IMG/VR virus record: IMGVR_UViG_3300027747_002427
Length of the DNA stretch: 64,000 bases
Origin: a virus
Lineage: Duplodnaviria; Caudoviricetes
Reading direction: 5' to 3' (one strand)
Below are positions 1-64,000 of this stretch, one piece after another. Within the stretch, counting starts at the first letter, position 1, and each line of letters opens with the position of its first letter. The notes under the pieces were generated by a model. It was not told the DNA's origin and searched no databases. It saw only the letters and a list, made by a program, of their open reading frames with translations. The translations under genes were made by a program, and so were the position numbers.

Positions 1-2
1 AT

Positions 3-3000
3 GTTTTAGGTACATTAAATCTAACAATTAAAGATCATCCAGATAATAGTATATATAATACATATTTTAATACAACATATCAAGATAGAACTTCTTTAAT
101 TTTAGCAAACGCCAATGATAAAAATGTTGTTACTCGTCCGCAAGAAAATTTAAATAATTATGCTTTTTATGGTAATACAAATGTATTACCCAAGATTAGT
201 GCTTCTTCTTTTAAATGGTCTATAGCTAATGATTTAGGATATTATTATTCCTTATCTTCTACAAAATTTAGTGATATATCAAGTATTAAACATTCCATAC
301 AAAATGGAGCTAGAACTACAAGAATAGGTTTAAGTGCTTATGATGCTACTATTCCTGGATGGAATATTGCTCACAACATTAAATCTCACACAACAATTTA
401 TACAATTCCAAGTAGTGAATTTTTCACACCTACAAAATTTATTGTATATCCACCTTACACCTGGCGACAAGGCAATAGTGGTTTAATAACTATATTAGAT
501 GGCTCTAATTTTACATTAGCGCAAGCTCCTACAGCTTATAGATATACAAAGACTTCTTCGCAACCTTTTTATCTTTCTGCTAACAAGGTAGCAATTTCTT
601 ATGAATATACATATGGATCTGATCAAATTTTCTTAGCTGCTAATTCTTCTAATAATTTTTCTGCAAGTATTCCATATGATCGCAATAACCAAGAAATATA
701 TTCCCTATCCGGCATAAGTTTATCTTTATCTGCTTTTAATGGGATGTTTCCCAAAGTCAATGGTTTGACTTATTATGGTTTAACGAGCAATGGAAGTTTG
801 ACCGGGTCCTATACAGGTAATTTTGCTATAACGTCTCAAACAATTCCAGCTAGAAATGCTATATATGGTTCAACTAGTGCTTTAAGTGCTTTTTACCAAA
901 ACCCTCGACTTGTAGATTTTCAAACAATGACATTGAGAGCTTCGGCTGTAGACACTGCCATTGTTTTTGACTACAATACTGTAACACAATTAGGAGTACA
1001 ATTTACACCTATTACCGCTATTAATTTAGAAGACAATCTTTTTGTCGGAGTATTACAAACTTTAACACCAGCAAATTCTTCTAATAGCCCTGTTAGATCA
1101 ACTCAAGATTTTAATAAAGGAGTAGTTACATATACTTTATCTTCTAAAGAAGGTGGATGGCTTGGTCATATTGATGTACCAGCTGTTAATGGCTTGTATG
1201 ATTTATTTATTTTAAACGTAGGAGACGCTTCTATACCGTTTAATGTAAGTCCTTATAAATTTAATTCTTTAGTATTAACAGCCAGTGCTACAGTTCCAAT
1301 TTCTATACCTTCTAGTACATTTAACGGATATACAACAGCTCAATATTCTGGAAGTAGAGACTTGTGGAGTACAATATATCAAGTAATTTCATCAGAAAGA
1401 CATTCTTTAGTAGCATATAGTACTAGTGTAAAACCAGAAATATATCTTTCATCTTATTATGCTTTAACCGGAGACTCTATAAGAATAGAATTTGAAACTC
1501 CAGAATTGGCAAAAGAAATTGAAAATGTAGAAATTGTATCTTACAATATATATTTCGGTGATGGATTATCTGCCCAACATTTAATAAATGATGTTGTATA
1601 TCACTCTTATGATTCCAAAGGAGTTTACATACTTTCTTATGATGTAAATTATAATAATGGTCTCACTCGTAGCTTTACGTTACAACAACATCCTATAACA
1701 GTTTTTAATAGATGGCCAACATATAACCAGTCTGAAATACGTTTATTGTCTGAAGCTCAACTTACATTGCCTTGGACACTAGATCAAATTTATATACAAC
1801 CTAATGAATTCGGTGAAGCTGATATATTCAATACATCTATTAGCCGTCTTAATGATAATCTAACATATCTAAAAAATAATATACAAACCATTAACACGGA
1901 TGCTCCTACATTGTATTATGGTTGGCTTGGATGTAATACAAAAGATTTAGCAAGAGGCATACAATGGCATACTTTAGATTTCCATAATTTACATTATAAT
2001 AATACAAATTATGCTACTTCTAACGGATTTTCTTATTTTTCAAATATAAGAGACTTCGTAGAAACAGATAATGAAATACTAGTGTTAGATGGTAAAAATT
2101 TAAGAGCATTTTCTGCGGCTAAAATACCAACGGAAATAATATTTGATAATAATCTCCAAATTAAACAATTATTAGTCAATCCAGTGTCTATAGATTATGA
2201 CGGAGATAATAACAATTTATATTTGGTAGATAACTATAAAAACAAAGTTTATAAATTTAATTTAAGTTTTGATTACATATCAGAAATTAATATTCAATTG
2301 GCTGTTGGTGGATTTGGTACTATAAACGATTCTAATAAATTTAATGCCCCTTCTGAAGTATTGTATAGCAATGATAATGTATTTGTTTTGGATTACGGTA
2401 ATCGTTGTGTCAAACAATATACTCAAGATTTAAATTGGATTTATACATATTACACAGAAGAATTTGCAACCAATATACCTTCTAATATAGCCATACACCC
2501 TACAACGACATTACCTTATGTTGCCACAAACAATTACAAAATTTATGTATTTGATCACATGGGATCAGTTGTGAGTAATTTTACTTTATACGAAGCTAGA
2601 ACAGAAGGTCATAAAATAGTCAAAATTTTATTTGATCAAGGAGGCGATTTCTTTTATGTTGTAACAACAAAAAATATATTTAAATATTCTATTGTAGGTA
2701 CTTTTATATCTATAGTAAACATTCCTTATGGAAGTTTAAATAATTCTAATGGAGCTATATTAAATTACACATCTGGAAAATATTTTTCTCATAGATCTTT
2801 ATCTTTTTCAACAAATAATAGTATAATAAGATGTCAGGATATAGTAACTTTATTCAAAGTTGGAGAAGGTCTTCCTTATGAATATTGGACAGAAGATCAA
2901 TTACTAGTAGGTAGAGATGAATTTGCTCAAGACATAGTTTATAATAGAACATTTACTCGATTAGTCCAAAATATTAAATCTTTTAGAAATACAATGGATT

Positions 3001-3455
3001 CTCGTTTTATTATAGCAACAGAACAGACTCCTTATGGAACTGTAAGGTATTTTGCCAAATCACCAATAGCCGTTGCTAGTAGACCAATATTTTCAAGTGA
3101 TATAGAAAATGAAACAATAAAAGTAGGCGTTAATGAATTTAATGTGCCTCAAGTTATTAATAGAGAATTGAAAAAAATATATGAAGCTTTACAATATTTA
3201 ACTGGATATCTTTCTATTACAGATGTTAGACTTTTGAGCGGAATTAATACTGGATGCACGGATCCATTTTGTTGGTCCTGGAAATCTATGTCTTGTTACA
3301 ACCTCTCTTTACCTGTAGTAAGAATATGTAATATCAACCCTATTACCTATGCAGAATTAGAGTCTTCTTATCCAAGCACTTATGTATATGCCCCTTCTAA
3401 TACTTGGGGATCTGCTACGTCACATTGTTGTGATCAAAATGTCAGTCCAATTTGA
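3..3455 (+). CDS. Large virion structural protein (5'-truncated) with PKD-like domain and NHL-type beta-propeller
   Basis: The frame of track ORF 744..3455 is open back to position 3, so the gene starts before the window. Motifs YNIYFGDG...HSYDSKGVY (PKD-like) and KFNAPSEV...VFVLDYGNRCVKQY (NHL-like). Confidence 0.7.
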   Translation, partial: VLGTLNLTIKDHPDNSIYNTYFNTTYQDRTSLILANANDKNVVTRPQENLNNYAFYGNTNVLPKISASSFKWSIANDLGYYYSLSSTKFSDISSIKHSIQNGARTTRIGLSAYDATIPGWNIAHNIKSHTTIYTIPSSEFFTPTKFIVYPPYTWRQGNSGLITILDGSNFTLAQAPTAYRYTKTSSQPFYLSANKVAISYEYTYGSDQIFLAANSSNNFSASIPYDRNNQEIYSLSGISLSLSAFNGMFPKVNGLTYYGLTSNGSLTGSYTGNFAITSQTIPARNAIYGSTSALSAFYQNPRLVDFQTMTLRASAVDTAIVFDYNTVTQLGVQFTPITAINLEDNLFVGVLQTLTPANSSNSPVRSTQDFNKGVVTYTLSSKEGGWLGHIDVPAVNGLYDLFILNVGDASIPFNVSPYKFNSLVLTASATVPISIPSSTFNGYTTAQYSGSRDLWSTIYQVISSERHSLVAYSTSVKPEIYLSSYYALTGDSIRIEFETPELAKEIENVEIVSYNIYFGDGLSAQHLINDVVYHSYDSKGVYILSYDVNYNNGLTRSFTLQQHPITVFNRWPTYNQSEIRLLSEAQLTLPWTLDQIYIQPNEFGEADIFNTSISRLNDNLTYLKNNIQTINTDAPTLYYGWLGCNTKDLARGIQWHTLDFHNLHYNNTNYATSNGFSYFSNIRDFVETDNEILVLDGKNLRAFSAAKIPTEIIFDNNLQIKQLLVNPVSIDYDGDNNNLYLVDNYKNKVYKFNLSFDYISEINIQLAVGGFGTINDSNKFNAPSEVLYSNDNVFVLDYGNRCVKQYTQDLNWIYTYYTEEFATNIPSNIAIHPTTTLPYVATNNYKIYVFDHMGSVVSNFTLYEARTEGHKIVKILFDQGGDFFYVVTTKNIFKYSIVGTFISIVNIPYGSLNNSNGAILNYTSGKYFSHRSLSFSTNNSIIRCQDIVTLFKVGEGLPYEYWTEDQLLVGRDEFAQDIVYNRTFTRLVQNIKSFRNTMDSRFIIATEQTPYGTVRYFAKSPIAVASRPIFSSDIENETIKVGVNEFNVPQVINRELKKIYEALQYLTGYLSITDVRLLSGINTGCTDPFCWSWKSMSCYNLSLPVVRICNINPITYAELESSYPSTYVYAPSNTWGSATSHCCDQNVSPI

Positions 3456-3470
3456 TAAATATTATTACTA

Positions 3471-6400
3471 ATGAGACCCATATCAAAATATCACCGCCAG
3501 AATCACCATACCTATACTTCAGATACTAATCCTGATGCGGGTCACGATCCTATAGCTAGTTATGATAATCCGTTTAGAGGTGATTTCGTATTAACAGGTG
3601 CTCTTAGTGCTATAGTTCCTCCAACTAGTGCCTATGCTGCAGTTTTCTTAGGTAGTAATGTTGGTGTAGGAACCGGTTCTCCTAATCAATTATTAACTGT
3701 TGCGGGAAATGTAAGTGCTTCTGGAGATTTAAACGTGGATGGAGATTTAGCTTTACAAGGTAGTTTTTTAACTAATTCCGATTTAAGAGCTAATAAAAAT
3801 CTTTTTGTAACTAATAACATATATGGCCTAGGTAGTTTAAGTGTCTCACAAGGAGCTTCAATTTCCAGGGCATTAACCGTAACTGCAACCGCTTCAGCAT
3901 ATACTTCTAGTTTCATGGGAGCTAATGTGGGTATAGCAACAATAGTTCCAAAATACCCATTACACGTTAATGGTAATACTTGGACTCAAGGCAATGCGTA
4001 TGTAACTGGAAATCTTTTCCTTAGTGGCGGTGTTATTTCAAGTACAACGGAAATGATTAGTAGCAGGGGATTAGACATTGTAAATTATAGTGGATCAACG
4101 ACAACATTAATGCTTAGACAAAGTGGTTATCAACCAATGTTTGTGGCAATGGCACAAGCTGCAACTGCTTTTTATATAGACGGAGATGTTACTGGAGGAT
4201 TTGTTGGCATTGGTTGCACTGCTCCTAATGCAAATTTAACTGTAAATGGAAATATTAGTTCTAGTTCTACTATTTGGACTACGATTTTATCAGCTAATGG
4301 TATAAATCTAGTTAATGGACAAGCCAATGATTTTAAAAGTCCTTCTATTTTTATTGGAGAAAATTTAAATAATTCTATTTCTGGATTTAATATAAAATAC
4401 GATGAATTAGTAGATAAACTTGTTGTTACAACGGTGTTTGGAACCACACCAAGTATTTCATCTATAGTAATAACCAACACATCTAATATTGGTATAAATA
4501 CGCCAAATCCAAATGCAGTTTTAACAATCAATGGAGATATCAGTGCCAATAATCGTATTATAGCTGGTTATAATAATTCAGCATCTAATTGCTCTAGCGT
4601 GTTAGGTGGTTGTAATAATAATGCAGATGGTGCTAATTCTTTCATTGGTGGCGGTGTAACAAATTTATCAAACGGAACTCATTCCGTTGTATTAGGTGGC
4701 TGTATAAATTGTTCTCCTGGAGATTCTTCATCAGTAACTGGTGGAAAATTAAATTGTGCCACAGGAAATTTTTCACATATAGGCGGCGGCTGTTCTAACG
4801 TATCTAGTGGTTGTTATGCCGCATTAGGAGGAGGGTTTGATAGTACAGCTTCTGGTAATTATTCCTTTGTAGGAAGTGGATATCAAAATACAGCTTCTGG
4901 TAAGAATACATCCGTAGTAGGAGGCAAAGCCAATACTGCATCAGCTTGTTATTCATTTATTGCTGGTGGTAATAGTAATACTTCTGCTTATTGCAATACA
5001 TTTATTTTAGGATCTAATTTAACTGCAAGTAGTAAAGATTACACATATGTTAATAATATCAGTTCTCAAGGAGCTGTGTGTGGAACTTATTACGGTGATG
5101 GATCTTTATTAACTGGTATTCATGCTTGTGGAAGTCCCTTTACAACTGGTAGCACTTTATCTTCTATAAAACCATTTGATGGATGTAATTGTGTTACTGC
5201 TGCTGGTTGTTTCTCTTCTATAGGTGGAGGGCGTTGTAATTGTATATCTCAAACGCATTCAACAATCAGTGGTGGATATAATAATAAAATAGCAAATGCT
5301 TGTTCTGTTATTGCTGGTGGTCGCTTGAATTGTATTACTTCAACTTATTCATTCATTGGAGGTGGTATATCTAACAGAGCAGACGGTTCTACCAATGCCA
5401 TCATAGGTGGATCTAATAATTGTGCCACTTCAGACGCGGGTAATTCTTTTATTGGTGGCGGATATTATAATATAGTGGATGCCAATTATACAGTAATTGG
5501 TGGTGGAACAAATAATTGCACAGGTTGCACAAGCTCTGTTGTAGCCGGCGGATCAATCAATTGTGCAATGGGTTGTTTCTCTATAGTGGCAGGAGGATGT
5601 AGCAATACAGCAAATCAAAACTATACTGGTATTTTAGGTGGATGTTGCAATACTACAAATCATCAAAATACATTTATCTTAGGTTCTAACTTAACAACAG
5701 CACAAGCAAATTACACTTATGTAAATAATTTAAGTTCTCAGGGCAACATTGTAGCTCGAACTTTAACTGTTAATAAAGACATTAATGTCACTGGATTTGT
5801 TAAGAATAGACCTCGCAAGGCTATGGTGAGTGGTACCGTAAGAGCTATCTTCATTAAAACTGGAGGAACTGGATATGGCTCTGCTCCTAATGTTTCTATA
5901 AGCGCACCGACAGATACAACAGACACAGAACAAGCAACAGCACACGCAATAATTCAGAATGGAAAAGTTGTTAATATAGTAATAGATAACCCGGGTAGAG
6001 GATATTTAGAAGACCCTACAATAAACATAGTTGGCGGCGGCGGTGGAGGTGCTGCAGCATTCGCAATAGCTACAATTGGTGGACATGCTTATTATAATAA
6101 TAGATATAGTCATGCAACTGGAATTTTAGGAGAAGCATCTTCTCAAACAGATCAAACTAGATTATATGTAGCTGGATTTAATTACTACGGCAGTTTACCT
6201 ACAGGATATTACGGAACAAGTTATAATTCATCACCAGTTTCTGTAGCTATAAGTGATAGTGATCTTAATGTAAATGAAATTGTAAAATATTGGATGCCTG
6301 GTGATCGTATGTATGTTTTAGATTCAACTGGTACATTATGGGGAACTGGTATAAACGTCCATGGAGAATTGGGAGTAGGAACTACAATACATCAAACAAG

Positions 6401-7493
6401 TTTTCAAAAAATTTCAGTCGGTGGTCTTCCTGTTGTAAAATTCTCTTGCTCTGGTGATGGTGATAGACAGAATTTAGTATCTTGTATAGCCATGACCTCT
6501 AACGGTCAAATATGGACTTGGGGATACAATGGATGGGGTCAGTTAGGATCCGGAAATAATGTAGCCGTTTCCATTCCAACGGTTAGAAGTAGTTTAGGAA
6601 CTGATAATATCAATGTATTCATGAATAGTAATCAGTGGGTATCATCGTCATTCGTATTAAAAGCAGATGGCACTGTTCAATCTTGTGGATATGGTGATTG
6701 GGGACAACTTGGTCGTGGTGATTTTACTTCTAAATCAACATTCGGACCAGTATTAAAAGCTGCTCTTACAAATTTAACAAATGTCAAAGAAATACACGGC
6801 AATAATGGAGGAGCCGGTGCTCGAGGACAAACATATTTCTTATGTAATGATGGTACCTTATGGGGTACAGGTGATAACCAATATGGTTTCTTAGGTTTAA
6901 ATGTTATTGGAAATAAACAATACGCAACTCAGATAACTAGTTTAGGTACAACTGTTCAAAAATTTAGAACAACTAATGTACCCGGAGGGCACCCTTCTAG
7001 CTATGCTTATGTTGGTACTAAGATATATAGTTGGGGCTGGAATAACTATGGTCAATTAGGAGACGCTTCTAATACAGACAGAGCCTACCCTTCACAAGTA
7101 TATGCGCCTGGTATTTACTCTAACGGTCCTAGTCTAACATATGTTTCAACTGCGTTAAATTTTTCATTCTCCGATATCAAAGATATAATAGCTAAAACTT
7201 ATGGGTTTGCAATATTAACAACAGACGGAAGAGTTTATGCTTGTGGTTATAATGGTTATGGTCAAACAGGGCAAAGTACAAATTTCTCTTCTCATAATAG
7301 ATTATTATATGTAAGAACTCCTAATGACGATGCAGCCTCTGTAGCATTTTATGGATCTTCTTCTTACTTGACTCTTAGTATCATTACAAGAGAAGGAAGA
7401 GTTTATAATTGTGGTTACAATGGCCATGGAGAAGTCGGAATAGGCGATACTTCAAATCAGTATTTCTCTCCAGTTGAAGTTTATAGATTTTAA
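3471..7493 (+). CDS. Tail fibre/adhesin-like protein with Cys-rich GGxxN solenoid repeats and C-terminal RCC1 repeats
   Basis: VGIGTxxPxxxLxVxG fibre repeats, many GGCxNxA repeats, and RCC1 motifs (SNGQIWTWGYNGWGQLG, GRVYACGYNGYGQTG). TAAATA ends 9 nt upstream of the ATG. Confidence 0.75.
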   Translation: MRPISKYHRQNHHTYTSDTNPDAGHDPIASYDNPFRGDFVLTGALSAIVPPTSAYAAVFLGSNVGVGTGSPNQLLTVAGNVSASGDLNVDGDLALQGSFLTNSDLRANKNLFVTNNIYGLGSLSVSQGASISRALTVTATASAYTSSFMGANVGIATIVPKYPLHVNGNTWTQGNAYVTGNLFLSGGVISSTTEMISSRGLDIVNYSGSTTTLMLRQSGYQPMFVAMAQAATAFYIDGDVTGGFVGIGCTAPNANLTVNGNISSSSTIWTTILSANGINLVNGQANDFKSPSIFIGENLNNSISGFNIKYDELVDKLVVTTVFGTTPSISSIVITNTSNIGINTPNPNAVLTINGDISANNRIIAGYNNSASNCSSVLGGCNNNADGANSFIGGGVTNLSNGTHSVVLGGCINCSPGDSSSVTGGKLNCATGNFSHIGGGCSNVSSGCYAALGGGFDSTASGNYSFVGSGYQNTASGKNTSVVGGKANTASACYSFIAGGNSNTSAYCNTFILGSNLTASSKDYTYVNNISSQGAVCGTYYGDGSLLTGIHACGSPFTTGSTLSSIKPFDGCNCVTAAGCFSSIGGGRCNCISQTHSTISGGYNNKIANACSVIAGGRLNCITSTYSFIGGGISNRADGSTNAIIGGSNNCATSDAGNSFIGGGYYNIVDANYTVIGGGTNNCTGCTSSVVAGGSINCAMGCFSIVAGGCSNTANQNYTGILGGCCNTTNHQNTFILGSNLTTAQANYTYVNNLSSQGNIVARTLTVNKDINVTGFVKNRPRKAMVSGTVRAIFIKTGGTGYGSAPNVSISAPTDTTDTEQATAHAIIQNGKVVNIVIDNPGRGYLEDPTINIVGGGGGGAAAFAIATIGGHAYYNNRYSHATGILGEASSQTDQTRLYVAGFNYYGSLPTGYYGTSYNSSPVSVAISDSDLNVNEIVKYWMPGDRMYVLDSTGTLWGTGINVHGELGVGTTIHQTSFQKISVGGLPVVKFSCSGDGDRQNLVSCIAMTSNGQIWTWGYNGWGQLGSGNNVAVSIPTVRSSLGTDNINVFMNSNQWVSSSFVLKADGTVQSCGYGDWGQLGRGDFTSKSTFGPVLKAALTNLTNVKEIHGNNGGAGARGQTYFLCNDGTLWGTGDNQYGFLGLNVIGNKQYATQITSLGTTVQKFRTTNVPGGHPSSYAYVGTKIYSWGWNNYGQLGDASNTDRAYPSQVYAPGIYSNGPSLTYVSTALNFSFSDIKDIIAKTYGFAILTTDGRVYACGYNGYGQTGQSTNFSSHNRLLYVRTPNDDAASVAFYGSSSYLTLSIITREGRVYNCGYNGHGEVGIGDTSNQYFSPVEVYRF

Positions 7494-7528
7494 ATCATAA
7501 CTTAAATTTTTTTGAATAAATATATTAT

Positions 7529-9439
7529 ATGCCTGATATTACCTCCGATAGAGTAAAATTAATTGTAAGCTTATACAATTCTGATCCATTAAACGGTACG
7601 GAACAAACCGCTATAGCTCAGGCTGGAATTACAAAAAAGACTTCTATAGCAGATATAGGAATTTATACTAAAACTTTAGATTATGCCACTTGGGTTTATG
7701 CCAACACAGCTGGTGTAGCTATAATGGAATCATTAACTGGCAATTGGAATAGTGTTTATAGTTCTGTAGTAGGTGCTAGTGGTGGATGGAATTATGCTTA
7801 TAATAATTTCATGGCTCCTTATACATATGTTACAAATTTAACATCTAATAAGGATATATTAAGCCCTCACATCACTTTAGGTACACCTATGTCAGCAAAA
7901 TATGTTGATTATTCTCCTTTAAATATAATTGATGCCAGTACACTTTCTGTATTTGGTTCTATACAAAATACAGTACCTAGTGCTAGTGCAAGTAGTGATT
8001 TGTATATAGCAAATGATACTGGCTTAGATTATTTGGATATTGGTGTCAATAGTAGTCAATATGATGGTACTAGATATAGTCCAGCATTTGATATTGTAAA
8101 GGCTAATGATTCATATGTTTATACATTGACTGCTAATTTAGCTGTCGGTACTGGTACAGCTTATGGAGATCTTCTTCTTTTCACAGGAGGCACTCAGGCT
8201 TCCAATGAAAGAATGAGAGTAACTTCTACAGGAAACATAGGCATAGGTACTTCAACTCCTAGCAGTAGACTTTCTGTTGTAGGTGATATTAGTTCTAATG
8301 GAATTATTACAGATCTAAAAGGAAATAGTAATAATTGGAATAGTGTTTATAGTAAAGTTAATTCCACAAGTGCTAATTGGGATTCTGTTTATAGTTCCTA
8401 TAATGGAGCTAGCGGCAAATATGAATCCGTTTATAGTAAAGTTAATACAACAAGTGCTAATTGGGATTCTGTTTATAGTTATGTAAATGCCAATACTGGT
8501 AATTGGAATTCTGTTTATACTTCTTATAATAGTGTTAGTGGCAAACATGAATCCGTTTATAGCTATGTAAATGCTAATACAGCCAACTGGAATAGTATAT
8601 CATTCTTACAATCTGCTTCTGCTAATAATGCTTCTGTTTATAGTAAAGTTAATACAACAAGTGCCAATTGGAGTGATGTTTATGATTATGTAAATGCTAA
8701 TAAGGTCAATTGGAATTCTACATATTTTGGAGCATCTGCATCAGCTGATGTATATAGTGCTGTAAGTTCTCTAAGTGGTAGTTGGAGTTCTGTTTATAGC
8801 AAAGTAAGTTCTACAAGTGCCAATTGGAGTTCTGTTTATAGCTATGTAAATGCCAACACAGGTAACTGGAATAGTATATCTTTCTTACAATCTGCTTCTG
8901 CTAATAATGCATCTGTCTATAGTAAAGTTAATTCTGCAAGTGCTAACTGGGATTCTGTTTATAGTTATGTAAACCCTAACACCGCTAATTGGAATAGTAT
9001 ATCATTTTTACAATCAGCTTCTGCTAACAATGCCTCTGTTTATAGTAAAGTCAATAATACAAGTGCCAATTGGGTAGATACAAGAACAACTGTACAATCA
9101 TTTAGTACACAATGGATAGGCAATGTTCTAGCGCCTCTTAATATTCAATCTGGAACCTCTTATACATTTTCAACTAATGATTCAGGATATACGATTTGTT
9201 CCACAAACCTAACAACTGGTTTGACAGCTTCCGTAGGTACTGGAACATATCCAGACGGATTCCAAGTTACTTTATTACAACTCGGTACACAAAGAATTGC
9301 TCTATCTGGAGGTACTAATGGTATAACTATTAATCAAGCAGATGGGTTATTGAAAACAAATAAACAATATTCAGCAGCAACTTTACTTTATGCTGGTTCT
9401 ACTGGTGGATGGATCTTATTTGGTGACCTAGGAGCTTAA
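7529..9439 (+). CDS. Tail fibre-like protein with SANWxSVY stalk repeats
   Basis: ERMRVTSTGNIGIGTSTPSSRLSVVG motif, >10 imperfect SANW(D/N/S)SVY repeats, and a C-terminal GFQVTLLQLG domain typical of phage fibres. Confidence 0.7.
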   Translation: MPDITSDRVKLIVSLYNSDPLNGTEQTAIAQAGITKKTSIADIGIYTKTLDYATWVYANTAGVAIMESLTGNWNSVYSSVVGASGGWNYAYNNFMAPYTYVTNLTSNKDILSPHITLGTPMSAKYVDYSPLNIIDASTLSVFGSIQNTVPSASASSDLYIANDTGLDYLDIGVNSSQYDGTRYSPAFDIVKANDSYVYTLTANLAVGTGTAYGDLLLFTGGTQASNERMRVTSTGNIGIGTSTPSSRLSVVGDISSNGIITDLKGNSNNWNSVYSKVNSTSANWDSVYSSYNGASGKYESVYSKVNTTSANWDSVYSYVNANTGNWNSVYTSYNSVSGKHESVYSYVNANTANWNSISFLQSASANNASVYSKVNTTSANWSDVYDYVNANKVNWNSTYFGASASADVYSAVSSLSGSWSSVYSKVSSTSANWSSVYSYVNANTGNWNSISFLQSASANNASVYSKVNSASANWDSVYSYVNPNTANWNSISFLQSASANNASVYSKVNNTSANWVDTRTTVQSFSTQWIGNVLAPLNIQSGTSYTFSTNDSGYTICSTNLTTGLTASVGTGTYPDGFQVTLLQLGTQRIALSGGTNGITINQADGLLKTNKQYSAATLLYAGSTGGWILFGDLGA

Positions 9440-9440
9440 T

Positions 9441-9566
9441 ATGTTAAGAAATATAAGTTTTGGTATAGATGCATTATTGCAGCTTAAATCTAGATTTTTT
9501 CTTTTATTAACTCCTAGTGGTTCTGGATACCTTCTTCAAGAAGATGGTTCTAAGATAATACTTTAA
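9441..9566 (+). CDS. 41-aa micro-protein ending in YLLQEDGSKIIL (not in ORF track)
   Basis: ATG at 9441 follows the TAA of the previous gene by 1 nt, and TAA is at 9564-9566. It fills the gap exactly. Confidence 0.6.
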   Translation: MLRNISFGIDALLQLKSRFFLLLTPSGSGYLLQEDGSKIIL

Positions 9567-9570
9567 AGAT

Positions 9571-10896
9571 ATGGCAGAATTAAGAATAATAAATTTACCA
9601 TACAATACAAATCCATCTTCTTCTGACATATTACCAGTTATAAAAGTTAGTGATGGATCTACTACCAAAGTTACAATTGCCAATGCCGTTGCGTCCTTAA
9701 GTAGTTTACCTTTACAAGCAGCAAATTATGTTTATGTACCAATTACCAACAATGCGGTTACTAACGGGAATAATCTTATAGCGGCATATACTTCAGCCAA
9801 GACTTTAACTCCTAATGGATCTTCATTAAGTTCTACAAATAGAGTTTCTATTATTGTCCCACCGGGCAAATATGATTTAGGAACTTCTTTTCTTACTCTC
9901 GATACAGAGTATATAGATTTGATTGGATTAACCAAAGAAGCTAGTCATGTTATTATAACATCAGCATCCATAGGTCAAACCATAAACCAAACTGCTAATG
10001 ACGTCCGTTGTATAGGGTTTACAGTTAAAAATACTAGTGCGTTTGAAGCTTATGCATTTTCTAGTAATTTAAATTTAGCTTACTGTGAAAATATAATTTT
10101 CGGTTCTATTTATGCTGGTGTTTTATCTGGCACATTTAAAAATTGTACATCTACAACTCTTAATTATCCAAATGGTGCTTATTGTGCATATGGCGGATCT
10201 GCTGCTGGTAAATTTATAAATTGTAATGGAATAAATTCTCAACTATTGAGCGGTGGGTTTGCAGGAATAAGTGGCACCGCTCCTGGAATTTTTATTAATT
10301 GCACAGGCTCTAATACTGGAGGTAATGGTGGTGGATTTGTTGGCAATGCTGGAGATGCTTCAGGAACATTTACTAATTGTAAAGGATTCCACACTGGAAG
10401 TAATCTTGGTGCTGGGGGATTTACAGGTTATGGCGGTTACGCTTCTGGAATATTTATTAATTGTATCGGAAAAAGTGAAGCAAACAACTTCGGTGGGGGA
10501 TTTGCTGGTCGTTATGGCTATGCTTCTGGTACATTTATAAATTGTACTGGTACAAATACTGGAGGTAATGGTGGTGGATTCGTTGGCACTGCTGGTATTG
10601 CTTCTGGAACATTTACTAATTGTATAGGAAAAAATACTGGTTATGCTGGTGGTGGATTTGTAGGAGCAAGTGGCTCGGCTAGTGGAACTTTTACCAATAG
10701 TTTAGGGATTGATGAGACATCAGGAGGAGGTGGTATTGGTGGTTATACTTCAATCATAAAAGGGCGTTTTATTAATTGTAAATTATTATATGACACAAAT
10801 TTTCCAACTCTTACGAATTCCGGAGATTCAACCAAACCAGCTTGTTATATAAATTGTTTAGATAATTCCGGCAAACTAGTTAATGGGAGTGCTTAA
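9571..10896 (+). CDS. Receptor-binding/fibre paralog 1 (GTFxNCxG beta-solenoid)
   Basis: N-terminus MAELRIINLP, repeats GTFTNCxGxNxGxxGGGFxG, C-terminus INCLDNSGKLVNGSA. Confidence 0.7.
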   Translation: MAELRIINLPYNTNPSSSDILPVIKVSDGSTTKVTIANAVASLSSLPLQAANYVYVPITNNAVTNGNNLIAAYTSAKTLTPNGSSLSSTNRVSIIVPPGKYDLGTSFLTLDTEYIDLIGLTKEASHVIITSASIGQTINQTANDVRCIGFTVKNTSAFEAYAFSSNLNLAYCENIIFGSIYAGVLSGTFKNCTSTTLNYPNGAYCAYGGSAAGKFINCNGINSQLLSGGFAGISGTAPGIFINCTGSNTGGNGGGFVGNAGDASGTFTNCKGFHTGSNLGAGGFTGYGGYASGIFINCIGKSEANNFGGGFAGRYGYASGTFINCTGTNTGGNGGGFVGTAGIASGTFTNCIGKNTGYAGGGFVGASGSASGTFTNSLGIDETSGGGGIGGYTSIIKGRFINCKLLYDTNFPTLTNSGDSTKPACYINCLDNSGKLVNGSA

Positions 10897-10907
10897 TAAG
10901 TAGATTT

Positions 10908-13055
10908 ATGGCAGATACAAAAATATCTAATTTAACTTTAAATTCAATACCATCTCCTGCAGATATATTACCTATTGTTAATAATAATGTAACCAAAAAG
11001 ATTTCTTTATCAGACGCTTTTAGTATTTCCGCATTCGGTAGTAAAACAAATTATAATTTATTAGTAATTTCCAATAATAATATATCTAATGGAACTAAAC
11101 TTTTAAATGCTTATGCAACAGCCAAAACTCAAACTCCTAATGGTTTACCTTTAAGTTCTTCTAATCGATTTGTAATTATTCTTCCACCAGCTAATTATGA
11201 TTTAGGATCCTCTTCTTTAAATTTAGATACACAATATATAGACATAGTAGGATTTACTAGAGATCCTAAAGGTACTATTATAACATCTTCTAATTCATCT
11301 AGAACTATAAATCAAACTGCTAATGATGTTCGTTGTGTTGGATTCTCAACAAATAATACAGCACTTACAAACGGTACAGGGGTTATTTTAAATAGTAATT
11401 TAAATTTAGCATATTATGAAAATATAATTTTTAATTCTATATCTTCAGATATTTTATCAGGTACATTTAAAAATTGTACAAGTAATAATTGGGATATTGG
11501 TATAGCTTCTGGAATTTTTACAGACTGTATTGGTATAAATTCCATCGGATTATCTGGAGGTTTTACGCGTAATGGTGGTATCATATCTGGTTTATTTACT
11601 AATTGCACTGGCTCTAATACTGATACTGGTTTTAAAGGAGGTGGATTTGCCGGATCTAGTGGAAGTTGTAATGGTACATTTATTAATTGCACTGGAATAA
11701 ATACAGCAAATTATGGTGGAGGGTTTGCAGGAAGCTCCAGTACATCTTCTGGTACATTTATAGATTGCACTGGTTCAAATAACGACTCAGCAACTTATGG
11801 CGGTGGATTTGCCGGATGGTATGGAATAATTTCGGGAACTTTTTATAATTGTAAAGGTTCTAATAACGGAGCTCAAGGCGGTGGTTTTATTGGACTATAT
11901 GGTACATTAAATAGCAATTGTTATAATTGTATAGCATCTAACTCTTACGATGCATCTAGTGATTGGGGTGGATATAGTTCTTCAATTTCTGGAACATTTT
12001 TTAATTGTACTGGTAGTATAGGTAACACCGTAAAAGGTCGTTTTATAAATCATAAAACTACATATTCTTCTTTTCCATCTTTGGTTAATGGTTTTTATAT
12101 TAATTGTTTAGATGGTTCGGGTAATATTGTTAATGGAAGCAATACATCTCCTTATACTATTAGTTACCTATTAATAGGCGGAGGAGGTGGCGGAGGTTCT
12201 TCAGGAGGAGGCGGAGCCGGTGGAGTTATAAGTGGAACTACTACATTAAATTATGGGACAAGCTATGGTGCAACAATTGGTGCCGGTGGTGCCGGTGGTG
12301 TTTTTATTCAAGGTGCTTCTTCTTATCAAGGTAAAGGCACCCTAGGACAAAACTCATCTTTTGGCAATTTAGTAGCATATGGCGGAGGTACCGGAGGACC
12401 AACCAGAAACAGTAATTCTTCATCCGCTGATCTAGCAAGTAAGGGTAGTGGTGGTGGAGCAGGTGGTGGTATTATTGCTGATGCTCAAGGCCTTATTTAT
12501 CCTGGTGGAAATAGTGTTGTTGCATCGCGACAAGGTAATGATGGAGGATCATCTGGTAATATTATTTACAGTCCTGGAGGAGGAGGAGGAGGTGCTGGTG
12601 CTGCTGGAGGAGACGCCAATGGTGGCGGTCCTGGTGGTACTGGTGGTGCTGGTATAGTAAATCCAATTTTAGGTTCTAAAGTAGGTGTATTAGTAAATGG
12701 AGCTTATTGGATTGGCGGTGGCGGCGGTGGTGGTACTAATTTTACTGACAATCTTGGAAACGGGGTAGCAGCTGCCGCAGGTACTGGGGGGATTGGTGGC
12801 GGTGGTTCTGGTGGATATGGAAAAGCAACTAATGCTAGTGTAGGAAAAGATGGCGTTCCAAATTCAGGTGGTGGTGGTGGTGGTGGAGCAGGAAATTACT
12901 CCGCCACTATTGGTGGGTCAGGTGGATCCGGAGCTGTTGTACTTTCTATACCTACGGACTATTATAGCGGAATCACAACTGGTTCTCCAAGAGTAACTGT
13001 AGTTGGATCTAATACAATATTAGAATTTTTAAATTCAGGAACTTATTACGCTTAA
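10908..13055 (+). CDS. Receptor-binding/fibre paralog 2 with appended glycine-rich domain
   Basis: N-terminus MADTKISNL, the same solenoid and INCLDGSGNIVNGS motif as paralog 1, then a YLLIGGGGGGG...GGSGGSGAVV glycine-rich domain. Confidence 0.7.
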   Translation: MADTKISNLTLNSIPSPADILPIVNNNVTKKISLSDAFSISAFGSKTNYNLLVISNNNISNGTKLLNAYATAKTQTPNGLPLSSSNRFVIILPPANYDLGSSSLNLDTQYIDIVGFTRDPKGTIITSSNSSRTINQTANDVRCVGFSTNNTALTNGTGVILNSNLNLAYYENIIFNSISSDILSGTFKNCTSNNWDIGIASGIFTDCIGINSIGLSGGFTRNGGIISGLFTNCTGSNTDTGFKGGGFAGSSGSCNGTFINCTGINTANYGGGFAGSSSTSSGTFIDCTGSNNDSATYGGGFAGWYGIISGTFYNCKGSNNGAQGGGFIGLYGTLNSNCYNCIASNSYDASSDWGGYSSSISGTFFNCTGSIGNTVKGRFINHKTTYSSFPSLVNGFYINCLDGSGNIVNGSNTSPYTISYLLIGGGGGGGSSGGGGAGGVISGTTTLNYGTSYGATIGAGGAGGVFIQGASSYQGKGTLGQNSSFGNLVAYGGGTGGPTRNSNSSSADLASKGSGGGAGGGIIADAQGLIYPGGNSVVASRQGNDGGSSGNIIYSPGGGGGGAGAAGGDANGGGPGGTGGAGIVNPILGSKVGVLVNGAYWIGGGGGGGTNFTDNLGNGVAAAAGTGGIGGGGSGGYGKATNASVGKDGVPNSGGGGGGGAGNYSATIGGSGGSGAVVLSIPTDYYSGITTGSPRVTVVGSNTILEFLNSGTYYA

Positions 13056-13064
13056 ATATAACAT

Positions 13065-14381
13065 ATGGCTAATACAACTATTATAGATTTACCAACACTT
13101 ACATCTCCTACAGCAGATGATGTGTTTCCAGTTGTTAATGACGGTATAACAAAAAAAATCTCTTTAATAGATGCTCTCAATACTACAAGTATAGCTACTA
13201 CAACACCCAACTTTGTATATGTAACAACTAGTGATAATGTAATAACAAATGGGACTAATCTTCTTAAAGCTTATACAAAAGCCAAAACATTATCTCCAAA
13301 TGGATTACCTTTAAGTTCTTCTAATAGAGCAACATTAATATTAATGCCTGGGACTTATGACCTCGGTTCTTTCTCTTTAAATTTAGATACTCAATATGTA
13401 GATGTAGTAGGATTCTCTAGGGATGCTAGTCATGTTAATATTATTTCTAATAATAGTGACCAAACTATAAATCAATCTGCTAATGATATTCGTTGTATAG
13501 GATTCACAATCAAAAATAATGGTTCTGGAATAAGTGCTATTGTTGGAAGTAATTTTACTAACTTATACTGGGAAAATATAATTTTTGATATGTTATATTC
13601 TTTTAATGTTTCTGGAACATTTGTTAATTGCTCTGGAACTAATTCAAAAAATGGTCAAGGGTCTTTTGGTGGTAATTTAATTGGAACTTTTATTAATTGT
13701 TCTGGATCAAACATAGGAAATAATGGAGGAGCTGGTGGATTTGCTGGAAGTAGTGCAATTTTATCTGGAACATTTACCAATTGCAAAGGCATAAGTTCTG
13801 GTAGTAATAGTGGAGGTGGATTTGCTGGAAGTGGTTCTACTTTATCTGGAACATTTACTAATTGTTCGGGGTCAAATTCTTGTGATAATGGTGGAGGTGG
13901 ATTTGGTGGTGATAATTCCATTATACAAAATGCAGTCTTTACTAATTGTTCTGGGAGCAACAGTGGTAGTGGAGGTGGCGGATTTGTTGGAATTAATGGT
14001 GGAGTGTCTGATAGTATTTTTTATAATTGTCAGGGGTTTAATTATGGATTAGCTGGTGGTGGATTTGTTGGTAAATTATCAATTTCTATTGCTGGAACTT
14101 TTTATAATTGCACTGGTTCCAATACTGCTACTTGGGGTGGAGGTTTCTTTGGATATCAAACTAGTAATAATGCTTATTTAAATGCTTGTAAAGGATCTAG
14201 CTCTGTTTCTGATGGATATGCTATAAGCGGTTATTTAAGCAACTACAAAGGCCAATATATTAATTGTATTGTTTCTGATCAGAATTTACCAACATTAACA
14301 AATTCCAGAGACCTAGGTAATCCAGCTTGTTTTGTTAATTGTATAGACTTGTATAATAGACTTGTAAACGGAAGCGCTTAA
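13065..14381 (+). CDS. Receptor-binding/fibre paralog 3
   Basis: N-terminus MANTTIIDLP, the same TNGxNLxxAYxxAKTxxPNG block, the solenoid, and C-terminus VNCIDLYNRLVNGSA. Confidence 0.7.
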   Translation: MANTTIIDLPTLTSPTADDVFPVVNDGITKKISLIDALNTTSIATTTPNFVYVTTSDNVITNGTNLLKAYTKAKTLSPNGLPLSSSNRATLILMPGTYDLGSFSLNLDTQYVDVVGFSRDASHVNIISNNSDQTINQSANDIRCIGFTIKNNGSGISAIVGSNFTNLYWENIIFDMLYSFNVSGTFVNCSGTNSKNGQGSFGGNLIGTFINCSGSNIGNNGGAGGFAGSSAILSGTFTNCKGISSGSNSGGGFAGSGSTLSGTFTNCSGSNSCDNGGGGFGGDNSIIQNAVFTNCSGSNSGSGGGGFVGINGGVSDSIFYNCQGFNYGLAGGGFVGKLSISIAGTFYNCTGSNTATWGGGFFGYQTSNNAYLNACKGSSSVSDGYAISGYLSNYKGQYINCIVSDQNLPTLTNSRDLGNPACFVNCIDLYNRLVNGSA

Positions 14382-14398
14382 TATAAATATATAATAAC

Positions 14399-14722
14399 AT
14401 GGAAGAAAAAGATTTTACTCTTAGAGACGGTAAGTGGGTTCAAAGAACATATGCTCAACCTACACCTCAACAACAATTAATTCTTAATACAGCAACTAAT
14501 TCAGAAGGAGAAATAAATCCAGAAGTTTTAGAAGTATTTAAAGAAATTCAAAAAACTCAATTTATAGCTGCTTCTAAAGAAGATGCCGCTAGATTACAAG
14601 AAATATATGATGCAAATTATTTAGCCGGTTCAGACCACATAGATGTTGATATTACTCTCCCAGACGGAAGAGGTATCATAAATTGTCGCTCTGGTCTAGA
14701 ACATAAACAAATTAGATTCTAA
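14399..14722 (+). CDS. Hypothetical protein (tail module)
   Basis: 107-aa ORF preceded by TATAAATA; its stop abuts the next ATG. Confidence 0.6.
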   Translation: MEEKDFTLRDGKWVQRTYAQPTPQQQLILNTATNSEGEINPEVLEVFKEIQKTQFIAASKEDAARLQEIYDANYLAGSDHIDVDITLPDGRGIINCRSGLEHKQIRF

Positions 14723-15627
14723 TGGATACACTTTATAACACAACTATTATTGAAACCAATGGAGTAAGATCCATAGCGGGTGGTGGTACTGGAGCATCAA
14801 CAGCTTCTAATGCTTTGAAAAGTTTATTAAGTGCCACTAATATTAACGTTGGCATAGCAACAGGAGCAACAACACCTAGCAGAGCTTTAACAGTCAATGG
14901 TGAATTTTTAGCAACGGGCAATGTTTATGGAGATAATGCTACTTTCACAACTGGTACATTCACAACATCTGTTACATCTCCATCTATAAGTTCTACTAAA
15001 TTATTTTTTGGAACCGGCAATCAAATGGTACTATCAGACGGTTTTGTAACCAATAATGCAGGTAATGGTCCTAATACATTATCATTAAATTTTAACAATG
15101 GAGTTTATATGGGTCTTAGTGGTAATAGTTCTTTATATGCTTTAGGAGTTCCGAAGTTTTATACCATACTTTCTCCGGTGCCAACATTATTAAATATATC
15201 AGTTTCACCATTACCATTTTTTAATGCCTTATATCCTACAATAGATTATTTAACTCCAGATTCTGTTTATGAAATAGAATATAGTTTATATTTTTATAAA
15301 AATACAGCAGGAATTGTAACATATCAGCTATCAGCTAGTAATACACTTAATTTAATATCTTCTCAATATTATCAAGGTCCACCGACCGGTGTAGCAGCTG
15401 TAGGCAATGCAGCTTCTGCAGGAGTTTTAGCAACGTCTAAAAATTCAGTAAACCTACCAGGAACAGTATCTTTAACAACTTCTGTTTCTCATAATGCTTT
15501 TATTAAAGCATTAGTAAAAACCTCAGGCCTCGCTTCCAATATAGTCCTTAATGTTTTTGTTAACCAAGGTGGAGGCACTTTAGATCCTTTACCAGGTAGT
15601 TATAGAAAGATAACAAAAATTACATAA
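14722..15627 (+). CDS. Tail fibre-related protein
   Basis: GGTGASTAS...VGIATGATTPSRALTVNG fibre motif. Confidence 0.6.
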   Translation: MDTLYNTTIIETNGVRSIAGGGTGASTASNALKSLLSATNINVGIATGATTPSRALTVNGEFLATGNVYGDNATFTTGTFTTSVTSPSISSTKLFFGTGNQMVLSDGFVTNNAGNGPNTLSLNFNNGVYMGLSGNSSLYALGVPKFYTILSPVPTLLNISVSPLPFFNALYPTIDYLTPDSVYEIEYSLYFYKNTAGIVTYQLSASNTLNLISSQYYQGPPTGVAAVGNAASAGVLATSKNSVNLPGTVSLTTSVSHNAFIKALVKTSGLASNIVLNVFVNQGGGTLDPLPGSYRKITKIT

Positions 15628-15632
15628 TTGTT

Positions 15633-16637
15633 ATGGCAACTTTAACAACAACAAATGTAAATGTTAATTGGGTAAAAGCTACATCATTTCCTCAATATCC
15701 CTGGAATGCTCCTTCATATGGTAATAAAAAATTTGTTGCTGTTACTAGTGATGGTACGAATTCATATTCGGTTTATACAGAAGATGGATTGACCGGAACA
15801 ACAGCAGCTATGCCAGCTACTCAGTCCGCAGTGACTTGGAATTTTACGGCATTTGGTAATGGAAGATTTGTTGCTATAGGTACTAAACCCAATAATACTA
15901 CTCAATTTTGTGCATATTCCACAGATAATGCAGCTACTTGGACAGCTGGTGGAAATTTATATAACGTTAATACATATATATCATTAGGATTTGCCAGTAC
16001 TAGATTTATAGCAACAGCGGGTACTGGCTATCAATGGACATCATATTCTAATGATGGGGTTACCTGGACCGCGGGAGGAAATTTGCCTACAATCGTAGAA
16101 GCTAAAGGTTCAGCATATGGCAATGGCAGATATATGATAATTCCTGATGCCAGTAATGGTGTTAGTGGTAATGTTGTTTATACAGATAACGAAGGGGCTA
16201 CCTGGTCTCAAGGAGGACTTCTTCCTGGTGGGTCATATCCGAACATTAGGTATTGGAGAGGATTAAGTTATGGAAGAGGTAAATTCGTAGCTATATGTTC
16301 TTTGGGAGGCCTTCCAGCATATTCAATTGACGGCGGATTGACTTGGCAGGATGGAAAAATATATGGAGATGATAATAGTAGTTTAAACCTTACATCATTA
16401 ACTTACGGCAATGGTATATTTTTAGCACATTCATTTAACGGTAGCACTGGAATGTACTCTTACGATGGTATAAATTGGATTAAGGTTAATCTAGCTAGTG
16501 GCGGATATGGCTCTGTAATTTATGGTAATGGTAGATTTGTAGTTTTTAATGGCTTTAATGCTCCCTATAACCCAGCATATATATTAGACAATAATTTAGC
16601 TTGTGCATTTACACCTACCATTTCTGTAATTAATTAA
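15633..16637 (+). CDS. BNR/Asp-box beta-propeller virion protein
   Basis: Repeated YSxDGxTW and YGNGRFV motifs. Confidence 0.7.
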   Translation: MATLTTTNVNVNWVKATSFPQYPWNAPSYGNKKFVAVTSDGTNSYSVYTEDGLTGTTAAMPATQSAVTWNFTAFGNGRFVAIGTKPNNTTQFCAYSTDNAATWTAGGNLYNVNTYISLGFASTRFIATAGTGYQWTSYSNDGVTWTAGGNLPTIVEAKGSAYGNGRYMIIPDASNGVSGNVVYTDNEGATWSQGGLLPGGSYPNIRYWRGLSYGRGKFVAICSLGGLPAYSIDGGLTWQDGKIYGDDNSSLNLTSLTYGNGIFLAHSFNGSTGMYSYDGINWIKVNLASGGYGSVIYGNGRFVVFNGFNAPYNPAYILDNNLACAFTPTISVIN

Positions 16638-16649
16638 TAGGTATAATAA

Positions 16650-17468
16650 ATGAATTCGCAAGAAATACTGTTGTCATTAACTGGTGGCTTATCGGCTGGA
16701 ATAGAAGGTTCTAGAGCCATTCCATATTTATTAGCTGACGAAACGTATGCTGGTATTGAATTTGGTAATTCTACAACAAGAGGTACATTATGTGCCAAAT
16801 ATATTGCTTTAGATTATACAGCAGCAAGTACTTATATAATTAATAATTTTGGACCTACAACTATAACATTCAACCCTTCCGCCATAAAATTACCTAATAA
16901 GATTAATAGAATTGTTTGGAGTTTTAATGACGGTAGTCCAGATATAGTAAAAAGTTTTTATTATGCTCCTACTTCTTCAGACACATCAAAATTGCCTTAT
17001 CCAGATGAACCAGGAGATCCTAGAAATTTTACTATAACAAAAACATTTGCTACATCAGAATATTTTAATAAAACATTTACAGCTCAGGCTCAAGTATATC
17101 AATTAGGCAAACCCGATTTCGTGGATATTTTTTATATAATAAATATTATAGCACCGAACATGGATGGTTTAAATAGTGGTTTCTTTGAGGAAATGCATTT
17201 AGTATCAACTAAAATGTTTGGACCCAATGATGACATTCTTTATGTATTTGAAACCAAAAATCCAAAATACATAGTACCTATGTTGGTTAATTGGCATGAA
17301 ATTCCTAAAGCACCACTAGCAGATACAAATATAAAAGTAATACACAGAAGACCTTATAGATTATTACAGCCTTATGAATTAGATAGTTTGAATTTAAACC
17401 CTCAAATCAGGGTGATAGATTTTGTACCTTCATCTAATAAAGCAGGGGATAAAGGAGCATTATTATGA
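16650..17468 (+). CDS. Hypothetical virion protein (PKD-like segment)
   Basis: 272-aa ORF in the structural operon; IVWSFNDGS motif. Confidence 0.55.
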   Translation: MNSQEILLSLTGGLSAGIEGSRAIPYLLADETYAGIEFGNSTTRGTLCAKYIALDYTAASTYIINNFGPTTITFNPSAIKLPNKINRIVWSFNDGSPDIVKSFYYAPTSSDTSKLPYPDEPGDPRNFTITKTFATSEYFNKTFTAQAQVYQLGKPDFVDIFYIINIIAPNMDGLNSGFFEEMHLVSTKMFGPNDDILYVFETKNPKYIVPMLVNWHEIPKAPLADTNIKVIHRRPYRLLQPYELDSLNLNPQIRVIDFVPSSNKAGDKGALL

Positions 17469-18178
17469 GTATATTTAGTAGTGAATATAATAACGGAGAA
17501 TTATGGTTGAGAACCTTAAACGGGAAAATAGAAGCATCTAATAAAATTCTATCGGCTGTATATGCAAAATACCAAGATGTTAATCCTACATTCTATAGAG
17601 AATTAAATACAAATAATATTTCTAAGTTTGATATATTTTATGATGTAATATATGTCGAAACAGAAACTGGGTTTATTTTTGAAAAAATAAAAGTTAATAC
17701 AGATGGAATTATTGTACCGTTCCAAAACAATAGTTCTTTTAATAAAATATCCCAGGTACCTATAGATTATTGGTTTGATGAAACAAATTTTAAAATTTAT
17801 TTTGTTACTATAAGATCTGGTATTCAACAAATTAAAACAGCTATAGAAGAAGCGACTTTTGATTTTTATATAACTATAACCGAATATGATTGTAAAGATG
17901 GAGAAATATATTTGGCATTTAATAGCCATATAACAATACCACTTTTAGGAGCAAATAATTGGGGTGGTGATAAAGCTAATTTAGAAAAACCAAAAATTTG
18001 TTATAATAGAGATACCAAGCGATATAATGTATCTTTCGTTGTTAGAAATAATGCATATGTTTTAGGCCTTTTGAGTTTAAATTTTGTTAACCATAAAGAA
18101 TTTACTTTAGAAACATTAAATGCTCTTCTCCCATTTGCAAATAATTTTGGTCAATACAAAATAACAAACCTGCTTTGA
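17465..18178 (+). CDS. Hypothetical virion/baseplate protein
   Basis: 237-aa ORF with ATGA overlap to the upstream gene. Confidence 0.55.
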   Translation: MSIFSSEYNNGELWLRTLNGKIEASNKILSAVYAKYQDVNPTFYRELNTNNISKFDIFYDVIYVETETGFIFEKIKVNTDGIIVPFQNNSSFNKISQVPIDYWFDETNFKIYFVTIRSGIQQIKTAIEEATFDFYITITEYDCKDGEIYLAFNSHITIPLLGANNWGGDKANLEKPKICYNRDTKRYNVSFVVRNNAYVLGLLSLNFVNHKEFTLETLNALLPFANNFGQYKITNLL

Positions 18179-18207
18179 AAACAAAGATTTTACACTAAAT
18201 ATTGATA

Positions 18208-21200
18208 ATGGTAAGTGTAAATCTATATACAAATTTATCTACAGTTAATTGTAACCCTGTAAAATTTTCTATTTTAGGCAACCAATTTACAACAAGCCCT
18301 ACTCCAATTATTTTTAGTAATGGATTAAGAGCTAATGTTGATGAATTTCTTAGTAATTGTATTAGTTTTACAACTAATAACAAAACCGGATTATTTCTAA
18401 CCGATACTAAAAAGGCTTCCGAATTTTTAACAGATGATTTAAAACCAAAAGATACTGGTCTGTTAACAGAAATAGATAGTCCGGTTATTGGTCAAAGTTT
18501 AATTAAAAGTCCAGTAGCAGATCATAATTTAGAATTATTAACGTTAATAAAAGTACAAGACAATTATCAATGGGCTGTAACTGGTGTTTCTTCTTTTAAT
18601 CAAAATGATGTATTTAGATTTGTATTTCAACCAGATAATTCTGTAATAGTAGAATCTGTAAAAACCAAATATCTTCTTACAAGTCTTTTTGAAGGATTTA
18701 ATGGTCTTATATTTCACCCAGTAATTACACCTATTTTAAGTGCTAAAAATTTCTATATAGATGCTCAAAGATTTGATTATGCATTAGGACCAGACACTAT
18801 TAGTTTATTTAGAATTAATGATGATTTATTATTACCTCGTTTTGAACAAGCTGTTGTAAAATTTAGTAATAATTTTTATGGATTAAGTTCTTTAGCTTAT
18901 CTTACATCTGCCTATAAATTTCCAAAAGAAGCATCTCTTAATTTTATTTCATACAAAGAAAAACCATCTCTCAATAGTGATGTTAAAGATAGCTTTTTAG
19001 TAAAATATAAAGTTAATCCTTTAAATAATCAAAATACATTAACTTTAGATTTAAGTACTATAAACTCTCAATACTCTCAAAATTATTTAGGAATATTTCC
19101 TCCAGAGTATTATATACAAACAACACAAGGAGTAACTTATCCGTTAGCTCTACATGGTCTTAAAAATTATCAAACACCAGAATACAATTATAGCTTTGGT
19201 CTAGAATACGTTCAGGGTCAAAAAGGAATCAGAAGAAAATATGAAAACGTGTATTCCGGAACTAACCAAGATAAAGGATTAGATAATGTTTATCTAGGTT
19301 TTACTTCAGACACTATTGAAATGGATTTTCCGCCTGATAAAGATAGTCCATTTTATTTTGGCCCTACATCAAAAAGAATACCTTTAAGTTCTTCCGGTCT
19401 TATTGAAGATGGTGCTATTCCAGGTGAGACTCCATTTGCTTCTGATAGAATTTATATCAAGCTTCAAGATTATTCTGAAAAAATACCAGACTCCCCTCAG
19501 CCTCCTTCTATTACTCGCTATAGTAATACTTGGTTATGTTCTTGGTTATCTGGTAGTATGGATGGGAATAAAGTATGGATGGATAGATATTATAACCCAG
19601 CATACTACACAATTGATCAAGCTCTATCTACTAAATTGATGGTATATCACGATAGATTAAATACGACAGAAAATTATACATTTGATATGCCGTCGCAAAT
19701 GTATTTAGAACCTGGAGTTTTATATCGTTATTTTCATACAGGAAAAGAAAATAGATTAAATTATATTCAACATCTTTCTTCTAATTCTATTTTACAAGTA
19801 ACTAAATGGGATTCTTCTCCTTTAATGGATGAGTCACCTAATCAAGGTGAAGGTATATTATATTTTAATAAAGAATCTAATTTATTAGGTGATAGTTTAA
19901 ATTTAGATGGAACTAATCACGTTCTTTTTCCAGCCACTACAGAATTGTTATCCCAAAACCAATTAACTGTTTCTATGTGGTTGAATACAGAAGACTGGCA
20001 GAATATGTCTGGAAAACAAATATTTGGTAATTATTATGATAGTGGATTTGGTCTTATAAATGAAGGATCTTTAACAACCCCAATTATTACCTTAGTAGAT
20101 AGTAATGATACTTCCAATTACAAAAATAAAATATACAATCTAAATTATAGATTTTCAAATTTAGAAAATTTAACTGCCCAAAATATATCTTTTTCTAAGG
20201 GCAATAAAATAGTTCAAAGGTTGATAGATTATACCTATTGGGTTTTTGATACAAAAGGTTTGGCTGGAATTAAATATGATATTAACAATCAACCACTATT
20301 TCAAACTAATAATATATTAAATGCTAAAACTCATTTAGTTAATTCATTAAGTTCTATATCTCAAATAGAAACAGACAAATACGAAAACTTATATATATTT
20401 GATAATGTTACAAAAAATTATGTAGTTTTAGACACAAACGGTAATTACAAATCTAACGGTTCTTTATCCAAAGATGTTAATTCTATTCAAATAGATTTAA
20501 ATGGAAACATAATATCTTGTTTCGGTTTACAATCTGCTGTAGATAACCAAAACAATATATGGGAAATAATTGGTGGTAATCTTTATAGGAATAAAGCAAT
20601 ATTTGGAAATATAGGTTATGTGCAGCAAATAAGTTTTGATGCAGACAATTATATTTGGGTATTACACGGACAAGATAGTTTGACTAAAATAAACGTTTTA
20701 AATAATCAAATAATATTTTCAAAAAGATTAGGAAAATATTCTACATTACCTCCTGATCCTTGTTTTGATTATACAAAACAAACAAGATTTATGAATTTTG
20801 TAAGAGTGCCTAAAGATAGTAATTCAGATCCTTGTAATACGACTTTGGTATCAACTGAAGATCGACTCATATTGGTAGACCTGAATGATGACAATATATA
20901 CACTATCAACAGTAGCGGGAATATTATAACTAAATTAAATCTTGTAGGATTAACTAATAATTTAAATGTTAATATGTTTTCTTTTGGAGATTTTACAGGA
21001 TATCAATATCTTAGAAAATATGCTAGTATTAATAAACAATTAAGTTGGAAACTTAAATTAGCTACACCTAACGGTAAAAACCCAAGCCCTTCTGTTAATA
21101 TAAAAATATTACCTTATGACATTAATAATTTAAGTCCTGGGTGGCATCATTTTACTTTGGCATTTGATGGTGTCAATGGAACAATCAAAGCTTATTTAGA

Positions 21201-21672
21201 TTCTGTTCAACAAGGCGATACTGTTACATTCTCTCCACACGTTTACCAATTATATTATATATACAGAACATCTTTATTATTAGGTTGTGAAACTATACAA
21301 AATACAACTTTAAATGATATTATAGCCATAGATAATGGTTACAAATTTACTGGACAAGTTGCAGAATTAAGACTTTATAATAAGTCTTTAACTCAAGGAG
21401 AAATAGAACAATTATATTTTTCATCTAAACACGCCGCAGATGATAGGTCTCTATTGTGGAATATGTCTGTAGGTGAGAGAAGTTATATAGAACAAATCAA
21501 ACACTGGTATAAAATGCAATTACCTGGCAGTAAAAGTAAATATTATAACATTAATATACATAATTTAAATGTTCCAGATCAAGTTAAACAAATAATAGAA
21601 AATGGCATCAAGAACAATTTAAATAAAATAGCACCTACTAATACTTCTTTATACAAAATTAATTGGAAATAA
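18208..21672 (+). CDS. Large baseplate-like protein with LamG/concanavalin-A domains
   Basis: GWHHFTLAFDG...FTGQVAELRLYNKSLTQGEIEQLY LamG motif. ATG 18208 follows TAAATA at 18196-18201 (the track start 18202 is TTG). Confidence 0.7.
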   Translation: MVSVNLYTNLSTVNCNPVKFSILGNQFTTSPTPIIFSNGLRANVDEFLSNCISFTTNNKTGLFLTDTKKASEFLTDDLKPKDTGLLTEIDSPVIGQSLIKSPVADHNLELLTLIKVQDNYQWAVTGVSSFNQNDVFRFVFQPDNSVIVESVKTKYLLTSLFEGFNGLIFHPVITPILSAKNFYIDAQRFDYALGPDTISLFRINDDLLLPRFEQAVVKFSNNFYGLSSLAYLTSAYKFPKEASLNFISYKEKPSLNSDVKDSFLVKYKVNPLNNQNTLTLDLSTINSQYSQNYLGIFPPEYYIQTTQGVTYPLALHGLKNYQTPEYNYSFGLEYVQGQKGIRRKYENVYSGTNQDKGLDNVYLGFTSDTIEMDFPPDKDSPFYFGPTSKRIPLSSSGLIEDGAIPGETPFASDRIYIKLQDYSEKIPDSPQPPSITRYSNTWLCSWLSGSMDGNKVWMDRYYNPAYYTIDQALSTKLMVYHDRLNTTENYTFDMPSQMYLEPGVLYRYFHTGKENRLNYIQHLSSNSILQVTKWDSSPLMDESPNQGEGILYFNKESNLLGDSLNLDGTNHVLFPATTELLSQNQLTVSMWLNTEDWQNMSGKQIFGNYYDSGFGLINEGSLTTPIITLVDSNDTSNYKNKIYNLNYRFSNLENLTAQNISFSKGNKIVQRLIDYTYWVFDTKGLAGIKYDINNQPLFQTNNILNAKTHLVNSLSSISQIETDKYENLYIFDNVTKNYVVLDTNGNYKSNGSLSKDVNSIQIDLNGNIISCFGLQSAVDNQNNIWEIIGGNLYRNKAIFGNIGYVQQISFDADNYIWVLHGQDSLTKINVLNNQIIFSKRLGKYSTLPPDPCFDYTKQTRFMNFVRVPKDSNSDPCNTTLVSTEDRLILVDLNDDNIYTINSSGNIITKLNLVGLTNNLNVNMFSFGDFTGYQYLRKYASINKQLSWKLKLATPNGKNPSPSVNIKILPYDINNLSPGWHHFTLAFDGVNGTIKAYLDSVQQGDTVTFSPHVYQLYYIYRTSLLLGCETIQNTTLNDIIAIDNGYKFTGQVAELRLYNKSLTQGEIEQLYFSSKHAADDRSLLWNMSVGERSYIEQIKHWYKMQLPGSKSKYYNINIHNLNVPDQVKQIIENGIKNNLNKIAPTNTSLYKINWK

Positions 21673-21673
21673 T

Positions 21674-22492
21674 ATGGCAGACCTCGACACACTTTTTACT
21701 AAAATAGACCAGACGTGTTCTAACATATTTTTGTTAGATGAAAATTTGTGTCTGTCTAATTCTTTAAAAGTTATTAATACCAACGTAGTCAATCTTAGTA
21801 CTTCTATAAACTATATTCAAACCACATCAAATTATTTAAATAAAGTCTATACTCTTTTTTCTAATAATAGTGCAGCTTGGATAGAAGCAAGTAATAATGT
21901 GGCTTATACTTCTGCTACTTGGATCCAAGATTTTAAAACTGTAACATCTTTAAGTGGTACTTGGGCTAATGAATTTGCTCTATACTACAATACGTTATTT
22001 GAAATTCAAGACTGGAAAACTAATAATGTAACATATTCAACAAACAACATCCTTAATTGGTTAAATGTTAATTTTCCCGTATCAAATTTTACAGTCAATC
22101 AAATTGTTTCTGTTTATGTAAATCTTTACGAAAATTATCAATTTGATTTAGCAAGTGGATTTAAAGCTTCATATACTCATGACTGCCACGTACCGAATGG
22201 TGGAGGCACAGTAACTTGTAATGGTCAATGTGGAAGACCTAGCAGAGGATGCAACCACCACGGAGGTAAAGCTGGTAAAGGTGGTTGTACCAATGCTTAT
22301 GATGGATGTAGTGTTACTGTAACTGGAGGAGCTAATGTTACTTGTACTTGCCCAGGTTATGGTGGCAAAACTTTAAAAATACCATCTGATGGATCTTCTT
22401 ATAATTATTATGTCACGGATAGATTCTGTGCAAAATCTGTAAGAGTAAGATACAAGTATAATAATCGATCTTCGTCTTGGAGTAAAATATAA
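21674..22492 (+). CDS. Virion protein paralog A (shared scaffold, Cys-rich insert)
   Basis: SLKVINTN and LNVNFP scaffold motifs; Cys/Gly-rich insert CHVP...CTCPG. Confidence 0.6.
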   Translation: MADLDTLFTKIDQTCSNIFLLDENLCLSNSLKVINTNVVNLSTSINYIQTTSNYLNKVYTLFSNNSAAWIEASNNVAYTSATWIQDFKTVTSLSGTWANEFALYYNTLFEIQDWKTNNVTYSTNNILNWLNVNFPVSNFTVNQIVSVYVNLYENYQFDLASGFKASYTHDCHVPNGGGTVTCNGQCGRPSRGCNHHGGKAGKGGCTNAYDGCSVTVTGGANVTCTCPGYGGKTLKIPSDGSSYNYYVTDRFCAKSVRVRYKYNNRSSSWSKI

Positions 22493-23301
22493 TGAGCTAC
22501 ACATTTTTCAATATACCAACTTCTTATTCCATAGGAGATTCTTTATCAACAGTAAATTTGAATTACGAAACTTTGGATACTTGGATTGGATCGGTACAAT
22601 TAAGTGCTCAAAATCTTTGGAAACCTCTTGTTGAATACTATCAAGTTAAAAGTATTTTATTTAAAAATGCTGCAGCAATTGGTACATTGTGGAAACCTTC
22701 TTGGGATAATTGTGTGACTCAAGTTCAAATTAATAGTGCTAAATGGTTAGAACCTGTAGTAGTTTTTTATCCAGTAGTATTAACTGGTACAGATTTAGCT
22801 GTAGAAGGATTTGTAACGTCTCGATCCATAGAACAAGCTACTGTAGCACCTACAACAGAAAAAAAAATAACCAAATGGCTTAATGATAATTTTTCAGCAA
22901 ATTCCGGTCTTGGCGGATCAACAGCATATATAGAAAATCAAATAGCTTATGTTTATGCTTTAAAACAAGAATCATCTACGCCCATATCAACTGTAAGATT
23001 ATTACAAGATACCGGAGCTTGTTCTACTAATGATGTAACTATTACAACATATTGTACTAATCACTATAGTGGTTATGTATATTGCAGTAATGGAGACTTT
23101 AATTGCAATGGACAATCTAATGGATGTAATCAATCGGCTACCTGCCCATGTAGTTACCCTCAAACCGGTACTCACTATTATAATCCAGTTATTAGAGCTT
23201 ATTTAAATTTTAATTATTCTAATAATTATGAATCATCTAATATATCTTGTTTAGTGTATATAATGCAAAACTGTAAATGGATATACAGCACACAAATATG
23301 A
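22492..23301 (+). CDS. Virion protein paralog B (shared scaffold, Cys-rich insert)
   Basis: IGDSLSTVNLNYETLD and LNDNF motifs; Cys-rich insert CSTND...CPCSYP. Confidence 0.6.
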   Translation: MSYTFFNIPTSYSIGDSLSTVNLNYETLDTWIGSVQLSAQNLWKPLVEYYQVKSILFKNAAAIGTLWKPSWDNCVTQVQINSAKWLEPVVVFYPVVLTGTDLAVEGFVTSRSIEQATVAPTTEKKITKWLNDNFSANSGLGGSTAYIENQIAYVYALKQESSTPISTVRLLQDTGACSTNDVTITTYCTNHYSGYVYCSNGDFNCNGQSNGCNQSATCPCSYPQTGTHYYNPVIRAYLNFNYSNNYESSNISCLVYIMQNCKWIYSTQI

Positions 23302-24860
23302 GAACATTAACCTTAGAAATTAAAAGAGAAGAATGTGTTGGTGATTCTATAGCCAAACATAATTACAATTTATTATCTCTCGATACAACCGTATGTAATT
23401 TATCTTCAGATATTTATAAAAAAAATAACATCTTGACTTGGTTTAATGATATATCCGCCAATTCTACGATTTATAATAAAATGGCATTAGATTTTTCTAA
23501 CGATGCTGTGGAAAAATATAATATAAATCACACGTCTATTAGTACATTAAGTTCATATTGGCATACTTCAGATTTTACAGTTCAATATGAACATAACAAT
23601 TATAACTCAGACAGTTTTAATAATGCTAGTGATGGTTCTATAGTCAATGCCTACACCCTCAGTACAACTATAGATACTATACAAACTAATTCTTTAAATT
23701 ATTTAAATACGAATTTCCCACCAACCAATTATAATATCGGTTCTATGGTTAATGTTGTTGTTTTTATATACAATGTATTACTAGATAAATCTACAAATAA
23801 TAATTCTTCTATTTGTTATATACCAACAGAACCTTCCACCAGTTTAAACGTAGGGTCCGGAGCAAATGCTTCTAATATTTTAGCTGATGCCCGTATAGAC
23901 GATTATACAGTTCATTATACATATACTTCTTCCCCAAATCCTCTTGGTGGTGATAATAATAGTATTTCAATATTGACTCCTTCTGGTTCCACTTATATAA
24001 CGAATAACGCAAACATACGCACAGCCGCAGCGTCTCCTACTTCACCTTCTTATAATATTCGTTATTTGAGTGAAACATTTACTTCATCTGGATCTTGGAC
24101 AGTTCCAGCTGGTGTTTCATCTGTAACGGTTTTTGCGGTTGGAGGTGGTGGATCTGGAGGATCTTATAATGCAAATGGTGGATATGCTGGTGGTGGTGGT
24201 GGTGGTGGTATTTCTTCTGGCAAAGTTGACGTGACACCTGGTAGCGTAATAAATTATACCGTAGGAGCTGGTGGTATTGGTTCTATATCAAGTTCTGGGG
24301 CAACCGGAGCTGGTGGCAATACTACATTTGGTAATATAATAGCTTATGGAGGTCAAGCTGGTACTGGATCAGCAAATGGCGGAGGAGGTATACCTGGTAC
24401 TGGAAACTATGCGACTGGTGGTGTAGGAGGTGGAGATCAACGAGACGGAGCAGCAGGACCTATATATGACGGAACTCAATATTCTGGTGGTGGTGGTGGA
24501 CGTATATCAGGCAGAGGCGGTCTAGGTGGTGGTGGAGATCATAATGTAAGTGGATTTTTCTACGGAGCTGGTGGAGGTGGATCTGATGATGTGCGTACAA
24601 CCGGAGGAGTTATTGGTAATGGTTATTCCGGTTTGCTTGTTATCTCATATGCCGTGTATACAGCAACTTCTGTTACAATTGCATCAAATGCAACAACAAC
24701 AGCTCCAGCTCCAGCTTCTTATGCAGCTGGTTCATCTTATTATAGAACTATATTAGTTGATTTTACTCACCAAGAAATGCAAGTAGCAAAAGTTTATACT
24801 TTAAAATATATTCAGCAAAATAATACCTGGATTTATACCGGCGCAACAATTAGTAATTAA
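23298..24860 (+). CDS. Virion protein paralog C (shared scaffold, glycine-rich insert)
   Basis: VGDSIAKHNYNLLSLD and LNTNFP motifs; FTSSGSWTVPAGVSSVTVFAVGGGG glycine-rich domain. Start 23298 overlaps the previous stop (ATGA). Confidence 0.65.
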   Translation: MRTLTLEIKREECVGDSIAKHNYNLLSLDTTVCNLSSDIYKKNNILTWFNDISANSTIYNKMALDFSNDAVEKYNINHTSISTLSSYWHTSDFTVQYEHNNYNSDSFNNASDGSIVNAYTLSTTIDTIQTNSLNYLNTNFPPTNYNIGSMVNVVVFIYNVLLDKSTNNNSSICYIPTEPSTSLNVGSGANASNILADARIDDYTVHYTYTSSPNPLGGDNNSISILTPSGSTYITNNANIRTAAASPTSPSYNIRYLSETFTSSGSWTVPAGVSSVTVFAVGGGGSGGSYNANGGYAGGGGGGGISSGKVDVTPGSVINYTVGAGGIGSISSSGATGAGGNTTFGNIIAYGGQAGTGSANGGGGIPGTGNYATGGVGGGDQRDGAAGPIYDGTQYSGGGGGRISGRGGLGGGGDHNVSGFFYGAGGGGSDDVRTTGGVIGNGYSGLLVISYAVYTATSVTIASNATTTAPAPASYAAGSSYYRTILVDFTHQEMQVAKVYTLKYIQQNNTWIYTGATISN

Positions 24861-25217
24861 ATGTTAGCTCTTTTTAATAAAAATAAACAATTAATAGGAT
24901 ATGCTCCTAATATTTTAGAAGATAATAGTTTTCAAGGATATCTCAAAGAAATACCTCTAGAATTTTCAAACCTAAAAGAGTGGCATTGGGAAGGAGATTT
25001 TGATAATGGTAAAATGGTATCTAATAGGAAAATAATCGAATTGGACAATGAAGCTAAGGCGCTTAAAGAAATAATAGAAAAGTATCCTCTAGGTATTCAA
25101 ATAACTAATATTATAAGACAATTGCATTTAATATCTAAAAATGCCAATCTTTTTAATAATGATTTTAAAGAAATGAGTACAGACGTACTAGATATTTTAT
25201 CAAAATATAATAAATAA
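24861..25217 (+). CDS. Hypothetical protein, possible fibre-assembly chaperone
   Basis: 118-aa ORF directly after the fibre paralogs; the role is inferred from position only. Confidence 0.45.
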   Translation: MLALFNKNKQLIGYAPNILEDNSFQGYLKEIPLEFSNLKEWHWEGDFDNGKMVSNRKIIELDNEAKALKEIIEKYPLGIQITNIIRQLHLISKNANLFNNDFKEMSTDVLDILSKYNK

Positions 25218-25222
25218 AATAA

Positions 25223-25633
25223 ATGAAACACCCAAAACTAAGATTAAGAAATGCTGAAGGTTTGGGAGATATTGTAGCATGTATTTTACATTCTAAGTTT
25301 ATAGGTATTATAACTCATTTTATAACAGGAAAAGATAAACCTTGCCAAACTTGCTCTCAAAGAGCATATGCTTTAAACGTTTTATTTCCTATAAAGGTTT
25401 GGAGATTAAGATTTAAAGATAGAGAAAGTTTTTTAATATCTTTAAAAAAAGAATATGATGAATATAATCTTAATAATCATATTGAGATTAAAAAACCAGC
25501 TCCTGAGGAACCAGAACCCATAAATATTGAAAAGCCAAAGATGGAAACTATTACAGGATATAACTTAATATCTAGTTCAGATGAATCAATAGGAGAACAT
25601 TTAGTAAGAGTTCAAATCTTTAAAAGAAAATAA
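25223..25633 (+). CDS. Conserved phage protein with GLGDxV...CxxCxxR motif
   Basis: GLGDIVACILHS...KPCQTCSQRAYALN. Confidence 0.55.
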   Translation: MKHPKLRLRNAEGLGDIVACILHSKFIGIITHFITGKDKPCQTCSQRAYALNVLFPIKVWRLRFKDRESFLISLKKEYDEYNLNNHIEIKKPAPEEPEPINIEKPKMETITGYNLISSSDESIGEHLVRVQIFKRK

Positions 25634-25634
25634 T

Positions 25635-26096
25635 ATGGAAGTAGAAATTATTAAAATAAAATCAGAAGGTGTGTCTCTTGATCCAACGAGACAATTCGGA
25701 GTTACATTAAAGAAGATTCATTCTTCCATTCACCTATTACATTGGTATGCAGCAGATATTAATGTTCATGAAATTCTCGGAGATCTTTATGAGACTCTAG
25801 ATGGTTTATTTGACAAACTCCAAGAAGAAATAATTGGTACATCAAGAATTCAAAATTCATTATTTCCTAGTATTAATTCAAATATAAATTTAGAAGACAT
25901 AAATCAATACAAGGGAGATGCAGAGGATATTTTATCTAATTATAAAAAGATAAATGAATTTACACAAAACCTATTAACTTCTTTAGAGTTCAATAATTAT
26001 GTAACCACTGTAAAGTCTGGTATCAATAATACCAAGGAAGATATTCTTTCTGCTTTTAATAAAGCAAATTATCTTCTTTCTTTAGTTAATCTTTAA
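25635..26096 (+). CDS. Ferritin/Dps-like four-helix protein (DUF5856-like)
   Basis: IHLLHWY...HEILGDLYETLDGLFDKLQEEIIG pattern. Confidence 0.6.
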   Translation: MEVEIIKIKSEGVSLDPTRQFGVTLKKIHSSIHLLHWYAADINVHEILGDLYETLDGLFDKLQEEIIGTSRIQNSLFPSINSNINLEDINQYKGDAEDILSNYKKINEFTQNLLTSLEFNNYVTTVKSGINNTKEDILSAFNKANYLLSLVNL

Positions 26097-27115
26097 TAAA
26101 GATTATATTTGTTGTTGAGATACTTCTCAACATTTAGTCTCTCTTCTGTTGAGAGAGCTCTATTATAAAAAAGAATTTCAGACACTTTACAAGGTGTTGA
26201 TAGACTATTTTGTACATAACAACCAACCCAGAATCCACCAGTAGAAAATAAAGGAGCATCAAAATTTAATCCGGTATCAGCTTTTACTAAAGTTCCTTTA
26301 TTGTCAGCGTATAATTTACCGTTTATAAATGCTTGAGCATAAGGTTGATTGAAGACTGCTTCAAACATATAACGGCTTGAAGTTGGAGGATAGAATCCGG
26401 GCACATAACCATAATAGTCTGTCAACTCAATTTCATATAAAGTTGTAGGATATGTAGATGCCACTGGAGTTAGAGTAAGACCAGAAGTAGGTTGTTGCCA
26501 TAATATTTTAATATAACCATTAGATCCATTTCCTCCAAAAGTATTAACTGTAGACAACGGACCACCACCACCACCACCGCTACCATACCCTACACCACTC
26601 AACCCGTTTAGATATGATTTATTAGAACCATCTCCTCCACCACCCAAGCCACCCAAGCCACCCAAAGAATTAGATTGAGATCCACCACCACCACCAGCTC
26701 CAAAATAGGTATTCTCTGATAAAAAGTAATATCCATCTACACCGTTTAAAGCATTAAAATCAATTGTTCCAAAAGCACCTCCAGAAGATCCATATGATAA
26801 AGTACCTGATCCACCCAATACCATAGTTCCATTAAAGATAGCAGAACCTAAACCACCACCAGACCCCCCAAAAGCTGTTAAAGAACCAAAATAACTTGCT
26901 ACACCAGGATTACCAGCACTTCCACTCAGTCCTAAACCGCCACTACCTACTTTAAGAGGAATTGTAGAACCTGGAGCAATATTTATTACTGTATAAGATA
27001 TACCACCACCACCGCCTCCTTGACCACCAGCATCAGATGTATTACTACCGCCACCAGCTCCACCTCCGCCGATTACTAAAGCAGTAATGGAAGTAACTCT
27101 TGAGGAACTGTAAAA
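26093..27115 (-). pseudogene. Orphaned 3' part of the giant baseplate-like gene (glycine-rich domain plus C-terminal half of a LamG-like domain)
   Basis: Open and in the same frame as 27119..32206, separated only by TAA TAG at 27121-27116. The first in-frame ATG is at 26824. Ends EILFYNRALSTEERLNVEKYLNNKYNLY. Confidence 0.65.
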
Positions 27116-27118
27116 CTA

Positions 27119-30100
27119 TTAATTACCTGTACTAGACCAATATAGAGATTGGACAGCCCACATATTATAAGGCAATTCTTCTACTGATGATAGATACTCT
27201 GTAGTAGCAACTTTTGTAGGCCATCCTTGATTGTTACCAAAGTCAAAAACAAAATCCCCATATCTTTGTCCGAAGGCTAAAGAACCTTTTGTAACATAAT
27301 TTTGATCTAAGGCACTCACATATTGACCGAAAGATGCCATTACTTGATAATTTTTATAAGCATAATCATTTTCTATATTTTCATAAGAACCTATTATGAA
27401 CATAGTAGCTGTAGCAAAATTTAAATTAAAAGCATTAGTAAAATTACTGGTAGAATTAAAGTATATACTATGGATATTATTTTCTATTTGTAAAATAGGT
27501 GTTCCACTTATAGCAACAAGATTATTATTTTTACCACTACGATCCATCCATTTTAAGACATTAGATCCGTGTTCAGCTTGAATATCATCTAGAAGACCGC
27601 TAGAAGCTATTTGATTAATAGTTCCTCTATCAGCTGAGAACCACATATATAAACCATCTACGTCTACTGGAGAGAATGGTTTATATATACCATAATCATT
27701 TCCGTATATATCTGTTCTCCAATTATCTAATTTTCCTTTATTTGTTAGTAATTTTTCTTTTCTTAAAGCATATTGTTCAGCTGGTAATTCCTGTCTGAAG
27801 GTAAGTGGATATTCTTTTGAATTATTCCAAGTACCTGGAATAGCTGGTGTCCAAAATTCAAACACATCCGTTTGTCTCGATAGCCCATAATGATTTTTAC
27901 CATATACTTCATAACTGGTTTGATATGGTGTAAGCTTTTGATTTTCTAAAGTATTAATAATAACACCACCTTTAGAAGCAGAACTATAAGGTTCCATCAT
28001 CCATTTATTAGTTATATTTGTAATCTTGGTTGGACTTATTTGATCCTTTTTAGTTAGACCTCTATTTCTAGGACCAAACTTTTCTAAATCTAAAAACATT
28101 CTTTCAGCACTTATTGAATCTATATATGTTAAAGATTCATTATCTAATTTTATTGAATAACCCTTTCCTCTATAAAAAGGAGTTCCTAATTTTTCTGGCA
28201 ATAGATATTCCCCGACTTGCTTATCACTAACTGCTTGAGAAGGAAAAGAAACTGTTGCTACAGTTGGGTAGTGAACATTATCTAAATGTGCATATGGTTC
28301 ATTTGGTTGTATAGCTACTCCAGTGTGATAGGTCACAAAGCTCTTTAAACATCTATTTAAATAATAAAGATCTTGAGTGTAGTTAAAACCGTTTCTAGCA
28401 TAATAATTGTAATATGCTGGTTTAAAAGAAGAATAACTTTCTAATGTTAGATAGCTTGGTAAATTAGTATCTTCTATAATCTCGTCTAATTTACCTGATC
28501 TTAAGAAATCCTGTAAGTTGGAATAATCTTCTTTGAAAGTCAATTGTTTCCAATTATAAGAAGATAAAGAAACACCAAAGTTTAAGGGCTCTGACCAAAC
28601 AAGCGAATCTTTATTGTTTCTTACATATTGTATGTTATCTCCTGTATTAAAAATTAAAGATGAAATTTCTGGTTGATGTAAAGGAGTATAGTCATTAAAG
28701 AATCTTACATGACCACCAAAAGCATTGACCCCTTTAAAGAAATTATAATTAGAATCTGGTGACGTATATACTTTACCCCAGAAAGGTTTGCCTCCATAGG
28801 GATCACCTAAAGCCGATGCTGTGAAATAACTATTGTCATAATCCCAACCATCTAATTTTACATTTACGGTAAATGAAATACTAGGAGTTATAAAAGATGC
28901 ATTAATAATTGCAGCTGTATAATTAACAGCTGATCGGTGTACATATGTTAAATAATCTCCTGGAGTTATTATCATATCTGATAATTCATTAGTAGCCGAC
29001 CAATTTCCATTAACGTCTCTTATAGCCTTGTACCAAGTAGGTCTAACAGAAATTGTATTACCTAATTTCATAGAAATGTATTCTGCAAAAGAATTTTCAT
29101 CTCCATCTCCAGATACTAGATATCTTTGTAAATCAAAATAATCTGCCATGTTGGATGACATGGATTTTACAGTATCGTCAAAATAAGAACGTTCTCCTAT
29201 ATTGACTCCATATATTTCTATTTTATCATTTTTTAAATCCAATGCTATTGATGCTGCATCATCAAATGGGCGTAAAGCAAAATGGCTCTTGTTTCTGTAA
29301 AGTGTTTCTTCTCCGTCACTGAATATTAATATTTTCTTTTTTCCGTTTTGAGGAATGTTTTGAGGTGTACCTAATTTGTGAGTTTGTTGATAAATGTAAT
29401 AACCAAGGTTGTTACAGAGACTAGCTAAATAAGCATTACTATTATTAATTTTAGTATCATTAGTAACGACTCTAGTATCTAAAATATTTTGAGCTAATAA
29501 TAAAGCGTCTGATATATCTGTTTGATTTACTGCTGGATCTTTTGATACTTGTAATTGATCAACAAAAAGTTCTAAAGCACTAAAATTTTTCGTCAACCAA
29601 CTCAAACGAGAAGCTACACTACCAAAAGCTATAACAGATATTTGAACTTGATTTTTATTGTTATTTAAAATTTTATCTATAGTTGTTGTAACTATATTTT
29701 TAACTTTACTTAAACTATATGATTGAGACTTACTAACGTCTATCATTATAACTAAATCATAAACTTCAGAACTAGAATACAAACCATTTACATTTTTATA
29801 AGCATAATTAGAAACAAAATAAGGTGCAACATTACCACTAGATTTATCAGTTCTTAATGAGGATCTGTAATAGGTATAACGCTTACCGGTTTTTAATATG
29901 AAAGAAGCTCCTGTACCCGTCCTCCAATAACCTTTGCCCCATCCTACTTGTTTATCTCCTCCAGTTATTTTGTAATAACTAAATTGAGGGCTATTATATA
30001 CGTCCAACCCTCTAGTATCCTTCCAAGTATTAGTTGCAAAATCAACTCCGTAACCCTCTGGATCAGCAAAAAGATAATCAGCCATTCCATTATAATCTCT

Positions 30101-32206
30101 TAAATTATTTCCCTCATGACCTATTGGAGAATATTGTACAGACTTACAAGTACATTTAGTCCAAGAATCTAAACTATTGATAGGATTTACATTTTGATAA
30201 TCTTGATCTTTATAATAATTGTGTGGATAATTTTTACCATATTGACAATTAGGTAAATGCTCTACATACTTAAATACCTCGTCGGCTGGAGTATCTGGAT
30301 CCATCCAAACAAAAGAAACTTTATCTGATCCGTTTACTTTAAAAGAACAAGAATTCTGAACTGGTCCATCTATATAAGTAGCACATTTTGTAGCCGGTGT
30401 ATCATATATTTGTATAGCACCTTTTAGAGCATCTAAATTTGTTATTGATCCTGCTCCTAGCCAAGCAGCTTCCATTGGATCTCCACCTCGGTTATTTAAT
30501 TTATATATTACATCTGAATCAGAAAAATTAAATCCAGCCACAGCTCCGACCATAGCATAACTTGGATTAATATTTCCTAAGATAATTGGCAAACAACAAT
30601 CTTCTTTAATTGTAATAGGCAAATTATCAGAACTGGTAACAAAGGTTTGTATAGGCCAGTGAATATTATTAGCTCCTAAAGCGATTGGTAAATCTGTTCT
30701 TTGGAATTTAAATAAATATGATTGATCTATTACACCGTTATTAATTTCACTATAAATAGGTAAAGAAGCTTCTTGTTTTGTTTTCTTTATTATATTATCT
30801 GCTTCTGGAGAAAATTCTGAAGCATATGCTCCCGAATCTATTAAAGTTGTTTGATTGATGTAAATTGAATTACTAGAAGTATTAGGCAAAGAAAAAGAAT
30901 AATAATCACTTAACAATTTAACTTTTGATTGTGTAGCAAGTTTATCTATACCTTCGTTAATAGTATCATCTATAGCATATCCTTGGAATGTTAATTCTTT
31001 AGAAGATATTTTAATACCAGGGAAAGGAAATATAAAATCTCTAGTAGAAGCTCCATTTATATTAACAACTATATTCAAGTCTTGTCTTTCTGTGTGTGGT
31101 CCTTGCAACCAAGCTCCTTCGACAATACCGTTTTTATCTGTAAAAATTAAATCTGAATTGGTATAATTGGTTCCTCCAGTGGCACTTGAAGAAACAAAAT
31201 TAGAATTATTAATGTATACTGGATCTAAATTGTTATTGAAAATATCATTATTTAATATTTTATTTCCGCTTGGCCAATAGAACCAATTATTACCTTGCTC
31301 AAATTTTAAATTTAAAACAACATCAGGTATATTAACATCTTCCAATCTTACAGCAGTTAAACCATAAACCGGTTCTCCAAGGTATTTGGTCGAAGCATGT
31401 ATTTCATTATAAACCAAATTAGTAGCAAAGGAAGATAAAGAAACTGTTGATAATGATGGAGTATTTAAAACATAATCTTTAAAAATATTTGATAAAGGTG
31501 TATCAGCTACTCTTGGTAAAAGCTTTGTAGAAATAATTGTATTGATCTCTTCTTCATTTAAACCTTCTAAAGGAAATGTATTTGATAAAGAATTTATATC
31601 TAGATATTGATTTATATTAACAGAAGGGTCTGAATCAAAATATGATTGAGTATCATGTAATTCTTCTAATTCAATAAAGAAATTGTCTTTTACAGCAGAA
31701 AGATCTGGGAAGTAATTTATTAAAGGTGAAGCTGGTACTTGGGTAATAGAATTTTTTGTATTGGTAAATCCTCTTAAAACATATTCATAAAGTAATTTTT
31801 CTAAACCCTCATTGGAACCTACTAAATTATATTTTAACTTTGCTCTCTTAACGTTTTCTCTTTTGTTTTGTAAAACTGTGGCTATCTGTCTTAATTTCTT
31901 AGCAAAGAAAGGAATTGCATAAATTAAATTTTCGTCACTATTATAATCTATATTTCTTAAGAAAGGGTCTTGGGTTTCAGCATTTGCAAATAAGAAACTA
32001 AGATCTTTAGCTAATTGTATAAATTGTTGCTTTACACTATCTTTTACAATTTTTTTGTCTTGAAGTTGTTTCTTATACCAGCTTTGGACATATTCTAAAT
32101 AAGCTTCTTGAGCATTTTCTGGTATTAATGCATCTTGATACTCTATCCAGTCTTTGTAAGGTAGAGGGGCTTGTGTATTTAAAGATACACTAGATGTCAT
32201 GGCCAT
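27119..32206 (-). CDS. Giant baseplate-wedge-like protein with vWA domain (5' part of a split gene)
   Basis: vWA motifs LVIMIDVSKSQS, VIAFGS, TDISDAL, LIFSDGEE; near the end GLYMWFSAD...WMDRSGKNN (N-half of a LamG-like domain). TAAGTA lies upstream on the minus strand. Confidence 0.7.
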   Translation of the reverse strand: MAMTSSVSLNTQAPLPYKDWIEYQDALIPENAQEAYLEYVQSWYKKQLQDKKIVKDSVKQQFIQLAKDLSFLFANAETQDPFLRNIDYNSDENLIYAIPFFAKKLRQIATVLQNKRENVKRAKLKYNLVGSNEGLEKLLYEYVLRGFTNTKNSITQVPASPLINYFPDLSAVKDNFFIELEELHDTQSYFDSDPSVNINQYLDINSLSNTFPLEGLNEEEINTIISTKLLPRVADTPLSNIFKDYVLNTPSLSTVSLSSFATNLVYNEIHASTKYLGEPVYGLTAVRLEDVNIPDVVLNLKFEQGNNWFYWPSGNKILNNDIFNNNLDPVYINNSNFVSSSATGGTNYTNSDLIFTDKNGIVEGAWLQGPHTERQDLNIVVNINGASTRDFIFPFPGIKISSKELTFQGYAIDDTINEGIDKLATQSKVKLLSDYYSFSLPNTSSNSIYINQTTLIDSGAYASEFSPEADNIIKKTKQEASLPIYSEINNGVIDQSYLFKFQRTDLPIALGANNIHWPIQTFVTSSDNLPITIKEDCCLPIILGNINPSYAMVGAVAGFNFSDSDVIYKLNNRGGDPMEAAWLGAGSITNLDALKGAIQIYDTPATKCATYIDGPVQNSCSFKVNGSDKVSFVWMDPDTPADEVFKYVEHLPNCQYGKNYPHNYYKDQDYQNVNPINSLDSWTKCTCKSVQYSPIGHEGNNLRDYNGMADYLFADPEGYGVDFATNTWKDTRGLDVYNSPQFSYYKITGGDKQVGWGKGYWRTGTGASFILKTGKRYTYYRSSLRTDKSSGNVAPYFVSNYAYKNVNGLYSSSEVYDLVIMIDVSKSQSYSLSKVKNIVTTTIDKILNNNKNQVQISVIAFGSVASRLSWLTKNFSALELFVDQLQVSKDPAVNQTDISDALLLAQNILDTRVVTNDTKINNSNAYLASLCNNLGYYIYQQTHKLGTPQNIPQNGKKKILIFSDGEETLYRNKSHFALRPFDDAASIALDLKNDKIEIYGVNIGERSYFDDTVKSMSSNMADYFDLQRYLVSGDGDENSFAEYISMKLGNTISVRPTWYKAIRDVNGNWSATNELSDMIITPGDYLTYVHRSAVNYTAAIINASFITPSISFTVNVKLDGWDYDNSYFTASALGDPYGGKPFWGKVYTSPDSNYNFFKGVNAFGGHVRFFNDYTPLHQPEISSLIFNTGDNIQYVRNNKDSLVWSEPLNFGVSLSSYNWKQLTFKEDYSNLQDFLRSGKLDEIIEDTNLPSYLTLESYSSFKPAYYNYYARNGFNYTQDLYYLNRCLKSFVTYHTGVAIQPNEPYAHLDNVHYPTVATVSFPSQAVSDKQVGEYLLPEKLGTPFYRGKGYSIKLDNESLTYIDSISAERMFLDLEKFGPRNRGLTKKDQISPTKITNITNKWMMEPYSSASKGGVIINTLENQKLTPYQTSYEVYGKNHYGLSRQTDVFEFWTPAIPGTWNNSKEYPLTFRQELPAEQYALRKEKLLTNKGKLDNWRTDIYGNDYGIYKPFSPVDVDGLYMWFSADRGTINQIASSGLLDDIQAEHGSNVLKWMDRSGKNNNLVAISGTPILQIENNIHSIYFNSTSNFTNAFNLNFATATMFIIGSYENIENDYAYKNYQVMASFGQYVSALDQNYVTKGSLAFGQRYGDFVFDFGNNQGWPTKVATTEYLSSVEELPYNMWAVQSLYWSSTGN

Positions 32207-32233
32207 AAGTTAAAATACTTATAATAAACGCCT

Positions 32234-33613
32234 TTATATTCCGAAAACAACTAATGAAATATTTGTTGAATCCACATAACCAGAAGTCACTGCATTCTTA
32301 GCTGGTGGTGATACTCTAGTAGCTGTTATAGTAACATCTGTATTTGCTTGAGAATTTACACTTAAAATGGCTGTATCCGGTGTTGTAGAAGGATCATTAC
32401 AATTACCAACAGCTGCATATAAATTATCTGATCTATCATGTCTGAATGATACCTTCCATTGTCCGGTGCCAAGTTTTGATATACCATCCACGTTAAAACA
32501 AGAACGTATACCAAAGCTATTAAATGTATAAGCATTACCTGTTAACACTCTTGAATCTGCTGCATTACCGTTTAATAATGTAAATTGTGCGGTATTAGTT
32601 GCCGTGTCAATACTAGTTATTCTTATAGGTTCTTGATTATAAATGCCTGGTGCTGAGATGTAAAAGGTTACACCAACATCTGTTGCAGCCCATTTAATAG
32701 TACCAATACTAGCTTGCCATTGACCATTTGGTGACCCAGCTGTTAAACTAATTTGATCTCCAGAAACACCATTAGCTTGAGCACCTACAGCCTTTTTAAC
32801 TGTCACATTACCCGATGAGGTACCGTAAACTTTTCTAGGAACTTTGACTCGAAAGACATTATTATTTATTTTTGTTGCTATGTAATTACCAGCTACAAAA
32901 ACCTGACTATTATTAAATGTTTGATATTGTTGTACGTATACTCTATTTTGTAATATTTTATTAGTAGGTACCGTAACAACAGCACCAGCAAAATATTGTA
33001 TATTAGAAAGATTAACTGTATTGCCAGTAGCTATCCCGTGATTAGGACAATTTATTTCTATTGTTTGATCACCAGCATTACCAGCAACATCTGTAAATCC
33101 AGCTGTTCGCACCTCTGGAGCATATCCAGTTCCGGATGTTACTCTTGCTCCGTTAAAATTAACCCAAGCATCTGCTATTCTATCCTGAACAGCTTCTGTT
33201 GAATCTCCGTTTTTTAATTCAGAATAACCAATACTATTCGGTTGAATAATATCGGCTGAAATAAGACCAGGAGCACATAAACTTGCGTCAATAGTACCCG
33301 GAGCAATCATGTTTCGAGTTATGAATGCTCCAGCTTGTAATTGTATAGTTAAAGTGTTAGTGCCTTGTATAAGGTCTATTCCAAACCCTTCTAATATAGT
33401 ATTAAAGATAAGTTTTGTTCTATCAGGGGATAAAGAACTGAATATAGGTATTCCATCACCAAGACTAGCAGCATCGGTGATACCTGAAAATTGTTTTACA
33501 AATGTATCACCATTTACTTTGTAGGTGGTGTCTCCATTTACTTTTATAAAAGTATCTGCATTTGAAATTTTTGAATTATCTAATGGTAGATCTGTGATTC
33601 TTACTCCGGGCAT
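32234..33613 (-). CDS. Tail fibre-like protein sharing the N-terminal adaptor of the 9571-14381 paralogs
   Basis: MPGVRITDLP...DTFIKVNGDTTYKV N-terminus; ADAWVNFNG...SCFNVDGISKLGTGQW fibre-tip motif. Confidence 0.65.
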   Translation of the reverse strand: MPGVRITDLPLDNSKISNADTFIKVNGDTTYKVNGDTFVKQFSGITDAASLGDGIPIFSSLSPDRTKLIFNTILEGFGIDLIQGTNTLTIQLQAGAFITRNMIAPGTIDASLCAPGLISADIIQPNSIGYSELKNGDSTEAVQDRIADAWVNFNGARVTSGTGYAPEVRTAGFTDVAGNAGDQTIEINCPNHGIATGNTVNLSNIQYFAGAVVTVPTNKILQNRVYVQQYQTFNNSQVFVAGNYIATKINNNVFRVKVPRKVYGTSSGNVTVKKAVGAQANGVSGDQISLTAGSPNGQWQASIGTIKWAATDVGVTFYISAPGIYNQEPIRITSIDTATNTAQFTLLNGNAADSRVLTGNAYTFNSFGIRSCFNVDGISKLGTGQWKVSFRHDRSDNLYAAVGNCNDPSTTPDTAILSVNSQANTDVTITATRVSPPAKNAVTSGYVDSTNISLVVFGI

Positions 33614-33635
33614 AATTTTATTTTATATATTTACA

Positions 33636-33941
33636 CTATATGAGCAAATTGTAAGTGTAAATCTCCTCATACGCATCCGGTCTAATTGTCCTGCTGTTAA
33701 TATCAATTAATAATCCTATATCTGTAAATGGATCATATAAAGGAGAATCTCCTGGAAATTCTTGTATAAGAAAGAATTGATCGGCTACCTCGTCTAATGC
33801 TAATAAATCCAAAGCAGTTTCTACAGCTACATTCTTTTTAGCTATACATCCAGCAGCTATATTATTATACACTGGAAAACTTCCTAAGATGGTATTAAGC
33901 GACTTACGATAAGAATTATAAATGGTAATATTAGGATCCAT
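33636..33941 (-). CDS. Hypothetical protein
   Basis: 101-aa ORF with TAAATA upstream on the minus strand. Confidence 0.55.
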   Translation of the reverse strand: MDPNITIYNSYRKSLNTILGSFPVYNNIAAGCIAKKNVAVETALDLLALDEVADQFFLIQEFPGDSPLYDPFTDIGLLIDINSRTIRPDAYEEIYTYNLLI

Positions 33942-33988
33942 CTTAAAATATTTATTGAAAAGGTCTTAATTTATGTTAAATTAAATAT

Positions 33989-34750
33989 ATGTTCAATAAA
34001 AAGGTCTTAATTAAATTTATAGCTGAAACCAAAGAATTTTTAGAAATAGCACCTAAACCAGAACCCAGCTCTCGCAATACCCCAGTTTGGTTTAAGAATA
34101 CTCCCTCTTATATAGACGATAAAAAAGGTATAGACTCTTATAGCGACCCTAATAGCACTATTAAGAAATGTATGCCAGTAGTAGATGCTATGACTTCTGG
34201 GTATCATATATTATTACCCTGTGATGTTTGGGTGTATAATGAAGGACAAGATAAGATAAAATTCCAATGGGCATGGGAAGATTTAGAAATAATATCTGGA
34301 ACTAGAAAGGAACAACACAATTTATATCCTACTCCAGATGGTTTTTATTCTACAGTATTTAAATGGATTAATCATTGGATAACCAAAACCCCAAAGGGAT
34401 GGTCTTGTTTGTTTACTCATCCTTTACATTATGATGATCTACCGTTTAAATGTTTAACCTCTATGGTTGACACAGACAAGTATCCTTCTCCAGTCCATTT
34501 CCCTTTCTTTCTCAGAAAGGATTTCAGCGGTTTGATTCCTAAAGGAACTCCTATTATGCAAGTGATACCTTTTAAGAGAGAACACTTTAAGTCTCAATTC
34601 TCTTATGATAGAGGACAATTCAAAAGACTTTGGGACAAGGCTCATACAGAATTCTTTGATAGATATTTAAAGAATTTTAGAACTCCTAAAAACTTTGAAC
34701 AAGGAGAAGTTGCTAAATGTCCATTTGCTTTTATGCATAAGGACAAGTAA
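33989..34750 (+). CDS. Conserved phage protein, probable dUTPase-like beta fold (DUF6065-like)
   Basis: KKCMPVVDAMTSGY...TPKGWSCLFTHP...VDTDKY...IPKGTPIMQVIPFKRE pattern. Confidence 0.5.
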   Translation: MFNKKVLIKFIAETKEFLEIAPKPEPSSRNTPVWFKNTPSYIDDKKGIDSYSDPNSTIKKCMPVVDAMTSGYHILLPCDVWVYNEGQDKIKFQWAWEDLEIISGTRKEQHNLYPTPDGFYSTVFKWINHWITKTPKGWSCLFTHPLHYDDLPFKCLTSMVDTDKYPSPVHFPFFLRKDFSGLIPKGTPIMQVIPFKREHFKSQFSYDRGQFKRLWDKAHTEFFDRYLKNFRTPKNFEQGEVAKCPFAFMHKDK

Positions 34751-34759
34751 GTATCTTAA

Positions 34760-34951
34760 ATGGACTCTTACACAAGTAATCCTATATCACCGGTTCAAAC
34801 CGGCTTTGAAGCTAATGTAAATAAAAGTATAGCTGGTAATGTAACTGTAGAATTACCCACACCTAGTGTACCCCTCCATAAGAAAAAAGTTTCGGAGATT
34901 GCTGATTGTATAGAAAGAATAGTAAATCTTTTAACGAAAATCAAGAATTAA
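34760..34951 (+). CDS. Hypothetical protein
   Basis: 63-aa ORF with TAAGTA upstream. Confidence 0.5.
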   Translation: MDSYTSNPISPVQTGFEANVNKSIAGNVTVELPTPSVPLHKKKVSEIADCIERIVNLLTKIKN

Positions 34952-34956
34952 ATTTA

Positions 34957-35145
34957 ATGCAAAAACAAACCATAATAATACCAATACCAAGAAAGCCTAG
35001 CTTTGCTCAAAGAGAAGCATATATCAATGTAGAGATTGATAAGATTCAAAGAGATTTAATTTCAAAAGGCTTTAAACCTATTTCTTTTGAAGTTAATAGC
35101 AAGACGGATCAAAGAGCTAGTGTTACCTTTTATTTTCAAAAGTAG
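34957..35145 (+). CDS. Hypothetical protein
   Basis: ATG 34957 just after the previous stop is preferred to the track start 34906. Confidence 0.5.
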   Translation: MQKQTIIIPIPRKPSFAQREAYINVEIDKIQRDLISKGFKPISFEVNSKTDQRASVTFYFQK

Positions 35146-35183
35146 TTGACTTTGGTATACATTGACCTATTATTATAGGTCTT

Positions 35184-35624
35184 ATGAAATACACAAATGC
35201 AACATCAATTTGGTTTGGAAGTTTATCTTATACAAGTAATCTTCTTTCAAAGGTTATTCTTTGTAGCAAAACTCTAGTAGACTTTAGTCGCTGGTGTGAT
35301 ATCAATGCTAACCTAGCAGAAGATGAAGATTCTTTAATCTCAGCAGACTATTGGAATGGTTCAGAGAATGACATTATTAATATCTTTAGAGAGATAAATC
35401 ATCTTTCAGAAGAAGGACACGGATATCATGGCAAGTATCTATTAAAGCGTTTAAGCTTCTTAGCTAAAGAAGGTTTGAACCTTGCAGAAGGAATAGACTT
35501 CCTAAAATACCGTAAGCTTAGTGAAGATGAAGTAAATTCGGTTATCCTTTCTTCTAAGAAGTTTCGTAAGCCTCGCGTCTCTAAGAGAGATGCAAAGGGT
35601 AAATTTACATCTAAAAAGAAATAA
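35184..35624 (+). CDS. Hypothetical protein with basic tail (RDAKGKFTSKKK)
   Basis: 146-aa ORF with TTGACT promoter-like sequence upstream. Confidence 0.55.
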   Translation: MKYTNATSIWFGSLSYTSNLLSKVILCSKTLVDFSRWCDINANLAEDEDSLISADYWNGSENDIINIFREINHLSEEGHGYHGKYLLKRLSFLAKEGLNLAEGIDFLKYRKLSEDEVNSVILSSKKFRKPRVSKRDAKGKFTSKKK

Positions 35625-35638
35625 TTTTCCCAATTGGC

Positions 35639-35667
35639 TTGAGTTTTCCCAATAATGGGGATATTAT
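35639..35667 (+). promoter_or_regulatory. Early-type sigma70 promoter (cassette family)
   Basis: TTGAGT-17-TATTAT, with the TTTCCC spacer seen in the 50-62 kb array. Confidence 0.65.
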
Positions 35668-35713
35668 TAAGAGGAAGAATAACAACAACACAAACACCTA
35701 ATAAAAAAATAAT

Positions 35714-36523
35714 ATGGACACATACACACTAAACCAAGCAATTCAGATGGCGCCAGCAATCGCCGCAACGGAGCCTTCACCGATCGTTTCAGATCGCTAC
35801 AGCTTCATCAACACCGGAGAGTTCCTCGAGAAGGCAATCGACTCTGGATGGACAATCCGCAACGTTCGTCAGGGCAAGAGCCGTTACGGAATGCATAAGG
35901 TAGACCTCATCCAGACCCAACACAAAGACAGCAGTCTTGTTGGTGAGGGTATGCCTCAGATCAGCATCATCAATAGCCACGACCGCTCCAAGAGGTTCCA
36001 GGTTATGATGGGCTTCTTCCGTTTGGTTTGTTCTAACGGTCTTGTGGTTGCCACAGGAGCTAACCTTAATATCCGAGCAATGCATCGCTTCGGTGATGAT
36101 AAGCTCTCCACGCTCATGAGCACTATGGAGCAGGGCATCAAGCAGTTCAGCGTCATCGGACAGAAGGTTGAGCAGTTCCGAGATCGTATCCTCTCTCAGG
36201 AAGAGAAGAACGCTCTTGCGCGCTTCGCTCACTACATCAGGTTCCGCTATCGCCAGAACCTTCCTACCTCCATCAAGCCAGATGCACTCCTCGGAGTTCG
36301 TCGGGATGTTGATCAGGGTAATGATCTCTGGAGGGTTTACAATACCATTCAGGAGAACATGACTCACGGTGGTCATAACCTCGGACGAGGTCTCACCCGT
36401 CTCGAAGACGACACTCGGTTCAATAGTGAGTTCTGGGTCGGTGCAGAGTCCGCTCTCACAACTCGCGGAGCAGATTTCGAAAGGACCCTCAAGACCCTCT
36501 TCCCTAAGAAGGAGAGGGCTTAA
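35714..36523 (+). CDS. DUF932/DUF945 family protein
   Basis: SDRYSFINT...NSHDRS...GFFRLVCSNGLVV...DLWRVYNTIQEN pattern; GC-richer codons than its neighbours. Confidence 0.75.
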   Translation: MDTYTLNQAIQMAPAIAATEPSPIVSDRYSFINTGEFLEKAIDSGWTIRNVRQGKSRYGMHKVDLIQTQHKDSSLVGEGMPQISIINSHDRSKRFQVMMGFFRLVCSNGLVVATGANLNIRAMHRFGDDKLSTLMSTMEQGIKQFSVIGQKVEQFRDRILSQEEKNALARFAHYIRFRYRQNLPTSIKPDALLGVRRDVDQGNDLWRVYNTIQENMTHGGHNLGRGLTRLEDDTRFNSEFWVGAESALTTRGADFERTLKTLFPKKERA

Positions 36524-36527
36524 TCAT

Positions 36528-36659
36528 ATGGCAGGCAAAGGATCAAGAGAAAGAACATCAAACCGCAAAGCTTATAACAACAACTTCGACCTTATCAAAA
36601 AAGGTAAGGTCGAAGGGTTCGTTATGGTTAAAGGCGGAAAGCAAATTAAGAAATATTAA
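36528..36659 (+). CDS. Small basic conserved phage protein (MAGKGSR...NFDLI)
   Basis: ATG 36528 just after the previous stop; 43 aa. Confidence 0.5.
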   Translation: MAGKGSRERTSNRKAYNNNFDLIKKGKVEGFVMVKGGKQIKKY

Positions 36660-36664
36660 TAATT

Positions 36665-36778
36665 TGACTAGGGTGCGAGTTCTGAAAGCTAAAGAACTTC
36701 CGCAACAGGTGATAGCGAAGCATAGTATACGATGAACGTGTAGCCTGTCCGAAGTACCACCAAAGTATTTCCTAGTCA
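36665..36778 (+). ncRNA. Candidate structured RNA (multibranch, ~115 nt; strand not established)
   Basis: TGACTAGG/CCTAGTCA closing stem enclosing TGCG-AGTTCT/AGAACT-CGCA and ACAGG/CCTGT stems; intergenic. Confidence 0.45.
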
Positions 36779-36793
36779 TCAATTTTTAAAAAA

Positions 36794-37189
36794 ATGAACA
36801 TCAAAGTAAGAATCAACAATGTAGAGTTTAGAAATAACTGTAACATTAATCCATCTATTGATAACGGAGAGTTTATTGTGTGGTCACCTAATGAAAGATA
36901 TGGTAAGATTCAAGAATATCTTGATAAAGGATATATCAATGAAGGTGATCATCTTCGTAGTCCTAATGGAGCTTATATTTCTTTAAGTCTCTTTGAGCAC
37001 AAGGAAATATGTTGTGTTATTGCTTGGTTAAAATATGATAAGAAGGAAGGATGTTGTACTCTGGAATCAGTTGGTCCTAGACTTTTAGATTTGAATGAAG
37101 AGCAAAAAAAAGATTTTAAAGATTTCTTTGAAGTATATGCAATTGCTGAAAAGAAGATGATTGAAGTAAACAACCCTAAAGAAGACTAA
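36794..37189 (+). CDS. Hypothetical protein
   Basis: 131-aa ORF. Confidence 0.55.
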   Translation: MNIKVRINNVEFRNNCNINPSIDNGEFIVWSPNERYGKIQEYLDKGYINEGDHLRSPNGAYISLSLFEHKEICCVIAWLKYDKKEGCCTLESVGPRLLDLNEEQKKDFKDFFEVYAIAEKKMIEVNNPKED

Positions 37190-37190
37190 T

Positions 37191-37442
37191 ATGTACAAAA
37201 AAGATTATAAGATAGGCTCATTTAAGTTTCTTAAAGAAGGTAGTTCATTTAACTATGCTCAAGTCTCTAATAAGAAAGGAGAAGTTATTTATATCTTTCT
37301 TGACCCTAGAGATGATACTTGGTACTTTCTTCATAATGAAAACACATTTTTTAATGTAGTAAATTTGAATAAGTTTGTTGAAGGGCCTTACTATCAATAC
37401 AAGAAGGATCAAGTGGCAAAAGAAGCTTTAGAAGAGTTTTAA
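37191..37442 (+). CDS. Hypothetical protein
   Basis: 83-aa ORF with TAATATG coupling to the previous stop. Confidence 0.55.
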   Translation: MYKKDYKIGSFKFLKEGSSFNYAQVSNKKGEVIYIFLDPRDDTWYFLHNENTFFNVVNLNKFVEGPYYQYKKDQVAKEALEEF

Positions 37443-37451
37443 TTTAAGATT

Positions 37452-37652
37452 ATGGAGACTAGAACTGTATCATTACTCAAAGCTATCTCTTATAGAATCC
37501 TTGGCTCTATAACTACCTTCCTCGCTTGTTTCTTCTTTACTGGTAAGCCTTTTATTTCATTAGGAGTATCTGTATTTGACTTCTTTGCAAAAACTATTCT
37601 ATACTATGTACACGAAAGAGCTTGGGAGCATATAAAGAAAAAATATAGTTGA
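37452..37652 (+). CDS. DUF2061-like small membrane protein
   Basis: SLLKAISYRILGSITT...KTILYYVHERAW pattern. Confidence 0.7.
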   Translation: METRTVSLLKAISYRILGSITTFLACFFFTGKPFISLGVSVFDFFAKTILYYVHERAWEHIKKKYS

Positions 37653-37686
37653 GTATCCACATTTAAATCTATAATATATTTAAATC

Positions 37687-38397
37687 ATGAAGAACATATA
37701 CAAATTAATCTTATTCGTAGCAATTATTAGCCTTTCAGCTTGTGCTTATTATCCGGGTCCTATAGACGCAGGGTATGGAGTAGTGGGTGGAGGAGGATAT
37801 CCTGTGTATGCTGGTGGATATCAAGGTTATAGTGGAGGTTATTATCCAGTTTACAATGGTATGGGATGGGGAGGTTATAACTATGGTGGAGGCTCGGGAA
37901 GCGGTTCAGGTAATAGCCTATTTGGTTGGAATAATGGTAATAACGGAAATGTTACAGTTAATAACACTTATACCGGAGGAAGTTATACAGGTCCTAGCAA
38001 TAATGGTAATACTACCTATAACAGAACAACGACAGCTACAGGTGGTACCACAACGGCTACAGCCGCGACAGTGAATCCTAGCGCATCTTATCAAGGTCGT
38101 GGTATGAATGGTGCCGGGTCATATCAAAGCAGAGCAATGAATGGTGGAGGGGGCATGGGTGGATCTTATCAAGGAAGAAGTATGAATGGTGGAGGGGGCA
38201 TGGGTGCATCATATCAAGGTCGTGGTATGGGCGGAGGAGGCATGGGTGGATCTTATCAAGGAAGAAGTATGGGTGGTATGGGCGGAGGAGGCATGGGCGG
38301 ATCTTATCAAGGAAGAAGTATGGGTGGTATGGGCGGAGGTGGAATGCGAGGCGGTATGGGTGGTGGAGGGGGAATGCATGGAGGCAGAGGAATGTAA
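37687..38397 (+). CDS. Lipoprotein with Gly/Met-rich low-complexity repeats
   Basis: Signal peptide with lipobox LSAC; about six SYQ(G/S)R(S/G/A)M(N/G)G repeats. Confidence 0.7.
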   Translation: MKNIYKLILFVAIISLSACAYYPGPIDAGYGVVGGGGYPVYAGGYQGYSGGYYPVYNGMGWGGYNYGGGSGSGSGNSLFGWNNGNNGNVTVNNTYTGGSYTGPSNNGNTTYNRTTTATGGTTTATAATVNPSASYQGRGMNGAGSYQSRAMNGGGGMGGSYQGRSMNGGGGMGASYQGRGMGGGGMGGSYQGRSMGGMGGGGMGGSYQGRSMGGMGGGGMRGGMGGGGGMHGGRGM

Positions 38398-38541
38398 TGT
38401 TTGAAAAATTAAAATATTACTTTTGGTTGACTTATTATTTTATTAAAAACGGTCCAGAGATCATTTATCTTTTGATTTATAAAGAGTATCTTTATATTCG
38501 ATTAATGATTATGAATTTATTTGATCTGTGATAAATATATA

Positions 38542-39513
38542 GTGACTCAAAGGTTTAATATTATAACAGATAAGCTTCTTAATGAAGCAAGAGCTTTAGA
38601 ACTCACTCCAGAAGAGAATGCTCAAGTGTTAAAAGCTTTAGATGAGTATAAAGAAGCAACAGCATGGATGGATGAAATAGGAATAAATCCTAAAAAGATT
38701 ACTAAGTCTCAAATAAAAGAATTGTCCCAATATAGAATAAACAATAAACCCATAGTATTTAAAGAAGTTAAAGTAGGTCCGGACAAATATCACGGAGTAC
38801 AACTTAGTAATATTAAATTTAAAGATCGTAAGAAGAAAGAAGGATATCAAAATACTAATGCTTTAGTATTCGTCAATTATGACAATCCTTTAGAAGACCT
38901 TTCAGCAATTATATACGAAGTAGATAGAGGAGCTGGAGTCAATCAACCAGTAATCGTTATTAATAATGATTATGTAGGTGGTAAGATGAAAGACCTTTAT
39001 GCTTTAATATCTCACGAGTTACTTCACGGAGTCCAAAAGTATAAGGAAAAGACCAAAGAATATGAACAAGCTATAGAAGATATTCGTAATAATTTAGAAT
39101 GGGATCGAGTAGATTATTATACAGACCCAGGAGAATTAGAAGTTCAAATAGGTGAAGTGGTTGGTAACGTTCGCCATTTCATGGAGAATGAATATCGCAA
39201 GTATCAACAAATAAACAAGACAGAAGGTTATCCAGAAAAGGGTTGGGCTGCTAGACGTAATCTTATTTTAGATGAACTTAAAGCATTCTTTAGTTCTCCT
39301 CCAGAAAATTATTTTGAATATAAAAATCTTAAGATACCTCAGTATCTTAAACGTAGCCAAGAGTTCTTAGAGACAATAGTTGGTCTCTATGGTGCTTCCA
39401 AAGAGACAGAAAAAGGTTTTGAGAAGAAGGAATGGGAAGGCCCTTGGAGAAGATTACAAAGGGCTCTCCATAGTGTATACGAGGAGTTGCAACAAAAGTA
39501 TCCAGTTAAATAG
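38542..39513 (+). CDS. Zincin-like (HEXXH) metallopeptidase-domain protein
   Basis: HELLHGVQ followed by DYYTDPGELEVQ. GTG start 38542 after TAAATA is preferred to the TTG at 38521. Confidence 0.6.
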   Translation: MTQRFNIITDKLLNEARALELTPEENAQVLKALDEYKEATAWMDEIGINPKKITKSQIKELSQYRINNKPIVFKEVKVGPDKYHGVQLSNIKFKDRKKKEGYQNTNALVFVNYDNPLEDLSAIIYEVDRGAGVNQPVIVINNDYVGGKMKDLYALISHELLHGVQKYKEKTKEYEQAIEDIRNNLEWDRVDYYTDPGELEVQIGEVVGNVRHFMENEYRKYQQINKTEGYPEKGWAARRNLILDELKAFFSSPPENYFEYKNLKIPQYLKRSQEFLETIVGLYGASKETEKGFEKKEWEGPWRRLQRALHSVYEELQQKYPVK

Positions 39514-39549
39514 TATTTTTTATTATCCTTATACTTCATAAGTATAAGT

Positions 39550-39963
39550 GTGAAGGCTTCAAAGTCTAAAGAATACATTCAGGAAAAGGTTTTAAAAGAT
39601 TTCCAGAATGCTGCTAAAAAGTTTTATGAAGAAACTGAAAAAGAATATTTGGATGACCTTCGTAATAAAATGCGAGATGGTACAATAGATATTATTAATA
39701 GAAGTGTTAGTGAAATATCTATTGAATATGCAGAACAGTATCAAGATTATATAAAGAATTCCAAAAAGCTAGAAACCTTTATTAAAAATTACGTTAATGA
39801 TACTTTTGATTTGATATGTGATAGTCTTAGTGAAGACTTAATAGAACAGGAAGAAGCAGAAGAAGCTTTCTTAACTCTTAAACATATATTGACCGCCGGA
39901 AAGATTCATATAGACGAAGAGACTAAGATAAAAACAAAAAGACCTTCTAGAAAAAGAGATTGA
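39550..39963 (+). CDS. Hypothetical acidic protein
   Basis: 137-aa ORF, GTG start, TAAGTA upstream. Confidence 0.55.
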   Translation: MKASKSKEYIQEKVLKDFQNAAKKFYEETEKEYLDDLRNKMRDGTIDIINRSVSEISIEYAEQYQDYIKNSKKLETFIKNYVNDTFDLICDSLSEDLIEQEEAEEAFLTLKHILTAGKIHIDEETKIKTKRPSRKRD

Positions 39964-39994
39964 TTTATTATTATAATATAATATTATATTAATA

Positions 39995-40207
39995 ATGAAA
40001 CACATAACTTATATTGTATATTGCATTTGCATGTATAGTTTGACTTTTCTACCTTTCTTTTACGTTATTTTTTGGAGAAATGCCAATCCGTGGTGGTTCC
40101 TATTAGCAGCGTTTATGGCTAATATGGTTTCTTCACCATCAGCTTGGGGTCTTACAGAACAATCCAAACAAGAAAAATTAATAATAACAGAAGATGACCC
40201 AAAATAA
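39995..40207 (+). CDS. Small two-TM membrane protein
   Basis: Hydrophobic 70-aa ORF; TTGATT/TATTAT promoter ending 7 nt before the ATG. Confidence 0.55.
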   Translation: MKHITYIVYCICMYSLTFLPFFYVIFWRNANPWWFLLAAFMANMVSSPSAWGLTEQSKQEKLIITEDDPK

Positions 40208-40358
40208 CTTTGGATCGTTTGGACAAGAATCTAGCTTTAGTAATGAAGATTCTAAGGCACTTGATAGATGGTATCAAGAATATAGAAGAAAGGTTTTAAA
40301 TCTCCCTAAAGAATATAAACCTAAACGTAAAAAGAGATCGGGCAATTCCAAATATTAA
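40194..40358 (+). CDS. Hypothetical 54-aa protein (not in track)
   Basis: MTQNNFG...KRKKRSGNSKY; fills the gap between its neighbours. Confidence 0.45.
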   Translation: MTQNNFGSFGQESSFSNEDSKALDRWYQEYRRKVLNLPKEYKPKRKKRSGNSKY

Positions 40359-40376
40359 TCTTTAATATATTTGGAT

Positions 40377-40631
40377 ATGAATTGCAGAACCTGTTGTAAC
40401 CCAATTGAAACGGAGCGTCTCATGATTCTCCCTAATACCGTTGTTTGTGCTGCTTGTGCGCAGAAACATAATTTTGTTAAACCTCGATTAGGTAGAATGG
40501 TATTCGGCCATAAAACCGGAGCAGAGATACAAATTATGTCTCAACAATCTTTTAAAGAAACTAAGATGTATTATGAGCCTATTGGTTCAAGGTCTGCTGT
40601 AAAGAATTTCTCTAAGAACATTTGTGCATGA
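40377..40631 (+). CDS. DksA/TraR-type C4 zinc-finger protein
   Basis: CRTCCNPIETERLMILPNTVVCAAC matches the CxxC...IxxxRL...P...CxxC pattern. Confidence 0.65.
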   Translation: MNCRTCCNPIETERLMILPNTVVCAACAQKHNFVKPRLGRMVFGHKTGAEIQIMSQQSFKETKMYYEPIGSRSAVKNFSKNICA

Positions 40632-40855
40632 GCCGATACGTTGTACAACGATGGTCAGGAGCTGCTTGGTATGATTCTATGTGCTCTCCTTATGATACCA
40701 TGGGAGAAGTTAAAAAACATTTAAAAGATTATTCTTGGCATTATACCGAAGAAAATCCTTGTAGAATTAAAGATTATAAACCTAAAAAAGTTCAAAAGTA
40801 TTCTCCCAAATATAATTGGAATACCGACGAAGGAATAGTTATACAAAATCATTAA
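40628..40855 (+). CDS. Hypothetical protein
   Basis: ATGA overlap with the previous stop. Confidence 0.5.
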   Translation: MSRYVVQRWSGAAWYDSMCSPYDTMGEVKKHLKDYSWHYTEENPCRIKDYKPKKVQKYSPKYNWNTDEGIVIQNH

Positions 40856-40886
40856 ATTTGCGACCGTAAAAGGGAGTAAGTATATA

Positions 40887-41102
40887 GTGCACTCTGTTGA
40901 TCAACTTACGGTTAAATGGATGGGATTTTATAAAACTCCCGACGAAGCTCAAAGTGTGCTAGAAGATAAAACTAAAAGAGTAAGTGAAGGGTTTAATATA
41001 GTTTCTTCTTCAAAGCAATTAATAGATAACAATTCATTGTCTAAAAAGGATCTTTTACTTTTTAAATTTACAATAGTTAAAGCAGTCAAAGAGGGTAAGT
41101 AA
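40887..41102 (+). CDS. Hypothetical protein
   Basis: GTG start after TAAGTA. Confidence 0.45.
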   Translation: MHSVDQLTVKWMGFYKTPDEAQSVLEDKTKRVSEGFNIVSSSKQLIDNNSLSKKDLLLFKFTIVKAVKEGK

Positions 41103-41108
41103 TAGATA

Positions 41109-41483
41109 ATGAACGAGAAAGATATCAATTTAATTGCCGAAGCTTACAGTAAAGTAGGCATAGTACAAGAATCATTTAACTATATGGATCTTGCTAAGGA
41201 AGTTCTCCATGCAGCTGAAGAGCACATCAATGATGGTGTTAGACATACATTTGCCGAGATTTGGTCTGGAAGCAAAGAATATGATATGGTTTTAGATCGT
41301 TATGTAGAAGACTTAAGGGAATTGGTTGATGTGGCAGAAAACCTTAAGAAAGGTGATATGGAAAAGGTTAAGAGACTTTATAAAGGTTTGGATATGACTG
41401 TTAAAGATCATCTTCCAAAGTCTTTTATTTCATTAGCTGATAATCTTTCATTGTCAGAAGTTCCAGAAAAATCCGAGGAGTAA
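41109..41483 (+). CDS. Hypothetical protein with leader MNEKDINLIAEAY (candidate head-packaged protein)
   Basis: TAAGTA ends 7 nt upstream; leader motif shared with other ORFs. Confidence 0.55.
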   Translation: MNEKDINLIAEAYSKVGIVQESFNYMDLAKEVLHAAEEHINDGVRHTFAEIWSGSKEYDMVLDRYVEDLRELVDVAENLKKGDMEKVKRLYKGLDMTVKDHLPKSFISLADNLSLSEVPEKSEE

Positions 41484-41485
41484 TC

Positions 41486-41791
41486 ATGGCTCGCATAGTC
41501 CATTGGGGTGGCCAGGATTATAAAGTCTTAGATGGTCAAAAGTCTTATGGACCATTTGATAAACAAGAAGCTCAAGACTTTCTAAAAGAATTAGAAGATC
41601 TAAATGCTCCAGCCTCTTACGAAGATTTTAAAAAACTATTTGGACCCGTTCAAGCTCAACTTAGAAAAGATGTAGCAGAAAGAGAAGCTGCTAGAGCTGA
41701 AGAAGAAAAGAAAAGAAAAGCAGCTGGCGAAGCTGAATTAAAAAGTCTTTCATTCAAGAGACATTTCTCAGACTCTCAACGTCTTTCCTAA
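41486..41791 (+). CDS. Hypothetical protein
   Basis: 101-aa ORF. Confidence 0.5.
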   Translation: MARIVHWGGQDYKVLDGQKSYGPFDKQEAQDFLKELEDLNAPASYEDFKKLFGPVQAQLRKDVAEREAARAEEEKKRKAAGEAELKSLSFKRHFSDSQRLS

Positions 41792-42886
41792 GCTAGTAAC
41801 TGTAGCTTTGTTTCCGTGAACCACAATAGGTTCTACACCAATTACATCATCTGTGTAATTGATAATTGAGAATCCGTTTTGCCAATTACAATTAGGAGCA
41901 TAGTCTGGATCCATCTTACAAGCACAAGCATTCTCATAGTTAGTATTATAAATGTCTCCGCGAAGACCAGCTGCTGGAATTCTTTGACAAGTCATTCCCA
42001 TTCTATGAGTATGATTAGTCATAGTAGAAGTCATCTTCTTCTCCCACTCTCCACGAGCAGACATAGCTCCAATCTTTCTAACAACTGTTCCGTGATAGAC
42101 AATAAAGTTTGTTGGAAGAATAACCTCATCAACTAACTTGATTCTACTCCAGGACTCCTTAGGAAAGAAAAGATTCTGATATGAAAGTTCATCTTTAGCA
42201 ATCTCTGCTAACTCTCCAAGCTGAGCACTAAGATATCTCCAAAGCCTTCCTTCAACGGAATTACCGGAATGATTAGCATTAGTCTCTAAAATCTCTGAAC
42301 CAAATGGTTCTGTAACATCATGAAGAAGCTTTAAGAATTTATGATATGCTTCTCTCTCCTTAATAAGACTTTGCTTGTAACGAGCGTCCTTTGGATACTT
42401 GCTTACTGCAAACATATCCATAGTATCTCCATTGAGAATAACCTTCTCTGGTTTAGTCTCTGCAACGGTTTGTAAGAAAAGGTCTAAAGTATTCCAATCC
42501 TCACAACCAAAATGTGTATCTCCAATAACACAAGCAATCTTATTAGCTTCTTGTCTTACCTTTGTTCTCTCTGGTGCTGGATAAACAATAGGTGCTAACT
42601 CTTGAATAAACTGTTTAGCATCCCTATCTTGAGCAGATTGTGATAGAATAGAAGCAATGGGATCAGCTGGAACATAAACATCTTCACCATCTAATTCTCC
42701 ATCCTCTGTATAGTATTCATCTACAATAGTAGTAACTGTATGATGCTTACGACCTGATACCCAATCAAATATAGTTGATCTAGGTACTCCTAGAAGATTA
42801 GATATTTCAGTCTTAGACTTACCTTGTTGAAAGAGTTCCTGTGCTAAGGATTTCTTCTGATCGCGTGTTAGAATGTTATTAGACAT
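41768..42886 (-). CDS. N-terminal HTH plus calcineurin-like metallophosphoesterase
   Basis: KSKTEISNLLGVPRSTIFDW (HTH); GDTHFG, LNGDTMD, NANH and NHTH motifs. Confidence 0.8.
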   Translation of the reverse strand: MSNNILTRDQKKSLAQELFQQGKSKTEISNLLGVPRSTIFDWVSGRKHHTVTTIVDEYYTEDGELDGEDVYVPADPIASILSQSAQDRDAKQFIQELAPIVYPAPERTKVRQEANKIACVIGDTHFGCEDWNTLDLFLQTVAETKPEKVILNGDTMDMFAVSKYPKDARYKQSLIKEREAYHKFLKLLHDVTEPFGSEILETNANHSGNSVEGRLWRYLSAQLGELAEIAKDELSYQNLFFPKESWSRIKLVDEVILPTNFIVYHGTVVRKIGAMSARGEWEKKMTSTMTNHTHRMGMTCQRIPAAGLRGDIYNTNYENACACKMDPDYAPNCNWQNGFSIINYTDDVIGVEPIVVHGNKATVTSLGKTLRV

Positions 42887-42983
42887 TGTTTCTATATTAA
42901 TAAAGCTTTACGATATATCAAGTATTAATTTTAAAGGATTCTTTTGGGTTGATCTTTCCCTAATTATTACATATTATATATAC

Positions 42984-43610
42984 ATGAAGAATAACAACAA
43001 CCTAACAGAAGCATACACCGCAGTTTATATGGAGAACATCACCACCGAGACTGGTGCAGAGCACACCCAGGAACTCATCACCCAGCTCCTTGATTATCTT
43101 AGCAAGGGGCAGACTATTGCATCCTTCTTGTACAAGTCCAAAGGGCTTGGTGAAACCGCTCTTTACAATGTTCATTTGAATGTTGACTATAAGAAGGCTA
43201 AGGAAGAAGACTATAAGAAGCTCGAGGCTTATGAGCCAGAGACAGAATTGGAAGGTCAAGCCAAGGAGCACCTCCTTAATCTCTATCGTAATCCTAAGGC
43301 TCGCACACAGAAGCAAATGGATACCTACACCAATTATGGCAAAGGTATCAGGGTTAATAATAACAACGGCTTGTTGCATCTCTTTGGTTATAAGATCAAC
43401 AAGAGCACAGTTGCCGATGGTGTCGAGAAGAAAGACACTCGTAAGGAGCTTACAAAGGCTTGCGACGACCTCAAAGCCAAGCTTAACTTCCTTCACCAGA
43501 AGATTCGTGATTTTATTCTTGATCCTCAACACATTGCAGGTCTCAAAGCTAAGGGTAATGTGATTGAATTCCAACAGGATGACAATGGTGATAGCACCGG
43601 AGGAGTGTAA
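42984..43610 (+). CDS. Hypothetical protein under cassette-type promoter (MKNNN...)
   Basis: TTGATC(42949)-17-TATTAT-6-ATG(42984). The track start 42873 lies upstream of this promoter. Confidence 0.65.
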   Translation: MKNNNNLTEAYTAVYMENITTETGAEHTQELITQLLDYLSKGQTIASFLYKSKGLGETALYNVHLNVDYKKAKEEDYKKLEAYEPETELEGQAKEHLLNLYRNPKARTQKQMDTYTNYGKGIRVNNNNGLLHLFGYKINKSTVADGVEKKDTRKELTKACDDLKAKLNFLHQKIRDFILDPQHIAGLKAKGNVIEFQQDDNGDSTGGV

Positions 43611-43618
43611 ATAGTTTA

Positions 43619-44590
43619 GTGAATTTTAAAGAATTCTTTAAAGAAGCTAAATACCATCCTTCTAGAGCAGCAGGTCGCATATACAAAGCACCTAAAACCT
43701 GGAAGGATGTATTCTTTATCGAAAAGGATACAGCAAAGGAACCAGTTGAGAATTATAAGTTTACAGAAAATAAAACAGATAATACTATAGCTCGACTCTT
43801 TGGTTCTTTAAAGAAAGGTAATGTTCATGCCGCTAGTGTCTATGATTCACTTGTAAACACGACATCAGATTTAAAGTTATTCCTTTTCCATTTATCTAAA
43901 TCAAGAAGAGACTCTGATAAAAAATCAGAAGATCCAGTTACATTAAGATTAAGAAAAGAATATTACGATTCGGTTGTAGATAATACAGCTGCTATAGTTA
44001 ATAATTTATTAATTGAAAAACCTGATTCAACAGTTTTGTATATTCATTCAAGATCTCCTTTTAACGAAGCAGTTAAAGATAAAGTAGGAGCAACCGATAA
44101 ACAATTAGTACCTAAGAATACTTTAGGTGATCTAGTAGAAAGATATAGAAAAGATCCTTATTGTATTGATAAATTAGTTTCTGCTAAGAACACATCAGTT
44201 GCTAGAAAAGATATAGCCAAAGATGCTTTGATAAAACTTTTAAATATATCTAAAGACGATGAAGAATTAAAAAATGAACCCCTTTCTGTAGAAAAAATAT
44301 CAAAACTTATTATAGATAAAGATCTTATAGATTTAAATAAAGTAGCTTCTGGTGATATACAATTTGCTTCAAGATCAAATTATCTTCAAGCAGCATTTCT
44401 TCCGGAAGGTTTCTTTAATTTTGAAAATGTAAAATTAGAAAACAAATCTGTAATAGTTATAGACGATAATATTAATACCAAAGCAACCTATGATGAGATC
44501 AATCAAAAGATCAAAGAGAAGTATGGATACAAAAATATTGATTGGGTCGTTGGAGTTATTCCTAACGATGTATTACAAACTATAAAATAA
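43619..44590 (+). CDS. Protein with C-terminal type I phosphoribosyltransferase-like motif
   Basis: SVIVIDDNINTKAT resembles the PRPP-binding loop; leader FKEFFKEA. Confidence 0.5.
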   Translation: MNFKEFFKEAKYHPSRAAGRIYKAPKTWKDVFFIEKDTAKEPVENYKFTENKTDNTIARLFGSLKKGNVHAASVYDSLVNTTSDLKLFLFHLSKSRRDSDKKSEDPVTLRLRKEYYDSVVDNTAAIVNNLLIEKPDSTVLYIHSRSPFNEAVKDKVGATDKQLVPKNTLGDLVERYRKDPYCIDKLVSAKNTSVARKDIAKDALIKLLNISKDDEELKNEPLSVEKISKLIIDKDLIDLNKVASGDIQFASRSNYLQAAFLPEGFFNFENVKLENKSVIVIDDNINTKATYDEINQKIKEKYGYKNIDWVVGVIPNDVLQTIK

Positions 44591-44591
44591 T

Positions 44592-45191
44592 ATGCAATTT
44601 AAAGAATTTATTAAAGAAGAAAGGAATGTAACGCCCGACATTAGAGATCACAATCTAGTTATTCTTTATGGTATGCCGGCTTCAGGTAAGTCAGCGGTTC
44701 TTAAATATGGTTTGATTAATCTTCCTAACATTCAAGTATTAACATCAGACAAGTGGACAGAGCTATTGGCTCGCAAAGAAAAGAAAGACTTGTCCAATCC
44801 GGAGAACACTAATGAATTGCATCATAGAGTATCTCCAAAGTTTGATAAACATCGTTACAATGCTACACACGTACGCAATAGGTCTAATATAGTTATAGAA
44901 AAGATTGGTAGTAGCTATCAAAAGCTTTTGGAACTTATAAATCAATCACAAGCAGATGGCTTTAGAATTGTATTAGTTTGGGTTAAAGTAGATTTAAAAA
45001 CATCTATAGAATCCAATCAAAGAAGAAATAGAAATGTTCCGGAAGAAAGAATTATGAATTCATATAAAAATACAGAATTACATTTCAATCAATTAGTTGA
45101 TAAAGTTGAAGAAGCATGGATCATAGATAATGACACGCATCCAAATTTCAATGACTTTAGAACTTCAAAATATATTAAAAGAATAAAATGA
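44592..45191 (+). CDS. P-loop kinase (AAA_33/zeta-toxin-like)
   Basis: LVILYGMPASGKS Walker A and SIESNQRRNRNVPE lid; leader MQFKEFIKEE. Confidence 0.7.
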   Translation: MQFKEFIKEERNVTPDIRDHNLVILYGMPASGKSAVLKYGLINLPNIQVLTSDKWTELLARKEKKDLSNPENTNELHHRVSPKFDKHRYNATHVRNRSNIVIEKIGSSYQKLLELINQSQADGFRIVLVWVKVDLKTSIESNQRRNRNVPEERIMNSYKNTELHFNQLVDKVEEAWIIDNDTHPNFNDFRTSKYIKRIK

Positions 45192-45385
45192 GAGAACAAA
45201 TAACAGAAAGTGATATGCCATTGATTTTAAAGGAGTTACAAGCATACAAAGGATCTCCTTGCGAATTATTAAAAGACGATAACGCAAGTGCATTAGCAAA
45301 GAATTGGGTTAATGCTTGGGGACCATTCTGTGAGTATTCTCAAAACCTAGAAGAGTATTACCCATTGCCTTTAAACAATTTATGA
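45188..45385 (+). CDS. Hypothetical protein
   Basis: 65-aa ORF with ATGA overlap. Confidence 0.5.
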   Translation: MREQITESDMPLILKELQAYKGSPCELLKDDNASALAKNWVNAWGPFCEYSQNLEEYYPLPLNNL

Positions 45386-45633
45386 CATTAGAAGAAGAAA
45401 AAAACTACTGGAAAGAACTAGTCGAACAAATGGCTGGTAGCATGGACAAGACAGCTATGGAATTATATAAATGGCAAGAGATTGCAGCACGTCTTGTGGA
45501 ACATATTAATCCTTATTTGGATTGGCCAGAAGATCCAAAGATGTTAGCAACCTATGCAACTCTTAAAGATTATTATTATTTAAAAAATAATGTAAAAAGA
45601 AGTTGCAATGACCAGCAATTGGAGTTAATATAA
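45382..45633 (+). CDS. Hypothetical protein
   Basis: 83-aa ORF with ATGA overlap. Confidence 0.5.
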   Translation: MTLEEEKNYWKELVEQMAGSMDKTAMELYKWQEIAARLVEHINPYLDWPEDPKMLATYATLKDYYYLKNNVKRSCNDQQLELI

Positions 45634-45644
45634 ATAAATAAGAA

Positions 45645-45958
45645 TAGATCTTTGATAATACATTTTAAAAATTGCCAGTGTGGAAACACCGAGTAGATGA
45701 TTAAGTGGCTGCTTAATCTCTACAAGCTCTCAGCCAAAGAGGCTGGCTTATAATATAAAAAGTCTTTCATACCAATAATTTCTTTAGTAATGCTACTGGA
45801 GTAACCCCTCCAACCGTCTCAAGTCGGAGCAAAATGCAGAGAGATAAAGAAAATAAGTAGACTCGTTGATCCCGTCGATACCTACTAGTGGTGAGGGATA
45901 ACGTATAAAAGAAAAATAGGAGCTAAGGTTTTAGTCAAGCCAAGGCTCCTATTTTTTT
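45645..45958 (+). ncRNA. Candidate ~310-nt highly structured ncRNA with pseudoknot and terminator
   Basis: No ORF; TAAATA upstream; about eight complementary stems including a GNRA hairpin; ATCCC/GGGAT pseudoknot; 3' stem AAAAATAGGAGC/GCTCCTATTTTT with T-tract. Confidence 0.65.
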
Positions 45959-45996
45959 ATCTTGACCTTCCTCTAATAATTTAATATTATATATAG

Positions 45997-46395
45997 ATGA
46001 TCAGCACCACAATACCTTATCAATACAATGACGGTGGCTTCAAAGATTCTGGTATCCAGGATACTAATAATTGTACTATCGTAGCGTTCGCTATCATTAC
46101 AGGGCTAGATTATACTATTGCAGATCGCATTGGAGTTAAGACCAAAAGAGTTCGTCGCCGTGGACATTGGCCAGAGAAGATGGTAAACTATTCTAAAAGA
46201 GTTCATGGACTTAAATTTCGAAAGTTTAAATTCGCTTCTATTACCTTACAGAAGTTTCTCAAGAGGTTTCCGACCGGTAGATACTATGTTGCTAATAGAA
46301 GTCATTGCTTCGCTATTATTGATGGAGTTATCCATGATCATGGCATGTTGGTCAAACCCTTTCAAATTATTAAAGAAGCCTGGCAAGTACTATGA
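45997..46395 (+). CDS. Conserved phage protein with papain-like Cys/His pattern
   Basis: NNCTIVAFAIITG...HCFAIIDG..HD; cassette-type promoter TTGACC(45962)-17-TATTAT-6-ATG. Confidence 0.5.
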   Translation: MISTTIPYQYNDGGFKDSGIQDTNNCTIVAFAIITGLDYTIADRIGVKTKRVRRRGHWPEKMVNYSKRVHGLKFRKFKFASITLQKFLKRFPTGRYYVANRSHCFAIIDGVIHDHGMLVKPFQIIKEAWQVL

Positions 46396-46742
46396 GAAAC
46401 CTAAAATTATATTTCGCAAGATTCATACCTAAGAGAGGTGGAGCCGGAGAGTTCTATAAGTTTGGACACACTCATCATTATGATTTCATGAAGAGATTTA
46501 AAGAGGACAAATATAAAGACTGGTATGTAAGTCCTATGACTTCTGCATACGGACCAGAGGACGAAGTGTTAAAAGCTGAACAAGAGCTATTAGCAAAGTA
46601 TCCTAAGAACATTTATATCGAGGAGAAGATAGTAGGAGTCACAGAGATCTTTGTTCCTAAGGACCAGAGAGAGATACAAGAGATATTTAAATACTTTGAA
46701 ACAAAGCGTTCGCTATGGTATAATTTAAGAAGCTTGAAATGA
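46392..46742 (+). CDS. GIY-YIG-like (T5orf172-type) protein
   Basis: LYFARF...FYKFGHT...KRF...E pattern. Confidence 0.45.
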   Translation: MRNLKLYFARFIPKRGGAGEFYKFGHTHHYDFMKRFKEDKYKDWYVSPMTSAYGPEDEVLKAEQELLAKYPKNIYIEEKIVGVTEIFVPKDQREIQEIFKYFETKRSLWYNLRSLK

Positions 46743-46948
46743 AAACAGATGAACAACTACACATTAAGTTTAAGGGTCAAGATTACAATGTCTTCTATAA
46801 TGCTGAAGATAATCAATTGGTTATTGGAATAAAGAAGTTCCAAGGCCAGGACATTAATGTAGATGAAGATATGGAAAGGGTATTTGCTTTGAATGAATAC
46901 CTAAGGCTAGAAGGATTCTTTCCACAATATTTTGAAATGTTGGACTAA
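46739..46948 (+). CDS. Hypothetical protein, paralog of 62263..62466
   Basis: IKFKGQDY...GI...EYLRLEGF. Confidence 0.55.
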   Translation: MKTDEQLHIKFKGQDYNVFYNAEDNQLVIGIKKFQGQDINVDEDMERVFALNEYLRLEGFFPQYFEMLD

Positions 46949-46966
46949 TTATTATAAGTAATAAAG

Positions 46967-47440
46967 ATGAAAGACCATGATCAAATTATATTAGAACAAG
47001 CTTATACTAATAAGATTGTTAAGCCTCGTAAGATTCTCTTAGAAGACTTAGCTGACAATGAGTATGAAGCAGAAGTAGAATTAGATTTATTCCATTCCAG
47101 AGAGCCTAATGGATATTCTTTAGATGATTATGGCATTAAGGTTAGAGTTCGTTATACCTTAGAGCTTGATATAAGAAGCTATGGTATCAAAGATGTTTCT
47201 GTATATGGTTTAAAGATAGATCCTTTTACAGTAGATTGGTATGAGGGAGAAGAAGGTGAGAAGCCAGCTCCTATTGAGGTCAATGTAGAAGATGCTAGTG
47301 GCATTAAGATAGATACCGGAAGTGATCGTAGTATTACATTACCATTCTATCCGGTGACCTTAGAGCTTCATTTGGATGATAATTTCAAAGTAATACCTGA
47401 GCAGTCTTCTTTAATATTCAATCAGAGTAACGGGTTGTAA
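46967..47440 (+). CDS. Hypothetical protein with leader MKDHDQIILEQAY
   Basis: TAAGTA ends 6 nt upstream. Confidence 0.6.
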   Translation: MKDHDQIILEQAYTNKIVKPRKILLEDLADNEYEAEVELDLFHSREPNGYSLDDYGIKVRVRYTLELDIRSYGIKDVSVYGLKIDPFTVDWYEGEEGEKPAPIEVNVEDASGIKIDTGSDRSITLPFYPVTLELHLDDNFKVIPEQSSLIFNQSNGL

Positions 47441-47468
47441 TTGGTTTAAAACCTATTATAATAGTATT

Positions 47469-47600
47469 ATGAAATGTGCAATATTCATAGCTATTGGTTT
47501 TCTTATTTGTTTATATATAAAGACAGAAGACTTTAAGAAGATTAAACTACCGATTGACTTACCTAATTTTAGGTATCACGTTGATCTTATCAAGAAGTAA
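47469..47600 (+). CDS. 43-aa membrane-anchored peptide (not in track)
   Basis: TTGTAA-16-TATAAT-6-ATG; hydrophobic N-terminus. Confidence 0.45.
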   Translation: MKCAIFIAIGFLICLYIKTEDFKKIKLPIDLPNFRYHVDLIKK

Positions 47601-47629
47601 TACCCCATTCCATATGGATAAGTATCTAT

Positions 47630-47812
47630 ATGGAATCTCCAAGCCCAGAAGTTCTTGTTGAGCTTCTATTAAAGAACAAGAAGTCACCAGAATACATTAT
47701 AGAGATATTAGTTAATATACTCAAGCAACAGATGATGTATGGAGGTTCTGTGAGTGATAAGCTAGACTATGAAATTCATAGAGCTAAGCAAGACTCTTAT
47801 TTCCTAACGTAG
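47630..47812 (+). CDS. Hypothetical protein (KSPEYII motif)
   Basis: 60-aa ORF; TAAGTA ends 5 nt upstream. Confidence 0.5.
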   Translation: MESPSPEVLVELLLKNKKSPEYIIEILVNILKQQMMYGGSVSDKLDYEIHRAKQDSYFLT

Positions 47813-48429
47813 ATATAGTAACGATCTTGGTTTGTATCTATAGTACCGAAGTCCCAGGAGAGCTGTTTAGAGAAATAAGGAGACATACGATCATAGAGTC
47901 TGACTCTTGAGGGTTCTGCCTTAGAAGCTGAGAGTACAACTACGTTAATGTCGGGAATGTTTATACGTTTGAGATCCCCTTTGTCTTCCAGTGGCTTTAA
48001 AGTATCAAGACTTAGAGACTTTGGCCAGAGAACATCTTTCTTAGTTCTCTTAAATAGGATAGCCTTTTTGTAAACAAAGTCCTTGAGAGAAGACATAACC
48101 GTGCCGAATACTTGAGGAGATGACCCGGAACCCGTTAAGGCATGAGGATCCTTTTCGTCGTCTTCATAACCTTCTTCATTAAAGGATAGTATATAGGGAG
48201 CATTATTCTCTAAGGCTTTCTTGATATTAGGAGATAGCGTATCAACTTCCGTAGTAGAAAAGGTATCATAGATATAGGTTCTCAATAGATTAATAGCATA
48301 GTTAACATTAGATGGAGAAGTAAAGGAGCTTCTGTACATCTCATCACTTAAGAGTTCTATCCAACAAGAAGATGATGGACTATCGAATAGCTCTAATAAT
48401 AGAGAATGGACTTGTTTATCAAATTTCAT
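47797..48429 (-). CDS. Conserved phage protein (TGSG...VFGTV...SRVRLYDRM), leader MKFDKQVHSLLLE
   Basis: 210-aa ORF, ATGA-coupled to the upstream gene. Confidence 0.6.
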   Translation of the reverse strand: MKFDKQVHSLLLELFDSPSSSCWIELLSDEMYRSSFTSPSNVNYAINLLRTYIYDTFSTTEVDTLSPNIKKALENNAPYILSFNEEGYEDDEKDPHALTGSGSSPQVFGTVMSSLKDFVYKKAILFKRTKKDVLWPKSLSLDTLKPLEDKGDLKRINIPDINVVVLSASKAEPSRVRLYDRMSPYFSKQLSWDFGTIDTNQDRYYIYVRK

Positions 48430-48683
48430 TTCTTTTTCCAGGAGATACGTTTAGATCCCTTCTTGAGCTTCTTTCTATTATTACACATGGCCATAGTAGG
48501 TCGACAAGCTGGATAACCTTTACGCTTCTCTCCTGCTTGACGACCACAGGACTTACCAGTCTTGCAATCCACCCAGCCCTTGTGACCATCGGCTCCTCGG
48601 CGAGAGAACCAGCCATGAAGACCCTGTTCTTTTTCTTTCTCAAAGCCTTCTAAGATAGTAGTAACTAAAGAATCAAATCTCAT
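48426..48683 (-). CDS. Small basic Cys-containing protein (WVDCKTGKSCGR...YPACRP), leader MRFDSLVTTILE
   Basis: ATG 48683 overlaps the TGA of 48680..48841 and is preferred to the track start 48713. Confidence 0.6.
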   Translation of the reverse strand: MRFDSLVTTILEGFEKEKEQGLHGWFSRRGADGHKGWVDCKTGKSCGRQAGEKRKGYPACRPTMAMCNNRKKLKKGSKRISWKKK

Positions 48684-48841
48684 TTCTTTTTCCAGATCTC
48701 TCCTCGGCGACATCTTACAACGGCACCCGACTTATAGGCCGAGGTCTTCTTTCCATAGACTGCATCGGCTTTTCTAAGACAACGATCTCGTTTGACCTTC
48801 TTTTCTTCTAGGATATTAGCTACTAAGGTATCAAACTTCAT
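48680..48841 (-). CDS. 53-aa basic protein (SAYKSGAVVRCRR), leader MKFDTLVANILEE (not in track)
   Basis: Translated by hand; TAAATA lies upstream on the minus strand. Confidence 0.65.
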   Translation of the reverse strand: MKFDTLVANILEEKKVKRDRCLRKADAVYGKKTSAYKSGAVVRCRRGEIWKKK

Positions 48842-48909
48842 ATAGTATTATTTATAGTATTGTCGGGAGTTTTCTCCAATAATATAATATAGTAGAATAA
48901 ATAATAATA

Positions 48910-49359
48910 ATGAAATTCGATAGACTATTTAAACAATATAGTGAAGGTTATAGAAGACCCTCATATCTTCCTCATTATACTAAGACCTGGCATGATTATA
49001 GAGATCAACAAAACGATCGCAATCATGGACTCGAAAGAGAAGAAGAACCATTAATACCTGCTGGGTATTATAAAAGTAACCCGGAAACCGATCTTAAAAC
49101 CCAAGTATTAAGAAACAAACGTACCGGAAAATATATGATGGCCAGAGAAGATAAAACCAAAATTGCTACCTTTAAGTCTATTAGTCACGCAAAGAATGTC
49201 TTGAGTAAATTTAAATTCGGTGCCAATGATATGGAGATAGTCGCCGCGGATAGTTTATCAGAACCCGACAAGGAAAAAATATATCAAGCACCAAGACAAC
49301 CAGATAAATTTAAAACTATCTGGGGAGTACCTAATGTCCCAGGCGGAGATATAGATTAA
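48910..49359 (+). CDS. Hypothetical protein, leader MKFDRLFKQYSE
   Basis: TAAATA ends 6 nt upstream. Confidence 0.6.
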   Translation: MKFDRLFKQYSEGYRRPSYLPHYTKTWHDYRDQQNDRNHGLEREEEPLIPAGYYKSNPETDLKTQVLRNKRTGKYMMAREDKTKIATFKSISHAKNVLSKFKFGANDMEIVAADSLSEPDKEKIYQAPRQPDKFKTIWGVPNVPGGDID

Positions 49360-49533
49360 TACAACCCTATAAAATAATAGAACATTAGATTCTATTAAAG
49401 TATTATATAGAATAGTATATAGTATAGAATTGATATAACCGATTTAATAGCACTCTATGATTTAATACAACATGATGTTCTATTAACGCATTTTTACTAT
49501 CATAACCAAGAAAAAATACCCCCTTTCAATAAA

Positions 49534-49573
49534 GAAAAGTTGTTAAAAATAAGGGAAAAGTTGTTAAAAATAA
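49534..49573. repeat. Tandem 19-bp direct repeat GAAAAGTTGTTAAAAATAA (period 21)
   Basis: Copies at 49534-49552 and 49555-49573. Confidence 0.85.
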
Positions 49574-49997
49574 AGAAAAAGTATTCTTTTCCCGGGAATT
49601 ATATTCTAGTAATAATACCCCTTATAAGAAGAAACCTATTATGTTATAGTATAAAATAAAGCTAATAACACCTTTTCCTCCTATATAAACAACTCTATAT
49701 ACTTTCTCAATTAGCTATTAATAGCACTTTAAGCAAGTCAAATCAAGTATACGTTCCACAAAATCCCTTATAGCTCATATAAAGACTATTAAGTTACATA
49801 AGAATCTATATAAAGACTTTAAACCCCCAAAATATTTCCTCGGTTCTTTCCCGGGAAAACATAAAGAGAAAAAGTGTATAAACCTTCCGCCCCCCAAATT
49901 TTTCCCCAGACCAATTTAATTTTATAGGAATTTTAGGGAAAAGTCAAGGAAAAAGGAGGATATTAGGAAACCCCACCCAGATAGAGGGGTATTTGAT

Positions 49998-50079
49998 AAC
50001 GACCGGTTGTTAACTTTTTTAACGACCGGTCGTTGAGATTTATAACGTCCGGTCGTTAATTTCTTAATGACCGGTCGCT
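49998..50079. repeat. Four phased 14-bp palindromes, consensus AACGACCGGTCGTT
   Basis: Copies start at 49998, 50021 (perfect), 50044 and 50066; spacing 23, 23, 22. Confidence 0.9.
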
Positions 50080-50143
50080 AGAGATTTTGGATTTAGGTAT
50101 TCTAAAGTGGGGGAAAGGGAAACTCACGTCAAAAATTCTAGGC

Positions 50144-50172
50144 TTGACCTTTCCAGAGAATTCCTATATAAT
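50144..50172 (+). promoter_or_regulatory. Consensus sigma70 promoter, rightward
   Basis: TTGACC(50144-50149)-17-TATAAT(50167-50172). Confidence 0.8.
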
Positions 50173-50207
50173 ACCCTAGGTGCAGCCGGCATTTGGGGTC
50201 CAGTTCA

Positions 50208-50236
50208 ATTATATAGGATAATAGGGGAAAGGTCAA
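50208..50236 (-). promoter_or_regulatory. Consensus sigma70 promoter, leftward (faces the 50144 promoter)
   Basis: Minus strand TTGACC(50236-50231)-17-TATAAT(50213-50208). Confidence 0.8.
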
Positions 50237-50437
50237 GCTTCGAATGCGCTAGGAATTTGAGCAGCCTCCAGTACCCTACCCTCGGATTGTCACACCCTGT
50301 TCGCCCTGTTATTTCGGATCGAGGCTCTTCCGTGTTCTGATTATGTATATATTCTATAGCAATATGGGGGAAACCTCAAGCCTATAATTTCTCAGAATCT
50401 TCTTTTCTTTTCCTACAATCCCTATTATAATAAGGGC

Positions 50438-50617
50438 ATGAAAAATAACAACACCACAGTAGACGAGTATTACGAGAACGTGATGAAGGCCGCTAAGACC
50501 CTGGAGGAGTACTATGAGAAGATGGCTAACTTCACTCCAGTTCCCGAGAACAAGAAGACCTATCAGATGTTTAGGAGGGAGATGAGGGATCTTTGGAAGA
50601 CCCACGCTGCCTATTAA
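50438..50617 (+). CDS. Early hypothetical protein, 59 aa MKNNN... (not in track)
   Basis: Cassette promoter; translated by hand to TAA at 50615-50617. Confidence 0.7.
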   Translation: MKNNNTTVDEYYENVMKAAKTLEEYYEKMANFTPVPENKKTYQMFRREMRDLWKTHAAY

Positions 50618-50656
50618 GATCTTGAGTTTTCCCACAATAACCTATATACTAAGAGT

Positions 50657-50896
50657 ATGAAAAATAAAAACAAGTACCCCATCAACGGATCGATCATGGA
50701 AGGCGTTAGTGTTCGCACAGGCGTCCATCAATATGATGATAAGAATAGAACGGTAGTAGAATTGACCTTCCAGGGCTATAATAGCTCCTATGTCCAGGTC
50801 ATAGATATTAACACCGCGGCGAGCCTTATTAAACAGCTTAGGGAGCAAGGTATTGCCCAGGCTGAGTATATTACAGCCGCCGAGGTATTCGCTTGA
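50657..50896 (+). CDS. Early hypothetical protein MKNKN...
   Basis: Cassette promoter TTGAGT-17-TATACT. Confidence 0.75.
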   Translation: MKNKNKYPINGSIMEGVSVRTGVHQYDDKNRTVVELTFQGYNSSYVQVIDINTAASLIKQLREQGIAQAEYITAAEVFA

Positions 50897-50927
50897 TCTT
50901 TCCCCCTAAAACCTATATACTAATAGT

Positions 50928-51176
50928 ATGAAAAATAAAGAATACACCATCAATACAGATCCCAAGGGCCTCGACTACATCATTGGTAACTACCATATGT
51001 ATCGAAGCGATGTCTACGATGCCTTGGAGAAGCTTCAGCAATACCTAGATGATTCTCACGTTAAAGCCGTTCTAGAGAGCGAGGATCCTGAGATTCAAGA
51101 GCGTTTGAGTGAGGAGTGCCTCCATCTTGACTTCACTACCTTTCTAGAGGATCTCAAAGGAGCCATGGGATACTAA
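50928..51176 (+). CDS. Early hypothetical protein MKNKE...
   Basis: Cassette promoter TTGATC-17-TATACT. Confidence 0.75.
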   Translation: MKNKEYTINTDPKGLDYIIGNYHMYRSDVYDALEKLQQYLDDSHVKAVLESEDPEIQERLSEECLHLDFTTFLEDLKGAMGY

Positions 51177-51184
51177 ATAGATAT

Positions 51185-51298
51185 ATGATCGAAGATACTA
51201 CCAAGCATCCGACTGGTGAGTTACCCCCTACTCCGGAGCCTCCTAAGTTCCCAGAGCCTGTGATAGCTCCCCCAGTACCTGCACCTACAAACGAATAA
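51185..51298 (+). CDS. 37-aa proline-rich peptide (not in track)
   Basis: MIEDTTKHPTGELPPTPEPPKFPEPVIAPPVPAPTNE; TAAATA ends 5 nt upstream. Confidence 0.4.
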   Translation: MIEDTTKHPTGELPPTPEPPKFPEPVIAPPVPAPTNE

Positions 51299-51351
51299 CC
51301 CTATCACATTTGGTTCTTGAGTTTTCCCACTAAACCCTTTATACTTAAAGT

Positions 51352-51537
51352 ATGAAAAATAAGAACACCGTAAAGGATATCGTCACCCACCTGGAGTCCA
51401 CGGGCAAGTCCCCGGACTACATCATCGGAACCCTGATGGCCATGCTCGATGGTCTCACCTATGAGTATAGTGGGACCGCGCAGCAGACCATCGATAGTTA
51501 CATCAACCACCACCTCAACCCCAATACCAACGCCTAA
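51352..51537 (+). CDS. Early hypothetical protein MKNKN... (KSPDYII motif)
   Basis: Cassette promoter. Confidence 0.75.
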   Translation: MKNKNTVKDIVTHLESTGKSPDYIIGTLMAMLDGLTYEYSGTAQQTIDSYINHHLNPNTNA

Positions 51538-51538
51538 T

Positions 51539-51877
51539 ATGGGAGCCTACATCTACCGCCTCAAGGGCAGCAAGGCCTTCACTCTGATGAAGATTGATGG
51601 CCAGATCCAGCGAGTCTATGACTACGTCTATTGGTACAAGCCTTACTATACCGGCATGTTCGAGAGTGAGCCTAAGTGGATGAAGCCTGTTCGAATGCTT
51701 GATACTCGCCTCCGTAACGCGTTTGCAAAGGTTGAGCCTGTTAAGTGGGTTCGCCACGTCAATGATATGGGAGAGAAAGATGACTACATTATGGAGTGGC
51801 CTGGCGGTATTAGCATTAGCGATTACAACGAGCGCTATCAGAATGCTCGTAGGATCCCAGTAAGCGATTTGGCTTGA
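51539..51877 (+). CDS. Early hypothetical protein MGAYIY...
   Basis: TAA-T-ATG coupling; the track start 51449 is an upstream extension. Confidence 0.7.
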   Translation: MGAYIYRLKGSKAFTLMKIDGQIQRVYDYVYWYKPYYTGMFESEPKWMKPVRMLDTRLRNAFAKVEPVKWVRHVNDMGEKDDYIMEWPGGISISDYNERYQNARRIPVSDLA

Positions 51878-51908
51878 GATTTCCCCCTAAACCCATTATA
51901 CTAATAGT

Positions 51909-52109
51909 ATGAAAAATAAAGACCACGACGAGATCATCACCACCCACAACCACCGCCTCATCCGCCTTGACGCCCAGAAGAAGTTCGTCGAGCAGATGAT
52001 TAAGGACCTTCAGGTGCAATATACTACCCTCAGCGATGACTGGGACGAGACCTGGAGGAGCCGGCAGTATTACATTAACAGAGAAGAAGAGAGTGCCGTT
52101 ACCACCTAA
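51909..52109 (+). CDS. Early hypothetical protein MKNKD...
   Basis: Cassette promoter. Confidence 0.75.
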   Translation: MKNKDHDEIITTHNHRLIRLDAQKKFVEQMIKDLQVQYTTLSDDWDETWRSRQYYINREEESAVTT

Positions 52110-52128
52110 ACCCTAGATAATAATATAT

Positions 52129-52572
52129 ATGAATAAGAAAGCCACCTCACCGCTCCTAGAGCTCACCGCCACCTCCTCCTATAATAGCCTCCAGAAGGCC
52201 GTAGAAGGCCGTTGTAAAGACCGTAGTCGCGAAGGCAATGTAGGTCTTACCTTCTCTATCTTTGAGACAAATAAGACCTTGGATAAGGGTCTGGATAGTG
52301 GAGACTGGATTGTCAATCACCCAGATATCTTTGATGAGGGCGCCGTATTCGAAGGTAAGTGCGTCTTCTATAGCGATTACTGGAGGATCTCTGATAAAGA
52401 GGTCTACAGCGAAGTAATGGAACACCCAAGCTGGAGGGAGATCATTAGCGAATGTAATCGCCAGTTGATTGATCAAGAGGATGGTAGCACCGCTTGCCTC
52501 TTCCTCGAGGGCTTTACCGAGATGGAACCTAAAGACGGAGTCCGAGTCTTCGAGATCGATTGGGGTTCTTAG
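52129..52572 (+). CDS. Early hypothetical acidic protein
   Basis: Variant cassette (GATAAT-7-ATG). Confidence 0.7.
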   Translation: MNKKATSPLLELTATSSYNSLQKAVEGRCKDRSREGNVGLTFSIFETNKTLDKGLDSGDWIVNHPDIFDEGAVFEGKCVFYSDYWRISDKEVYSEVMEHPSWREIISECNRQLIDQEDGSTACLFLEGFTEMEPKDGVRVFEIDWGS

Positions 52573-52610
52573 AGGTTGACCTTTCCCCCTAAATCCTTTA
52601 TACTAAGAGT

Positions 52611-52850
52611 ATGAAAAATAAAGCATATCAGTTCTCCATCATGTCGGAAGAAGAACGCTCTATACATCTCTTTTATACCATTGAAGGTATGGTAGAGACC
52701 TTAGAGCTGATTGGTAAGCAGCTTGATACAGAAGCTCTTAATGGAGCCTCTCGCCTCGCTAAGCTTGCAGATATTAACGAAGAGATCGAATTACTCTTCT
52801 TGAGAGTTCACAAAGACTACCACGCAAACAAAACCAAGGAAGCCATCTAA
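52611..52850 (+). CDS. Early hypothetical protein MKNKA...
   Basis: Cassette promoter TTGACC-17-TATACT. Confidence 0.75.
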   Translation: MKNKAYQFSIMSEEERSIHLFYTIEGMVETLELIGKQLDTEALNGASRLAKLADINEEIELLFLRVHKDYHANKTKEAI

Positions 52851-52851
52851 T

Positions 52852-53043
52852 ATGACCTATAGGAAACTAATCGCCCATCTCCAAGAGAAATACGCAGAGC
52901 ATCTGGATGATCCTGTAAAGCTCGAGTCTATGCACGATAACGCGATTTATCACGTGTTTAGCGCGCGTACAGCGCATAAAGATGTGCCTTATGACGACAT
53001 CAAAGAGGATGATCTCATTCTACTAATCGAATATCCACACTAA
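52852..53043 (+). CDS. Early hypothetical protein
   Basis: TAA-T-ATG coupling. Confidence 0.6.
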   Translation: MTYRKLIAHLQEKYAEHLDDPVKLESMHDNAIYHVFSARTAHKDVPYDDIKEDDLILLIEYPH

Positions 53044-53085
53044 TTGGGGGTTGACTTTTCCCCGGTAATCCGTTATACTAATAGT

Positions 53086-53757
53086 ATGAAAAATAAGAAC
53101 AAGCAAAAGAAGATTTCCAGGAAACAAGCCATCGCTGATTCCCGGGTACCAGTAAAGGTTTCCCGGAAACGTATTCCCAAGAACGAGCGTATCAACAAGG
53201 CAGACCAGTTTGAATACCTAGGAATTGATACCTGGGTAAAGACTTTCCAGGGAACTAAGAAGTTCCCACATAATAAGATTACCTGTTCTGAATGCCGGCA
53301 TAATACGGTTTCCATGTTTGGTAACCAGCTAGCGAATTACCTGGCAAAGTATAACGGGGATACCCGGAAACTCCTTACCGAGTTCAAGTGTCGCGTATGT
53401 CGTTCCCTGGACAAAGAGGCTATCAAGTTGAAGGAGCCTAAAGAGCCTAAGGTAAAGGTAGAAAAGGAAAAGGTATTCCTTTCCCCGGAAGAGTGGGAAG
53501 CTCGTAAGGAGGAGGTTCGTAAGACCCTTCCTAAGATGGATCCTAACTACCAAACCCAGGAAATCGATTTGGTTAAGGACAAGGAGACGTGTTCCCAGGT
53601 AACAGCCATGGCATGCTGGCGCCCAGACATCTTCCTCAATCTCGGATGCGCCGAGTGTGTTCTACAGAAGAATTGTGCTTGTCCAATTAAGGATATCAAT
53701 CGTATTCCAGACAATCGCCCAAGGAAATTCAAGAGGGCAGTAACGAAAGCCGCTTGA
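53086..53757 (+). CDS. Early basic Cys-rich (probable Zn-binding) protein MKNKN...
   Basis: CSEC...CRVC and C-x-C...CAEC...CAC clusters; promoter TTGACT(53051)-17-TATACT. Confidence 0.7.
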   Translation: MKNKNKQKKISRKQAIADSRVPVKVSRKRIPKNERINKADQFEYLGIDTWVKTFQGTKKFPHNKITCSECRHNTVSMFGNQLANYLAKYNGDTRKLLTEFKCRVCRSLDKEAIKLKEPKEPKVKVEKEKVFLSPEEWEARKEEVRKTLPKMDPNYQTQEIDLVKDKETCSQVTAMACWRPDIFLNLGCAECVLQKNCACPIKDINRIPDNRPRKFKRAVTKAA

Positions 53758-53787
53758 TAAACGTTTAACCTATAGTATTATTTTAAT

Positions 53788-54021
53788 ATGCACGTATGGC
53801 AATCAAAGAGAGTTTTAAAGACAGGACCTATCTACCAAGTACCTACTTGGGTAAAGAACCGACCGAAGGCAATAGCTACAGCGGACTGGGAGCAGATGGT
53901 AAAGGACTTCAAGTTCAACAAGCTTATTGTACTAGATAAGGTTCCTAAGACTAGTAAGAAAAAGAATTTCGCAACAAACGAAAGAAAGGAAAACAACAAC
54001 AATGACAAAAACAATCGCTAA
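53788..54021 (+). CDS. Early hypothetical protein
   Basis: TTGATA-16-TATTAT-6-ATG. Confidence 0.55.
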   Translation: MHVWQSKRVLKTGPIYQVPTWVKNRPKAIATADWEQMVKDFKFNKLIVLDKVPKTSKKKNFATNERKENNNNDKNNR

Positions 54022-54238
54022 TACGATCGTTCGCAATATCAGTGATCTCACTGGCCGCACTGTCTCCAGCCGTACAGGCAAGGCAGCAAAGCTTGAGCTG
54101 ATCTCTGAGAGCATCAATGAGAGTCGCTATGAGATTCTCGGTCTCGTTGGACGCAGTAATAACGTCATGCTTCGCCCACGTTTTCACAACGTGCGTAACA
54201 AGCAGGGCCGCTTCACTGCTCGCCGCCGCAGCCGCTAA
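54002..54238 (+). CDS. Early basic hypothetical protein (ends RNKQGRFTARRRSR)
   Basis: 78-aa ORF with GC-shifted codons. Confidence 0.6.
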   Translation: MTKTIANTIVRNISDLTGRTVSSRTGKAAKLELISESINESRYEILGLVGRSNNVMLRPRFHNVRNKQGRFTARRRSR

Positions 54239-54243
54239 AGATT

Positions 54244-54320
54244 AAGGGTCTAGTGAATAGATTGCAGGGAGAGCCTGCTCGGGAAGTTTTTATTCCTCAT
54301 TGAACACACTAGACCTTTTT
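54244..54320 (+). terminator. Branched terminator-like RNA element
   Basis: GGTCTAGTG/CACTAGACC outer stem enclosing GCAGG/CCTGC and GGGAA/TTCCT hairpins, followed by a T-tract. Confidence 0.55.
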
Positions 54321-54368
54321 CTTTCTTTTTAGATTGACATTTCCCCCTTAATCCTTTATTATATATAC

Positions 54369-54620
54369 ATGATTGATTCAAACCTGTATCGCAAAATTGA
54401 AATGGCCGGCGAAGCACTTCTCGCTGATTACAAGCTAACCTATCCTGATATGAGTGATAGTCAGATCCGTACAGATCTTCTTCTTAATCACGGATCGAAG
54501 GTTATACACATGAGTGTAGATAATGATCTCCTAGAAGGAATCATTGATAGCGATCGTCAAGACGATCCAGAGTACAAGGCTCTCCTTCTTATAGCTGGAG
54601 TATACTTCGTAACCCTCTAA
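54369..54620 (+). CDS. Early hypothetical protein
   Basis: TTGACA-17-TATTAT-6-ATG. Confidence 0.7.
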   Translation: MIDSNLYRKIEMAGEALLADYKLTYPDMSDSQIRTDLLLNHGSKVIHMSVDNDLLEGIIDSDRQDDPEYKALLLIAGVYFVTL

Positions 54621-54628
54621 CCCTTTAT

Positions 54629-54704
54629 GCCTGTGTAGTCCAACGGCAGAGACAAGCGACTTAAAATCGCTCCAGTATCGGTTCGAATCCGATCACAGGT
54701 ACCA
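54629..54704 (+). tRNA. trnL: tRNA-Leu(UAA), short variable loop, CCA encoded
   Basis: GCCTGTG/CACAGGT acceptor, AGCGA-CTTAAAA-TCGCT anticodon arm, ATCGG-TTCGAAT-CCGAT T arm; 76 nt. Confidence 0.9.
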
Positions 54705-54748
54705 CTTTAAGATTGACCTTTCCCACCAATTGCTATAATATATAAACA

Positions 54749-54892
54749 ATGAAACACCTCCTACACCTCTTAGGGTTTACTCAACGTAAGCCTTCACTCC
54801 TCCTCATGCATATGTGTGACGTCACTCACGGCACCTGGCTTCAGGATCTTTATCGTACCAATCGTCTTAGCGACTACAACGTAAAGAAGTAA
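54749..54892 (+). CDS. Early hypothetical 47-aa protein (not in track)
   Basis: TTGACC promoter at 54713; translated by hand. Confidence 0.5.
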   Translation: MKHLLHLLGFTQRKPSLLLMHMCDVTHGTWLQDLYRTNRLSDYNVKK

Positions 54893-54893
54893 C

Positions 54894-55115
54894 ATGATCT
54901 GGCCTAAAGACCCTCCAGTGACTCGTTCCGAATTCCGCCGAGCTTTGAATCTTCATTGTCATAATAAGCTTGGAGTCAGCTTCAGTGACCTTCCAGACAT
55001 TATCAATATCGATGACGTATGGTGGGAGGGACAGACCATTGGAGAAGCTCTCACTATGATTAACAGTTGTATTGAAGACTTTAAAGAAGAAATGGGTGTT
55101 GCACTTTCCCACTAA
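54894..55115 (+). CDS. Early hypothetical protein
   Basis: 73-aa ORF coupled to the previous stop. Confidence 0.6.
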   Translation: MIWPKDPPVTRSEFRRALNLHCHNKLGVSFSDLPDIINIDDVWWEGQTIGEALTMINSCIEDFKEEMGVALSH

Positions 55116-55136
55116 CAGGAGTATAATAATAATAAT

Positions 55137-55304
55137 ATGATCATCGAATTCTCACCTGGCAAGTTACCAAAGAGTAAAGAAGCTTTGAAGGATATTATCC
55201 TCGAAGCAGTCAAGAAGTCTTCAACGAACCCTGATGCCGTTAATGCCGGCCGACAGCCTCAGGACAATAATACAAAGGCCGGCGTTACTCAATATGCAAA
55301 CTAA
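55137..55304 (+). CDS. Early hypothetical 55-aa protein (not in track)
   Basis: TTGCAC-17-TATAAT-9-ATG. Confidence 0.5.
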   Translation: MIIEFSPGKLPKSKEALKDIILEAVKKSSTNPDAVNAGRQPQDNNTKAGVTQYAN

Positions 55305-55512
55305 AGTCACACTCACGGATCTAATTCGTAATATCTTGACCGCAGAGCAGGAGTTGTCCGTAAAGGATATCCTTACTAAAGTACAAGAGACTATTGCAGG
55401 CGAGCAGCTGACCATCAAGGCCGATTACCGTAAGGTTTATCGTCACCTTCGTACGTGCGCCACTAAGACGGCACGCGGTCAGTTCTCCCTCACCGAGACC
55501 TCTGCCTCCTAA
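55294..55512 (+). CDS. Small winged-HTH-like protein
   Basis: LIRNIL...LSVKDILTKV...VYRHL...RGQFSL pattern; ATG 55294 is preferred to the track start 55234. Confidence 0.5.
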   Translation: MQTKVTLTDLIRNILTAEQELSVKDILTKVQETIAGEQLTIKADYRKVYRHLRTCATKTARGQFSLTETSAS

Positions 55513-55536
55513 AGGTAAGTCTCGGCAACCATCAAC

Positions 55537-55627
55537 ACTGGGTTAATGTAATTGGAAGCATCGCACAGCTTATATCTGTGAATCCCTAGATGAGGGACGA
55601 GCATCGGTTCGATTCCGATACCCAGTA
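55537..55627 (+). tRNA. Atypical tRNA with UAU (Ile) anticodon and 22-nt variable region containing a hairpin
   Basis: ACTGGGT/ACCCAGT acceptor plus A73, ATGT/GCAT D stem with GG, CACAG-CTTATAT-CTGTG anticodon arm, TCCCT/AGGGA extra stem, ATCGG-TTCGATT-CCGAT T arm. Confidence 0.75.
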
Positions 55628-55633
55628 CTTTTT

Positions 55634-55810
55634 ATGACAGACACCAACACAACATCGAAAGAAGCAAAAGTATTCGCACTCTGCCAGGACCTGGAAGATA
55701 TGCGAGATCGTAAGAAGGCATCTAGCAAAGCCTTTAGCGATGAGATCAAGCGTATTCAAGCGGAGATCAAGGATCTTATAGATCCTTCCGAGCCTGAAGA
55801 AGCTCCATAG
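55634..55810 (+). CDS. 58-aa coiled-coil protein between tRNAs (not in track)
   Basis: MTDTNTTSKEAKVFALCQDLEDMRDRKK...; translated by hand. Confidence 0.55.
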   Translation: MTDTNTTSKEAKVFALCQDLEDMRDRKKASSKAFSDEIKRIQAEIKDLIDPSEPEEAP

Positions 55811-55816
55811 TATTAC

Positions 55817-55889
55817 GCCCTTGTAGCTCAATGGTCAGAGCAGTCGGCTCATAACTGATTGGTTGGGGGTTCGAATCCCTCCGGGGGCA
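55817..55889 (+). tRNA. tRNA with CAU anticodon (elongator Met or Ile2)
   Basis: GCCCTTG/CGGGGGC acceptor (G1-C72, so not initiator), GTCGG-CTCATAA-CTGAT anticodon arm; CCA not encoded. Confidence 0.9.
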
Positions 55890-55895
55890 CTCTAT

Positions 55896-55971
55896 GCATC
55901 GGTAGCTCAGTGGATAGAGCAGGGGTTTTCTAAACCCTTGGTCGCAGGTTCGATCCCTGCCCGATGTACCA
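55896..55971 (+). tRNA. trnR: tRNA-Arg(UCU), CCA encoded
   Basis: GCATCGG/CCGATGT acceptor, GGGGT-TTTCTAA-ACCCT anticodon arm. Confidence 0.92.
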
Positions 55972-55974
55972 TTT

Positions 55975-56046
55975 GGAATCGTAGCTCAATGGTAGAGCAG
56001 TAGACTTTTAATCTATTGGTTATGGGTTCGAGTCCCATCGATTCCA
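55975..56046 (+). tRNA. trnK: tRNA-Lys(UUU)
   Basis: GGAATCG/CGATTCC acceptor, GTAGA-CTTTTAA-TCTAT anticodon arm; CCA not encoded. Confidence 0.92.
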
Positions 56047-56127
56047 CTTTAATACAACAGCATGATATAATAGCGCCGGCCTCTCTATTATCGTGAATTT
56101 TCCCACTAAATGATTGATACTAATAGT

Positions 56128-56298
56128 ATGAAAAATAACAACAGTGCAGTTGCAGCAGAGATCGAAGCGCTCCACCAGGAGATCGCTACCCTCAAGGCCC
56201 AGATCAAAGATCTGGTTAACGTCACCAACAACAACAAAGAGGTCCTCTTCGATCTTCTCGAAGTCCTCAAGAACCCAGCCTCAGCATACCTCGTCTAA
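56128..56298 (+). CDS. Early coiled-coil protein MKNNN...
   Basis: GTGAAT-17-GATACT-6-ATG. Confidence 0.7.
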   Translation: MKNNNSAVAAEIEALHQEIATLKAQIKDLVNVTNNNKEVLFDLLEVLKNPASAYLV

Positions 56299-56302
56299 TA
56301 AT

Positions 56303-56671
56303 ATGGCAACACGTTCCCAAGTTAAGTTCTCCGATCGCGGAGTAGTCGCAGCTAATATCTATGTCCACTATGATGGATACCCAGAAGGTGAAGCTGGTCG
56401 TCTCAATCAGCTTCAGCGCTTCTTTAAGTGTGTGAAGGAGAATTGCAGAGACACTCGCTTTCATGATGCAGAGTATCTTGCAGCCAAGTACATCGTTTGG
56501 TATGCTACAGAGTATTGTAAGGATGAGGAGAATCCCAAGCATGCTCTAGACTTCTCAGGCATTGGAATCTGTCTCGAGGACCATGGTGACATTGAGTACA
56601 CCTACCTGGTTGATTGTGACCATCACGATCCAGAGACTGGGTTCCCTACCGTCGATGTTAGGAAGCGGTAA
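56303..56671 (+). CDS. Conserved phage protein MATRS...IYVHYDGYP
   Basis: Recognisable N-terminal and HxDGYP motif; ATG 56303 just after the previous stop. Confidence 0.7.
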   Translation: MATRSQVKFSDRGVVAANIYVHYDGYPEGEAGRLNQLQRFFKCVKENCRDTRFHDAEYLAAKYIVWYATEYCKDEENPKHALDFSGIGICLEDHGDIEYTYLVDCDHHDPETGFPTVDVRKR

Positions 56672-56738
56672 CATTTGAGGTGGTAAGGGGGGAAAGATTG
56701 TGGTGGTCTTTCCCCCCAAATCTCTTTATACTAAGAGT

Positions 56739-56891
56739 ATGAAAAATAAGAACACCGTCAAAGCCACCACAGTCATCAAGAACATCCGCCGCATGATCAG
56801 CCAGCCGGCCATGCAGGGACCGAAGCACCAGGCCTGGAGGGAGTCCTGGTTGCACGTCATCAAAGGTCTTGAGAGGGGCGAATCGATTTGA
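56739..56891 (+). CDS. Early hypothetical protein MKNKN...
   Basis: Cassette promoter. Confidence 0.7.
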   Translation: MKNKNTVKATTVIKNIRRMISQPAMQGPKHQAWRESWLHVIKGLERGESI

Positions 56892-56922
56892 TTTTCCCCC
56901 ATAAATCCTAGATAATAAATGT

Positions 56923-57147
56923 ATGAAAAATAAGAACACATTCGAAGAGATCATGAACGAGTACAAGGCCCTGGACCAGATGTTCAAGCAGATGGTCCGC
57001 AACACCGCGGTGATGGAGCTCAAGGAGTGGGGCGTCGAGGAGATCGGAAGCTCGGACGTGAACTGCCAGATCGTCGACCTCTACAACAGCTACGGCGGAT
57101 TCGACGAGATTGTCCGACATGGGTTGGACCTTGTCCGTAGCCGATAA
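56923..57147 (+). CDS. Early hypothetical protein MKNKN...
   Basis: TTGATT-17-GATAAT-6-ATG. Confidence 0.75.
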   Translation: MKNKNTFEEIMNEYKALDQMFKQMVRNTAVMELKEWGVEEIGSSDVNCQIVDLYNSYGGFDEIVRHGLDLVRSR

Positions 57148-57185
57148 GGATTGAAATTCCCACCTAAACCTCATATAATAATAGT

Positions 57186-57506
57186 ATGAAAATTAAGAAT
57201 GCACGTATGCAGTGGAGCAATGAAAAGCGTACCACGAAGTCCGTCCTCTACTTCTTCCCGGTTGGAGAGACCATCATAGACAACCTCGCTATGCGCCGTA
57301 AACGCCCTATAAAAGAGTTTCGCGCACTTATACCTGAAGTATGCGCAGCAGTAGGTCTCAATATGGCAGACCATAAGTTCAGCTGGAGCCAGAAGGCAGG
57401 TTGCTCTTGCGGTTGCTCGCCTGGCTTCGTAGTAAAGCATCTCTATAGTAAGCAGATCTTCTGCGATGTTACCATGGACAATGACTTCGAGGGTCTTGGC
57501 CTTTAA
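57186..57506 (+). CDS. Early protein with WSQKAGCSCGCSPGF motif
   Basis: TTGAAA-17-TATAAT-6-ATG. Confidence 0.75.
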   Translation: MKIKNARMQWSNEKRTTKSVLYFFPVGETIIDNLAMRRKRPIKEFRALIPEVCAAVGLNMADHKFSWSQKAGCSCGCSPGFVVKHLYSKQIFCDVTMDNDFEGLGL

Positions 57507-57543
57507 GATTGTCTTTCCCACCTAAACCCAATATAATAATAGT

Positions 57544-57816
57544 ATGAAAATTAAACAATACGTTATAGACCTCCTCACGTTCGGCTTCGTTGCTCTGGCC
57601 TTCAGTGCAGCAAGCGCCGGCCTCACCGCTGCCTACTATCAGCACCTCGCCGTGGTTCACAATGCCGCAACGTACGAGGCAAGCAGCTGGGGTAATGTAA
57701 GCTTCCACTGGAACGATGTTAGCTACGCGCAAGCACCCTTCCAAGACCCAGCGGAGACCCAGAAGAAAATGGATGACGCCTTCGCTAAAGAACTCAAAGC
57801 CAAAGGCATCAAGTAA
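57544..57816 (+). CDS. Early membrane-anchored or secreted protein MKIKQ...
   Basis: Hydrophobic N-terminal helix; cassette promoter. Confidence 0.7.
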   Translation: MKIKQYVIDLLTFGFVALAFSAASAGLTAAYYQHLAVVHNAATYEASSWGNVSFHWNDVSYAQAPFQDPAETQKKMDDAFAKELKAKGIK

Positions 57817-57835
57817 CACCTAACACCTACCTAAT

Positions 57836-58060
57836 ATGAAAATCACAGCTTCCACTAAAGAGAAACTTAAGCACGTGTCCTATGTAGTCGAGGACGTACC
57901 TAACTTCGGAACAGCCATTTACACTGATGTGTACAACGAGAATGATAGGATAGTCGATAGCTTCATTCGTACCGAAGACGGATACGCAATCGAAGCACCG
58001 GCTCTCTTCGAGACCATTCAGGACTTTGTATGCAGCAATAGTGTTGAGGTTTCTCCCTAA
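57836..58060 (+). CDS. Early hypothetical protein
   Basis: CCTAATATG start; 74 aa. Confidence 0.65.
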   Translation: MKITASTKEKLKHVSYVVEDVPNFGTAIYTDVYNENDRIVDSFIRTEDGYAIEAPALFETIQDFVCSNSVEVSP

Positions 58061-58078
58061 ATGCTTTATACTAAGAGT

Positions 58079-58399
58079 ATGAAAAATAAGAACACCACAC
58101 TGACCGAGCTCGAAACCCAAATCCTCACCCTCCTGTTCAAGGACGCCGAGGGCAACGGCCACGACTTCGGCATCATCGAGAACCTCAGCGACTACGAAGG
58201 CGTCGACATGAAGGTCGCGCGCGGAGTCCTCAGCTCCCTGGTCCAGAAAGACATCATCACCATCCACGAGTATCGCTTCGAGATGGGAATGGAACAGGGC
58301 TGCACCCAGTTCACCTGGAACCACGTTCCCGCCGATATCTACCCAGAGAGCATCACCCACGTACTCCCAGAGAATGTAACCCTGGGAGTTGCAGCTTGA
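58079..58399 (+). CDS. Early winged-helix-like protein MKNKN...
   Basis: LTELETQIL...VARGVLSSLVQKDIITI pattern; TTGAGG-17-TATACT-6-ATG. Confidence 0.65.
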   Translation: MKNKNTTLTELETQILTLLFKDAEGNGHDFGIIENLSDYEGVDMKVARGVLSSLVQKDIITIHEYRFEMGMEQGCTQFTWNHVPADIYPESITHVLPENVTLGVAA

Positions 58400-58430
58400 G
58401 ATTCCCACCTAAACATAATATAATAATAGT

Positions 58431-58673
58431 ATGAAAAATAAGAACATCCACCAACAGTATCAGGAAATCATCGACTCCATCAAGGCCCTCGGCACGGTCC
58501 GCATCCAGGAGGCTCTGGCGAACCTCGAGAAGGACTTCCAACTAACCTCCAACGTCTATGCTCGTATGGGACTCCTCGGAAGGATCCAGATGCATGAGAG
58601 GGCTCTCAAGGAGCTTACCAACACCGAGAAGAGCCTGGAGATCCTCGACGAAGCCTTTGCCACCCACGCCTAA
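58431..58673 (+). CDS. Early helical protein MKNKN...
   Basis: Cassette promoter. Confidence 0.75.
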   Translation: MKNKNIHQQYQEIIDSIKALGTVRIQEALANLEKDFQLTSNVYARMGLLGRIQMHERALKELTNTEKSLEILDEAFATHA

Positions 58674-58674
58674 T

Positions 58675-58827
58675 ATGGAACAACCTCCTAAAGATTATCA
58701 ACTGAAGTTAGTCATCGAGAAGCTGGAGAAGAGTTTAGACAAGCTCTCTGTCCTCGAATACGAAATCAAAGACGCCCTAATGTTAGCAGCAGACCTCTAC
58801 GAGAGAATCACCAACAACAACGACTAA
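58675..58827 (+). CDS. Early hypothetical protein
   Basis: TAA-T-ATG coupling. Confidence 0.6.
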   Translation: MEQPPKDYQLKLVIEKLEKSLDKLSVLEYEIKDALMLAADLYERITNNND

Positions 58828-58828
58828 T

Positions 58829-59068
58829 ATGAAGATCGAAACCAAAGCCTACGAAGTCCTAGAAGAGCTGATGGACGGAACCAACAAGCTAGAGAAGCTC
58901 TATAGAGCAGCAACTCATCGCCCAGACTCACCTTGGATTGAGAAGCCAGGACGCTTCGCAGACTGGGTAGGAGGCCAAATGCTAGAGGCCATGGAAGAAG
59001 AGCTTAGGCACCTAGAGCAGAGGTTCATTACAGATGAAGCTCTCCTAGCCATGGTAGATAAGAGCTAA
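58829..59068 (+). CDS. Early hypothetical protein
   Basis: TAA-T-ATG coupling. Confidence 0.65.
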   Translation: MKIETKAYEVLEELMDGTNKLEKLYRAATHRPDSPWIEKPGRFADWVGGQMLEAMEEELRHLEQRFITDEALLAMVDKS

Positions 59069-59094
59069 TATCATTTTCATACCCGCGGTGGGGT

Positions 59095-59130
59095 AAGGGA
59101 GGAGGTCTGTGGTGGGCCTCCTCCCTTTTT
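59095..59130 (+). terminator. Rho-independent terminator
   Basis: AAGGGAGGAGGTC/GGCCTCCTCCCTT stem followed by a T-tract. Confidence 0.8.
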
Positions 59131-59168
59131 GTATTGTCTTTCCCCCATAAAGAGATTATAATAATAGT

Positions 59169-59534
59169 ATGAAAATTGAGAACACCACACCCACCGAAGC
59201 CCAAATCGAACTCGCCGGATACCTCCTCACGCGCGAGGTAACCTTCACCGAGGAGTGCGAGGCCAACCCCAAGATCCAGTGGTTCGCCGTGGCCAGCTAC
59301 ACCCTCGAGGACATCATGGGCCTCACCCCCTACCGCAGCGGCTACGCGGACATCGCCGAGTACGAGCACCAGGAGGACCTCATCGAGGCCAAGGAGGCTC
59401 GTAAGAACTCCTACTATGACTACGACGACGAGCAGCGCGCCTGGTTCGAGAAGGAAGAAGAGGCTCATCGAAACGCTCTCAAGGAGCTGGTGAGTTCCGA
59501 GTACAAGCCACTGGGGGTAGGACTCCCCCTTTAA
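59169..59534 (+). CDS. Early acidic protein MKIEN...
   Basis: TTGTCT-17-TATAAT-6-ATG. Confidence 0.75.
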   Translation: MKIENTTPTEAQIELAGYLLTREVTFTEECEANPKIQWFAVASYTLEDIMGLTPYRSGYADIAEYEHQEDLIEAKEARKNSYYDYDDEQRAWFEKEEEAHRNALKELVSSEYKPLGVGLPL

Positions 59535-59572
59535 GGCTTGGCTTTCCCCCTTACTTGATAGATAATAATAGT

Positions 59573-59803
59573 ATGAACAATAAGATCACCATTGGAGAGT
59601 TAAAGAAAGGTCAGCGATTCAAGTACGGCAACAGCGGCATCTATGAGTGCGCCAACCCGTACTGGCCTCAGGCCCGGAACCCAGCCTACCGCTCAGCTAA
59701 GATCATCGTGGTAGTTCCATCAATCAACCCGGAGGCTACCTACCCAACAGTACCAGGCCAGTGTGTCACCTTCAATCACAGGACCAAAGTGGAGCTCCTT
59801 TAG
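59573..59803 (+). CDS. Early small beta protein MNNKI...
   Basis: TTGGCT-17-GATAAT-6-ATG. Confidence 0.7.
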   Translation: MNNKITIGELKKGQRFKYGNSGIYECANPYWPQARNPAYRSAKIIVVVPSINPEATYPTVPGQCVTFNHRTKVELL

Positions 59804-59840
59804 ACTTTCTTTTCCCCCATAACCATTATATAATAATAGT

Positions 59841-60062
59841 ATGAAAAATAAGAACATCGAAGTAGGTTCCATCGTCACCCTCAACTCCAACACCGATCGT
59901 GTCCACCGCGTCACCAAGGTCGATGAGTTCGGCATCTGCACAACGCCAGCGGGAGGCCAGCCAGAGTACCAGTCCAGGTACGGCTCCTTCCCTCTCGCTT
60001 CCTGGGAGGTTGTTACCCTCGCTACAGAGGAGCAGCTCAAGCTAGTAGGCACCTGGCGCTAA
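59841..60062 (+). CDS. Early small SH3/KOW-like protein MKNKNIEVGSIV...
   Basis: IEVGSIVTL...VTKV pattern; cassette promoter. Confidence 0.65.
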   Translation: MKNKNIEVGSIVTLNSNTDRVHRVTKVDEFGICTTPAGGQPEYQSRYGSFPLASWEVVTLATEEQLKLVGTWR

Positions 60063-60101
60063 GGGGTTGACCTTTCCCCCATTATAGGTTATACTTATAG
60101 T

Positions 60102-60404
60102 ATGAAAAATAAGAAGACCCAATACACCGCCACAGCCCCTAACGGAGACGTCCTCAGCGTCACCTCCACGCGCCCGCTGGTCGAGTGCCACGTCGCCATC
60201 AACAAGGAGACCAACGCCACGGGAGCCTACCGCTGGACCATCAAGCGCCAGGGCAAGGCCTCCGCCTCCTCCTGCGGCTACAGCTTCGGCTACGTGGGTA
60301 GCTGGTGCACGGACGCTGCCAAGTACAATGCCGAGGCCGACAAAGAGAAGGCCTTGCGCAACGCCAAGTACACCTTCCACATCGTCCCAGTGGTCGCCGC
60401 CTAA
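60102..60404 (+). CDS. Early hypothetical protein MKNKK...
   Basis: TTGACC-17-TATACT-6-ATG. Confidence 0.75.
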   Translation: MKNKKTQYTATAPNGDVLSVTSTRPLVECHVAINKETNATGAYRWTIKRQGKASASSCGYSFGYVGSWCTDAAKYNAEADKEKALRNAKYTFHIVPVVAA

Positions 60405-60408
60405 GCTT

Positions 60409-60570
60409 AACGACCGCGGTCGGATACCTACCGGTCTTAATAGCGACCAGGGGTAATACTACCGACCGCGGTATGCTAGGACCCCGGACGTTCAAATTTG
60501 TTAATAGGGGAATAGCAAGCAGAAACGGCCGGGGGGCAATCCCGCGTATATAGGGGGGTACCCTGGTATT
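60409..60570. other. GC-rich non-coding block with CGACCGCGGTCG palindromes at the right edge of the GC-shifted array
   Basis: CGACCGCGGTCG at 60411-60422, CGACCGCGGT at 60463-60472, and G-runs. Confidence 0.55.
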
Positions 60571-60624
60571 AAATCGCCAAAGTATTAAATTGCTATTCCC
60601 TTATATAAGTAATAATATATTTTA

Positions 60625-60993
60625 TATGAAAAATAAAGATCAAATCATGTTAGAGTCTCTGTATACTAATAGTATGAAAAATAAGAACACCAAGCCCGCC
60701 CTCAAAGCTCTCTTCCCTGGCCAGGAGGTCTCTGTAATGGGCTTCAGGGAGTATGGTAAAGTTATCGAGCGTCAAAAGGAGAAGGTTATGGGCAATACTG
60801 TCTATAGGGTCAAGTGTGAGGGTAAGGAGTTTAATGTATCTCGCCGTCAACTTGGCGTTCGAGTTAACAATATCTTTAAGTTCGGTCCTTACAATACAAC
60901 CGATCTTCCTGCTTGAAGTTCTAATCAAATTCCCTTATACTAATAGTATGAAAAATAAAGATCAAATCATGTTAGAGTCTCTGTATACTAATA
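60625..60993 (+). repeat. 47-bp exact direct repeat spanning two gene starts
   Basis: TATGAAAAATAAAGATCAAATCATGTTAGAGTCTCTGTATACTAATA at 60625-60671 and 60947-60993. Confidence 0.95.
60626..60916 (+). CDS. Chimeric-looking protein MKNKDQIMLESLYTNS-MKNKN... (second in-frame cassette start at 60674)
   Basis: TTGCTA-17-TAATAT-7-ATG; internal TATACTAATAGT-ATGAAAAATAAG. Confidence 0.65.
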   Translation: MKNKDQIMLESLYTNSMKNKNTKPALKALFPGQEVSVMGFREYGKVIERQKEKVMGNTVYRVKCEGKEFNVSRRQLGVRVNNIFKFGPYNTTDLPA

Positions 60994-61358
60994 AGGTATT
61001 GAAAGAGGACGAAGAGAATGGAGATAATGTATTAAAGAAGTATACCTATGAGATTCTTTATAGAACTGATTACAAATATGATCCTAAGACAAAGAAGGCT
61101 ATAAGTTGGTCTTATGGTTCTCATTCTAGAGGTTGGCCGGATCTCCGACATGAATTTGCTTATTCTGATGATGATTTTTGGTCTAAGATAGATGATTCTG
61201 GATATAGTGGTGGTAAGGATGAATTAAGAAAATCCATAGTTATTAAAAATGTTGAACCTGCTGATTTGAGAGAGGTTGAGCATGAGAAGAGAAAAAATAA
61301 GGCTATATCAGATTATTATAGTAATGCGAGTAAGACGGGTTCTTATTCGGGTGATTAG
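60948..61358 (+). CDS. Hypothetical protein MKNKDQIMLESLY...
   Basis: TTGAAG-17-TATACT-6-ATG; the track start 60753 lies upstream of this promoter. Confidence 0.7.
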   Translation: MKNKDQIMLESLYTNKVLKEDEENGDNVLKKYTYEILYRTDYKYDPKTKKAISWSYGSHSRGWPDLRHEFAYSDDDFWSKIDDSGYSGGKDELRKSIVIKNVEPADLREVEHEKRKNKAISDYYSNASKTGSYSGD

Positions 61359-61380
61359 AGGAGGTTTCAGTTTAATAAAG

Positions 61381-61408
61381 AAAAAGGACTCTTCGGAGTC
61401 CTTTTTTT
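61381..61408 (+). terminator. Bidirectional Rho-independent terminator
   Basis: AAAAAGGACTC-TTCG-GAGTCCTTTTTTT. Confidence 0.9.
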
Positions 61409-61444
61409 ATTGTTTTTCTTTTATGATCTCTTATAATAGAGACT

Positions 61445-61621
61445 ATGAAAATTACTCGTTATGAACCAATATTAGCTGATTGGGGAGAACCGGATATGGT
61501 AGAGGATGATTATGGTTTTTATGTTACTCATTATGAATATACTAAGCTTTTAGAGAAGTATAAGCAATTAAAGAAAGAGAATAGAGAGCTTAAAAAGGCT
61601 TTTGAAGATGAGTATGATTGA
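61445..61621 (+). CDS. 58-aa hypothetical protein (not in track)
   Basis: TTGTTT-16-TATAAT-7-ATG; coiled-coil C-terminus. Confidence 0.55.
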   Translation: MKITRYEPILADWGEPDMVEDDYGFYVTHYEYTKLLEKYKQLKKENRELKKAFEDEYD

Positions 61622-61820
61622 TTCTAAGAAGATAGCAGTTAAGTTAGGTCATCTCTCTATTGGTAGAGGTATCTATGATAGAGATGGAAAGAAGTATGTA
61701 AATCCTCATACCTTTGGAGATGATGTATATTTGGAAGATCCTACTAACTATCATTATATAAAGTATGAGAATGGTAAATTTGTAGATAGTGATGGATTTG
61801 TTATCTATATCAATTTTTAA
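61608..61820 (+). CDS. Hypothetical protein
   Basis: ~70-aa ORF overlapping the previous stop. Confidence 0.55.
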   Translation: MSMIDSKKIAVKLGHLSIGRGIYDRDGKKYVNPHTFGDDVYLEDPTNYHYIKYENGKFVDSDGFVIYINF

Positions 61821-61858
61821 GGGTTGAGGTTTCCCTTATAATTTACTATTATATATAC

Positions 61859-62266
61859 ATGCTTAAAAGAGATAATTGGACCATAGAAGAAGCAGAAGAT
61901 ATTCTATTAGGGAATACTATTGCCTATACTAAGAGAAACGGAGTCGCTATTGATGATCCGGAGTTCTATAGGAACATGGATCGTAATAAGGGTATCTATA
62001 AGGTTATTAATGATGTTAAGACTTCTCAGAAGTCTATTTGGACTAATAATGAGCTTATAGACCATATTGATAATAATCAGTTTAAGATGGATGATTCCTG
62101 GACCAAAGAGGAATGGGACTCTAAGGGACAATGGAATCAAGGTTTAGAACAATGTGCTATTCAATTTGGAGACTTTAAAGAAGATCCTGAAGAGTCCTAT
62201 AGTGCAATGGCCTATGATACTGAAACAAAGCGAATTTATGTTATTTCCCAACCACTACCACAATGA
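61859..62266 (+). CDS. Hypothetical protein
   Basis: TTGAGG-17-TATTAT-6-ATG. Confidence 0.7.
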   Translation: MLKRDNWTIEEAEDILLGNTIAYTKRNGVAIDDPEFYRNMDRNKGIYKVINDVKTSQKSIWTNNELIDHIDNNQFKMDDSWTKEEWDSKGQWNQGLEQCAIQFGDFKEDPEESYSAMAYDTETKRIYVISQPLPQ

Positions 62267-62466
62267 GAACATTTAATACAAAGAACAAAGAAGGACACCC
62301 TATTACGTTTAAAGGAATCAAGTATCTATTCCTTATTGATGATCAGGGAGTAGGCATTAGGAGAGCAGATAATAAAGTTCCTTTGCCAGAGGACATTGTC
62401 TCTCTTACAGACTATCTCTTTCAAGAAGGATTTGCTAACCCAGAGGATTTTGAAACAGAACAATAA
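62263..62466 (+). CDS. Hypothetical protein, paralog of 46739..46948
   Basis: ITFKGIKY...GI...DYLFQEGF. Confidence 0.6.
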   Translation: MRTFNTKNKEGHPITFKGIKYLFLIDDQGVGIRRADNKVPLPEDIVSLTDYLFQEGFANPEDFETEQ

Positions 62467-62467
62467 T

Positions 62468-62677
62468 ATGAATACGGCTCAACACATTGCAAGTAGGAGG
62501 GTACAAGAATATAAGGTCCAGCTTCGAGGAGCCTATCAGGGGAACTATAGAGTTCTTTGTATGCGTAAAGAAGGTCTAGAGAATGAGACTCTTATTTTTA
62601 CGGATACAGAGAGACCACTTCAAATTTATAATAAGGATATTGAAGAATTGGTTATAGATGCTATATTAACCAAATAA
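62468..62677 (+). CDS. Hypothetical protein
   Basis: TAA-T-ATG coupling. Confidence 0.55.
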   Translation: MNTAQHIASRRVQEYKVQLRGAYQGNYRVLCMRKEGLENETLIFTDTERPLQIYNKDIEELVIDAILTK

Positions 62678-62830
62678 TATGCTCGTTTTATTACTCCTTT
62701 TTATTATAGCTTTGTATTATAGAGAGCACGGACCACTCTGAAATTGTACCCCCTTGATAAAAAAATTTTTTTGGCTCGGCGGGTTAATATACTCATTCCG
62801 GCGCGCGCTCTTGGTAAGTAAATAATAACC

Positions 62831-63415
62831 ATGAAAAACAGAGACACAATAATGTTAGAAGAAGCCTATAATTTAATCTTAGAAGCTAAGAAGAAAAAAC
62901 TTACTCCTAAGGAAAAGAAGATTGCAGGTGCAGCAGAGCCTTATGACAAGATCACAAGAGCAGACATTATTACTTTAGCTAAGAACAAGAACAAGAAGAC
63001 AAATAATGAGTCTACTGGACTTGAACAAGCTTATAATCAGCAAGACGAAGTTGCTGCAAAGAAGATCGCTGAGAAATTAAAAGGAACACCTAATTTAAAC
63101 ATTGCAACAATTAAGATGTACGTTGCAAAGTATCTACCCATGATTGGCAAGGGAGAAAGTGATGTAGATCACTTAACAGCATTAGTTCATGATAATCTTT
63201 CTGAATTAGGCTTAGTAGAAGCCTCTGCTGGAATCGAAGATCAAGAAGAGTATCATTGTGATTATGCCGCAGACGGATGCGACTGTGATGGTTGTGAAGA
63301 GTGCAAAGCTAACCAAAAGAAAGAAGTTCAGGAAAATGAGATGAAGTGTGAATACGCTAAGAAGGGTTGTGATTGTGATGGTTGTGAAGAGTGCAAAGCT
63401 AACCAAAAATCCTAA
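62831..63415 (+). CDS. Protein with leader MKNRDTIMLEEAY and duplicated Cys-rich GCDCDGCEECKANQK tail
   Basis: 35-bp exact repeat at 63284-63318 and 63374-63408; TAAGTA/TAAATA upstream. Confidence 0.7.
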   Translation: MKNRDTIMLEEAYNLILEAKKKKLTPKEKKIAGAAEPYDKITRADIITLAKNKNKKTNNESTGLEQAYNQQDEVAAKKIAEKLKGTPNLNIATIKMYVAKYLPMIGKGESDVDHLTALVHDNLSELGLVEASAGIEDQEEYHCDYAADGCDCDGCEECKANQKKEVQENEMKCEYAKKGCDCDGCEECKANQKS

Positions 63416-63428
63416 ATAAAGATAGCAA

Positions 63429-63473
63429 ACCCCCGGCGCCTCTTGACAATGCGTAATTCCGGGGGTATTTTTT
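63429..63473 (+). terminator. Terminator-like hairpin with structured internal loop
   Basis: ACCCCCGG/CCGGGGGT stem plus T-tract, enclosing CGC-CTCTTGACAAT-GCG. Confidence 0.6.
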
Positions 63474-63498
63474 GGAGTAAAACAATCTAAGTATTCTT

Positions 63499-63939
63499 AT
63501 GGAATATCTAGACTTTAGTTGCAGAAGAATAGCTAAAAGAGATCTTTCTTTTTGGATAGATGTTTATAAGGATTCTACAACATTGGACAACATGAATAGT
63601 ATTCCTGACTTTAAGGATACTAATGATCTCTGGCATCATTTAAATAAGATAGACAGATACGTTGTTTTTTCAGCGGAGGACGGAATGGAAAAAGAAGTTA
63701 TAGGAGGTTTTTCCTTTTATAATAGAAAAGACGAAGAAGCAACTTTTGGATTAGTTACTCATCCAAAATTTCGTGGGCTGGGATTTGGTTATGTTATTAT
63801 AGACTGGTTAACTGATATGGCCAAAGACCTTGGTATTAAAACTTTAAAGGCTGATGTCTATTCTGACAACGAAGCTTGTTTGAATGTACTTCGTAAAAAA
63901 GGTTTTAGAGAGCTGGTTTATCTTGAGAAGCACCTCTAA
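63499..63939 (+). CDS. GNAT-family acetyltransferase
   Basis: FGLVTHPKFRGLGFG (motif A) and NEACLNVLRKKGF (motif B). Confidence 0.85.
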   Translation: MEYLDFSCRRIAKRDLSFWIDVYKDSTTLDNMNSIPDFKDTNDLWHHLNKIDRYVVFSAEDGMEKEVIGGFSFYNRKDEEATFGLVTHPKFRGLGFGYVIIDWLTDMAKDLGIKTLKADVYSDNEACLNVLRKKGFRELVYLEKHL

Positions 63940-64000
63940 GCTTTAGCATATACTTGATCTCTTCTACAATAGTAATATCTTCTTTGGTATAGATCTTAAT

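What the first reader, a model, noticed from the sequence alone, without database searches (positions are those of the whole stretch)
45645..45958. ~310-nt orphan structured RNA with GNRA hairpin, multiway junction and pseudoknot
Seen, 5' hairpins: GTGT-GGAA-ACAC (45678-89); GTAGA.GATTAAG/CTTAATC.TCTAC (45693-723); AAGC.CAGCC/GGCTG.GCTT (45724-49). Seen, 3' domain: closed by TCTTTCATAC/GTATAAAAGA (45763-72/45903-12), containing TTTCTTTA/TAAAGAAA, TGCT/AGCA, TGGAG/CTCCA and AGTAG/CTACT stems, with loop ATCCC (45869-73) complementary to downstream GGGAT (45895-99), an H-type pseudoknot. It has its own TAAATA promoter, a boxA-like GATCTTTGATAA leader and a terminator. I cannot assign it to tmRNA, RNase P, 6S or SRP. 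Inference: a possibly new phage ncRNA class.
Basis: partly seen in the sequence, partly recalled or inferred. Interest (0 to 1): 0.68.

Follow-up and report, generated by a model that had tools for sequence, protein, structure and literature searches.

The report
Twister ribozyme inside phage RNA gene
The gene-free stretch is a real small non-coding RNA gene of an uncultured lake phage. Its middle third is an unannotated variant of the known self-cutting twister ribozyme, and this probably cuts the transcript between two small folded RNA pieces that match no described family.

Summary
The region folds better than shuffles (z -4.06) and has no credible ORF.

It is not an orphan class. Positions 45779-45852 are a type-P1 twister self-cleaving ribozyme:
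- Rfam RF03160 matches at 36.9 bits, E 2e-6, below the gathering score of 67.2.
- Both pseudoknots differ from the consensus by compensated changes.
- In 57 distinct phage copies the T1 middle pair is always paired (AU 21, UA 18, CG 12, GC 4, UG 2). P1 and P4 covary (score 0.409 against 0.120 shuffled, 0/500).
- The predicted cut is U45788^A45789.

The claimed H-type pseudoknot is instead the covarying outer helix of a plain hairpin (module G). AGTAG/CTACT is not conserved.

The unit reads: promoter, boxA-like leader (also found directly before the phage's tmRNA), 5' hairpin module H, twister, module G, terminator. Relatives keep leader, twister and order but swap other modules, none of them in Rfam.

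Most likely it is a stable-RNA unit cut by its own ribozyme. Cleavage and transcription were not tested. This scan has noted twisters in phages many times on other DNA.

The parts
45603..45631 (+). Promoter-like site: -35 TTGCAA (45603-08), 17-nt spacer, -10 TAATAT (45626-31). It overlaps the stop of the upstream 83-aa ORF.
   Evidence: Read. The layout TTGCCA/TTGTCT-17-TATATT, then 15 nt, then GATCTTTG recurs in relatives L009 and L005. It scores 8 of 12 by my count against the rule, below that scan's 9-of-12 cut-off. Transcription was not shown.
45640..45666 (+). Conserved 5' leader AAGAATA-GATCTTTGATAATACATTTT (boxA-like).
   Evidence: The exact 19-mer is found in 15 related loci plus L001, which is this genome's own copy. 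It always heads the RNA array. A second copy in this genome lies directly 5' of the tmRNA. In L003, L006 and L025 it lies 6 nt before tRNA-Met.
45673..45749 (+). Module H: three hairpins (45678-89; 45693-723 with loop UGGCUG; 45724-49), possibly a four-way junction closed by GCC/GGC.
   Evidence: MFE folds. Hairpins 1 and 2 keep pairing through compensatory changes in L003. The module was found only in this phage and the L003 lineage. No Rfam match.
45750..45778 (+). AU-rich linker with conserved AAAAGTCTTTCATACCAATAA.
   Evidence: 94% identical to L003, against about 70% for the flanking genes. Similar linkers precede the twister in D-module loci that have no 3' complement.
45779..45852 (+). 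Type-P1 twister ribozyme with P3. P1 45779-86/45845-52; UAA 45788-90; P2 45791-94/45835-38; T2 45795-96 with 45823-24; P3 45797-801/45808-12; P4 45814-15/45826-27; loop L4 45816-25; T1 45818-20 with 45841-43; catalytic G45839.
   Evidence: RF03160 at 36.9 bits, E 2e-6, full-length 1-68; E 8.3e-8 in the genome. Own model R1 gives 59.7 bits, E 1e-16, a single copy in the genome. Covariation over 57 copies.
45788..45789 (+). Predicted self-cleavage site U^A. The 5' product would end in a 2',3'-cyclic phosphate and the 3' product would begin with a 5'-OH.
   Evidence: This is the position of the invariant UAA after P1. The U-A cleavage site and catalytic G of solved twisters are described in PMC6154101. 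Cleavage was not tested.
45859..45903 (+). Module G. Conserved AGACU, then outer helix 45864-73/45895-903, 3-nt bulge 45874-76, GA(U) facing GA in a k-turn-like internal loop, and inner hairpin 45880-82/45890-92.
   Evidence: The same architecture comes from independent MFE folds of four homologues. The outer helix covaries: AUCCC/GGGAU, CCUU/GAGG, CUCC/GGAG, CUGGUGU/GCAUUAG. No Rfam match.
45912..45958 (+). Intrinsic terminator hairpin plus a T run of 7, with a conserved apical stem-loop (loop UAGUC, 45932-36).
   Evidence: MFE. The apical stem covaries (GGUU/AGCC, GCUU/AAGC, GUAU/AUAC) under an invariant TAGTCA in WIN, L003, L005 and L019.

Best explanation
The stretch is a small stable-RNA transcription unit of an uncultured freshwater tailed phage. 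It runs promoter, conserved boxA-like leader, 5' hairpin module H, a type-P1 twister self-cleaving ribozyme, a k-turn-like hairpin (module G), and a terminator hairpin with a conserved loop.

Shown here: the twister fold and all its conserved core bases are present and evolutionarily maintained, and the unit is a member of a modular family.

Inferred: once transcribed, the ribozyme cuts between U45788 and A45789. This separates the upstream part (leader plus module H, about 150 nt, ending in a 2',3'-cyclic phosphate with only the 9-nt P1 strand and the cleavage-site U as tail) from the downstream part (ribozyme body, module G and terminator, about 170 nt, starting with 5'-OH). The ribozyme would thus act as a built-in 3'-end maker for the upstream RNA and free it from the terminator hairpin and U tail. 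The unusual ends should also slow host exonucleases and 5'-end-dependent RNases.

The leader is shared with the phage's tmRNA and with tRNA-Met in relatives. It most likely acts in transcription of untranslated RNA, like rrn boxA antitermination, or as a discarded precursor leader. What the released small RNAs do is unknown.
For: Twister identity:
- Full-length RF03160 match, E 2e-6, 8.3e-8 genome-wide.
- Every upper-case consensus base is kept except six. Four lie in the two pseudoknots and are pairwise compensated: T1 CCC:GGG to CUC:GAG, T2 GC:GC to AC:GU. The other two are the third C of GCC (U here) and the U of UAAA (C here).
- A pattern left free at these positions returned 57 distinct phage copies with 57 of 57 paired at both. 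T1 middle pair: AU 21, UA 18, CG 12, GC 4, UG 2. T2: AU 55, GC 2.
- P1 and P4 covary. Whole-structure covariation is 0.409 against 0.120 +/- 0.010 shuffled (0 of 500) and at most 0.16 for slid partners.
- The catalytic G (first G of GAGAG) and the U-A site are in place.
- The window has the optional stem P3. Most relatives in this RNA family have P5 instead and L015 has both, as twisters are known to do.

Unit and modularity:
- One twister per genome fragment and per related locus.
- The order LEAD-[tRNA-Met]-{A|B|H}-[C]-[D]-TW-{E|F|G} holds in 13 of 19 distinct arrays. The other six lack a recognised leader within reach, or run off the locus.
- WIN, L002 and L003 sit in the same gene slot but carry different modules.
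- RNA parts are 75-94% identical to L003, against 69-71% for flanking genes.
- The leader abuts the tmRNA 5' end.
- A terminator and a separate promoter stand between the RNA and the next gene.
Against: - The match is below Rfam's gathering score (36.9 against 67.2).
- The inner P2 pair is U.U here, and is unpaired in 24 of the 57 copies.
- No cleavage assay and no transcript data exist.
- The 8-bp P1, and possibly the 10-bp stem 45763-72/45903-12, could hold the two products together after cutting, so separation is an assumption.
- Which product is the functional one is not known.
- The boxA reading rests on resemblance recalled from memory. A scan of 185,579 bacterial and archaeal genomes for the exact leader found only chance hits and none at an rRNA operon.
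Confidence: 0.75

Rival explanations
1. One new, integral non-coding RNA class of about 310 nt. The whole fold acts as a single molecule, and the twister-like core is a structural scaffold that no longer cuts.
For: - Modules H and G and the terminator loop match no Rfam family.
- The stem 45763-72/45903-12 together with P1 could keep everything in one folded body.
- The twister scores below the Rfam threshold.
Against: - The catalytic G, the U-A site and both pseudoknots are kept intact across 57 copies. This is what selection for cleavage predicts.
- The flanking modules are freely exchanged between relatives in the same gene slot, so they are not one co-evolving fold.
- The closing stem is absent from L005 and L019.
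Confidence: 0.1
2. A cis-acting 5' regulatory leader or mRNA-processing element for the downstream 132-aa gene, as with many phage twisters that sit just before a gene and pair with its ribosome-binding site.
For: - Many of the 57 related twisters have a purine-rich, Shine-Dalgarno-like P1 3' strand directly before a gene.
- The 132-aa gene follows the RNA in WIN, L002 and L003.
Against: - Here P1 3' is AUAAAGAAA.
- The next ATG is about 145 nt further on, behind a strong terminator (stem plus T7) and its own TTGACC-17-TATTAT promoter.
- In most relatives the same RNA family lies in tRNA/tmRNA clusters and is followed by a terminator or a tRNA, not this gene.
Confidence: 0.07
3. The ribozyme ends feed an RNA repair or ligation step, such as circularisation or joining, carried out by the neighbouring Pnkp-like kinase and metallophosphoesterase genes.
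For: - The 199-aa ORF 44592-45191 is an AAA_33 P-loop kinase with weak Pnkp, T4-type polynucleotide kinase and PSTK matches.
- A metallophosphoesterase lies at 41768-42886.
- Both are syntenic with the RNA in the L003 lineage.
Against: - No ligase was found. The 323-aa ORF between them has no family match, and its only lead is phosphoribosyltransferase-like.
- There is only one ribozyme per unit, so no excised segment with two ribozyme-made ends.
- The kinase synteny is limited to close relatives, and most arrays lie in other contexts.
Confidence: 0.05

Closest known systems
Type-P1 twister self-cleaving ribozyme (Roth et al. 2014; Rfam RF03160, clan CL00120; structures 4OJI, 4RGE reviewed in PMC6154101)
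   Same: P1-UAA-P2-(P3)-P4 loop GUCNCAAGNC-(P5)-AAA-P2'-GAGNG-P1' layout. Double pseudoknot T1/T2. U-A cleavage dinucleotide. Catalytic G. Optional P3 or P5.
   Different: T1 is CUC:GAG and T2 is AC:GU instead of CCC:GGG and GC:GC. The inner P2 pair is U.U. The score is 36.9 bits, below the 67.2 gathering score, so Rfam-based annotation misses it. It sits inside a non-coding stable-RNA unit, not before a protein gene.
Stable small RNAs of the phage T4 tRNA gene cluster (species 1 and 2, also called RNA C and D). Recalled from memory, not checked here.
   Same: Small, folded phage RNAs of unknown function, co-transcribed with or next to tRNAs and cut out of a longer precursor.
   Different: I recall no ribozyme in T4, where processing is by host RNases. 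No sequence comparison was made.
GOLLD and ROOL, large ornate phage-associated RNAs next to tRNA genes (Weinberg et al. 2009, 2017; Rfam RF01998, RF03087; accession numbers and citations recalled from memory)
   Same: Phage-borne, beside tRNAs in relatives, with a variable modular 5' part and unknown function.
   Different: No Rfam match even at permissive E-values. The window's unit is only about 320 nt. It is made of separately closed modules rather than one giant fold, and it contains a ribozyme.
rrn boxA antitermination leader (NusB/S10 site, E. coli UGCUCUUUAACAA). Recalled from memory.
   Same: A U-rich CUUUGA/CUUUAA core close to the 5' end of untranslated stable-RNA transcripts. The L006/L025 version GAUCUUUAACAG is nearer still.
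   Different: No binding or antitermination data. It also lies directly before tRNA and tmRNA 5' ends, where it would be removed. The exact motif was not found at bacterial rRNA operons.

Membership tests
Twister ribozyme, type P1 (RF03160) | Nested helices P1, P2, P4 in the canonical order, supported by covariation | tested here: met
   All 9 P1 pairs and all 4 P4 pairs show changes on both sides. Covariation score is 0.409 against 0.120 shuffled (0 of 500), and slid controls are at most 0.16. P2 is invariant by the design of the search pattern.
Twister ribozyme, type P1 (RF03160) | Double pseudoknot: T1 (L4 with L1 3' strand) and T2 (L4 with L2) | tested here: met
   Window: CUC 45818-20 with GAG 45841-43; AC 45795-96 with GU 45823-24. 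With these positions left free in the pattern, 57 of 57 copies pair at both. T1 shows five pair types.
Twister ribozyme, type P1 (RF03160) | Conserved core bases including the U-A cleavage site and the catalytic guanine | tested here: met
   The cmscan alignment keeps UAA, GC of P2, GUC-CAAG-C, AAA and GAG-G. Of the six upper-case bases that differ, four are the compensated pseudoknot positions and two are not compensated (third C of GCC; U of UAAA). The catalytic G is mapped as the first G of GAGNG from the env22 numbering (G48, A49, A50) in PMC6154101.
Twister ribozyme, type P1 (RF03160) | Score at or above Rfam's gathering threshold | tested here: not met
   36.9 bits against 67.2. Relatives score 21.9-45.3 bits. 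This is a curation threshold, not a biological feature.
Twister ribozyme, type P1 (RF03160) | Site-specific self-cleavage giving a 2',3'-cyclic phosphate and a 5'-OH | not testable with these tools
   Needs an in vitro transcript, or end-specific RNA-seq. The read-laying route was closed.
GOLLD / ROOL / other described large or small RNAs (all 4227 Rfam 15 families) | Match of modules H, G or the terminator loop to a family model | tested here: not met
   At E up to 10 only noise hits (E 0.9 or weaker, 13.8-18.8 bits) outside the twister. Nothing at the gathering threshold except the tRNAs elsewhere in the window.
tRNA / tmRNA (for module H) | Cloverleaf recognised by ARAGORN or Rfam | tested here: not met
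   ARAGORN and Rfam call no tRNA or tmRNA at 45645-45958. A four-way junction is only one of two possible folds.
rrn-type boxA antitermination leader | Position near the 5' end of stable-RNA transcription units | tested here: met
   It heads this unit, the tmRNA gene (abutting its 5' end) and the tRNA-Met-led arrays of relatives.
rrn-type boxA antitermination leader | Sequence identity with host boxA, and NusB/S10 binding | tested here: inconclusive
   The resemblance to UGCUCUUUAACAA is recalled, not computed. A genome-wide scan for the exact 19-mer gave 5 chance hits, none at rRNA operons. The host is unknown and binding is not testable.
Kink-turn (for module G) | C-stem, 3-nt bulge, tandem G.A/A.G, then NC-stem | tested here: inconclusive
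   All four homologues read helix-NNN-GA-U-helix on one strand and helix-GA-helix on the other.

The most novel reading that the evidence does not exclude
The unit is the smallest member of an undescribed system. In it, lake phages transcribe strings of separately folded, interchangeable small RNAs (modules A-H here) behind an rrn-like antitermination leader that is shared with their tmRNA and tRNA genes. A single dedicated twister ribozyme at a fixed place sets the 3' end of the payload. The modules would act as mimics or decoys of host RNAs or as protein-binding RNAs, which would give twister ribozymes a defined natural job in non-coding RNA maturation.
Probability: 0.25. Interest if true: 0.7.

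Novelty: new variant of a known kind. Interest (0 to 1): 0.42.

Why it matters
The natural role of bacterial and phage twister ribozymes is still open (PMC6765202). Most phage copies sit before protein genes. Here one sits at a fixed place inside a purely non-coding unit, after the payload modules and before a short hairpin and terminator. That gives a clean, testable case for a role in RNA 3'-end formation.

The result also shows that Rfam's twister-P1 threshold misses a whole set of phage variants whose pseudoknot pairs have covaried.

Finally, it points to several small phage RNA modules, and to a leader shared with tmRNA and tRNA genes, that have no described family. For the finding as written, the practical outcome is a downgrade: the "new class" is mostly a known ribozyme.

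Tried and rejected
- **BLAST against 50,697 GenBank phage records, near and distant modes:** no match.
- **IMG/VR pattern scan for module G (GACTCGT..GATAC..GTGAG):** 97 distinct hits, of which 93 are chance matches (many in coding-looking sequence).
- **Pattern scan for the module H loop (TTAAGTGGCTGCTTAA):** only the window and the L003 lineage (L017 and L027 are further loci on the same contigs). The other 16 are chance matches.
- **Metagenome scan with the terminator-loop pattern:** only L005's own contig and an identical copy of the window's RNA, so no new variants.
- **Genome scan for the leader:** 5 chance hits.
- **RNA-repair cassette idea (kinase + phosphoesterase + ligase next to the ribozyme):** no ligase found. 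The 323-aa ORF has no Pfam, PHROG, NCBIfam or PDB match and only a phosphoribosyltransferase-like lead.
- **Other ribozyme classes (hammerhead, pistol, hatchet, twister-sister, HDV-like) in the flanks:** no Rfam hit at E up to 10.
rejected, because they are absent from the homologues.
- **PHROG scan of large ORFs to confirm a T4-like phage:** only tail-fibre families were found. The "T4-like" label therefore comes from earlier notes and was not checked here.

Full report
**The observation.** The region 45645-45958 lies between an 83-aa ORF ending at 45633 and a 132-aa ORF starting at 45997, both on the + strand. The only ORF of 30 aa or more that touches it is a 37-aa minus-strand frame at its 5' edge. 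The + strand folds at -86.5 kcal/mol against -66.1 +/- 5.0 for dinucleotide shuffles (z -4.06). The minus strand gives z -3.96, so energy does not choose the strand. No Rfam family reaches its gathering score in the region.

**What the core is.** A permissive Rfam scan of 45500-46100 gives one clear hit: twister-P1 (RF03160) at 45784-45847, full model length, 36.9 bits, E 2e-6, with a gathering score of 67.2. The next best hit has E 0.9. The same hit has E 8.3e-8 against the whole 106.8-kb viral record.
- TTTCTTTA/TAAAGAAA is P1.
- TGCT is the 5' strand of P2.
- TGGAG/CTCCA is the optional P3.

Six upper-case consensus bases differ. Four of them are the two pseudoknot pairs, and both changes are compensated: T1 CCC:GGG becomes CUC:GAG, and T2 GC:GC becomes AC:GU. 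The other two are the third C of GCC (U here) and the U of UAAA (C here).

**Testing the fold on other sequences.**
- A pattern fixing this variant found 26 IMG/VR loci.
- A second pattern, left free at the T1 middle pair and the T2 outer pair, found 70 loci with 57 distinct copies.
- All 57 are paired at both free positions. T1 is AU 21, UA 18, CG 12, GC 4, UG 2. T2 is AU 55, GC 2.
- On the alignment A1, the twister structure with both pseudoknots has a covariation score of 0.409, against 0.120 +/- 0.010 in shuffles (0 of 500 reach it) and at most 0.16 when partners are slid.
- All P1 and P4 pairs change on both sides.

The invariant UAA places the scissile bond at U45788^A45789. The first G of GAGAG (G45839) corresponds to the catalytic guanine of the solved twisters, by the env22 numbering given in PMC6154101. 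The window's copy has P3. Most relatives in this RNA family have P5 instead and L015 has both, which is the known behaviour of the optional twister stems. A model built from A1 finds exactly one copy in the held genome (59.7 bits, E 1e-16) and one per related locus. I therefore file the core as a twister-class ribozyme that Rfam's threshold misses. Cleavage itself was not tested.

**The rest of the RNA: module G and the terminator.** They form the distal part of an ordinary helix (45864-73 with 45895-903). In L003, L005 and L019 this helix is kept with different sequence: CCUU/GAGG, CUCC/GGAG and CUGGUGU/GCAUUAG. Independent MFE folds of all four give the same hairpin. The AGTAG/CTACT stem that would make this a pseudoknot is absent from all three homologues. 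The hairpin (module G) carries a conserved internal loop:
- a 3-nt bulge, then GA and a U on one strand;
- GA on the other strand.

This reads like a kink-turn, but I could not test that. The terminator hairpin has a covarying apical stem under an invariant UAGUC loop, so it is probably more than a terminator.

**The rest of the RNA: module H and the closing stem.** Upstream of the twister, hairpins 45678-89 and 45693-723 keep pairing through compensatory changes in L003, although the GNRA loop is not conserved. The third hairpin has an alternative form that one compensatory change favours. That form would leave loop CAGCCA free to pair with loop UGGCUG of hairpin 2. This is inference from two sequences only. 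The closing stem 45763-72/45903-12 recurs only with identical sequence in L003 and is missing in L005 and L019, so it cannot be judged. Modules H and G match nothing in Rfam. I found them in only two and four lineages respectively.

**The context.** The window's unit is the smallest member of a modular family. In 13 of 19 distinct related arrays the order is:
- leader;
- optional tRNA-Met;
- one of the modules A, B or H;
- optional C;
- optional D;
- twister;
- one of E, F or G;
- terminator or tRNA.

The other six lack a recognised leader within reach, or run off the locus. Each module is closed by its own terminal stem and separated from the next by AU-rich linkers. None of A-F is in Rfam. 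WIN, L002 and L003 occupy the same slot between the same protein genes but carry different module sets. The window's P3 hairpin recurs inside module F of L002, so modules are exchanged. Most other arrays lie in tRNA/tmRNA clusters. RNA parts are 75-94% identical between WIN and L003, against 69-71% for the flanking genes.

**The leader.** GATCTTTGATA(A/G)TACATTT heads every array in which it was found. It lies 15 nt after a -10 box in WIN, L005 and L009. In this genome it has a second copy that abuts the 5' end of a tmRNA gene (RF00023, 92.4 bits). The leader resembles rrn boxA (recalled, not computed). The exact motif was not found at bacterial rRNA operons.

**Mechanism.**
- Shown: a conserved twister with intact catalytic bases sits at a fixed place between payload modules and a short 3' hairpin plus terminator, in a non-coding unit.
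- Inferred: it self-cleaves at U45788^A45789. The upstream RNA would be released with only a 10-nt tail and a cyclic phosphate end. The downstream RNA would begin with 5'-OH. The ribozyme would then be a built-in 3'-end maker that removes the terminator and U tail from the payload.
- Inferred: the other junctions of longer arrays would be cut by host RNases at the AU-rich linkers, and by RNase P next to tRNA or tmRNA.
- Inferred: the leader aids transcription of untranslated RNA.
- Unknown: the function of modules H and G.

**Rivals considered.**
- A non-cutting scaffold in one integral RNA. The conserved catalytic core and the module swapping argue against it.
- A leader for the 132-aa gene. 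That gene has its own promoter behind a terminator, and relatives have other neighbours.
- Coupling to the neighbouring Pnkp-like kinase. No ligase was found, the synteny is narrow, and there is only one ribozyme per unit.

**Comparison and novelty.** The core is a member of the twister class by every structural criterion tested, and fails only the curated bit threshold. The unit as a whole resembles the stable RNAs of the T4 tRNA region and, loosely, GOLLD/ROOL. It is a member of neither. I did not re-examine those loci. The finding is thus a new sequence variant and an unusual non-coding context of a known ribozyme, flanked by small undescribed RNA modules. It is not a new class of 310-nt RNA.

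Noticed in passing
outside the window: G000:C1:2267-2724, minus strand (about 8.3 kb beyond the window's end): Phage tmRNA gene (RF00023, 92.4 bits) that ARAGORN misses. Its 5' end abuts a copy of the same GATCTTTGATAA leader, behind a TTGTAT-17-TATATT promoter.
   Followed up: partly
window 45962-45999: The 132-aa gene has a TTGACC-17-TATTAT promoter ending 7 nt before its ATG. This suggests a leaderless message, as earlier notes describe for other genes of this phage.
   Followed up: no
L002:2911-2924 and window 45798-45811: The 14-nt hairpin GGAGUAACCCCUCC is P3 of the twister in the window. In the closest relative it sits inside a different module (F), downstream of a twister that lacks P3, so the hairpin appears to have moved.
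   Followed up: partly
L002-L030, for example L018:880-1560, L009:5180-5750, L025:640-1330: Related phages carry six further closed RNA modules (A, B, C, D, E, F; about 30 to 190 nt each) in a fixed order around the twister, next to tRNA and tmRNA genes. None matches Rfam at E up to 0.1.
   Followed up: partly
L036, L044, L060, L061, L065, L071, L073: Seven AT-rich twister copies (T1 C:G, ending CTGCAGAGGG) lie on contigs all labelled as one giant-virus MAG (GVMAG-S-3300012954-83).
   Followed up: no
L005:5756-5988, minus strand: Group I intron match (RF00028, 85.5 bits) overlapping a sub-threshold tmRNA match (45 bits) in a related phage contig. This may be an intron-bearing tmRNA or tRNA region.
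   Followed up: no
window 41768-45191: A Pnkp-like P-loop kinase (44592-45191) and an HTH-metallophosphoesterase (41768-42886, minus strand) flank a 323-aa ORF with no family match (its only lead is phosphoribosyltransferase-like). The block is syntenic in the L003 lineage.
   Followed up: partly
L029:2642-2704, minus strand: A minimal 43-nt twister core (no P3, no P5) between two ORFs in an unrelated phage contig. It has the same CUC:GAG / AC:GU pseudoknot variant and a perfect 8-bp P1.
   Followed up: no
L213 (Ga0114963_10020987) 1500-2250: Over the roughly 800 nt shown, the RNA unit and its flanks are to the eye identical in a second metagenome sample, so the phage is not a one-off assembly.
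   Followed up: no

Follow-up and report, generated by a model that had tools for sequence, protein, structure and literature searches.

Phage SPO1, in its host-takeover module, and phage T4, in its early promoter clusters, possess dense strong early promoters and many small genes of unknown function. These genes are leadered and have Shine-Dalgarno (SD) sites. We know of no description of shared N-terminal codons in these clusters.

Promoter-early stem-loops (PeSLs) of T4-type phages (Arbiol et al., 2010, PMC2839356; Comeau et al., 2014, PMC4122927) were proposed to be homologous-recombination handles with their own expression signals (PMC2839356, PMC4122927). By definition, a PeSL includes a stem-loop terminator, an SD site and a start codon at the 3' end (PMC2839356). 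Leaderless genes occur in bacteria (PMC3160421), and in Deinococcus-Thermus the -10 region is adjacent to ORFs (PMC12340547). Leaderless middle and late transcripts of Thermus phage phiYS40 (Sevostyanova et al., 2007) are summarised in PMC3594737.

Gene-shuffling cassettes are already known from T4-type phages; the units considered here would be a leaderless variant of these. They were identified in a stretch of viral DNA of 64,000 nucleotides (the window), and the arrays recur in five related viral contigs. Each unit is probably a leaderless, mostly stem-loop-free cassette of the PeSL type, acting both as an expression signal and as a handle for homologous recombination in an early-gene hyperplastic region.

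General features of the phage and the array

The contig belongs to a far-T4-like phage from lake metagenomes. It contains T4-like core genes, such as those for Gp23 (4e-92), the T4 portal (2e-97), and a gp44-like clamp loader. The GC content of the array is 44-51% versus 27-39% elsewhere. None of the array proteins could be assigned to a Pfam family above the curated cut-off or to a PHROG family with known function. Comparison of the array ORFs with their orthologues in the closest relative, G003, gave dN/dS values of 0.07-0.22 for all but one of the 15 pairs that allowed the computation, and these ORFs are, judging from such ratios, real genes under purifying selection. The features of the array and its surroundings are as follows.

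50403..61408, + strand: whole array; about 40 small ORFs, 21 cassettes, 5 tRNA genes, bidirectional terminator at the end
49900..50400, strand not assigned: ORF-poor divergent promoter region left of the array
42949..43001, + strand: outlier class-B cassette, ATG 42984 (MKNN)
45962..46014, + strand: outlier class-B cassette, ATG 45997 (MIST)
50403..50455, + strand: cassette, ATG 50438 (MKNN), degenerate -35 (TTTTCT)
50622..50674, + strand: cassette, ATG 50657 (MKNK)
50893..50945, + strand: cassette, ATG 50928 (MKNK); bounds an indel, in comparison with G003, as its left repeat
51317..51369, + strand: cassette, ATG 51352 (MKNK); bounds that indel as its right repeat
51874..51926, + strand: cassette, ATG 51909 (MKNK)
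52576..52628, + strand: cassette, ATG 52611 (MKNK); a second gene, coupled through TAATATG, follows at 52852
53051..53103, + strand: cassette, ATG 53086 (MKNKNK...)
54334..54386, + strand: class-B cassette, ATG 54369 (MIDS); long hairpin at about 54250-54325 and T-run upstream
54629..56047, + strand: tRNA cluster within the array; Leu-TAA, Ile-TAT (92 nt), Met-CAT, Arg-TCT, Lys-TTT
54713..54751, + strand: variant promoter, -35 and C-tract as in the cassettes, 9 nt from -10 box to ATG 54749
55099..55139, + strand: variant promoter TTGCAC-TTTCCCAC...TATAAT, 9 nt, ATG 55137
56093..56145, + strand: cassette, ATG 56128 (MKNN), GTG replacing TTG
56687..56756, + strand: cassette, ATG 56739 (MKNK), with 14-bp G-run/C-run hairpin 56687-56717 (z=-5.4)
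56888..56940, + strand: cassette, ATG 56923 (MKNK)
57151..57203, + strand: cassette, ATG 57186 (MKIK)
57509..57561, + strand: cassette, ATG 57544 (MKIK); homology with G003 stops at -10/ATG
58044..58096, + strand: cassette, ATG 58079 (MKNK)
58396..58448, + strand: cassette, ATG 58431 (MKNK)
59095..59186, + strand: terminator hairpin 59095-59127 (15 bp, then T-run; z=-5.6) and cassette, ATG 59169 (MKIE)
59538..59590, + strand: cassette, ATG 59573 (MNNK); G003 shares the cassette alone here
59806..59858, + strand: cassette, ATG 59841 (MKNK), degenerate -35
60067..60119, + strand: cassette, ATG 60102 (MKNK)
60913..60965, + strand: cassette, ATG 60948 (MKNKDQIMLE...), spacer like the G001/G002 type
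61379..61408, strand not assigned: bidirectional terminator-like hairpin, end of the transcribed block
61824..61876, + strand: class-B cassette, ATG 61859 (MLKR)

Structure of the repeat unit

The 53-bp unit consists of TTGACN, a 17-nt spacer opening with TTTCCC, TATACT, 6 nt (AATAGT), and ATGAAAAATAAGAAC. It is present in 21 copies within 50403-61876 and in two upstream copies, on the + strand every time. A degenerate pattern (TTG, TTYCC, WATAMT, 6 nt, ATGAA; up to 2 mismatches allowed) matched 21 times in the window, never on the - strand, versus 0.00 expected from 100 dinucleotide shuffles. The weight matrix built from the unit copies gave, at a score of at least 20, 23 hits on the + strand of the window and 0 on the - strand. 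The original prediction of at least 21 units with outliers at 42984 and 45997 was thus confirmed, and so was the invariant geometry that it described: the A of the ATG is located 35 nt downstream of the T of TTG, with the 17-nt spacer and 6 nt from the -10 hexamer to the ATG. At two extra promoters (ATGs 54749 and 55137), this last distance is 9 nt instead of 6.

The N-termini of cassette ORFs are MKNK or MKNN (n=15), MKI (n=3), or MNNK (n=1). A sub-class with TATTAT-ATATAC-ATG and without MKNK, class B, includes four copies (42984, 45997, 54369, and 61859). The array proteins of the window yielded a single linked pair in BLASTP (E<=1e-5), 60626/60948, via the first 15 residues only; these shared starts do stand on otherwise unrelated ORFs, as had been claimed.

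Clear hairpins were revealed at 2 of the 23 cassettes (56687-56717 and 59095-59127; z about -5.5), or at up to 5 if the weak ones at cassettes 53086, 59573, and 61859 are included. The remaining copies folded no better than shuffled sequences. The hairpin at 56687-56717 encloses the -35 position, making the ATG-56739 cassette the most PeSL-like copy, while the terminator hairpin directly before the ATG-59169 cassette has the classic PeSL layout. In two copies, the C-run forms the 3' arm of a G-run/C-run hairpin.

The region left of the array (49900..50400) contains three promoters on the - strand (near 50379, 50236, and 49947) and one on the + strand (50144-50172). They display the -35 and C-tract design of the cassettes, one of them with ATA in place of ATG.

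A total of 91 cassettes were found in the six viral records. TTG occupies -35..-33 in 80 of these, the -10 hexamer lies at -12..-7 in 89, and GT at -2/-1 in 83, followed by ATGAAAAaTAA. The original description suggested the C-tract of the spacer as a possible site for a phage regulator; TTCC at -29..-26 is conserved in the six phages.

Transcription and initiation of translation

RNA contigs of metatranscriptome X4, which are unstranded and assembled and whose ends are set by repeat-induced graph breaks, cover positions 50034-61340, and coverage of the flanks (about 8 kb) is near zero. The last coverage falls into bin 60676-61342, with none beyond. A DNA run, unlike the X4 RNA, covers the whole stretch. 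The array is a transcribed block, and one RNA contig, 50334-50573, spans its first promoter.

The units resemble sigma-70-type promoters, for which the canonical +1, as predicted from the geometry, should be the A of the ATG. The sequence around this position has a canonical 6-nt discriminator and T at -1. SD-like 4-mers at -18..-4 were detected in 7 of 99 non-array genes versus 8 of 99 in the control window, and the SD motif was absent phage-wide from the upstream sequences, including those of the cassette genes. The original prediction of a promoter-like unit with the start site on the A of the ATG and no SD is in this sense supported as a sequence prediction from geometry. Late-type TAAATA boxes peak 6-7 nt before the ATG (12 genes). 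Since no gene has an SD site and TAAATA abuts the starts, the leaderless design appears to be phage-wide and not specific to the array. The suggestion that cassettes resist a shut-off of leadered translation gained no support, for the same reasons.

Most units have no terminator and, therefore, read-through RNAs with internal cassettes must exist. The cassette ATGs in such RNAs are internal, still without an SD, and leaderless initiation is therefore not the sole route. These RNAs, the rarity of terminators at cassettes, the lack of SD sites in all phage genes, and the RNA contig across the first promoter also fit another explanation, which we consider unlikely. Namely, the unit could be mainly an SD-independent internal translation-initiation region served by few upstream promoters, in which the AU-rich TATACTAATAGT and the A-rich codons offer a landing site in an SD-ignoring host and the likeness to -35/-10 is secondary. 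However, TTG is placed exactly 17 nt before the -10 hexamer in 80 of the 91 cassettes, and the conserved -35-proximal TTCC would be useless to an RNA landing site. Promoters of the -35/C-tract/-10 design that lack an ATG are present on the - strand, and second genes do without the element, via TAATATG coupling.

Conservation of the unit and of the first codons

The -12..+11 core is shared by the six phages, the orthologous genes of which show dS near 1. This implies selection across lineages and not only homogenising within a genome. It is, therefore, quite improbable that the likeness beyond the promoter hexamers is mere concerted evolution by duplication and gene conversion, devoid of function, although module duplicates do exist and the flavour of the spacer differs by genome (TTTCCCCC in the window and G003; TTCC..TTCC in G001 and G002).

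Codon 2 is AAA in 18 of 18 cases of Lys, while gene bodies use AAG in 75%; codon 3 is AAT in 16 of 16 cases of Asn, compared to 41% AAT in gene bodies. At codons 2-3, synonymous positions are invariant in spite of an opposing local codon bias, which points to a nucleic-acid signal. In the MKI, MNN, and MEN variants, it is the nucleotide pattern that is retained, not the residues. In codons 4-6, conservation follows ordinary codon usage and could act at the protein level. Proteins of the same families in the relatives start with MKNK where a cassette stands in front and otherwise where it does not, which supports the original claim that the promoter carries the first codons along.

We assign a low probability to the view that MKNK(N) is a protein-level tag, i.e. 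a degron or a targeting or processing signal for joint handling of early proteins, and that DNA conservation is secondary. The fixed synonymous sites of codons 2-3 and the variants that preserve nucleotides over residues argue against it, as do the cassette-less orthologues, which have no tag yet are under purifying selection. What such a tag would account for is the conserved K and N at positions 4-5, with third codon positions of ordinary usage, as well as a longer second shared N-terminus, MKNKDQIMLESLYTN, present on four otherwise unrelated proteins.

Exchange of gene modules

Comparison of the window with G003 revealed three indels that extend from one cassette to another and have their crossover within the repeat, as well as three gene replacements with divergence at ATG+8..16. 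The ends of homology blocks fell into cassette windows in 11 of 24 cases, these windows making up 11% of the sequence (P=1.8e-5). For G001 and G005, 7 of 14 homology ends were in cassettes (P=0.002), and modules were duplicated and reordered. The gene order relative to the more distant G002 is scrambled, and gene content differs among the relatives. Both the gain, loss and replacement of genes with breakpoints in the cassette and the non-fixed gene order that had been anticipated were, accordingly, observed among the relatives.

Individual junctions are of several kinds. The same cassette as at ATG 56128 is present in G003 with a different gene behind it. The G003 orthologue of the ATG-53086 gene starts with MKKKKPKK and has a different -10/ATG module in front. 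One homology block with G003 begins at the variant promoter 55099..55139. Crossover positions vary inside the repeat, being located in the C-tract, in the -10, or after the ATG. Junctions at varying points of a 53-bp direct repeat are the signature of homologous recombination, not of a fixed cleavage site, and agree with the published mechanism of T4-type PeSLs (PMC2839356, PMC4122927). Gene-sized indels would end near a cassette under any mechanism, because the cassette makes up nearly the whole intergenic space; it is the in-register junctions that favour homologous recombination. Joints in assembled contigs were out of register or reflected cross-mapping of repeats; neither recombinant molecules nor excised mini-circles with one chimeric cassette, which are a feature of PeSLs, were seen in these contigs. 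UvsY was found in G001 and G002.

An integron-like platform for capture by site-specific recombination at the cassette is very improbable: gene-sized modules do vary among relatives at cassette boundaries, but each has its own promoter with no shared Pc, crossover points vary in the repeat as in homology-driven exchange, and the tyrosine integrase (PF00589) was not found in G000-G003 (completeness about 50% for G000 and 91% for G001), the control being positive in 14 of 14 genomes. Of the original description of an integrase-free, integron-like platform, the first part held, while the second did not, given the lack of attC and of a single promoter and the junctions that vary in a direct repeat.

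Proposed function of the cassettes

Under the preferred reading, a PeSL-type leaderless cassette, the array would correspond to the hyperplastic region that holds the early genes of an uncultured far-T4-like freshwater phage. Each unit would act as a strong sigma-70-type early promoter, from which transcription starts at the A of the ATG and gives a leaderless mRNA. About 15 further nt (AAA AAT AAG AAC ...) may be part of the expression signal, as an A-rich unstructured 5' end that aids promoter escape, ribosome loading on the 5'-terminal AUG, or both; MKNK(N) would therefore be largely a by-product. Second genes of a unit would be translated via stop-start coupling (TAATATG). As most units have no terminator, the transcripts should be nested and read through.

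The 53 bp recur every 200-600 bp in frame register and would, therefore, be substrates on which homologous recombination by the phage itself could act. Such recombination may delete, insert, duplicate, replace, and reorder modules, with N-termini swapped in frame. The cassettes would thus act as T4-type PeSLs minus the SD site and, mostly, minus the stem-loop.

More tentatively, promoter, start site, start codon, and the first 5-6 codons may be fused in a portable 53-bp element that is promoter, leaderless-translation enhancer, and in-frame joint at once, in a phage that relies entirely on leaderless SD-free mRNAs, possibly with a phage-encoded bS21. If this is true, an ORF recombined behind the element would be expressed at once, without a UTR.

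Comparison with described systems

The locus resembles integrons in that promoter-proximal small gene modules stand in an array and differ among relatives. Unlike integrons, it has a promoter for every module and junctions of the homology type, and it has neither an integrase nor attC/attI. The dense strong early promoters before many small genes are shared with the early clusters of SPO1 and T4.

A -10 box fixed a few nucleotides before the start, as a combined promoter and leaderless signal, is common to the cassettes and the bacterial genes described in PMC12340547 and PMC3160421. The latter, however, are features of host genomes, mostly have no -35 box, and show neither a conserved coding extension nor a repeat array. 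According to the summary in PMC3594737, phiYS40 is likewise a large lytic phage in which most transcripts of a temporal class are leaderless and initiation is SD-independent. Its leaderless classes, as given there, are middle and late, whereas here both the early-type -35/-10 and the late-type TAAATA abut the starts. Conserved first codons and cassette shuffling are not described in that summary for phiYS40, and the present phage, unlike phiYS40, is T4-like and comes from temperate lakes.

The closest similarity is to PeSLs, which are also repeated strong sigma-70-like early promoters directly before ORFans in hyperplastic regions of T4-like genomes, with indels and replacements between related phages flanked by cassettes. 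In contrast to PeSLs, a clear hairpin is present in only 2 of the 23 copies here, there is no SD, and just 6 nt separate the -10 box from the ATG. Conservation reaches about 18 nt into the ORF, so that recombination would swap N-termini in frame.

Cassette sequence and geometry

Direct reading of positions 50300-56300 revealed a repeated unit consisting of TTGAGT, 17 nt beginning with TTTCCC, TATACT, AAGAGT, and then ATGAAAAATAA. Searching the 64 kb of the window with a degenerate pattern of this unit (the cassette; copies are named by the position of their ATG) gave 21 copies, every one on the + strand, versus 0.00 in 100 dinucleotide shuffles. A weight matrix trained on these copies gave 23 matches on the + strand and none on the - strand. 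The positions obtained are those listed in the original prediction, which confirms the array and its two outliers.

50403-61876, + strand: 21 cassettes; the array of about 40 small ORFs spans 50403-61408
42984 and 45997, + strand: two further cassettes outside the array
42984, 45997, 54369, and 61859, + strand: four copies of a second sub-class (class B), TATTAT-ATATAC-ATG, without MKNK codons
54749 and 55137 (ATGs): promoters with a cassette-type -35 box and C-tract, but located 9 nt ahead of the ATG
51539, 52852, 56303, 57836, 58829, and 62468: second genes of units, beginning at TAATATG or close variants

The claimed fixed geometry was borne out. The TTG is located 35 nt upstream of the A of the ATG, the spacer comprises 17 nt, and 6 nt separate the -10 box from the ATG, without variation in the window. 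Across six viral records, namely the IMG/VR record containing the window (G000) and five related ones (G001-G005), the -10 hexamer occupies -12 to -7 in 89 of 91 cassettes, TTG is found at -35 to -33 in 80, and G-2/T-1 in 83. All six phages retain TTCC at -29 to -26; a second TCC, less strongly conserved, follows some 11 nt further on. This C-tract may serve the host polymerase as a spacer element, offer a phage regulator its site, or represent a remnant half-hairpin. At 56739 it does pair as one half of a hairpin, and at 53086 and 61859 it does so in part, but this is not a general feature. An operator formed by the 13-nt palindrome over the -10 box and ATG (ATACTA-A-TAGTAT) was rejected because TATAAT and GATCGT variants destroy the symmetry without compensation. 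The Bacteroidota-type promoter motif (TAnnTTTG) is absent from the cassette. Many cassettes of G001, G004, and G005 (loci L037, L042, and L043) have a GATC within the discriminator (TATACT-GATCGT-ATG), which lies 2-5 nt upstream of the predicted start and could be methylated by a Dam-type enzyme.

Predicted promoter function and leaderless start

The hexamers and the 17-nt spacing of the cassette correspond to the sigma-70 consensus. With a -10 hexamer at -12 to -7, transcription canonically starts at the seventh base after it. Applied to the cassette, this established promoter geometry predicts the A of the ATG as +1, with T at -1. So rigid a distance between promoter and start codon would have no rationale were a leader transcribed, and the cassettes are plausible leaderless promoters.

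The absence of Shine-Dalgarno (SD) sequences is not special to the array. SD-like 4-mers at -18 to -4 were present in 7 of 99 non-array genes versus 8 of 99 in a control window, and in 12 genes a T4-late-like TAAATA box peaks 6-7 nt ahead of the ATG. Messages thus appear to be SD-free and largely leaderless throughout the phage. This weakens the proposal that the array in particular escapes when leadered translation is shut off; that proposal is not supported. The TAATATG starts of second genes imply termination-reinitiation. A search for AsiA gave no match, and the positive control was equally silent.

A homolog of ribosomal protein bS21 (PF01165, 50.7 bits) is encoded in the 91%-complete record G001 (L054:1495-1677; G001:C1:167046-167228); none was found in G000, itself half-complete. 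Given the SD-free design, a phage bS21 may bias ribosomes towards phage messages.

Conservation of the first codons

Products of the cassette ORFs begin with MKNK or MKNN (15), MKI (3), or MNNK (1). AAA encodes all 18 Lys residues at codon 2, and AAT all 16 Asn residues at codon 3, while in the bodies of the window's cassette genes AAG accounts for 75% of Lys codons and AAT for 41% of Asn codons. Variant starts retain the nucleotide pattern and not the residue (ATT for AAT, GAA for AAA). Furthermore, ATGAAAAATAAGAAC is conserved across five other phages, and dS is near 1 for the orthologous genes compared between the window and its closest relative, G003. The fixed codons 2-3, this conservation, and the dS values together indicate selection at the nucleic acid level, acting at least on positions +4 to +9. 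The conserved first codons would then form part of a leaderless expression signal, by providing an A-rich, unstructured 5' end and/or the initial transcribed sequence. A role at the protein level is conceivable for K4/N5, since codons 4-5 (AAR AAC) show only the third positions of ordinary usage.

The product of 53086 in the window begins with MKNKNKQKK-ISRKQAIADSRVP. Its ortholog in G003 (86% identical) begins with MKKKKPKK-LSRKQAIADSRVP; a class-B -10/ATG module precedes it by about 80 nt, the -35 box and C-tract being otherwise identical. Several other protein families also occur both with and without the MKNK start. Judged from these comparisons, the first residues are a property of the cassette and not of the protein.

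A 15-residue N-terminus, MK(N/D)xD(Q/T)I(M/I)LE..Y.N, is common to four otherwise unrelated proteins (+ strand ORF starts 46967, 60626, 60948, and 62831), three of which are located behind late-type TAAGTA/TAAATA boxes. It is reminiscent of the T4 capsid-targeting leaders, which the prohead protease cuts after (L/I)xE, and is a second shared-N-terminus phenomenon, separate from the MKNK cassette.

Probable recombination at the cassettes

Over the array, the window is collinear with G003 (111.6 kb), and orthologous proteins are 60-90% identical. With the exception of 51352, dN/dS values are low (0.07-0.22), which shows that the small array ORFs are real genes. Each of three window-specific insertions has two flanking cassettes where G003 possesses one; upstream of a switch point this single cassette agrees with the left window copy, and downstream of it with the right one.

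Switch points in the single G003 cassette at window-specific insertions
50438: just after the ATG
50928+51185: between the -10 box and the ATG
56739: in the C-tract

In three gene replacements relative to G003, the cassette is in common and divergence begins at ATG+8 to +16 or at the -10 box. Between the window and G003, 11 of 24 homology-block ends fall in cassette windows, which make up 11% of the array (binomial P=1.8e-5), with the caveat that the cassette fills nearly all intergenic space, so that gene-sized events end nearby regardless. A twelfth end lies on the variant promoter at 55098. In the independent pair G001/G005, 7 of 14 ends are located in cassettes (P=0.002), and modules are duplicated and reordered. 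Duplicates within the G001 array (L037) include 3117-3360 / 5117-5351 and 4442-4705 / 6502-6667, for example two MKIEIPDTTI genes. The order of shared genes is scrambled relative to G002. In the more distant pairs G001/G002, G002/G004, and G004/G005, the breakpoint test found alignment left in gene interiors only. Module 51352-51537 differs from its G003 counterpart (G003a 9738) by a dS of 0.13 with a dN/dS of 0.89, while dS of neighboring orthologs is 0.7-1.3; this suggests that lineages recently exchanged this one module laterally.

Junctions that are in register at variable points of the repeat indicate homologous recombination. A UvsY homolog is encoded in G001 and also, below the curated cut-off, in G002. 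No tyrosine integrase was found in four records; the control was positive in 14 of 14 genomes. Thus, of the interpretation attached to the confirmed observation, the role of a recombination handle is supported by the insertion and replacement junctions inside cassettes and the scrambled gene order relative to G002, whereas the integron analogy, like shut-off resistance, is not. Contig joints were rejected as recombinants: 50673>59158 is out of register with one side of only 20 nt, and others reflect cross-mapping of cassette copies or the 60626/60948 paralog repeat.

Array genes and codon usage

Array proteins of the window formed one BLASTP pair at E<=1e-5 (60626/60948), via the first 15 residues alone. 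None matched a Pfam family above the curated cut-off or a PHROG family of known function. The GC content of the array is 44-51% versus 27-39% elsewhere, and GC3 is 0.56 (50400-61400) versus 0.20 in the remainder of G000. Five tRNA genes are located within the array: Leu-UAA, Ile-UAU, Met, Arg-UCU, and Lys-UUU. The codons AAA, AGA, AUA, and UUA, read by four of these tRNAs, make up 42-65% of their families elsewhere and 9-29% in the array. These two codon regimes are compatible with an adaptation of early genes to the tRNA pool of the host, or with a foreign origin of the array genes. The Ile(UAU) tRNA (55537-55628) is unusually long (92 nt), scores lower in Rfam than the other four (42.5 bits), and may contain a long variable arm or an insertion. 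The Rfam search over 47.5-62.5 kb detected tRNAs only.

The ORF-poor region 49400-50400 contains G-rich and C-rich runs as well as three - strand and one + strand promoters with the cassette-type -35/C-tract design, one of which has ATA at the position of the cassette ATG. An RNA contig from metatranscriptome run X4 covers 50034-50326, and the region has no match in Rfam. It may specify non-coding RNAs or serve in control or as an origin.

Transcription of the array

The array is represented in the lake metatranscriptomes X4, X10, and X13. RNA contigs from X4 (unstranded Logan assemblies, broken at repeats) span 50034-61340 at a word depth of 6-21, while RNA is at or near zero over 44.0-50.0 kb and 61.3-63.3 kb. 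The DNA run covers the region evenly, including the flanks with little or no X4 RNA. Accordingly, this block is transcribed and does not represent DNA carry-over. One RNA contig (50334-50573) crosses the first promoter of the array. Contig ends were rejected as indicators of start sites, since they coincide with repeat-induced breaks also present in the DNA run. In metagenomic run X1, array contigs (51724-60654) have a word depth of about 18-23, as compared to 12.8 (44001-51753) and 12.5 (60964-63313) in the flanks, which suggests that more than one co-occurring genotype has the central array in common.

Phage identity and host

The window belongs to an IMG/VR viral record of 106.8 kb with an estimated completeness of about 50%. 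It differs from G000:C1:11014-75013 at 13 positions and probably derives from a longer, almost identical assembly. It encodes T4-type Gp23, portal, and scaffold proteins and a gp44-like clamp loader. Gp23 is 34-36% identical to those of the nearest GenBank phages, which are cyanomyoviruses; identity this low identifies a far-T4-like phage. A nucleotide search against GenBank phages gave tRNA matches only, and one structural protein had no match there. DNA of this phage is present in freshwater and lake metagenomes of several studies. The cassette is not enriched in G006, a record whose Gp23 is 62% identical, so the element is restricted to a narrower clade. Two routes to the host were rejected: MAGs containing gp23 relatives (Bacteriovoracaceae, Terrimicrobiaceae, Proteobacteria, and others) look like mis-binning, and comparison of the phage bS21 with ribosome structures did not discriminate species.

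Comparison with known systems

Gene turnover in T4-type phages is proposed to be driven mainly by promoter-early stem-loop (PeSL) cassettes. Leaderless translation tends to be regarded as a curiosity except in Actinobacteria, Deinococcus-Thermus, and archaea. PeSL-like shuffling and a predicted leaderless design meet here in an abundant, transcriptionally active lineage of lake phages. About 90 near-identical promoter/5'-coding units ahead of unrelated ORFs form a natural series, which offers data on the downstream requirements of a 5'-terminal AUG, on the share of the N-terminus set by expression signals versus protein function, and on modular exchange driven by short in-frame repeats. Together with the tRNA genes in the array, the two contrasting codon regimes make a testable case of early genes tuned to the host tRNA pool.

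PeSLs are repeated sigma-70-like early promoters ahead of ORFans in hyperplastic regions, where they mediate modular shuffling; they are known from T4-type coliphages, vibriophages, and others (PMC2839356, PMC4122927). The lake-phage cassettes behave alike as repeated early promoters with modular shuffling. By definition, however, a PeSL includes a stem-loop terminator, and its 3' end comprises the SD and start codon (PMC2839356). The lake-phage cassettes have no SD, conservation continues into the ORF, and convincing hairpins occur at only two sites, 56687-56717 (a G-run/C-run enclosing the -35 position) and 59095-59127. A precedent for phage-wide leaderless transcription is Thermus phage phiYS40, for which leaderless middle and late transcript classes are described (PMC3594737). 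In Deinococcus-Thermus hosts, a -10 box adjoining the ORF is common (PMC12340547). In our literature search, which was not exhaustive, no T4-like phage was described as having early cassettes that are leaderless or first codons that are conserved. The array is best classed as a PeSL-type element in a new form, leaderless and mostly without a stem-loop, carried by a freshwater lineage of T4-like phages that is itself new and in which all genes appear to be SD-free.

Follow-up and report, generated by a model that had tools for sequence, protein, structure and literature searches.

A gene at positions 55,537 to 55,627 (plus strand) of a 64,000-nt stretch of viral DNA, referred to here as the window, encodes a tRNA-Ile with the anticodon UAU and with a second hairpin whose loop carries GAU, the other Ile anticodon. 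Sequence comparisons place it in a large family of two-armed tRNA-Ile(UAU) genes in phages and some bacteria, in which the GAU hairpin and the UAU anticodon are tightly coupled. It is highly probable that the product of the gene is a working phage tRNA by which AUA is read as Ile, with no need for lysidine or TilS. A more tentative proposal, which we hold at somewhat less than even probability, is that the GAU arm helps the host IleRS to accept a UAU tRNA, as a natural 'pseudo-anticodon' identity tag read by the anticodon-binding domain.

Among sense codons, AUA alone requires bacteria to maintain an essential enzyme of its own, TilS. The need arises since IleRS accepts tRNAs with an unmodified UAU anticodon poorly, and since such an anticodon can misread AUG.

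Phage genome and tRNA cluster

The window is part of a 106.8-kb IMG/VR record with an estimated completeness of 50%. Genes for a gp20 portal, a gp23 capsid protein, gp15 and gp44, all of T4 type, identify the source as a T4-like freshwater myovirus; complete relatives of the phage measure about 211–230 kb. Five tRNAs were found in the entire record, all within a single cluster (54,629 to 56,047, plus strand; tRNA scan) comprising Leu(UAA), Ile(UAU), a CAU tRNA, Arg(UCU) and Lys(UUU). Across 114 ORFs, codon frequencies per thousand were 29.1 for ATA, 32.8 for ATT, 9.1 for ATC, 40.6 for TTA, 18.9 for AGA and 41.1 for AAA, and AUA made up 41% of the phage's Ile codons. The tRNA set of the cluster fits the four over-used A-ending codons of the phage. 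The early region of the phage would supply the two-armed tRNA along with tRNAs for UUA, AGA and AAA.

As to whether the neighbouring CAU tRNA is of the Met or the Ile2 type, BLAST was uninformative, since the annotations of its matches follow the anticodon. PHROGs and Pfam searches with the flanking small genes and most of the large genes of the window returned nothing useful.

A tRNA gene with two anticodon-like arms

ARAGORN called a tRNA-Ile(tat) of 92 nt at 55,537–55,628; the gene itself spans 55,537–55,627 (positions 1 to 73). With relaxed speed filters, the Rfam tRNA model RF00005 matched the gene at 42.5 bits (gathering score 29, E = 4.5e-8), above the cloverleaf threshold; the gene was not listed in a default Rfam scan of the whole window and appeared only when the filters were relaxed. 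The tRNA call at these positions is far above chance, and both hairpins were retained in a single-sequence fold (z = −2.8). The features listed in a preliminary description of this DNA, namely perfect acceptor, T and anticodon stems, the UAU anticodon, A73, a 2-nt spacer and an extra hairpin, were all present on inspection of the sequence.

The 7-bp acceptor stem is formed by ACTGGGT (55,537–55,543) and ACCCAGT (55,620–55,626). The D arm (55,546–55,561) has a 4-bp stem, ATGT/GCAT, with one U-G pair, and the loop AATTGGAA, which contains G18 and G19; two nucleotides, CG (55,562–55,563), separate the D stem from the anticodon stem. The true anticodon arm (55,564–55,580), which ARAGORN, Rfam and the sequence all delimit, consists of a 5-bp stem, CACAG/CTGTG, and a canonical 7-nt loop, CUUAUAU (55,569–55,575), with U33, A37 and the anticodon UAU at 55,571–55,573. 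The dinucleotide AA joins this stem to the second arm (55,583–55,597), which was delimited from the sequence and from family covariation and has the stem TCCC(T)/(A)GGGA and the loop (U)AGAUG(A). A U-A closing pair in the extra arm of this gene could reduce its 7-nt loop to 5 nt. After the hairpin follow a 5-nt linker, CGAGC (55,598–55,602), which would act as an ordinary class I variable loop (positions 44–48), a T arm (55,603–55,619) with the 5-bp stem ATCGG/CCGAT and the loop TTCGATT, and the discriminator base A73 (55,627). All parts lie on the plus strand, and CCA is not encoded at the 3′ end of the gene. The UAU loop, GAU hairpin, 5-nt linker and A73 together make the gene a full member of the two-armed tRNA-Ile(UAU) family described below, for which the second hairpin was defined by a stem of 4–5 bp and a loop Y-N-G-A-U-N-R, and the linker by a length of 5–6 nt.

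The GAU of the hairpin loop, at 55,589–55,591, was absent from the preliminary description.

Three metatranscriptome runs from different studies contain contigs that match the gene at 100% identity and run through the hairpin without a joint. Contigs from RNA libraries cannot prove transcription, ends or processing, and these are not taken here as a sign of expression.

Conservation in related phages

Orthologues with compensatory stem changes were identified in four related T4-like phages. The closest relative (G190; tRNA locus L424), with a capsid protein 91% identical and the same tRNA order, has an acceptor stem and D arm identical to those of this gene. Its T stem has changed on both strands, to GAGGG/CCCTC where ATCGG/CCGAT is found here. 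The extra arm of this relative reads TCGC-CAGAUUA-GCGA and is followed by the linker CGAGC, as here, and that of another relative (G191) reads GCCC-UAGAUGA-GGGC; the same linker is common to L424, G191 and a third locus, L062. BLAST of the tRNA region against cultured phages gave no close relative of this tRNA, a pattern search with the exact stems gave no match, and a search with the neighbouring proteins gave one locus, without tRNAs.

This pattern of change shows the structure of the gene to be under purifying selection, and the gene is therefore not a pseudogene. Decay in relatives, which the preliminary description had linked to a pseudo-tRNA, was not seen; the orthologues hold every stem through compensatory changes. 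That the gene is missed by default Rfam filters and lacks an encoded CCA might suggest a decaying pseudo-tRNA with a chance insertion, but the compensatory changes in relatives, the strong covariation of the family and the invariant extra-arm loop make this improbable in the extreme. By this pattern of conservation, the pseudo-tRNA reading is in practice refuted.

A family defined by the coupling of GAU and UAU

Viral contigs in IMG/VR were scanned with a pattern consisting of CTTATA, a long gap and the T-loop motif GGTTCGANTCC. Among the loci in the matches listed, ARAGORN called at least about 60 UAU tRNAs of 87–96 nt with very different bodies. Of 61 long UAU tRNAs from the loci among the matches listed, 50 had the sequence AGAT in the extra region. 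Of the other long-armed tRNAs at these loci, it was present in 1 of 23 Leu(UAA) tRNAs and in none of the 21 Tyr and 48 Ser tRNAs. A reverse scan was made with the hairpin motif and the T loop, leaving the anticodon free. It returned tRNA-Ile(tat) in 109 of 120 matches, and CTTATA was also present in 8 of the 10 matches for which no tRNA was called. The hairpin motif and the UAU anticodon are thus tightly coupled. The family sets were gathered with patterns fixing either CTTATA or CAGATTAG plus the T loop, so that frequencies within the family are not unbiased.

The family includes cultured phages, namely Sinorhizobium phage Phosso, in which the gene is annotated as tRNA-Ile(tat), and Lactobacillus phages LpeD and Lpa804, in which it is without annotation. 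Bacterial genomes from several phyla contain members as well. Full-text literature searches turned up no tRNA-Ile(UAU) described with an extra arm bearing GAU, though studies of Lactobacillus tRNA-Ile(UAU) (Tomikawa 2018, Uesugi 2022) might show one. This variant of tRNA-Ile(UAU) is apparently undescribed, and no published name for the family was found.

Anatomy of the two-armed fold

Sixty-six diverse members were aligned. The set was chosen for a GAU-like motif, and the unbiased figures are therefore the AGAT counts and the reverse scan given above. Standard pairs occupied 90.8% of cells across the 66 sequences, compared with 55.9% in shuffles and 36–46% when the partners were slid. All seven pairs of the acceptor stem covaried, as did the true anticodon stem. 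In the extra arm, three pairs were paired in about 100% of members, with double changes in 11, 36 and 13 sequences, and a fourth was paired in 85%. Since the bases in the positions corresponding to 32 and 38 were unpaired in 48 of the 66 members, the stem of the extra arm has 4 bp and its loop 7 nt. A possible fifth pair next to this stem was rejected, as it was paired in only 14 of the 66.

The loop of the extra arm has the consensus Y-N-G-A-U-N-A. Position 32, numbered as in an anticodon loop, was a pyrimidine in all 66 members, position 33 was A in 55, U in 6 and G in 4, and the triplet at positions 34 to 36 was G in 66, A in 66 and U in 65. Position 37 was more variable (U 36, A 16, C 9, G 5), and position 38 was A in 52. 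The discriminator was A73 in 65 of the 66. No conserved intramolecular partner for the GAU loop was identified by mutual information, and the linker gave only core or Levitt-type signals.

The linker on the 3′ side of the hairpin was 5–6 nt in all 66 members, and that on the 5′ side was 1–6 nt. The last base of the 3′ linker covaried with position 15 (A-U in 32 of 44, G-C in 7 of 44), as in the classical Levitt pair, with this base in the role of N48. Because of the 5–6 nt linker after the hairpin and the Levitt covariation, the sequences point to a complete class I core, with the hairpin inserted between the anticodon stem and a normal variable loop. The preliminary description had raised an alternative in which CG (55,562–55,563) pairs with CG (55,598–55,599), making the hairpin an insertion in the anticodon arm. 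This pairing was not borne out, as the matching columns pair in 26 of the 66 members (39%).

Two-armed tRNAs and the absence of TilS

In a sample of 71 Actinomycetaceae genomes, the long UAU tRNA was found in three; TilS was missing in exactly those three and present in the other 68. Two further Actinomyces genomes likewise had the tRNA and no TilS. As a control, the TilS search recovered the enzyme in 14 of 14 reference genomes. The gene in Actinomyces has a chromosomal setting, with a NIF3 gene and an ordinary class II tRNA-Leu(UAA) as neighbours, and its extra loop, CUGAUAA, has exactly the sequence of the tRNA-Ile(GAU) anticodon loop. In this TilS-less clade the two-armed tRNA is the only visible reader of AUA, and must therefore accept Ile.

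The complementarity between tRNA and TilS represents one evolutionary event, as it comes from a single clade. Six other bacteria with a two-armed tRNA retain TilS, and in these, as in phage-infected cells, the two-armed tRNA is an addition and not a replacement. A bypass of TilS, one of the roles first suggested for the phage tRNA, gained support from the presence of a family member exactly where TilS is absent (71 Actinomycetaceae genomes, one clade) and from the behaviour of AUA as an Ile codon in the phage.

Amino-acid identity of AUA in the phage

The ORFs of this genome were aligned to 80 related loci, with capsid proteins 64–91% identical, and the residues of the relatives were compared codon by codon. 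At 332 ATA positions, the relatives had I at 38%, L at 18% and V at 15%. The corresponding values were I 49%, L 15% and V 13% for ATT, and I 55%, L 12% and V 15% for ATC; for TTA they were L 51%, I 14% and V 8%. A likelihood test was then applied, with a single vote per position and the relatives' own ATA codons ignored. The log-likelihood of the ATA profile was −705.5 for Ile, −773.5 for Val, −810.6 for Leu and −959.0 for Met. These comparisons indicate that AUA is read as Ile in this phage.

The preliminary description had suggested charging with Leu and recoding of AUA, and had proposed to check whether AUA aligns to Leu columns in conserved phage proteins. The ATA profile resembled that of ATT, not TTA. 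Such recoding would involve a tRNA of class II (Leu, Ser or Tyr type) that had acquired UAU through mutation of its anticodon and that inserted Leu, or Ser, at AUA. The long extra region and A73 would fit, and there are precedents in the nev-tRNAs charged with Leu (PMC3333845) and in allo-tRNA(UAU) (PMC5389517). A few bacterial UAU tRNAs (for example L286 and L298) also have true Ser- or Leu-like bodies, with no GAU loop. The body of the phage tRNA is class I-like, however. Its D stem is 4 bp, its acceptor/T branch is 7/5 rather than 8/4 or 9/3, its hairpin carries the GAU loop and, unlike class II arms, is followed by a full variable loop (5 nt here, 5–6 nt in the family) with the Levitt pair. 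Ser identity needs G73, and position 73 is A, here as in 65 of the 66 members. In Actinomyces, a genus in which AUA has to remain Ile, the family takes the place of TilS, and, because AUA makes up 41% of the phage's Ile codons, recoding would rewrite about 890 positions. Together with the Ile-like substitution profile (−705 against −811 for Leu), these features make the insertion of Leu or Ser at AUA very improbable.

A further alternative is a decoy or non-translational tRNA-like RNA, acting as anticodon-nuclease bait, an IleRS sponge or a primer. Two anticodon-like loops could bait tRNA-targeting defences, and aminoacylation of the tRNA is a prediction. The features needed for translation are nevertheless complete, with a canonical anticodon loop containing U33 and A37, a T loop, G18-G19 and A73. 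The gene lies within a cluster that matches four over-used A-ending codons, and its counterpart is the sole candidate AUA decoder in the TilS-less Actinomyces genomes. A decoy is very improbable, and the results gave no indication of an evasion of nucleases, also raised in the preliminary description.

Possible role of the GAU arm

Identity elements for bacterial IleRS comprise A73, C4-G69, U12-A23, C29-G41, G/L34, A35, U36, t6A37 and A38 (PMC9976931). In this gene, the true arm and body have A73, A35, U36, A37 and a C-G pair at 29:41; position 38 is U, and the pairs 4:69 and 12:23 are both G-C, so that the minor E. coli determinants C4-G69 and U12-A23 are missing in this member. The extra arm has G34, A35 and U36, and a C-G pair in the position of 29:41. 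Across the family, 80% of extra arms have C-G at this position. In the same loci the share is 52% for genuine Ile-GAU arms and 29% for the true UAU arms, and it does not exceed 12% for other tRNAs. Across the family, the extra arm shows Y32, G34, A35, U36 and A38, and is without the U33 and purine 37 needed for decoding. With GAU, A38 and the C-G pair present and U33 and purine 37 missing, it would seem that the hairpin keeps the features read by the synthetase and drops those needed by the ribosome.

E. coli IleRS charges tRNA-Ile(UAU) poorly, and in M. mobile the answer was a changed IleRS (PMC3575796). An engineered pseudo-anticodon in the variable arm can raise charging by a synthetase with a matching domain (PMC7590224). 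A phage cannot change the IleRS of its host, and a tag borne by the tRNA itself is thus plausible. The GAU arm would present the host IleRS with its preferred anticodon signals, so that the tRNA could receive Ile whatever the host, and decoding of AUA would be left to the UAU arm. We infer this route of charging from the features of the arm.

The IleRS of the TilS-less clade was examined for related changes. An IleRS2-type enzyme was found in all 71 Actinomycetaceae genomes. When 5 IleRS sequences from TilS-less genomes were compared with 24 from TilS-positive ones, three sites were invariant within both groups yet different between them. One of these was a W to T change, in the TilS-less IleRS, at the position of P. 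megaterium W725. This residue follows R721 by one helical turn and belongs to the ARD1 helix, by which A35 and U36 are read (PMC13752280). The pocket for G34 (Q961, R964, K965, L969) was retained. This change near the anticodon fits co-adaptation with the new tRNA. It may also be that the IleRS of this clade has adapted to read the UAU arm directly.

The tRNA could equally be an Ile-accepting AUA decoder whose GAU arm serves a purpose other than reading by IleRS, and this too we regard as possible, at a little under even probability. The arm could be a handle for a modification enzyme acting on U34 or elsewhere, a structural or tertiary element, an anti-determinant against MetRS or other synthetases, a limit on misreading of AUG, or a protection against tRNA nucleases of the host. 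Positions 33 and 37 of the loop do not match those of a genuine Ile anticodon loop. The extra loop usually has A33 and U37, and with U37 there is no t6A37 in it, a modification on which recognition by bacterial-type IleRS strongly depends. A class I synthetase comes to its tRNA from the side of the D arm and the variable region faces solvent, which makes its reach to the extra arm geometrically doubtful; for contact with IleRS, the extra arm might have to take up a place alongside the anticodon arm, or the place of the anticodon arm itself. The Actinomyces IleRS has, moreover, changed in its own anticodon-reading helix, which would be needless if the arm alone sufficed.

Other observations tell against a separate purpose. 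The invariant triplet is exactly the other Ile anticodon, and the arm carries Y32, A38 and a C29-G41-like pair, which are IleRS identity elements. The Actinomyces loop is identical to that of tRNA-Ile(GAU), and no conserved complementary partner for GAU was found elsewhere in the tRNA. Because the IleRS change fits co-adaptation and direct reading of UAU alike, the pseudo-anticodon and another role for the arm are given the same tentative standing.

Implications

The charging half of the AUA problem may have been solved on the tRNA itself, in a natural design that is widespread, by way of a second anticodon-like arm. If so, this would be a new principle of tRNA identity, in which identity is uncoupled from decoding. 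Phages would be able to install AUA decoding in any host without TilS, and one Actinomyces clade could have discarded the enzyme, a further instance of TilS loss. The design would account for the translation of the AUA-rich genes of AT-rich phages in hosts where AUA is seldom used, and would offer synthetic biology a ready-made, orthogonal-style scaffold with an identity arm and a codon arm. For annotation, two-armed genes are missed by default Rfam filters and in some phage annotations, and classifiers blind to the anticodon may call them Leu or Ser.

Comparison with known systems

The TilS-independent tRNA-Ile(UAU) of Mycoplasma mobile, Bifidobacterium and Neorickettsia ('tRNA-Ile3'; PMC3575796, PMC8450103) likewise has a UAU anticodon and reads AUA as Ile without lysidine where TilS is absent. 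These tRNAs are described as ordinary, whereas the phage tRNA has the second, GAU arm. Recognition in M. mobile is solved by Arg865 of IleRS and on the side of the ribosome (PMC3575796); the phage tRNA, in contrast, enters hosts whose IleRS it cannot alter. A suppressor of a tilS deletion in B. subtilis, tRNA-Ile1 G34U (PMC3919564, citing Fabret et al. 2011), similarly reads AUA without TilS through a UAU body derived from tRNA-Ile(GAU), but is a laboratory mutant with a single arm and lacks the second hairpin.

Class II tRNAs (Leu, Ser, Tyr, Sec) resemble the two-armed tRNA in having an extra stem-loop between the anticodon and T arms and a length of about 90 nt. Their arm lies inside the variable loop (positions 45–48), 1–2 nt before the T stem, and their bacterial D stem is 3 bp. 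In the two-armed tRNA the hairpin is on the 5′ side of a complete variable loop of 5–6 nt, the D stem is 4 bp, the loop has a conserved GAU and the identity is that of Ile. Membership of class II was rejected for this gene on the basis of the 5 nt after the hairpin, the last of which would be N48, and of the 4-bp D stem.

Long-armed UAU tRNAs are also known in the nematode nev-tRNA-Ile(UAU), which has a Leu-type body charged with Leu (PMC3333845, PMC4300185), and in bacterial allo-tRNA(UAU), which has an 8/4 or 9/3 branch and Ser identity (PMC5389517). The two-armed tRNA differs from both in its 7/5 branch, class I-like body and GAU loop, and in that AUA stays Ile. An assignment to the allo-tRNAs (Mukai et al. 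2017) was rejected since these require the 8/4 or 9/3 branch and 7/5 was seen, and one to tRNA-Ser since position 73 is A and not G.

A parallel to the proposed role of the arm is found in the synthetic pseudo-anticodon tRNAs of Mukai (PMC7590224), in which a second anticodon-like hairpin on the variable arm recruits the anticodon-binding domain of a synthetase and thereby enhances charging. That design is synthetic, built on an allo-tRNA and served by a HisRS to which a domain was added, whereas here the arm is natural and its proposed partner is the unmodified IleRS of the host. Among the systems compared, only the two-armed tRNA has both a UAU arm and a conserved GAU arm on an Ile-type body of class I.

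Neighbouring tRNAs and codon usage

The tRNA-Leu(UAA) of the phage cluster (window 54629-54704) is only 76 nt long. Its D stem of 3 bp and its large D loop resemble those of Leu tRNAs, but its variable loop is 5 nt, without a long arm. Within the cluster, therefore, the long arm is carried by the Ile tRNA and not by the Leu tRNA. The tRNA-Leu of the closest relative (L424:769-846) shares this short design, as do three Leu tRNAs encoded by Lactobacillus phage LpeD (L216:4069-4144, 4409-4485 and 4696-4769).

The CAU tRNA (window 55817-55890) contains the pairs G1-C72 and C4-G69, the latter being an Ile-type acceptor pair. The G1-C72 pair indicates that this tRNA is not an initiator. Instead of an elongator Met tRNA, the gene could encode a tRNA-Ile2 that depends on TilS, in which case the phage would possess two AUA decoders.

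Two codon regimes were observed among the genes of the phage record. Codon counts for the gp23 capsid gene, located beyond the window (L340:12617-14065, minus strand), gave 22 ATC and 0 ATA. ATA, TTA and AGA were all absent from some early genes (window 35714-36523 and 53044-53757), and in the large structural genes ATA was counted as frequently as ATT.

Variants and look-alikes of the two-armed tRNA

Lactobacillus phage LpeD encodes a two-armed tRNA-Ile(UAU) at approximately L216:2998-3089, which, together with a dozen further tRNAs, is not annotated in its GenBank record (MF787246). In a few members of the two-armed family, the GAU of the extra loop is replaced by GAC (L425:1490-1579 of relative G192, and loci L025 and L222). 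A minority of the long UAU tRNAs from bacterial genomes (loci L286, L298, L223, L308 and L323) have a Ser/Leu-like class II body and lack the GAU loop. These class II-bodied tRNAs could represent genuine missense or allo-type tRNAs, separate from the two-armed family.

IleRS2 substitutions in TilS-lacking Actinomyces

In the Actinomyces clade that lacks TilS and carries the two-armed tRNA, a Trp of IleRS2 present in all TilS-positive relatives (24/24) is replaced by Thr (loci L427-L434), changing the motif RxRFW to RxRFT. Two further changes were identified in this clade: a V is replaced by L in the helix that holds the Trp-to-Thr site, and a Y by W close to the G34 pocket. The Trp-to-Thr site corresponds to W725 of the P. 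megaterium enzyme and neighbours R721, the reader of A35/U36.
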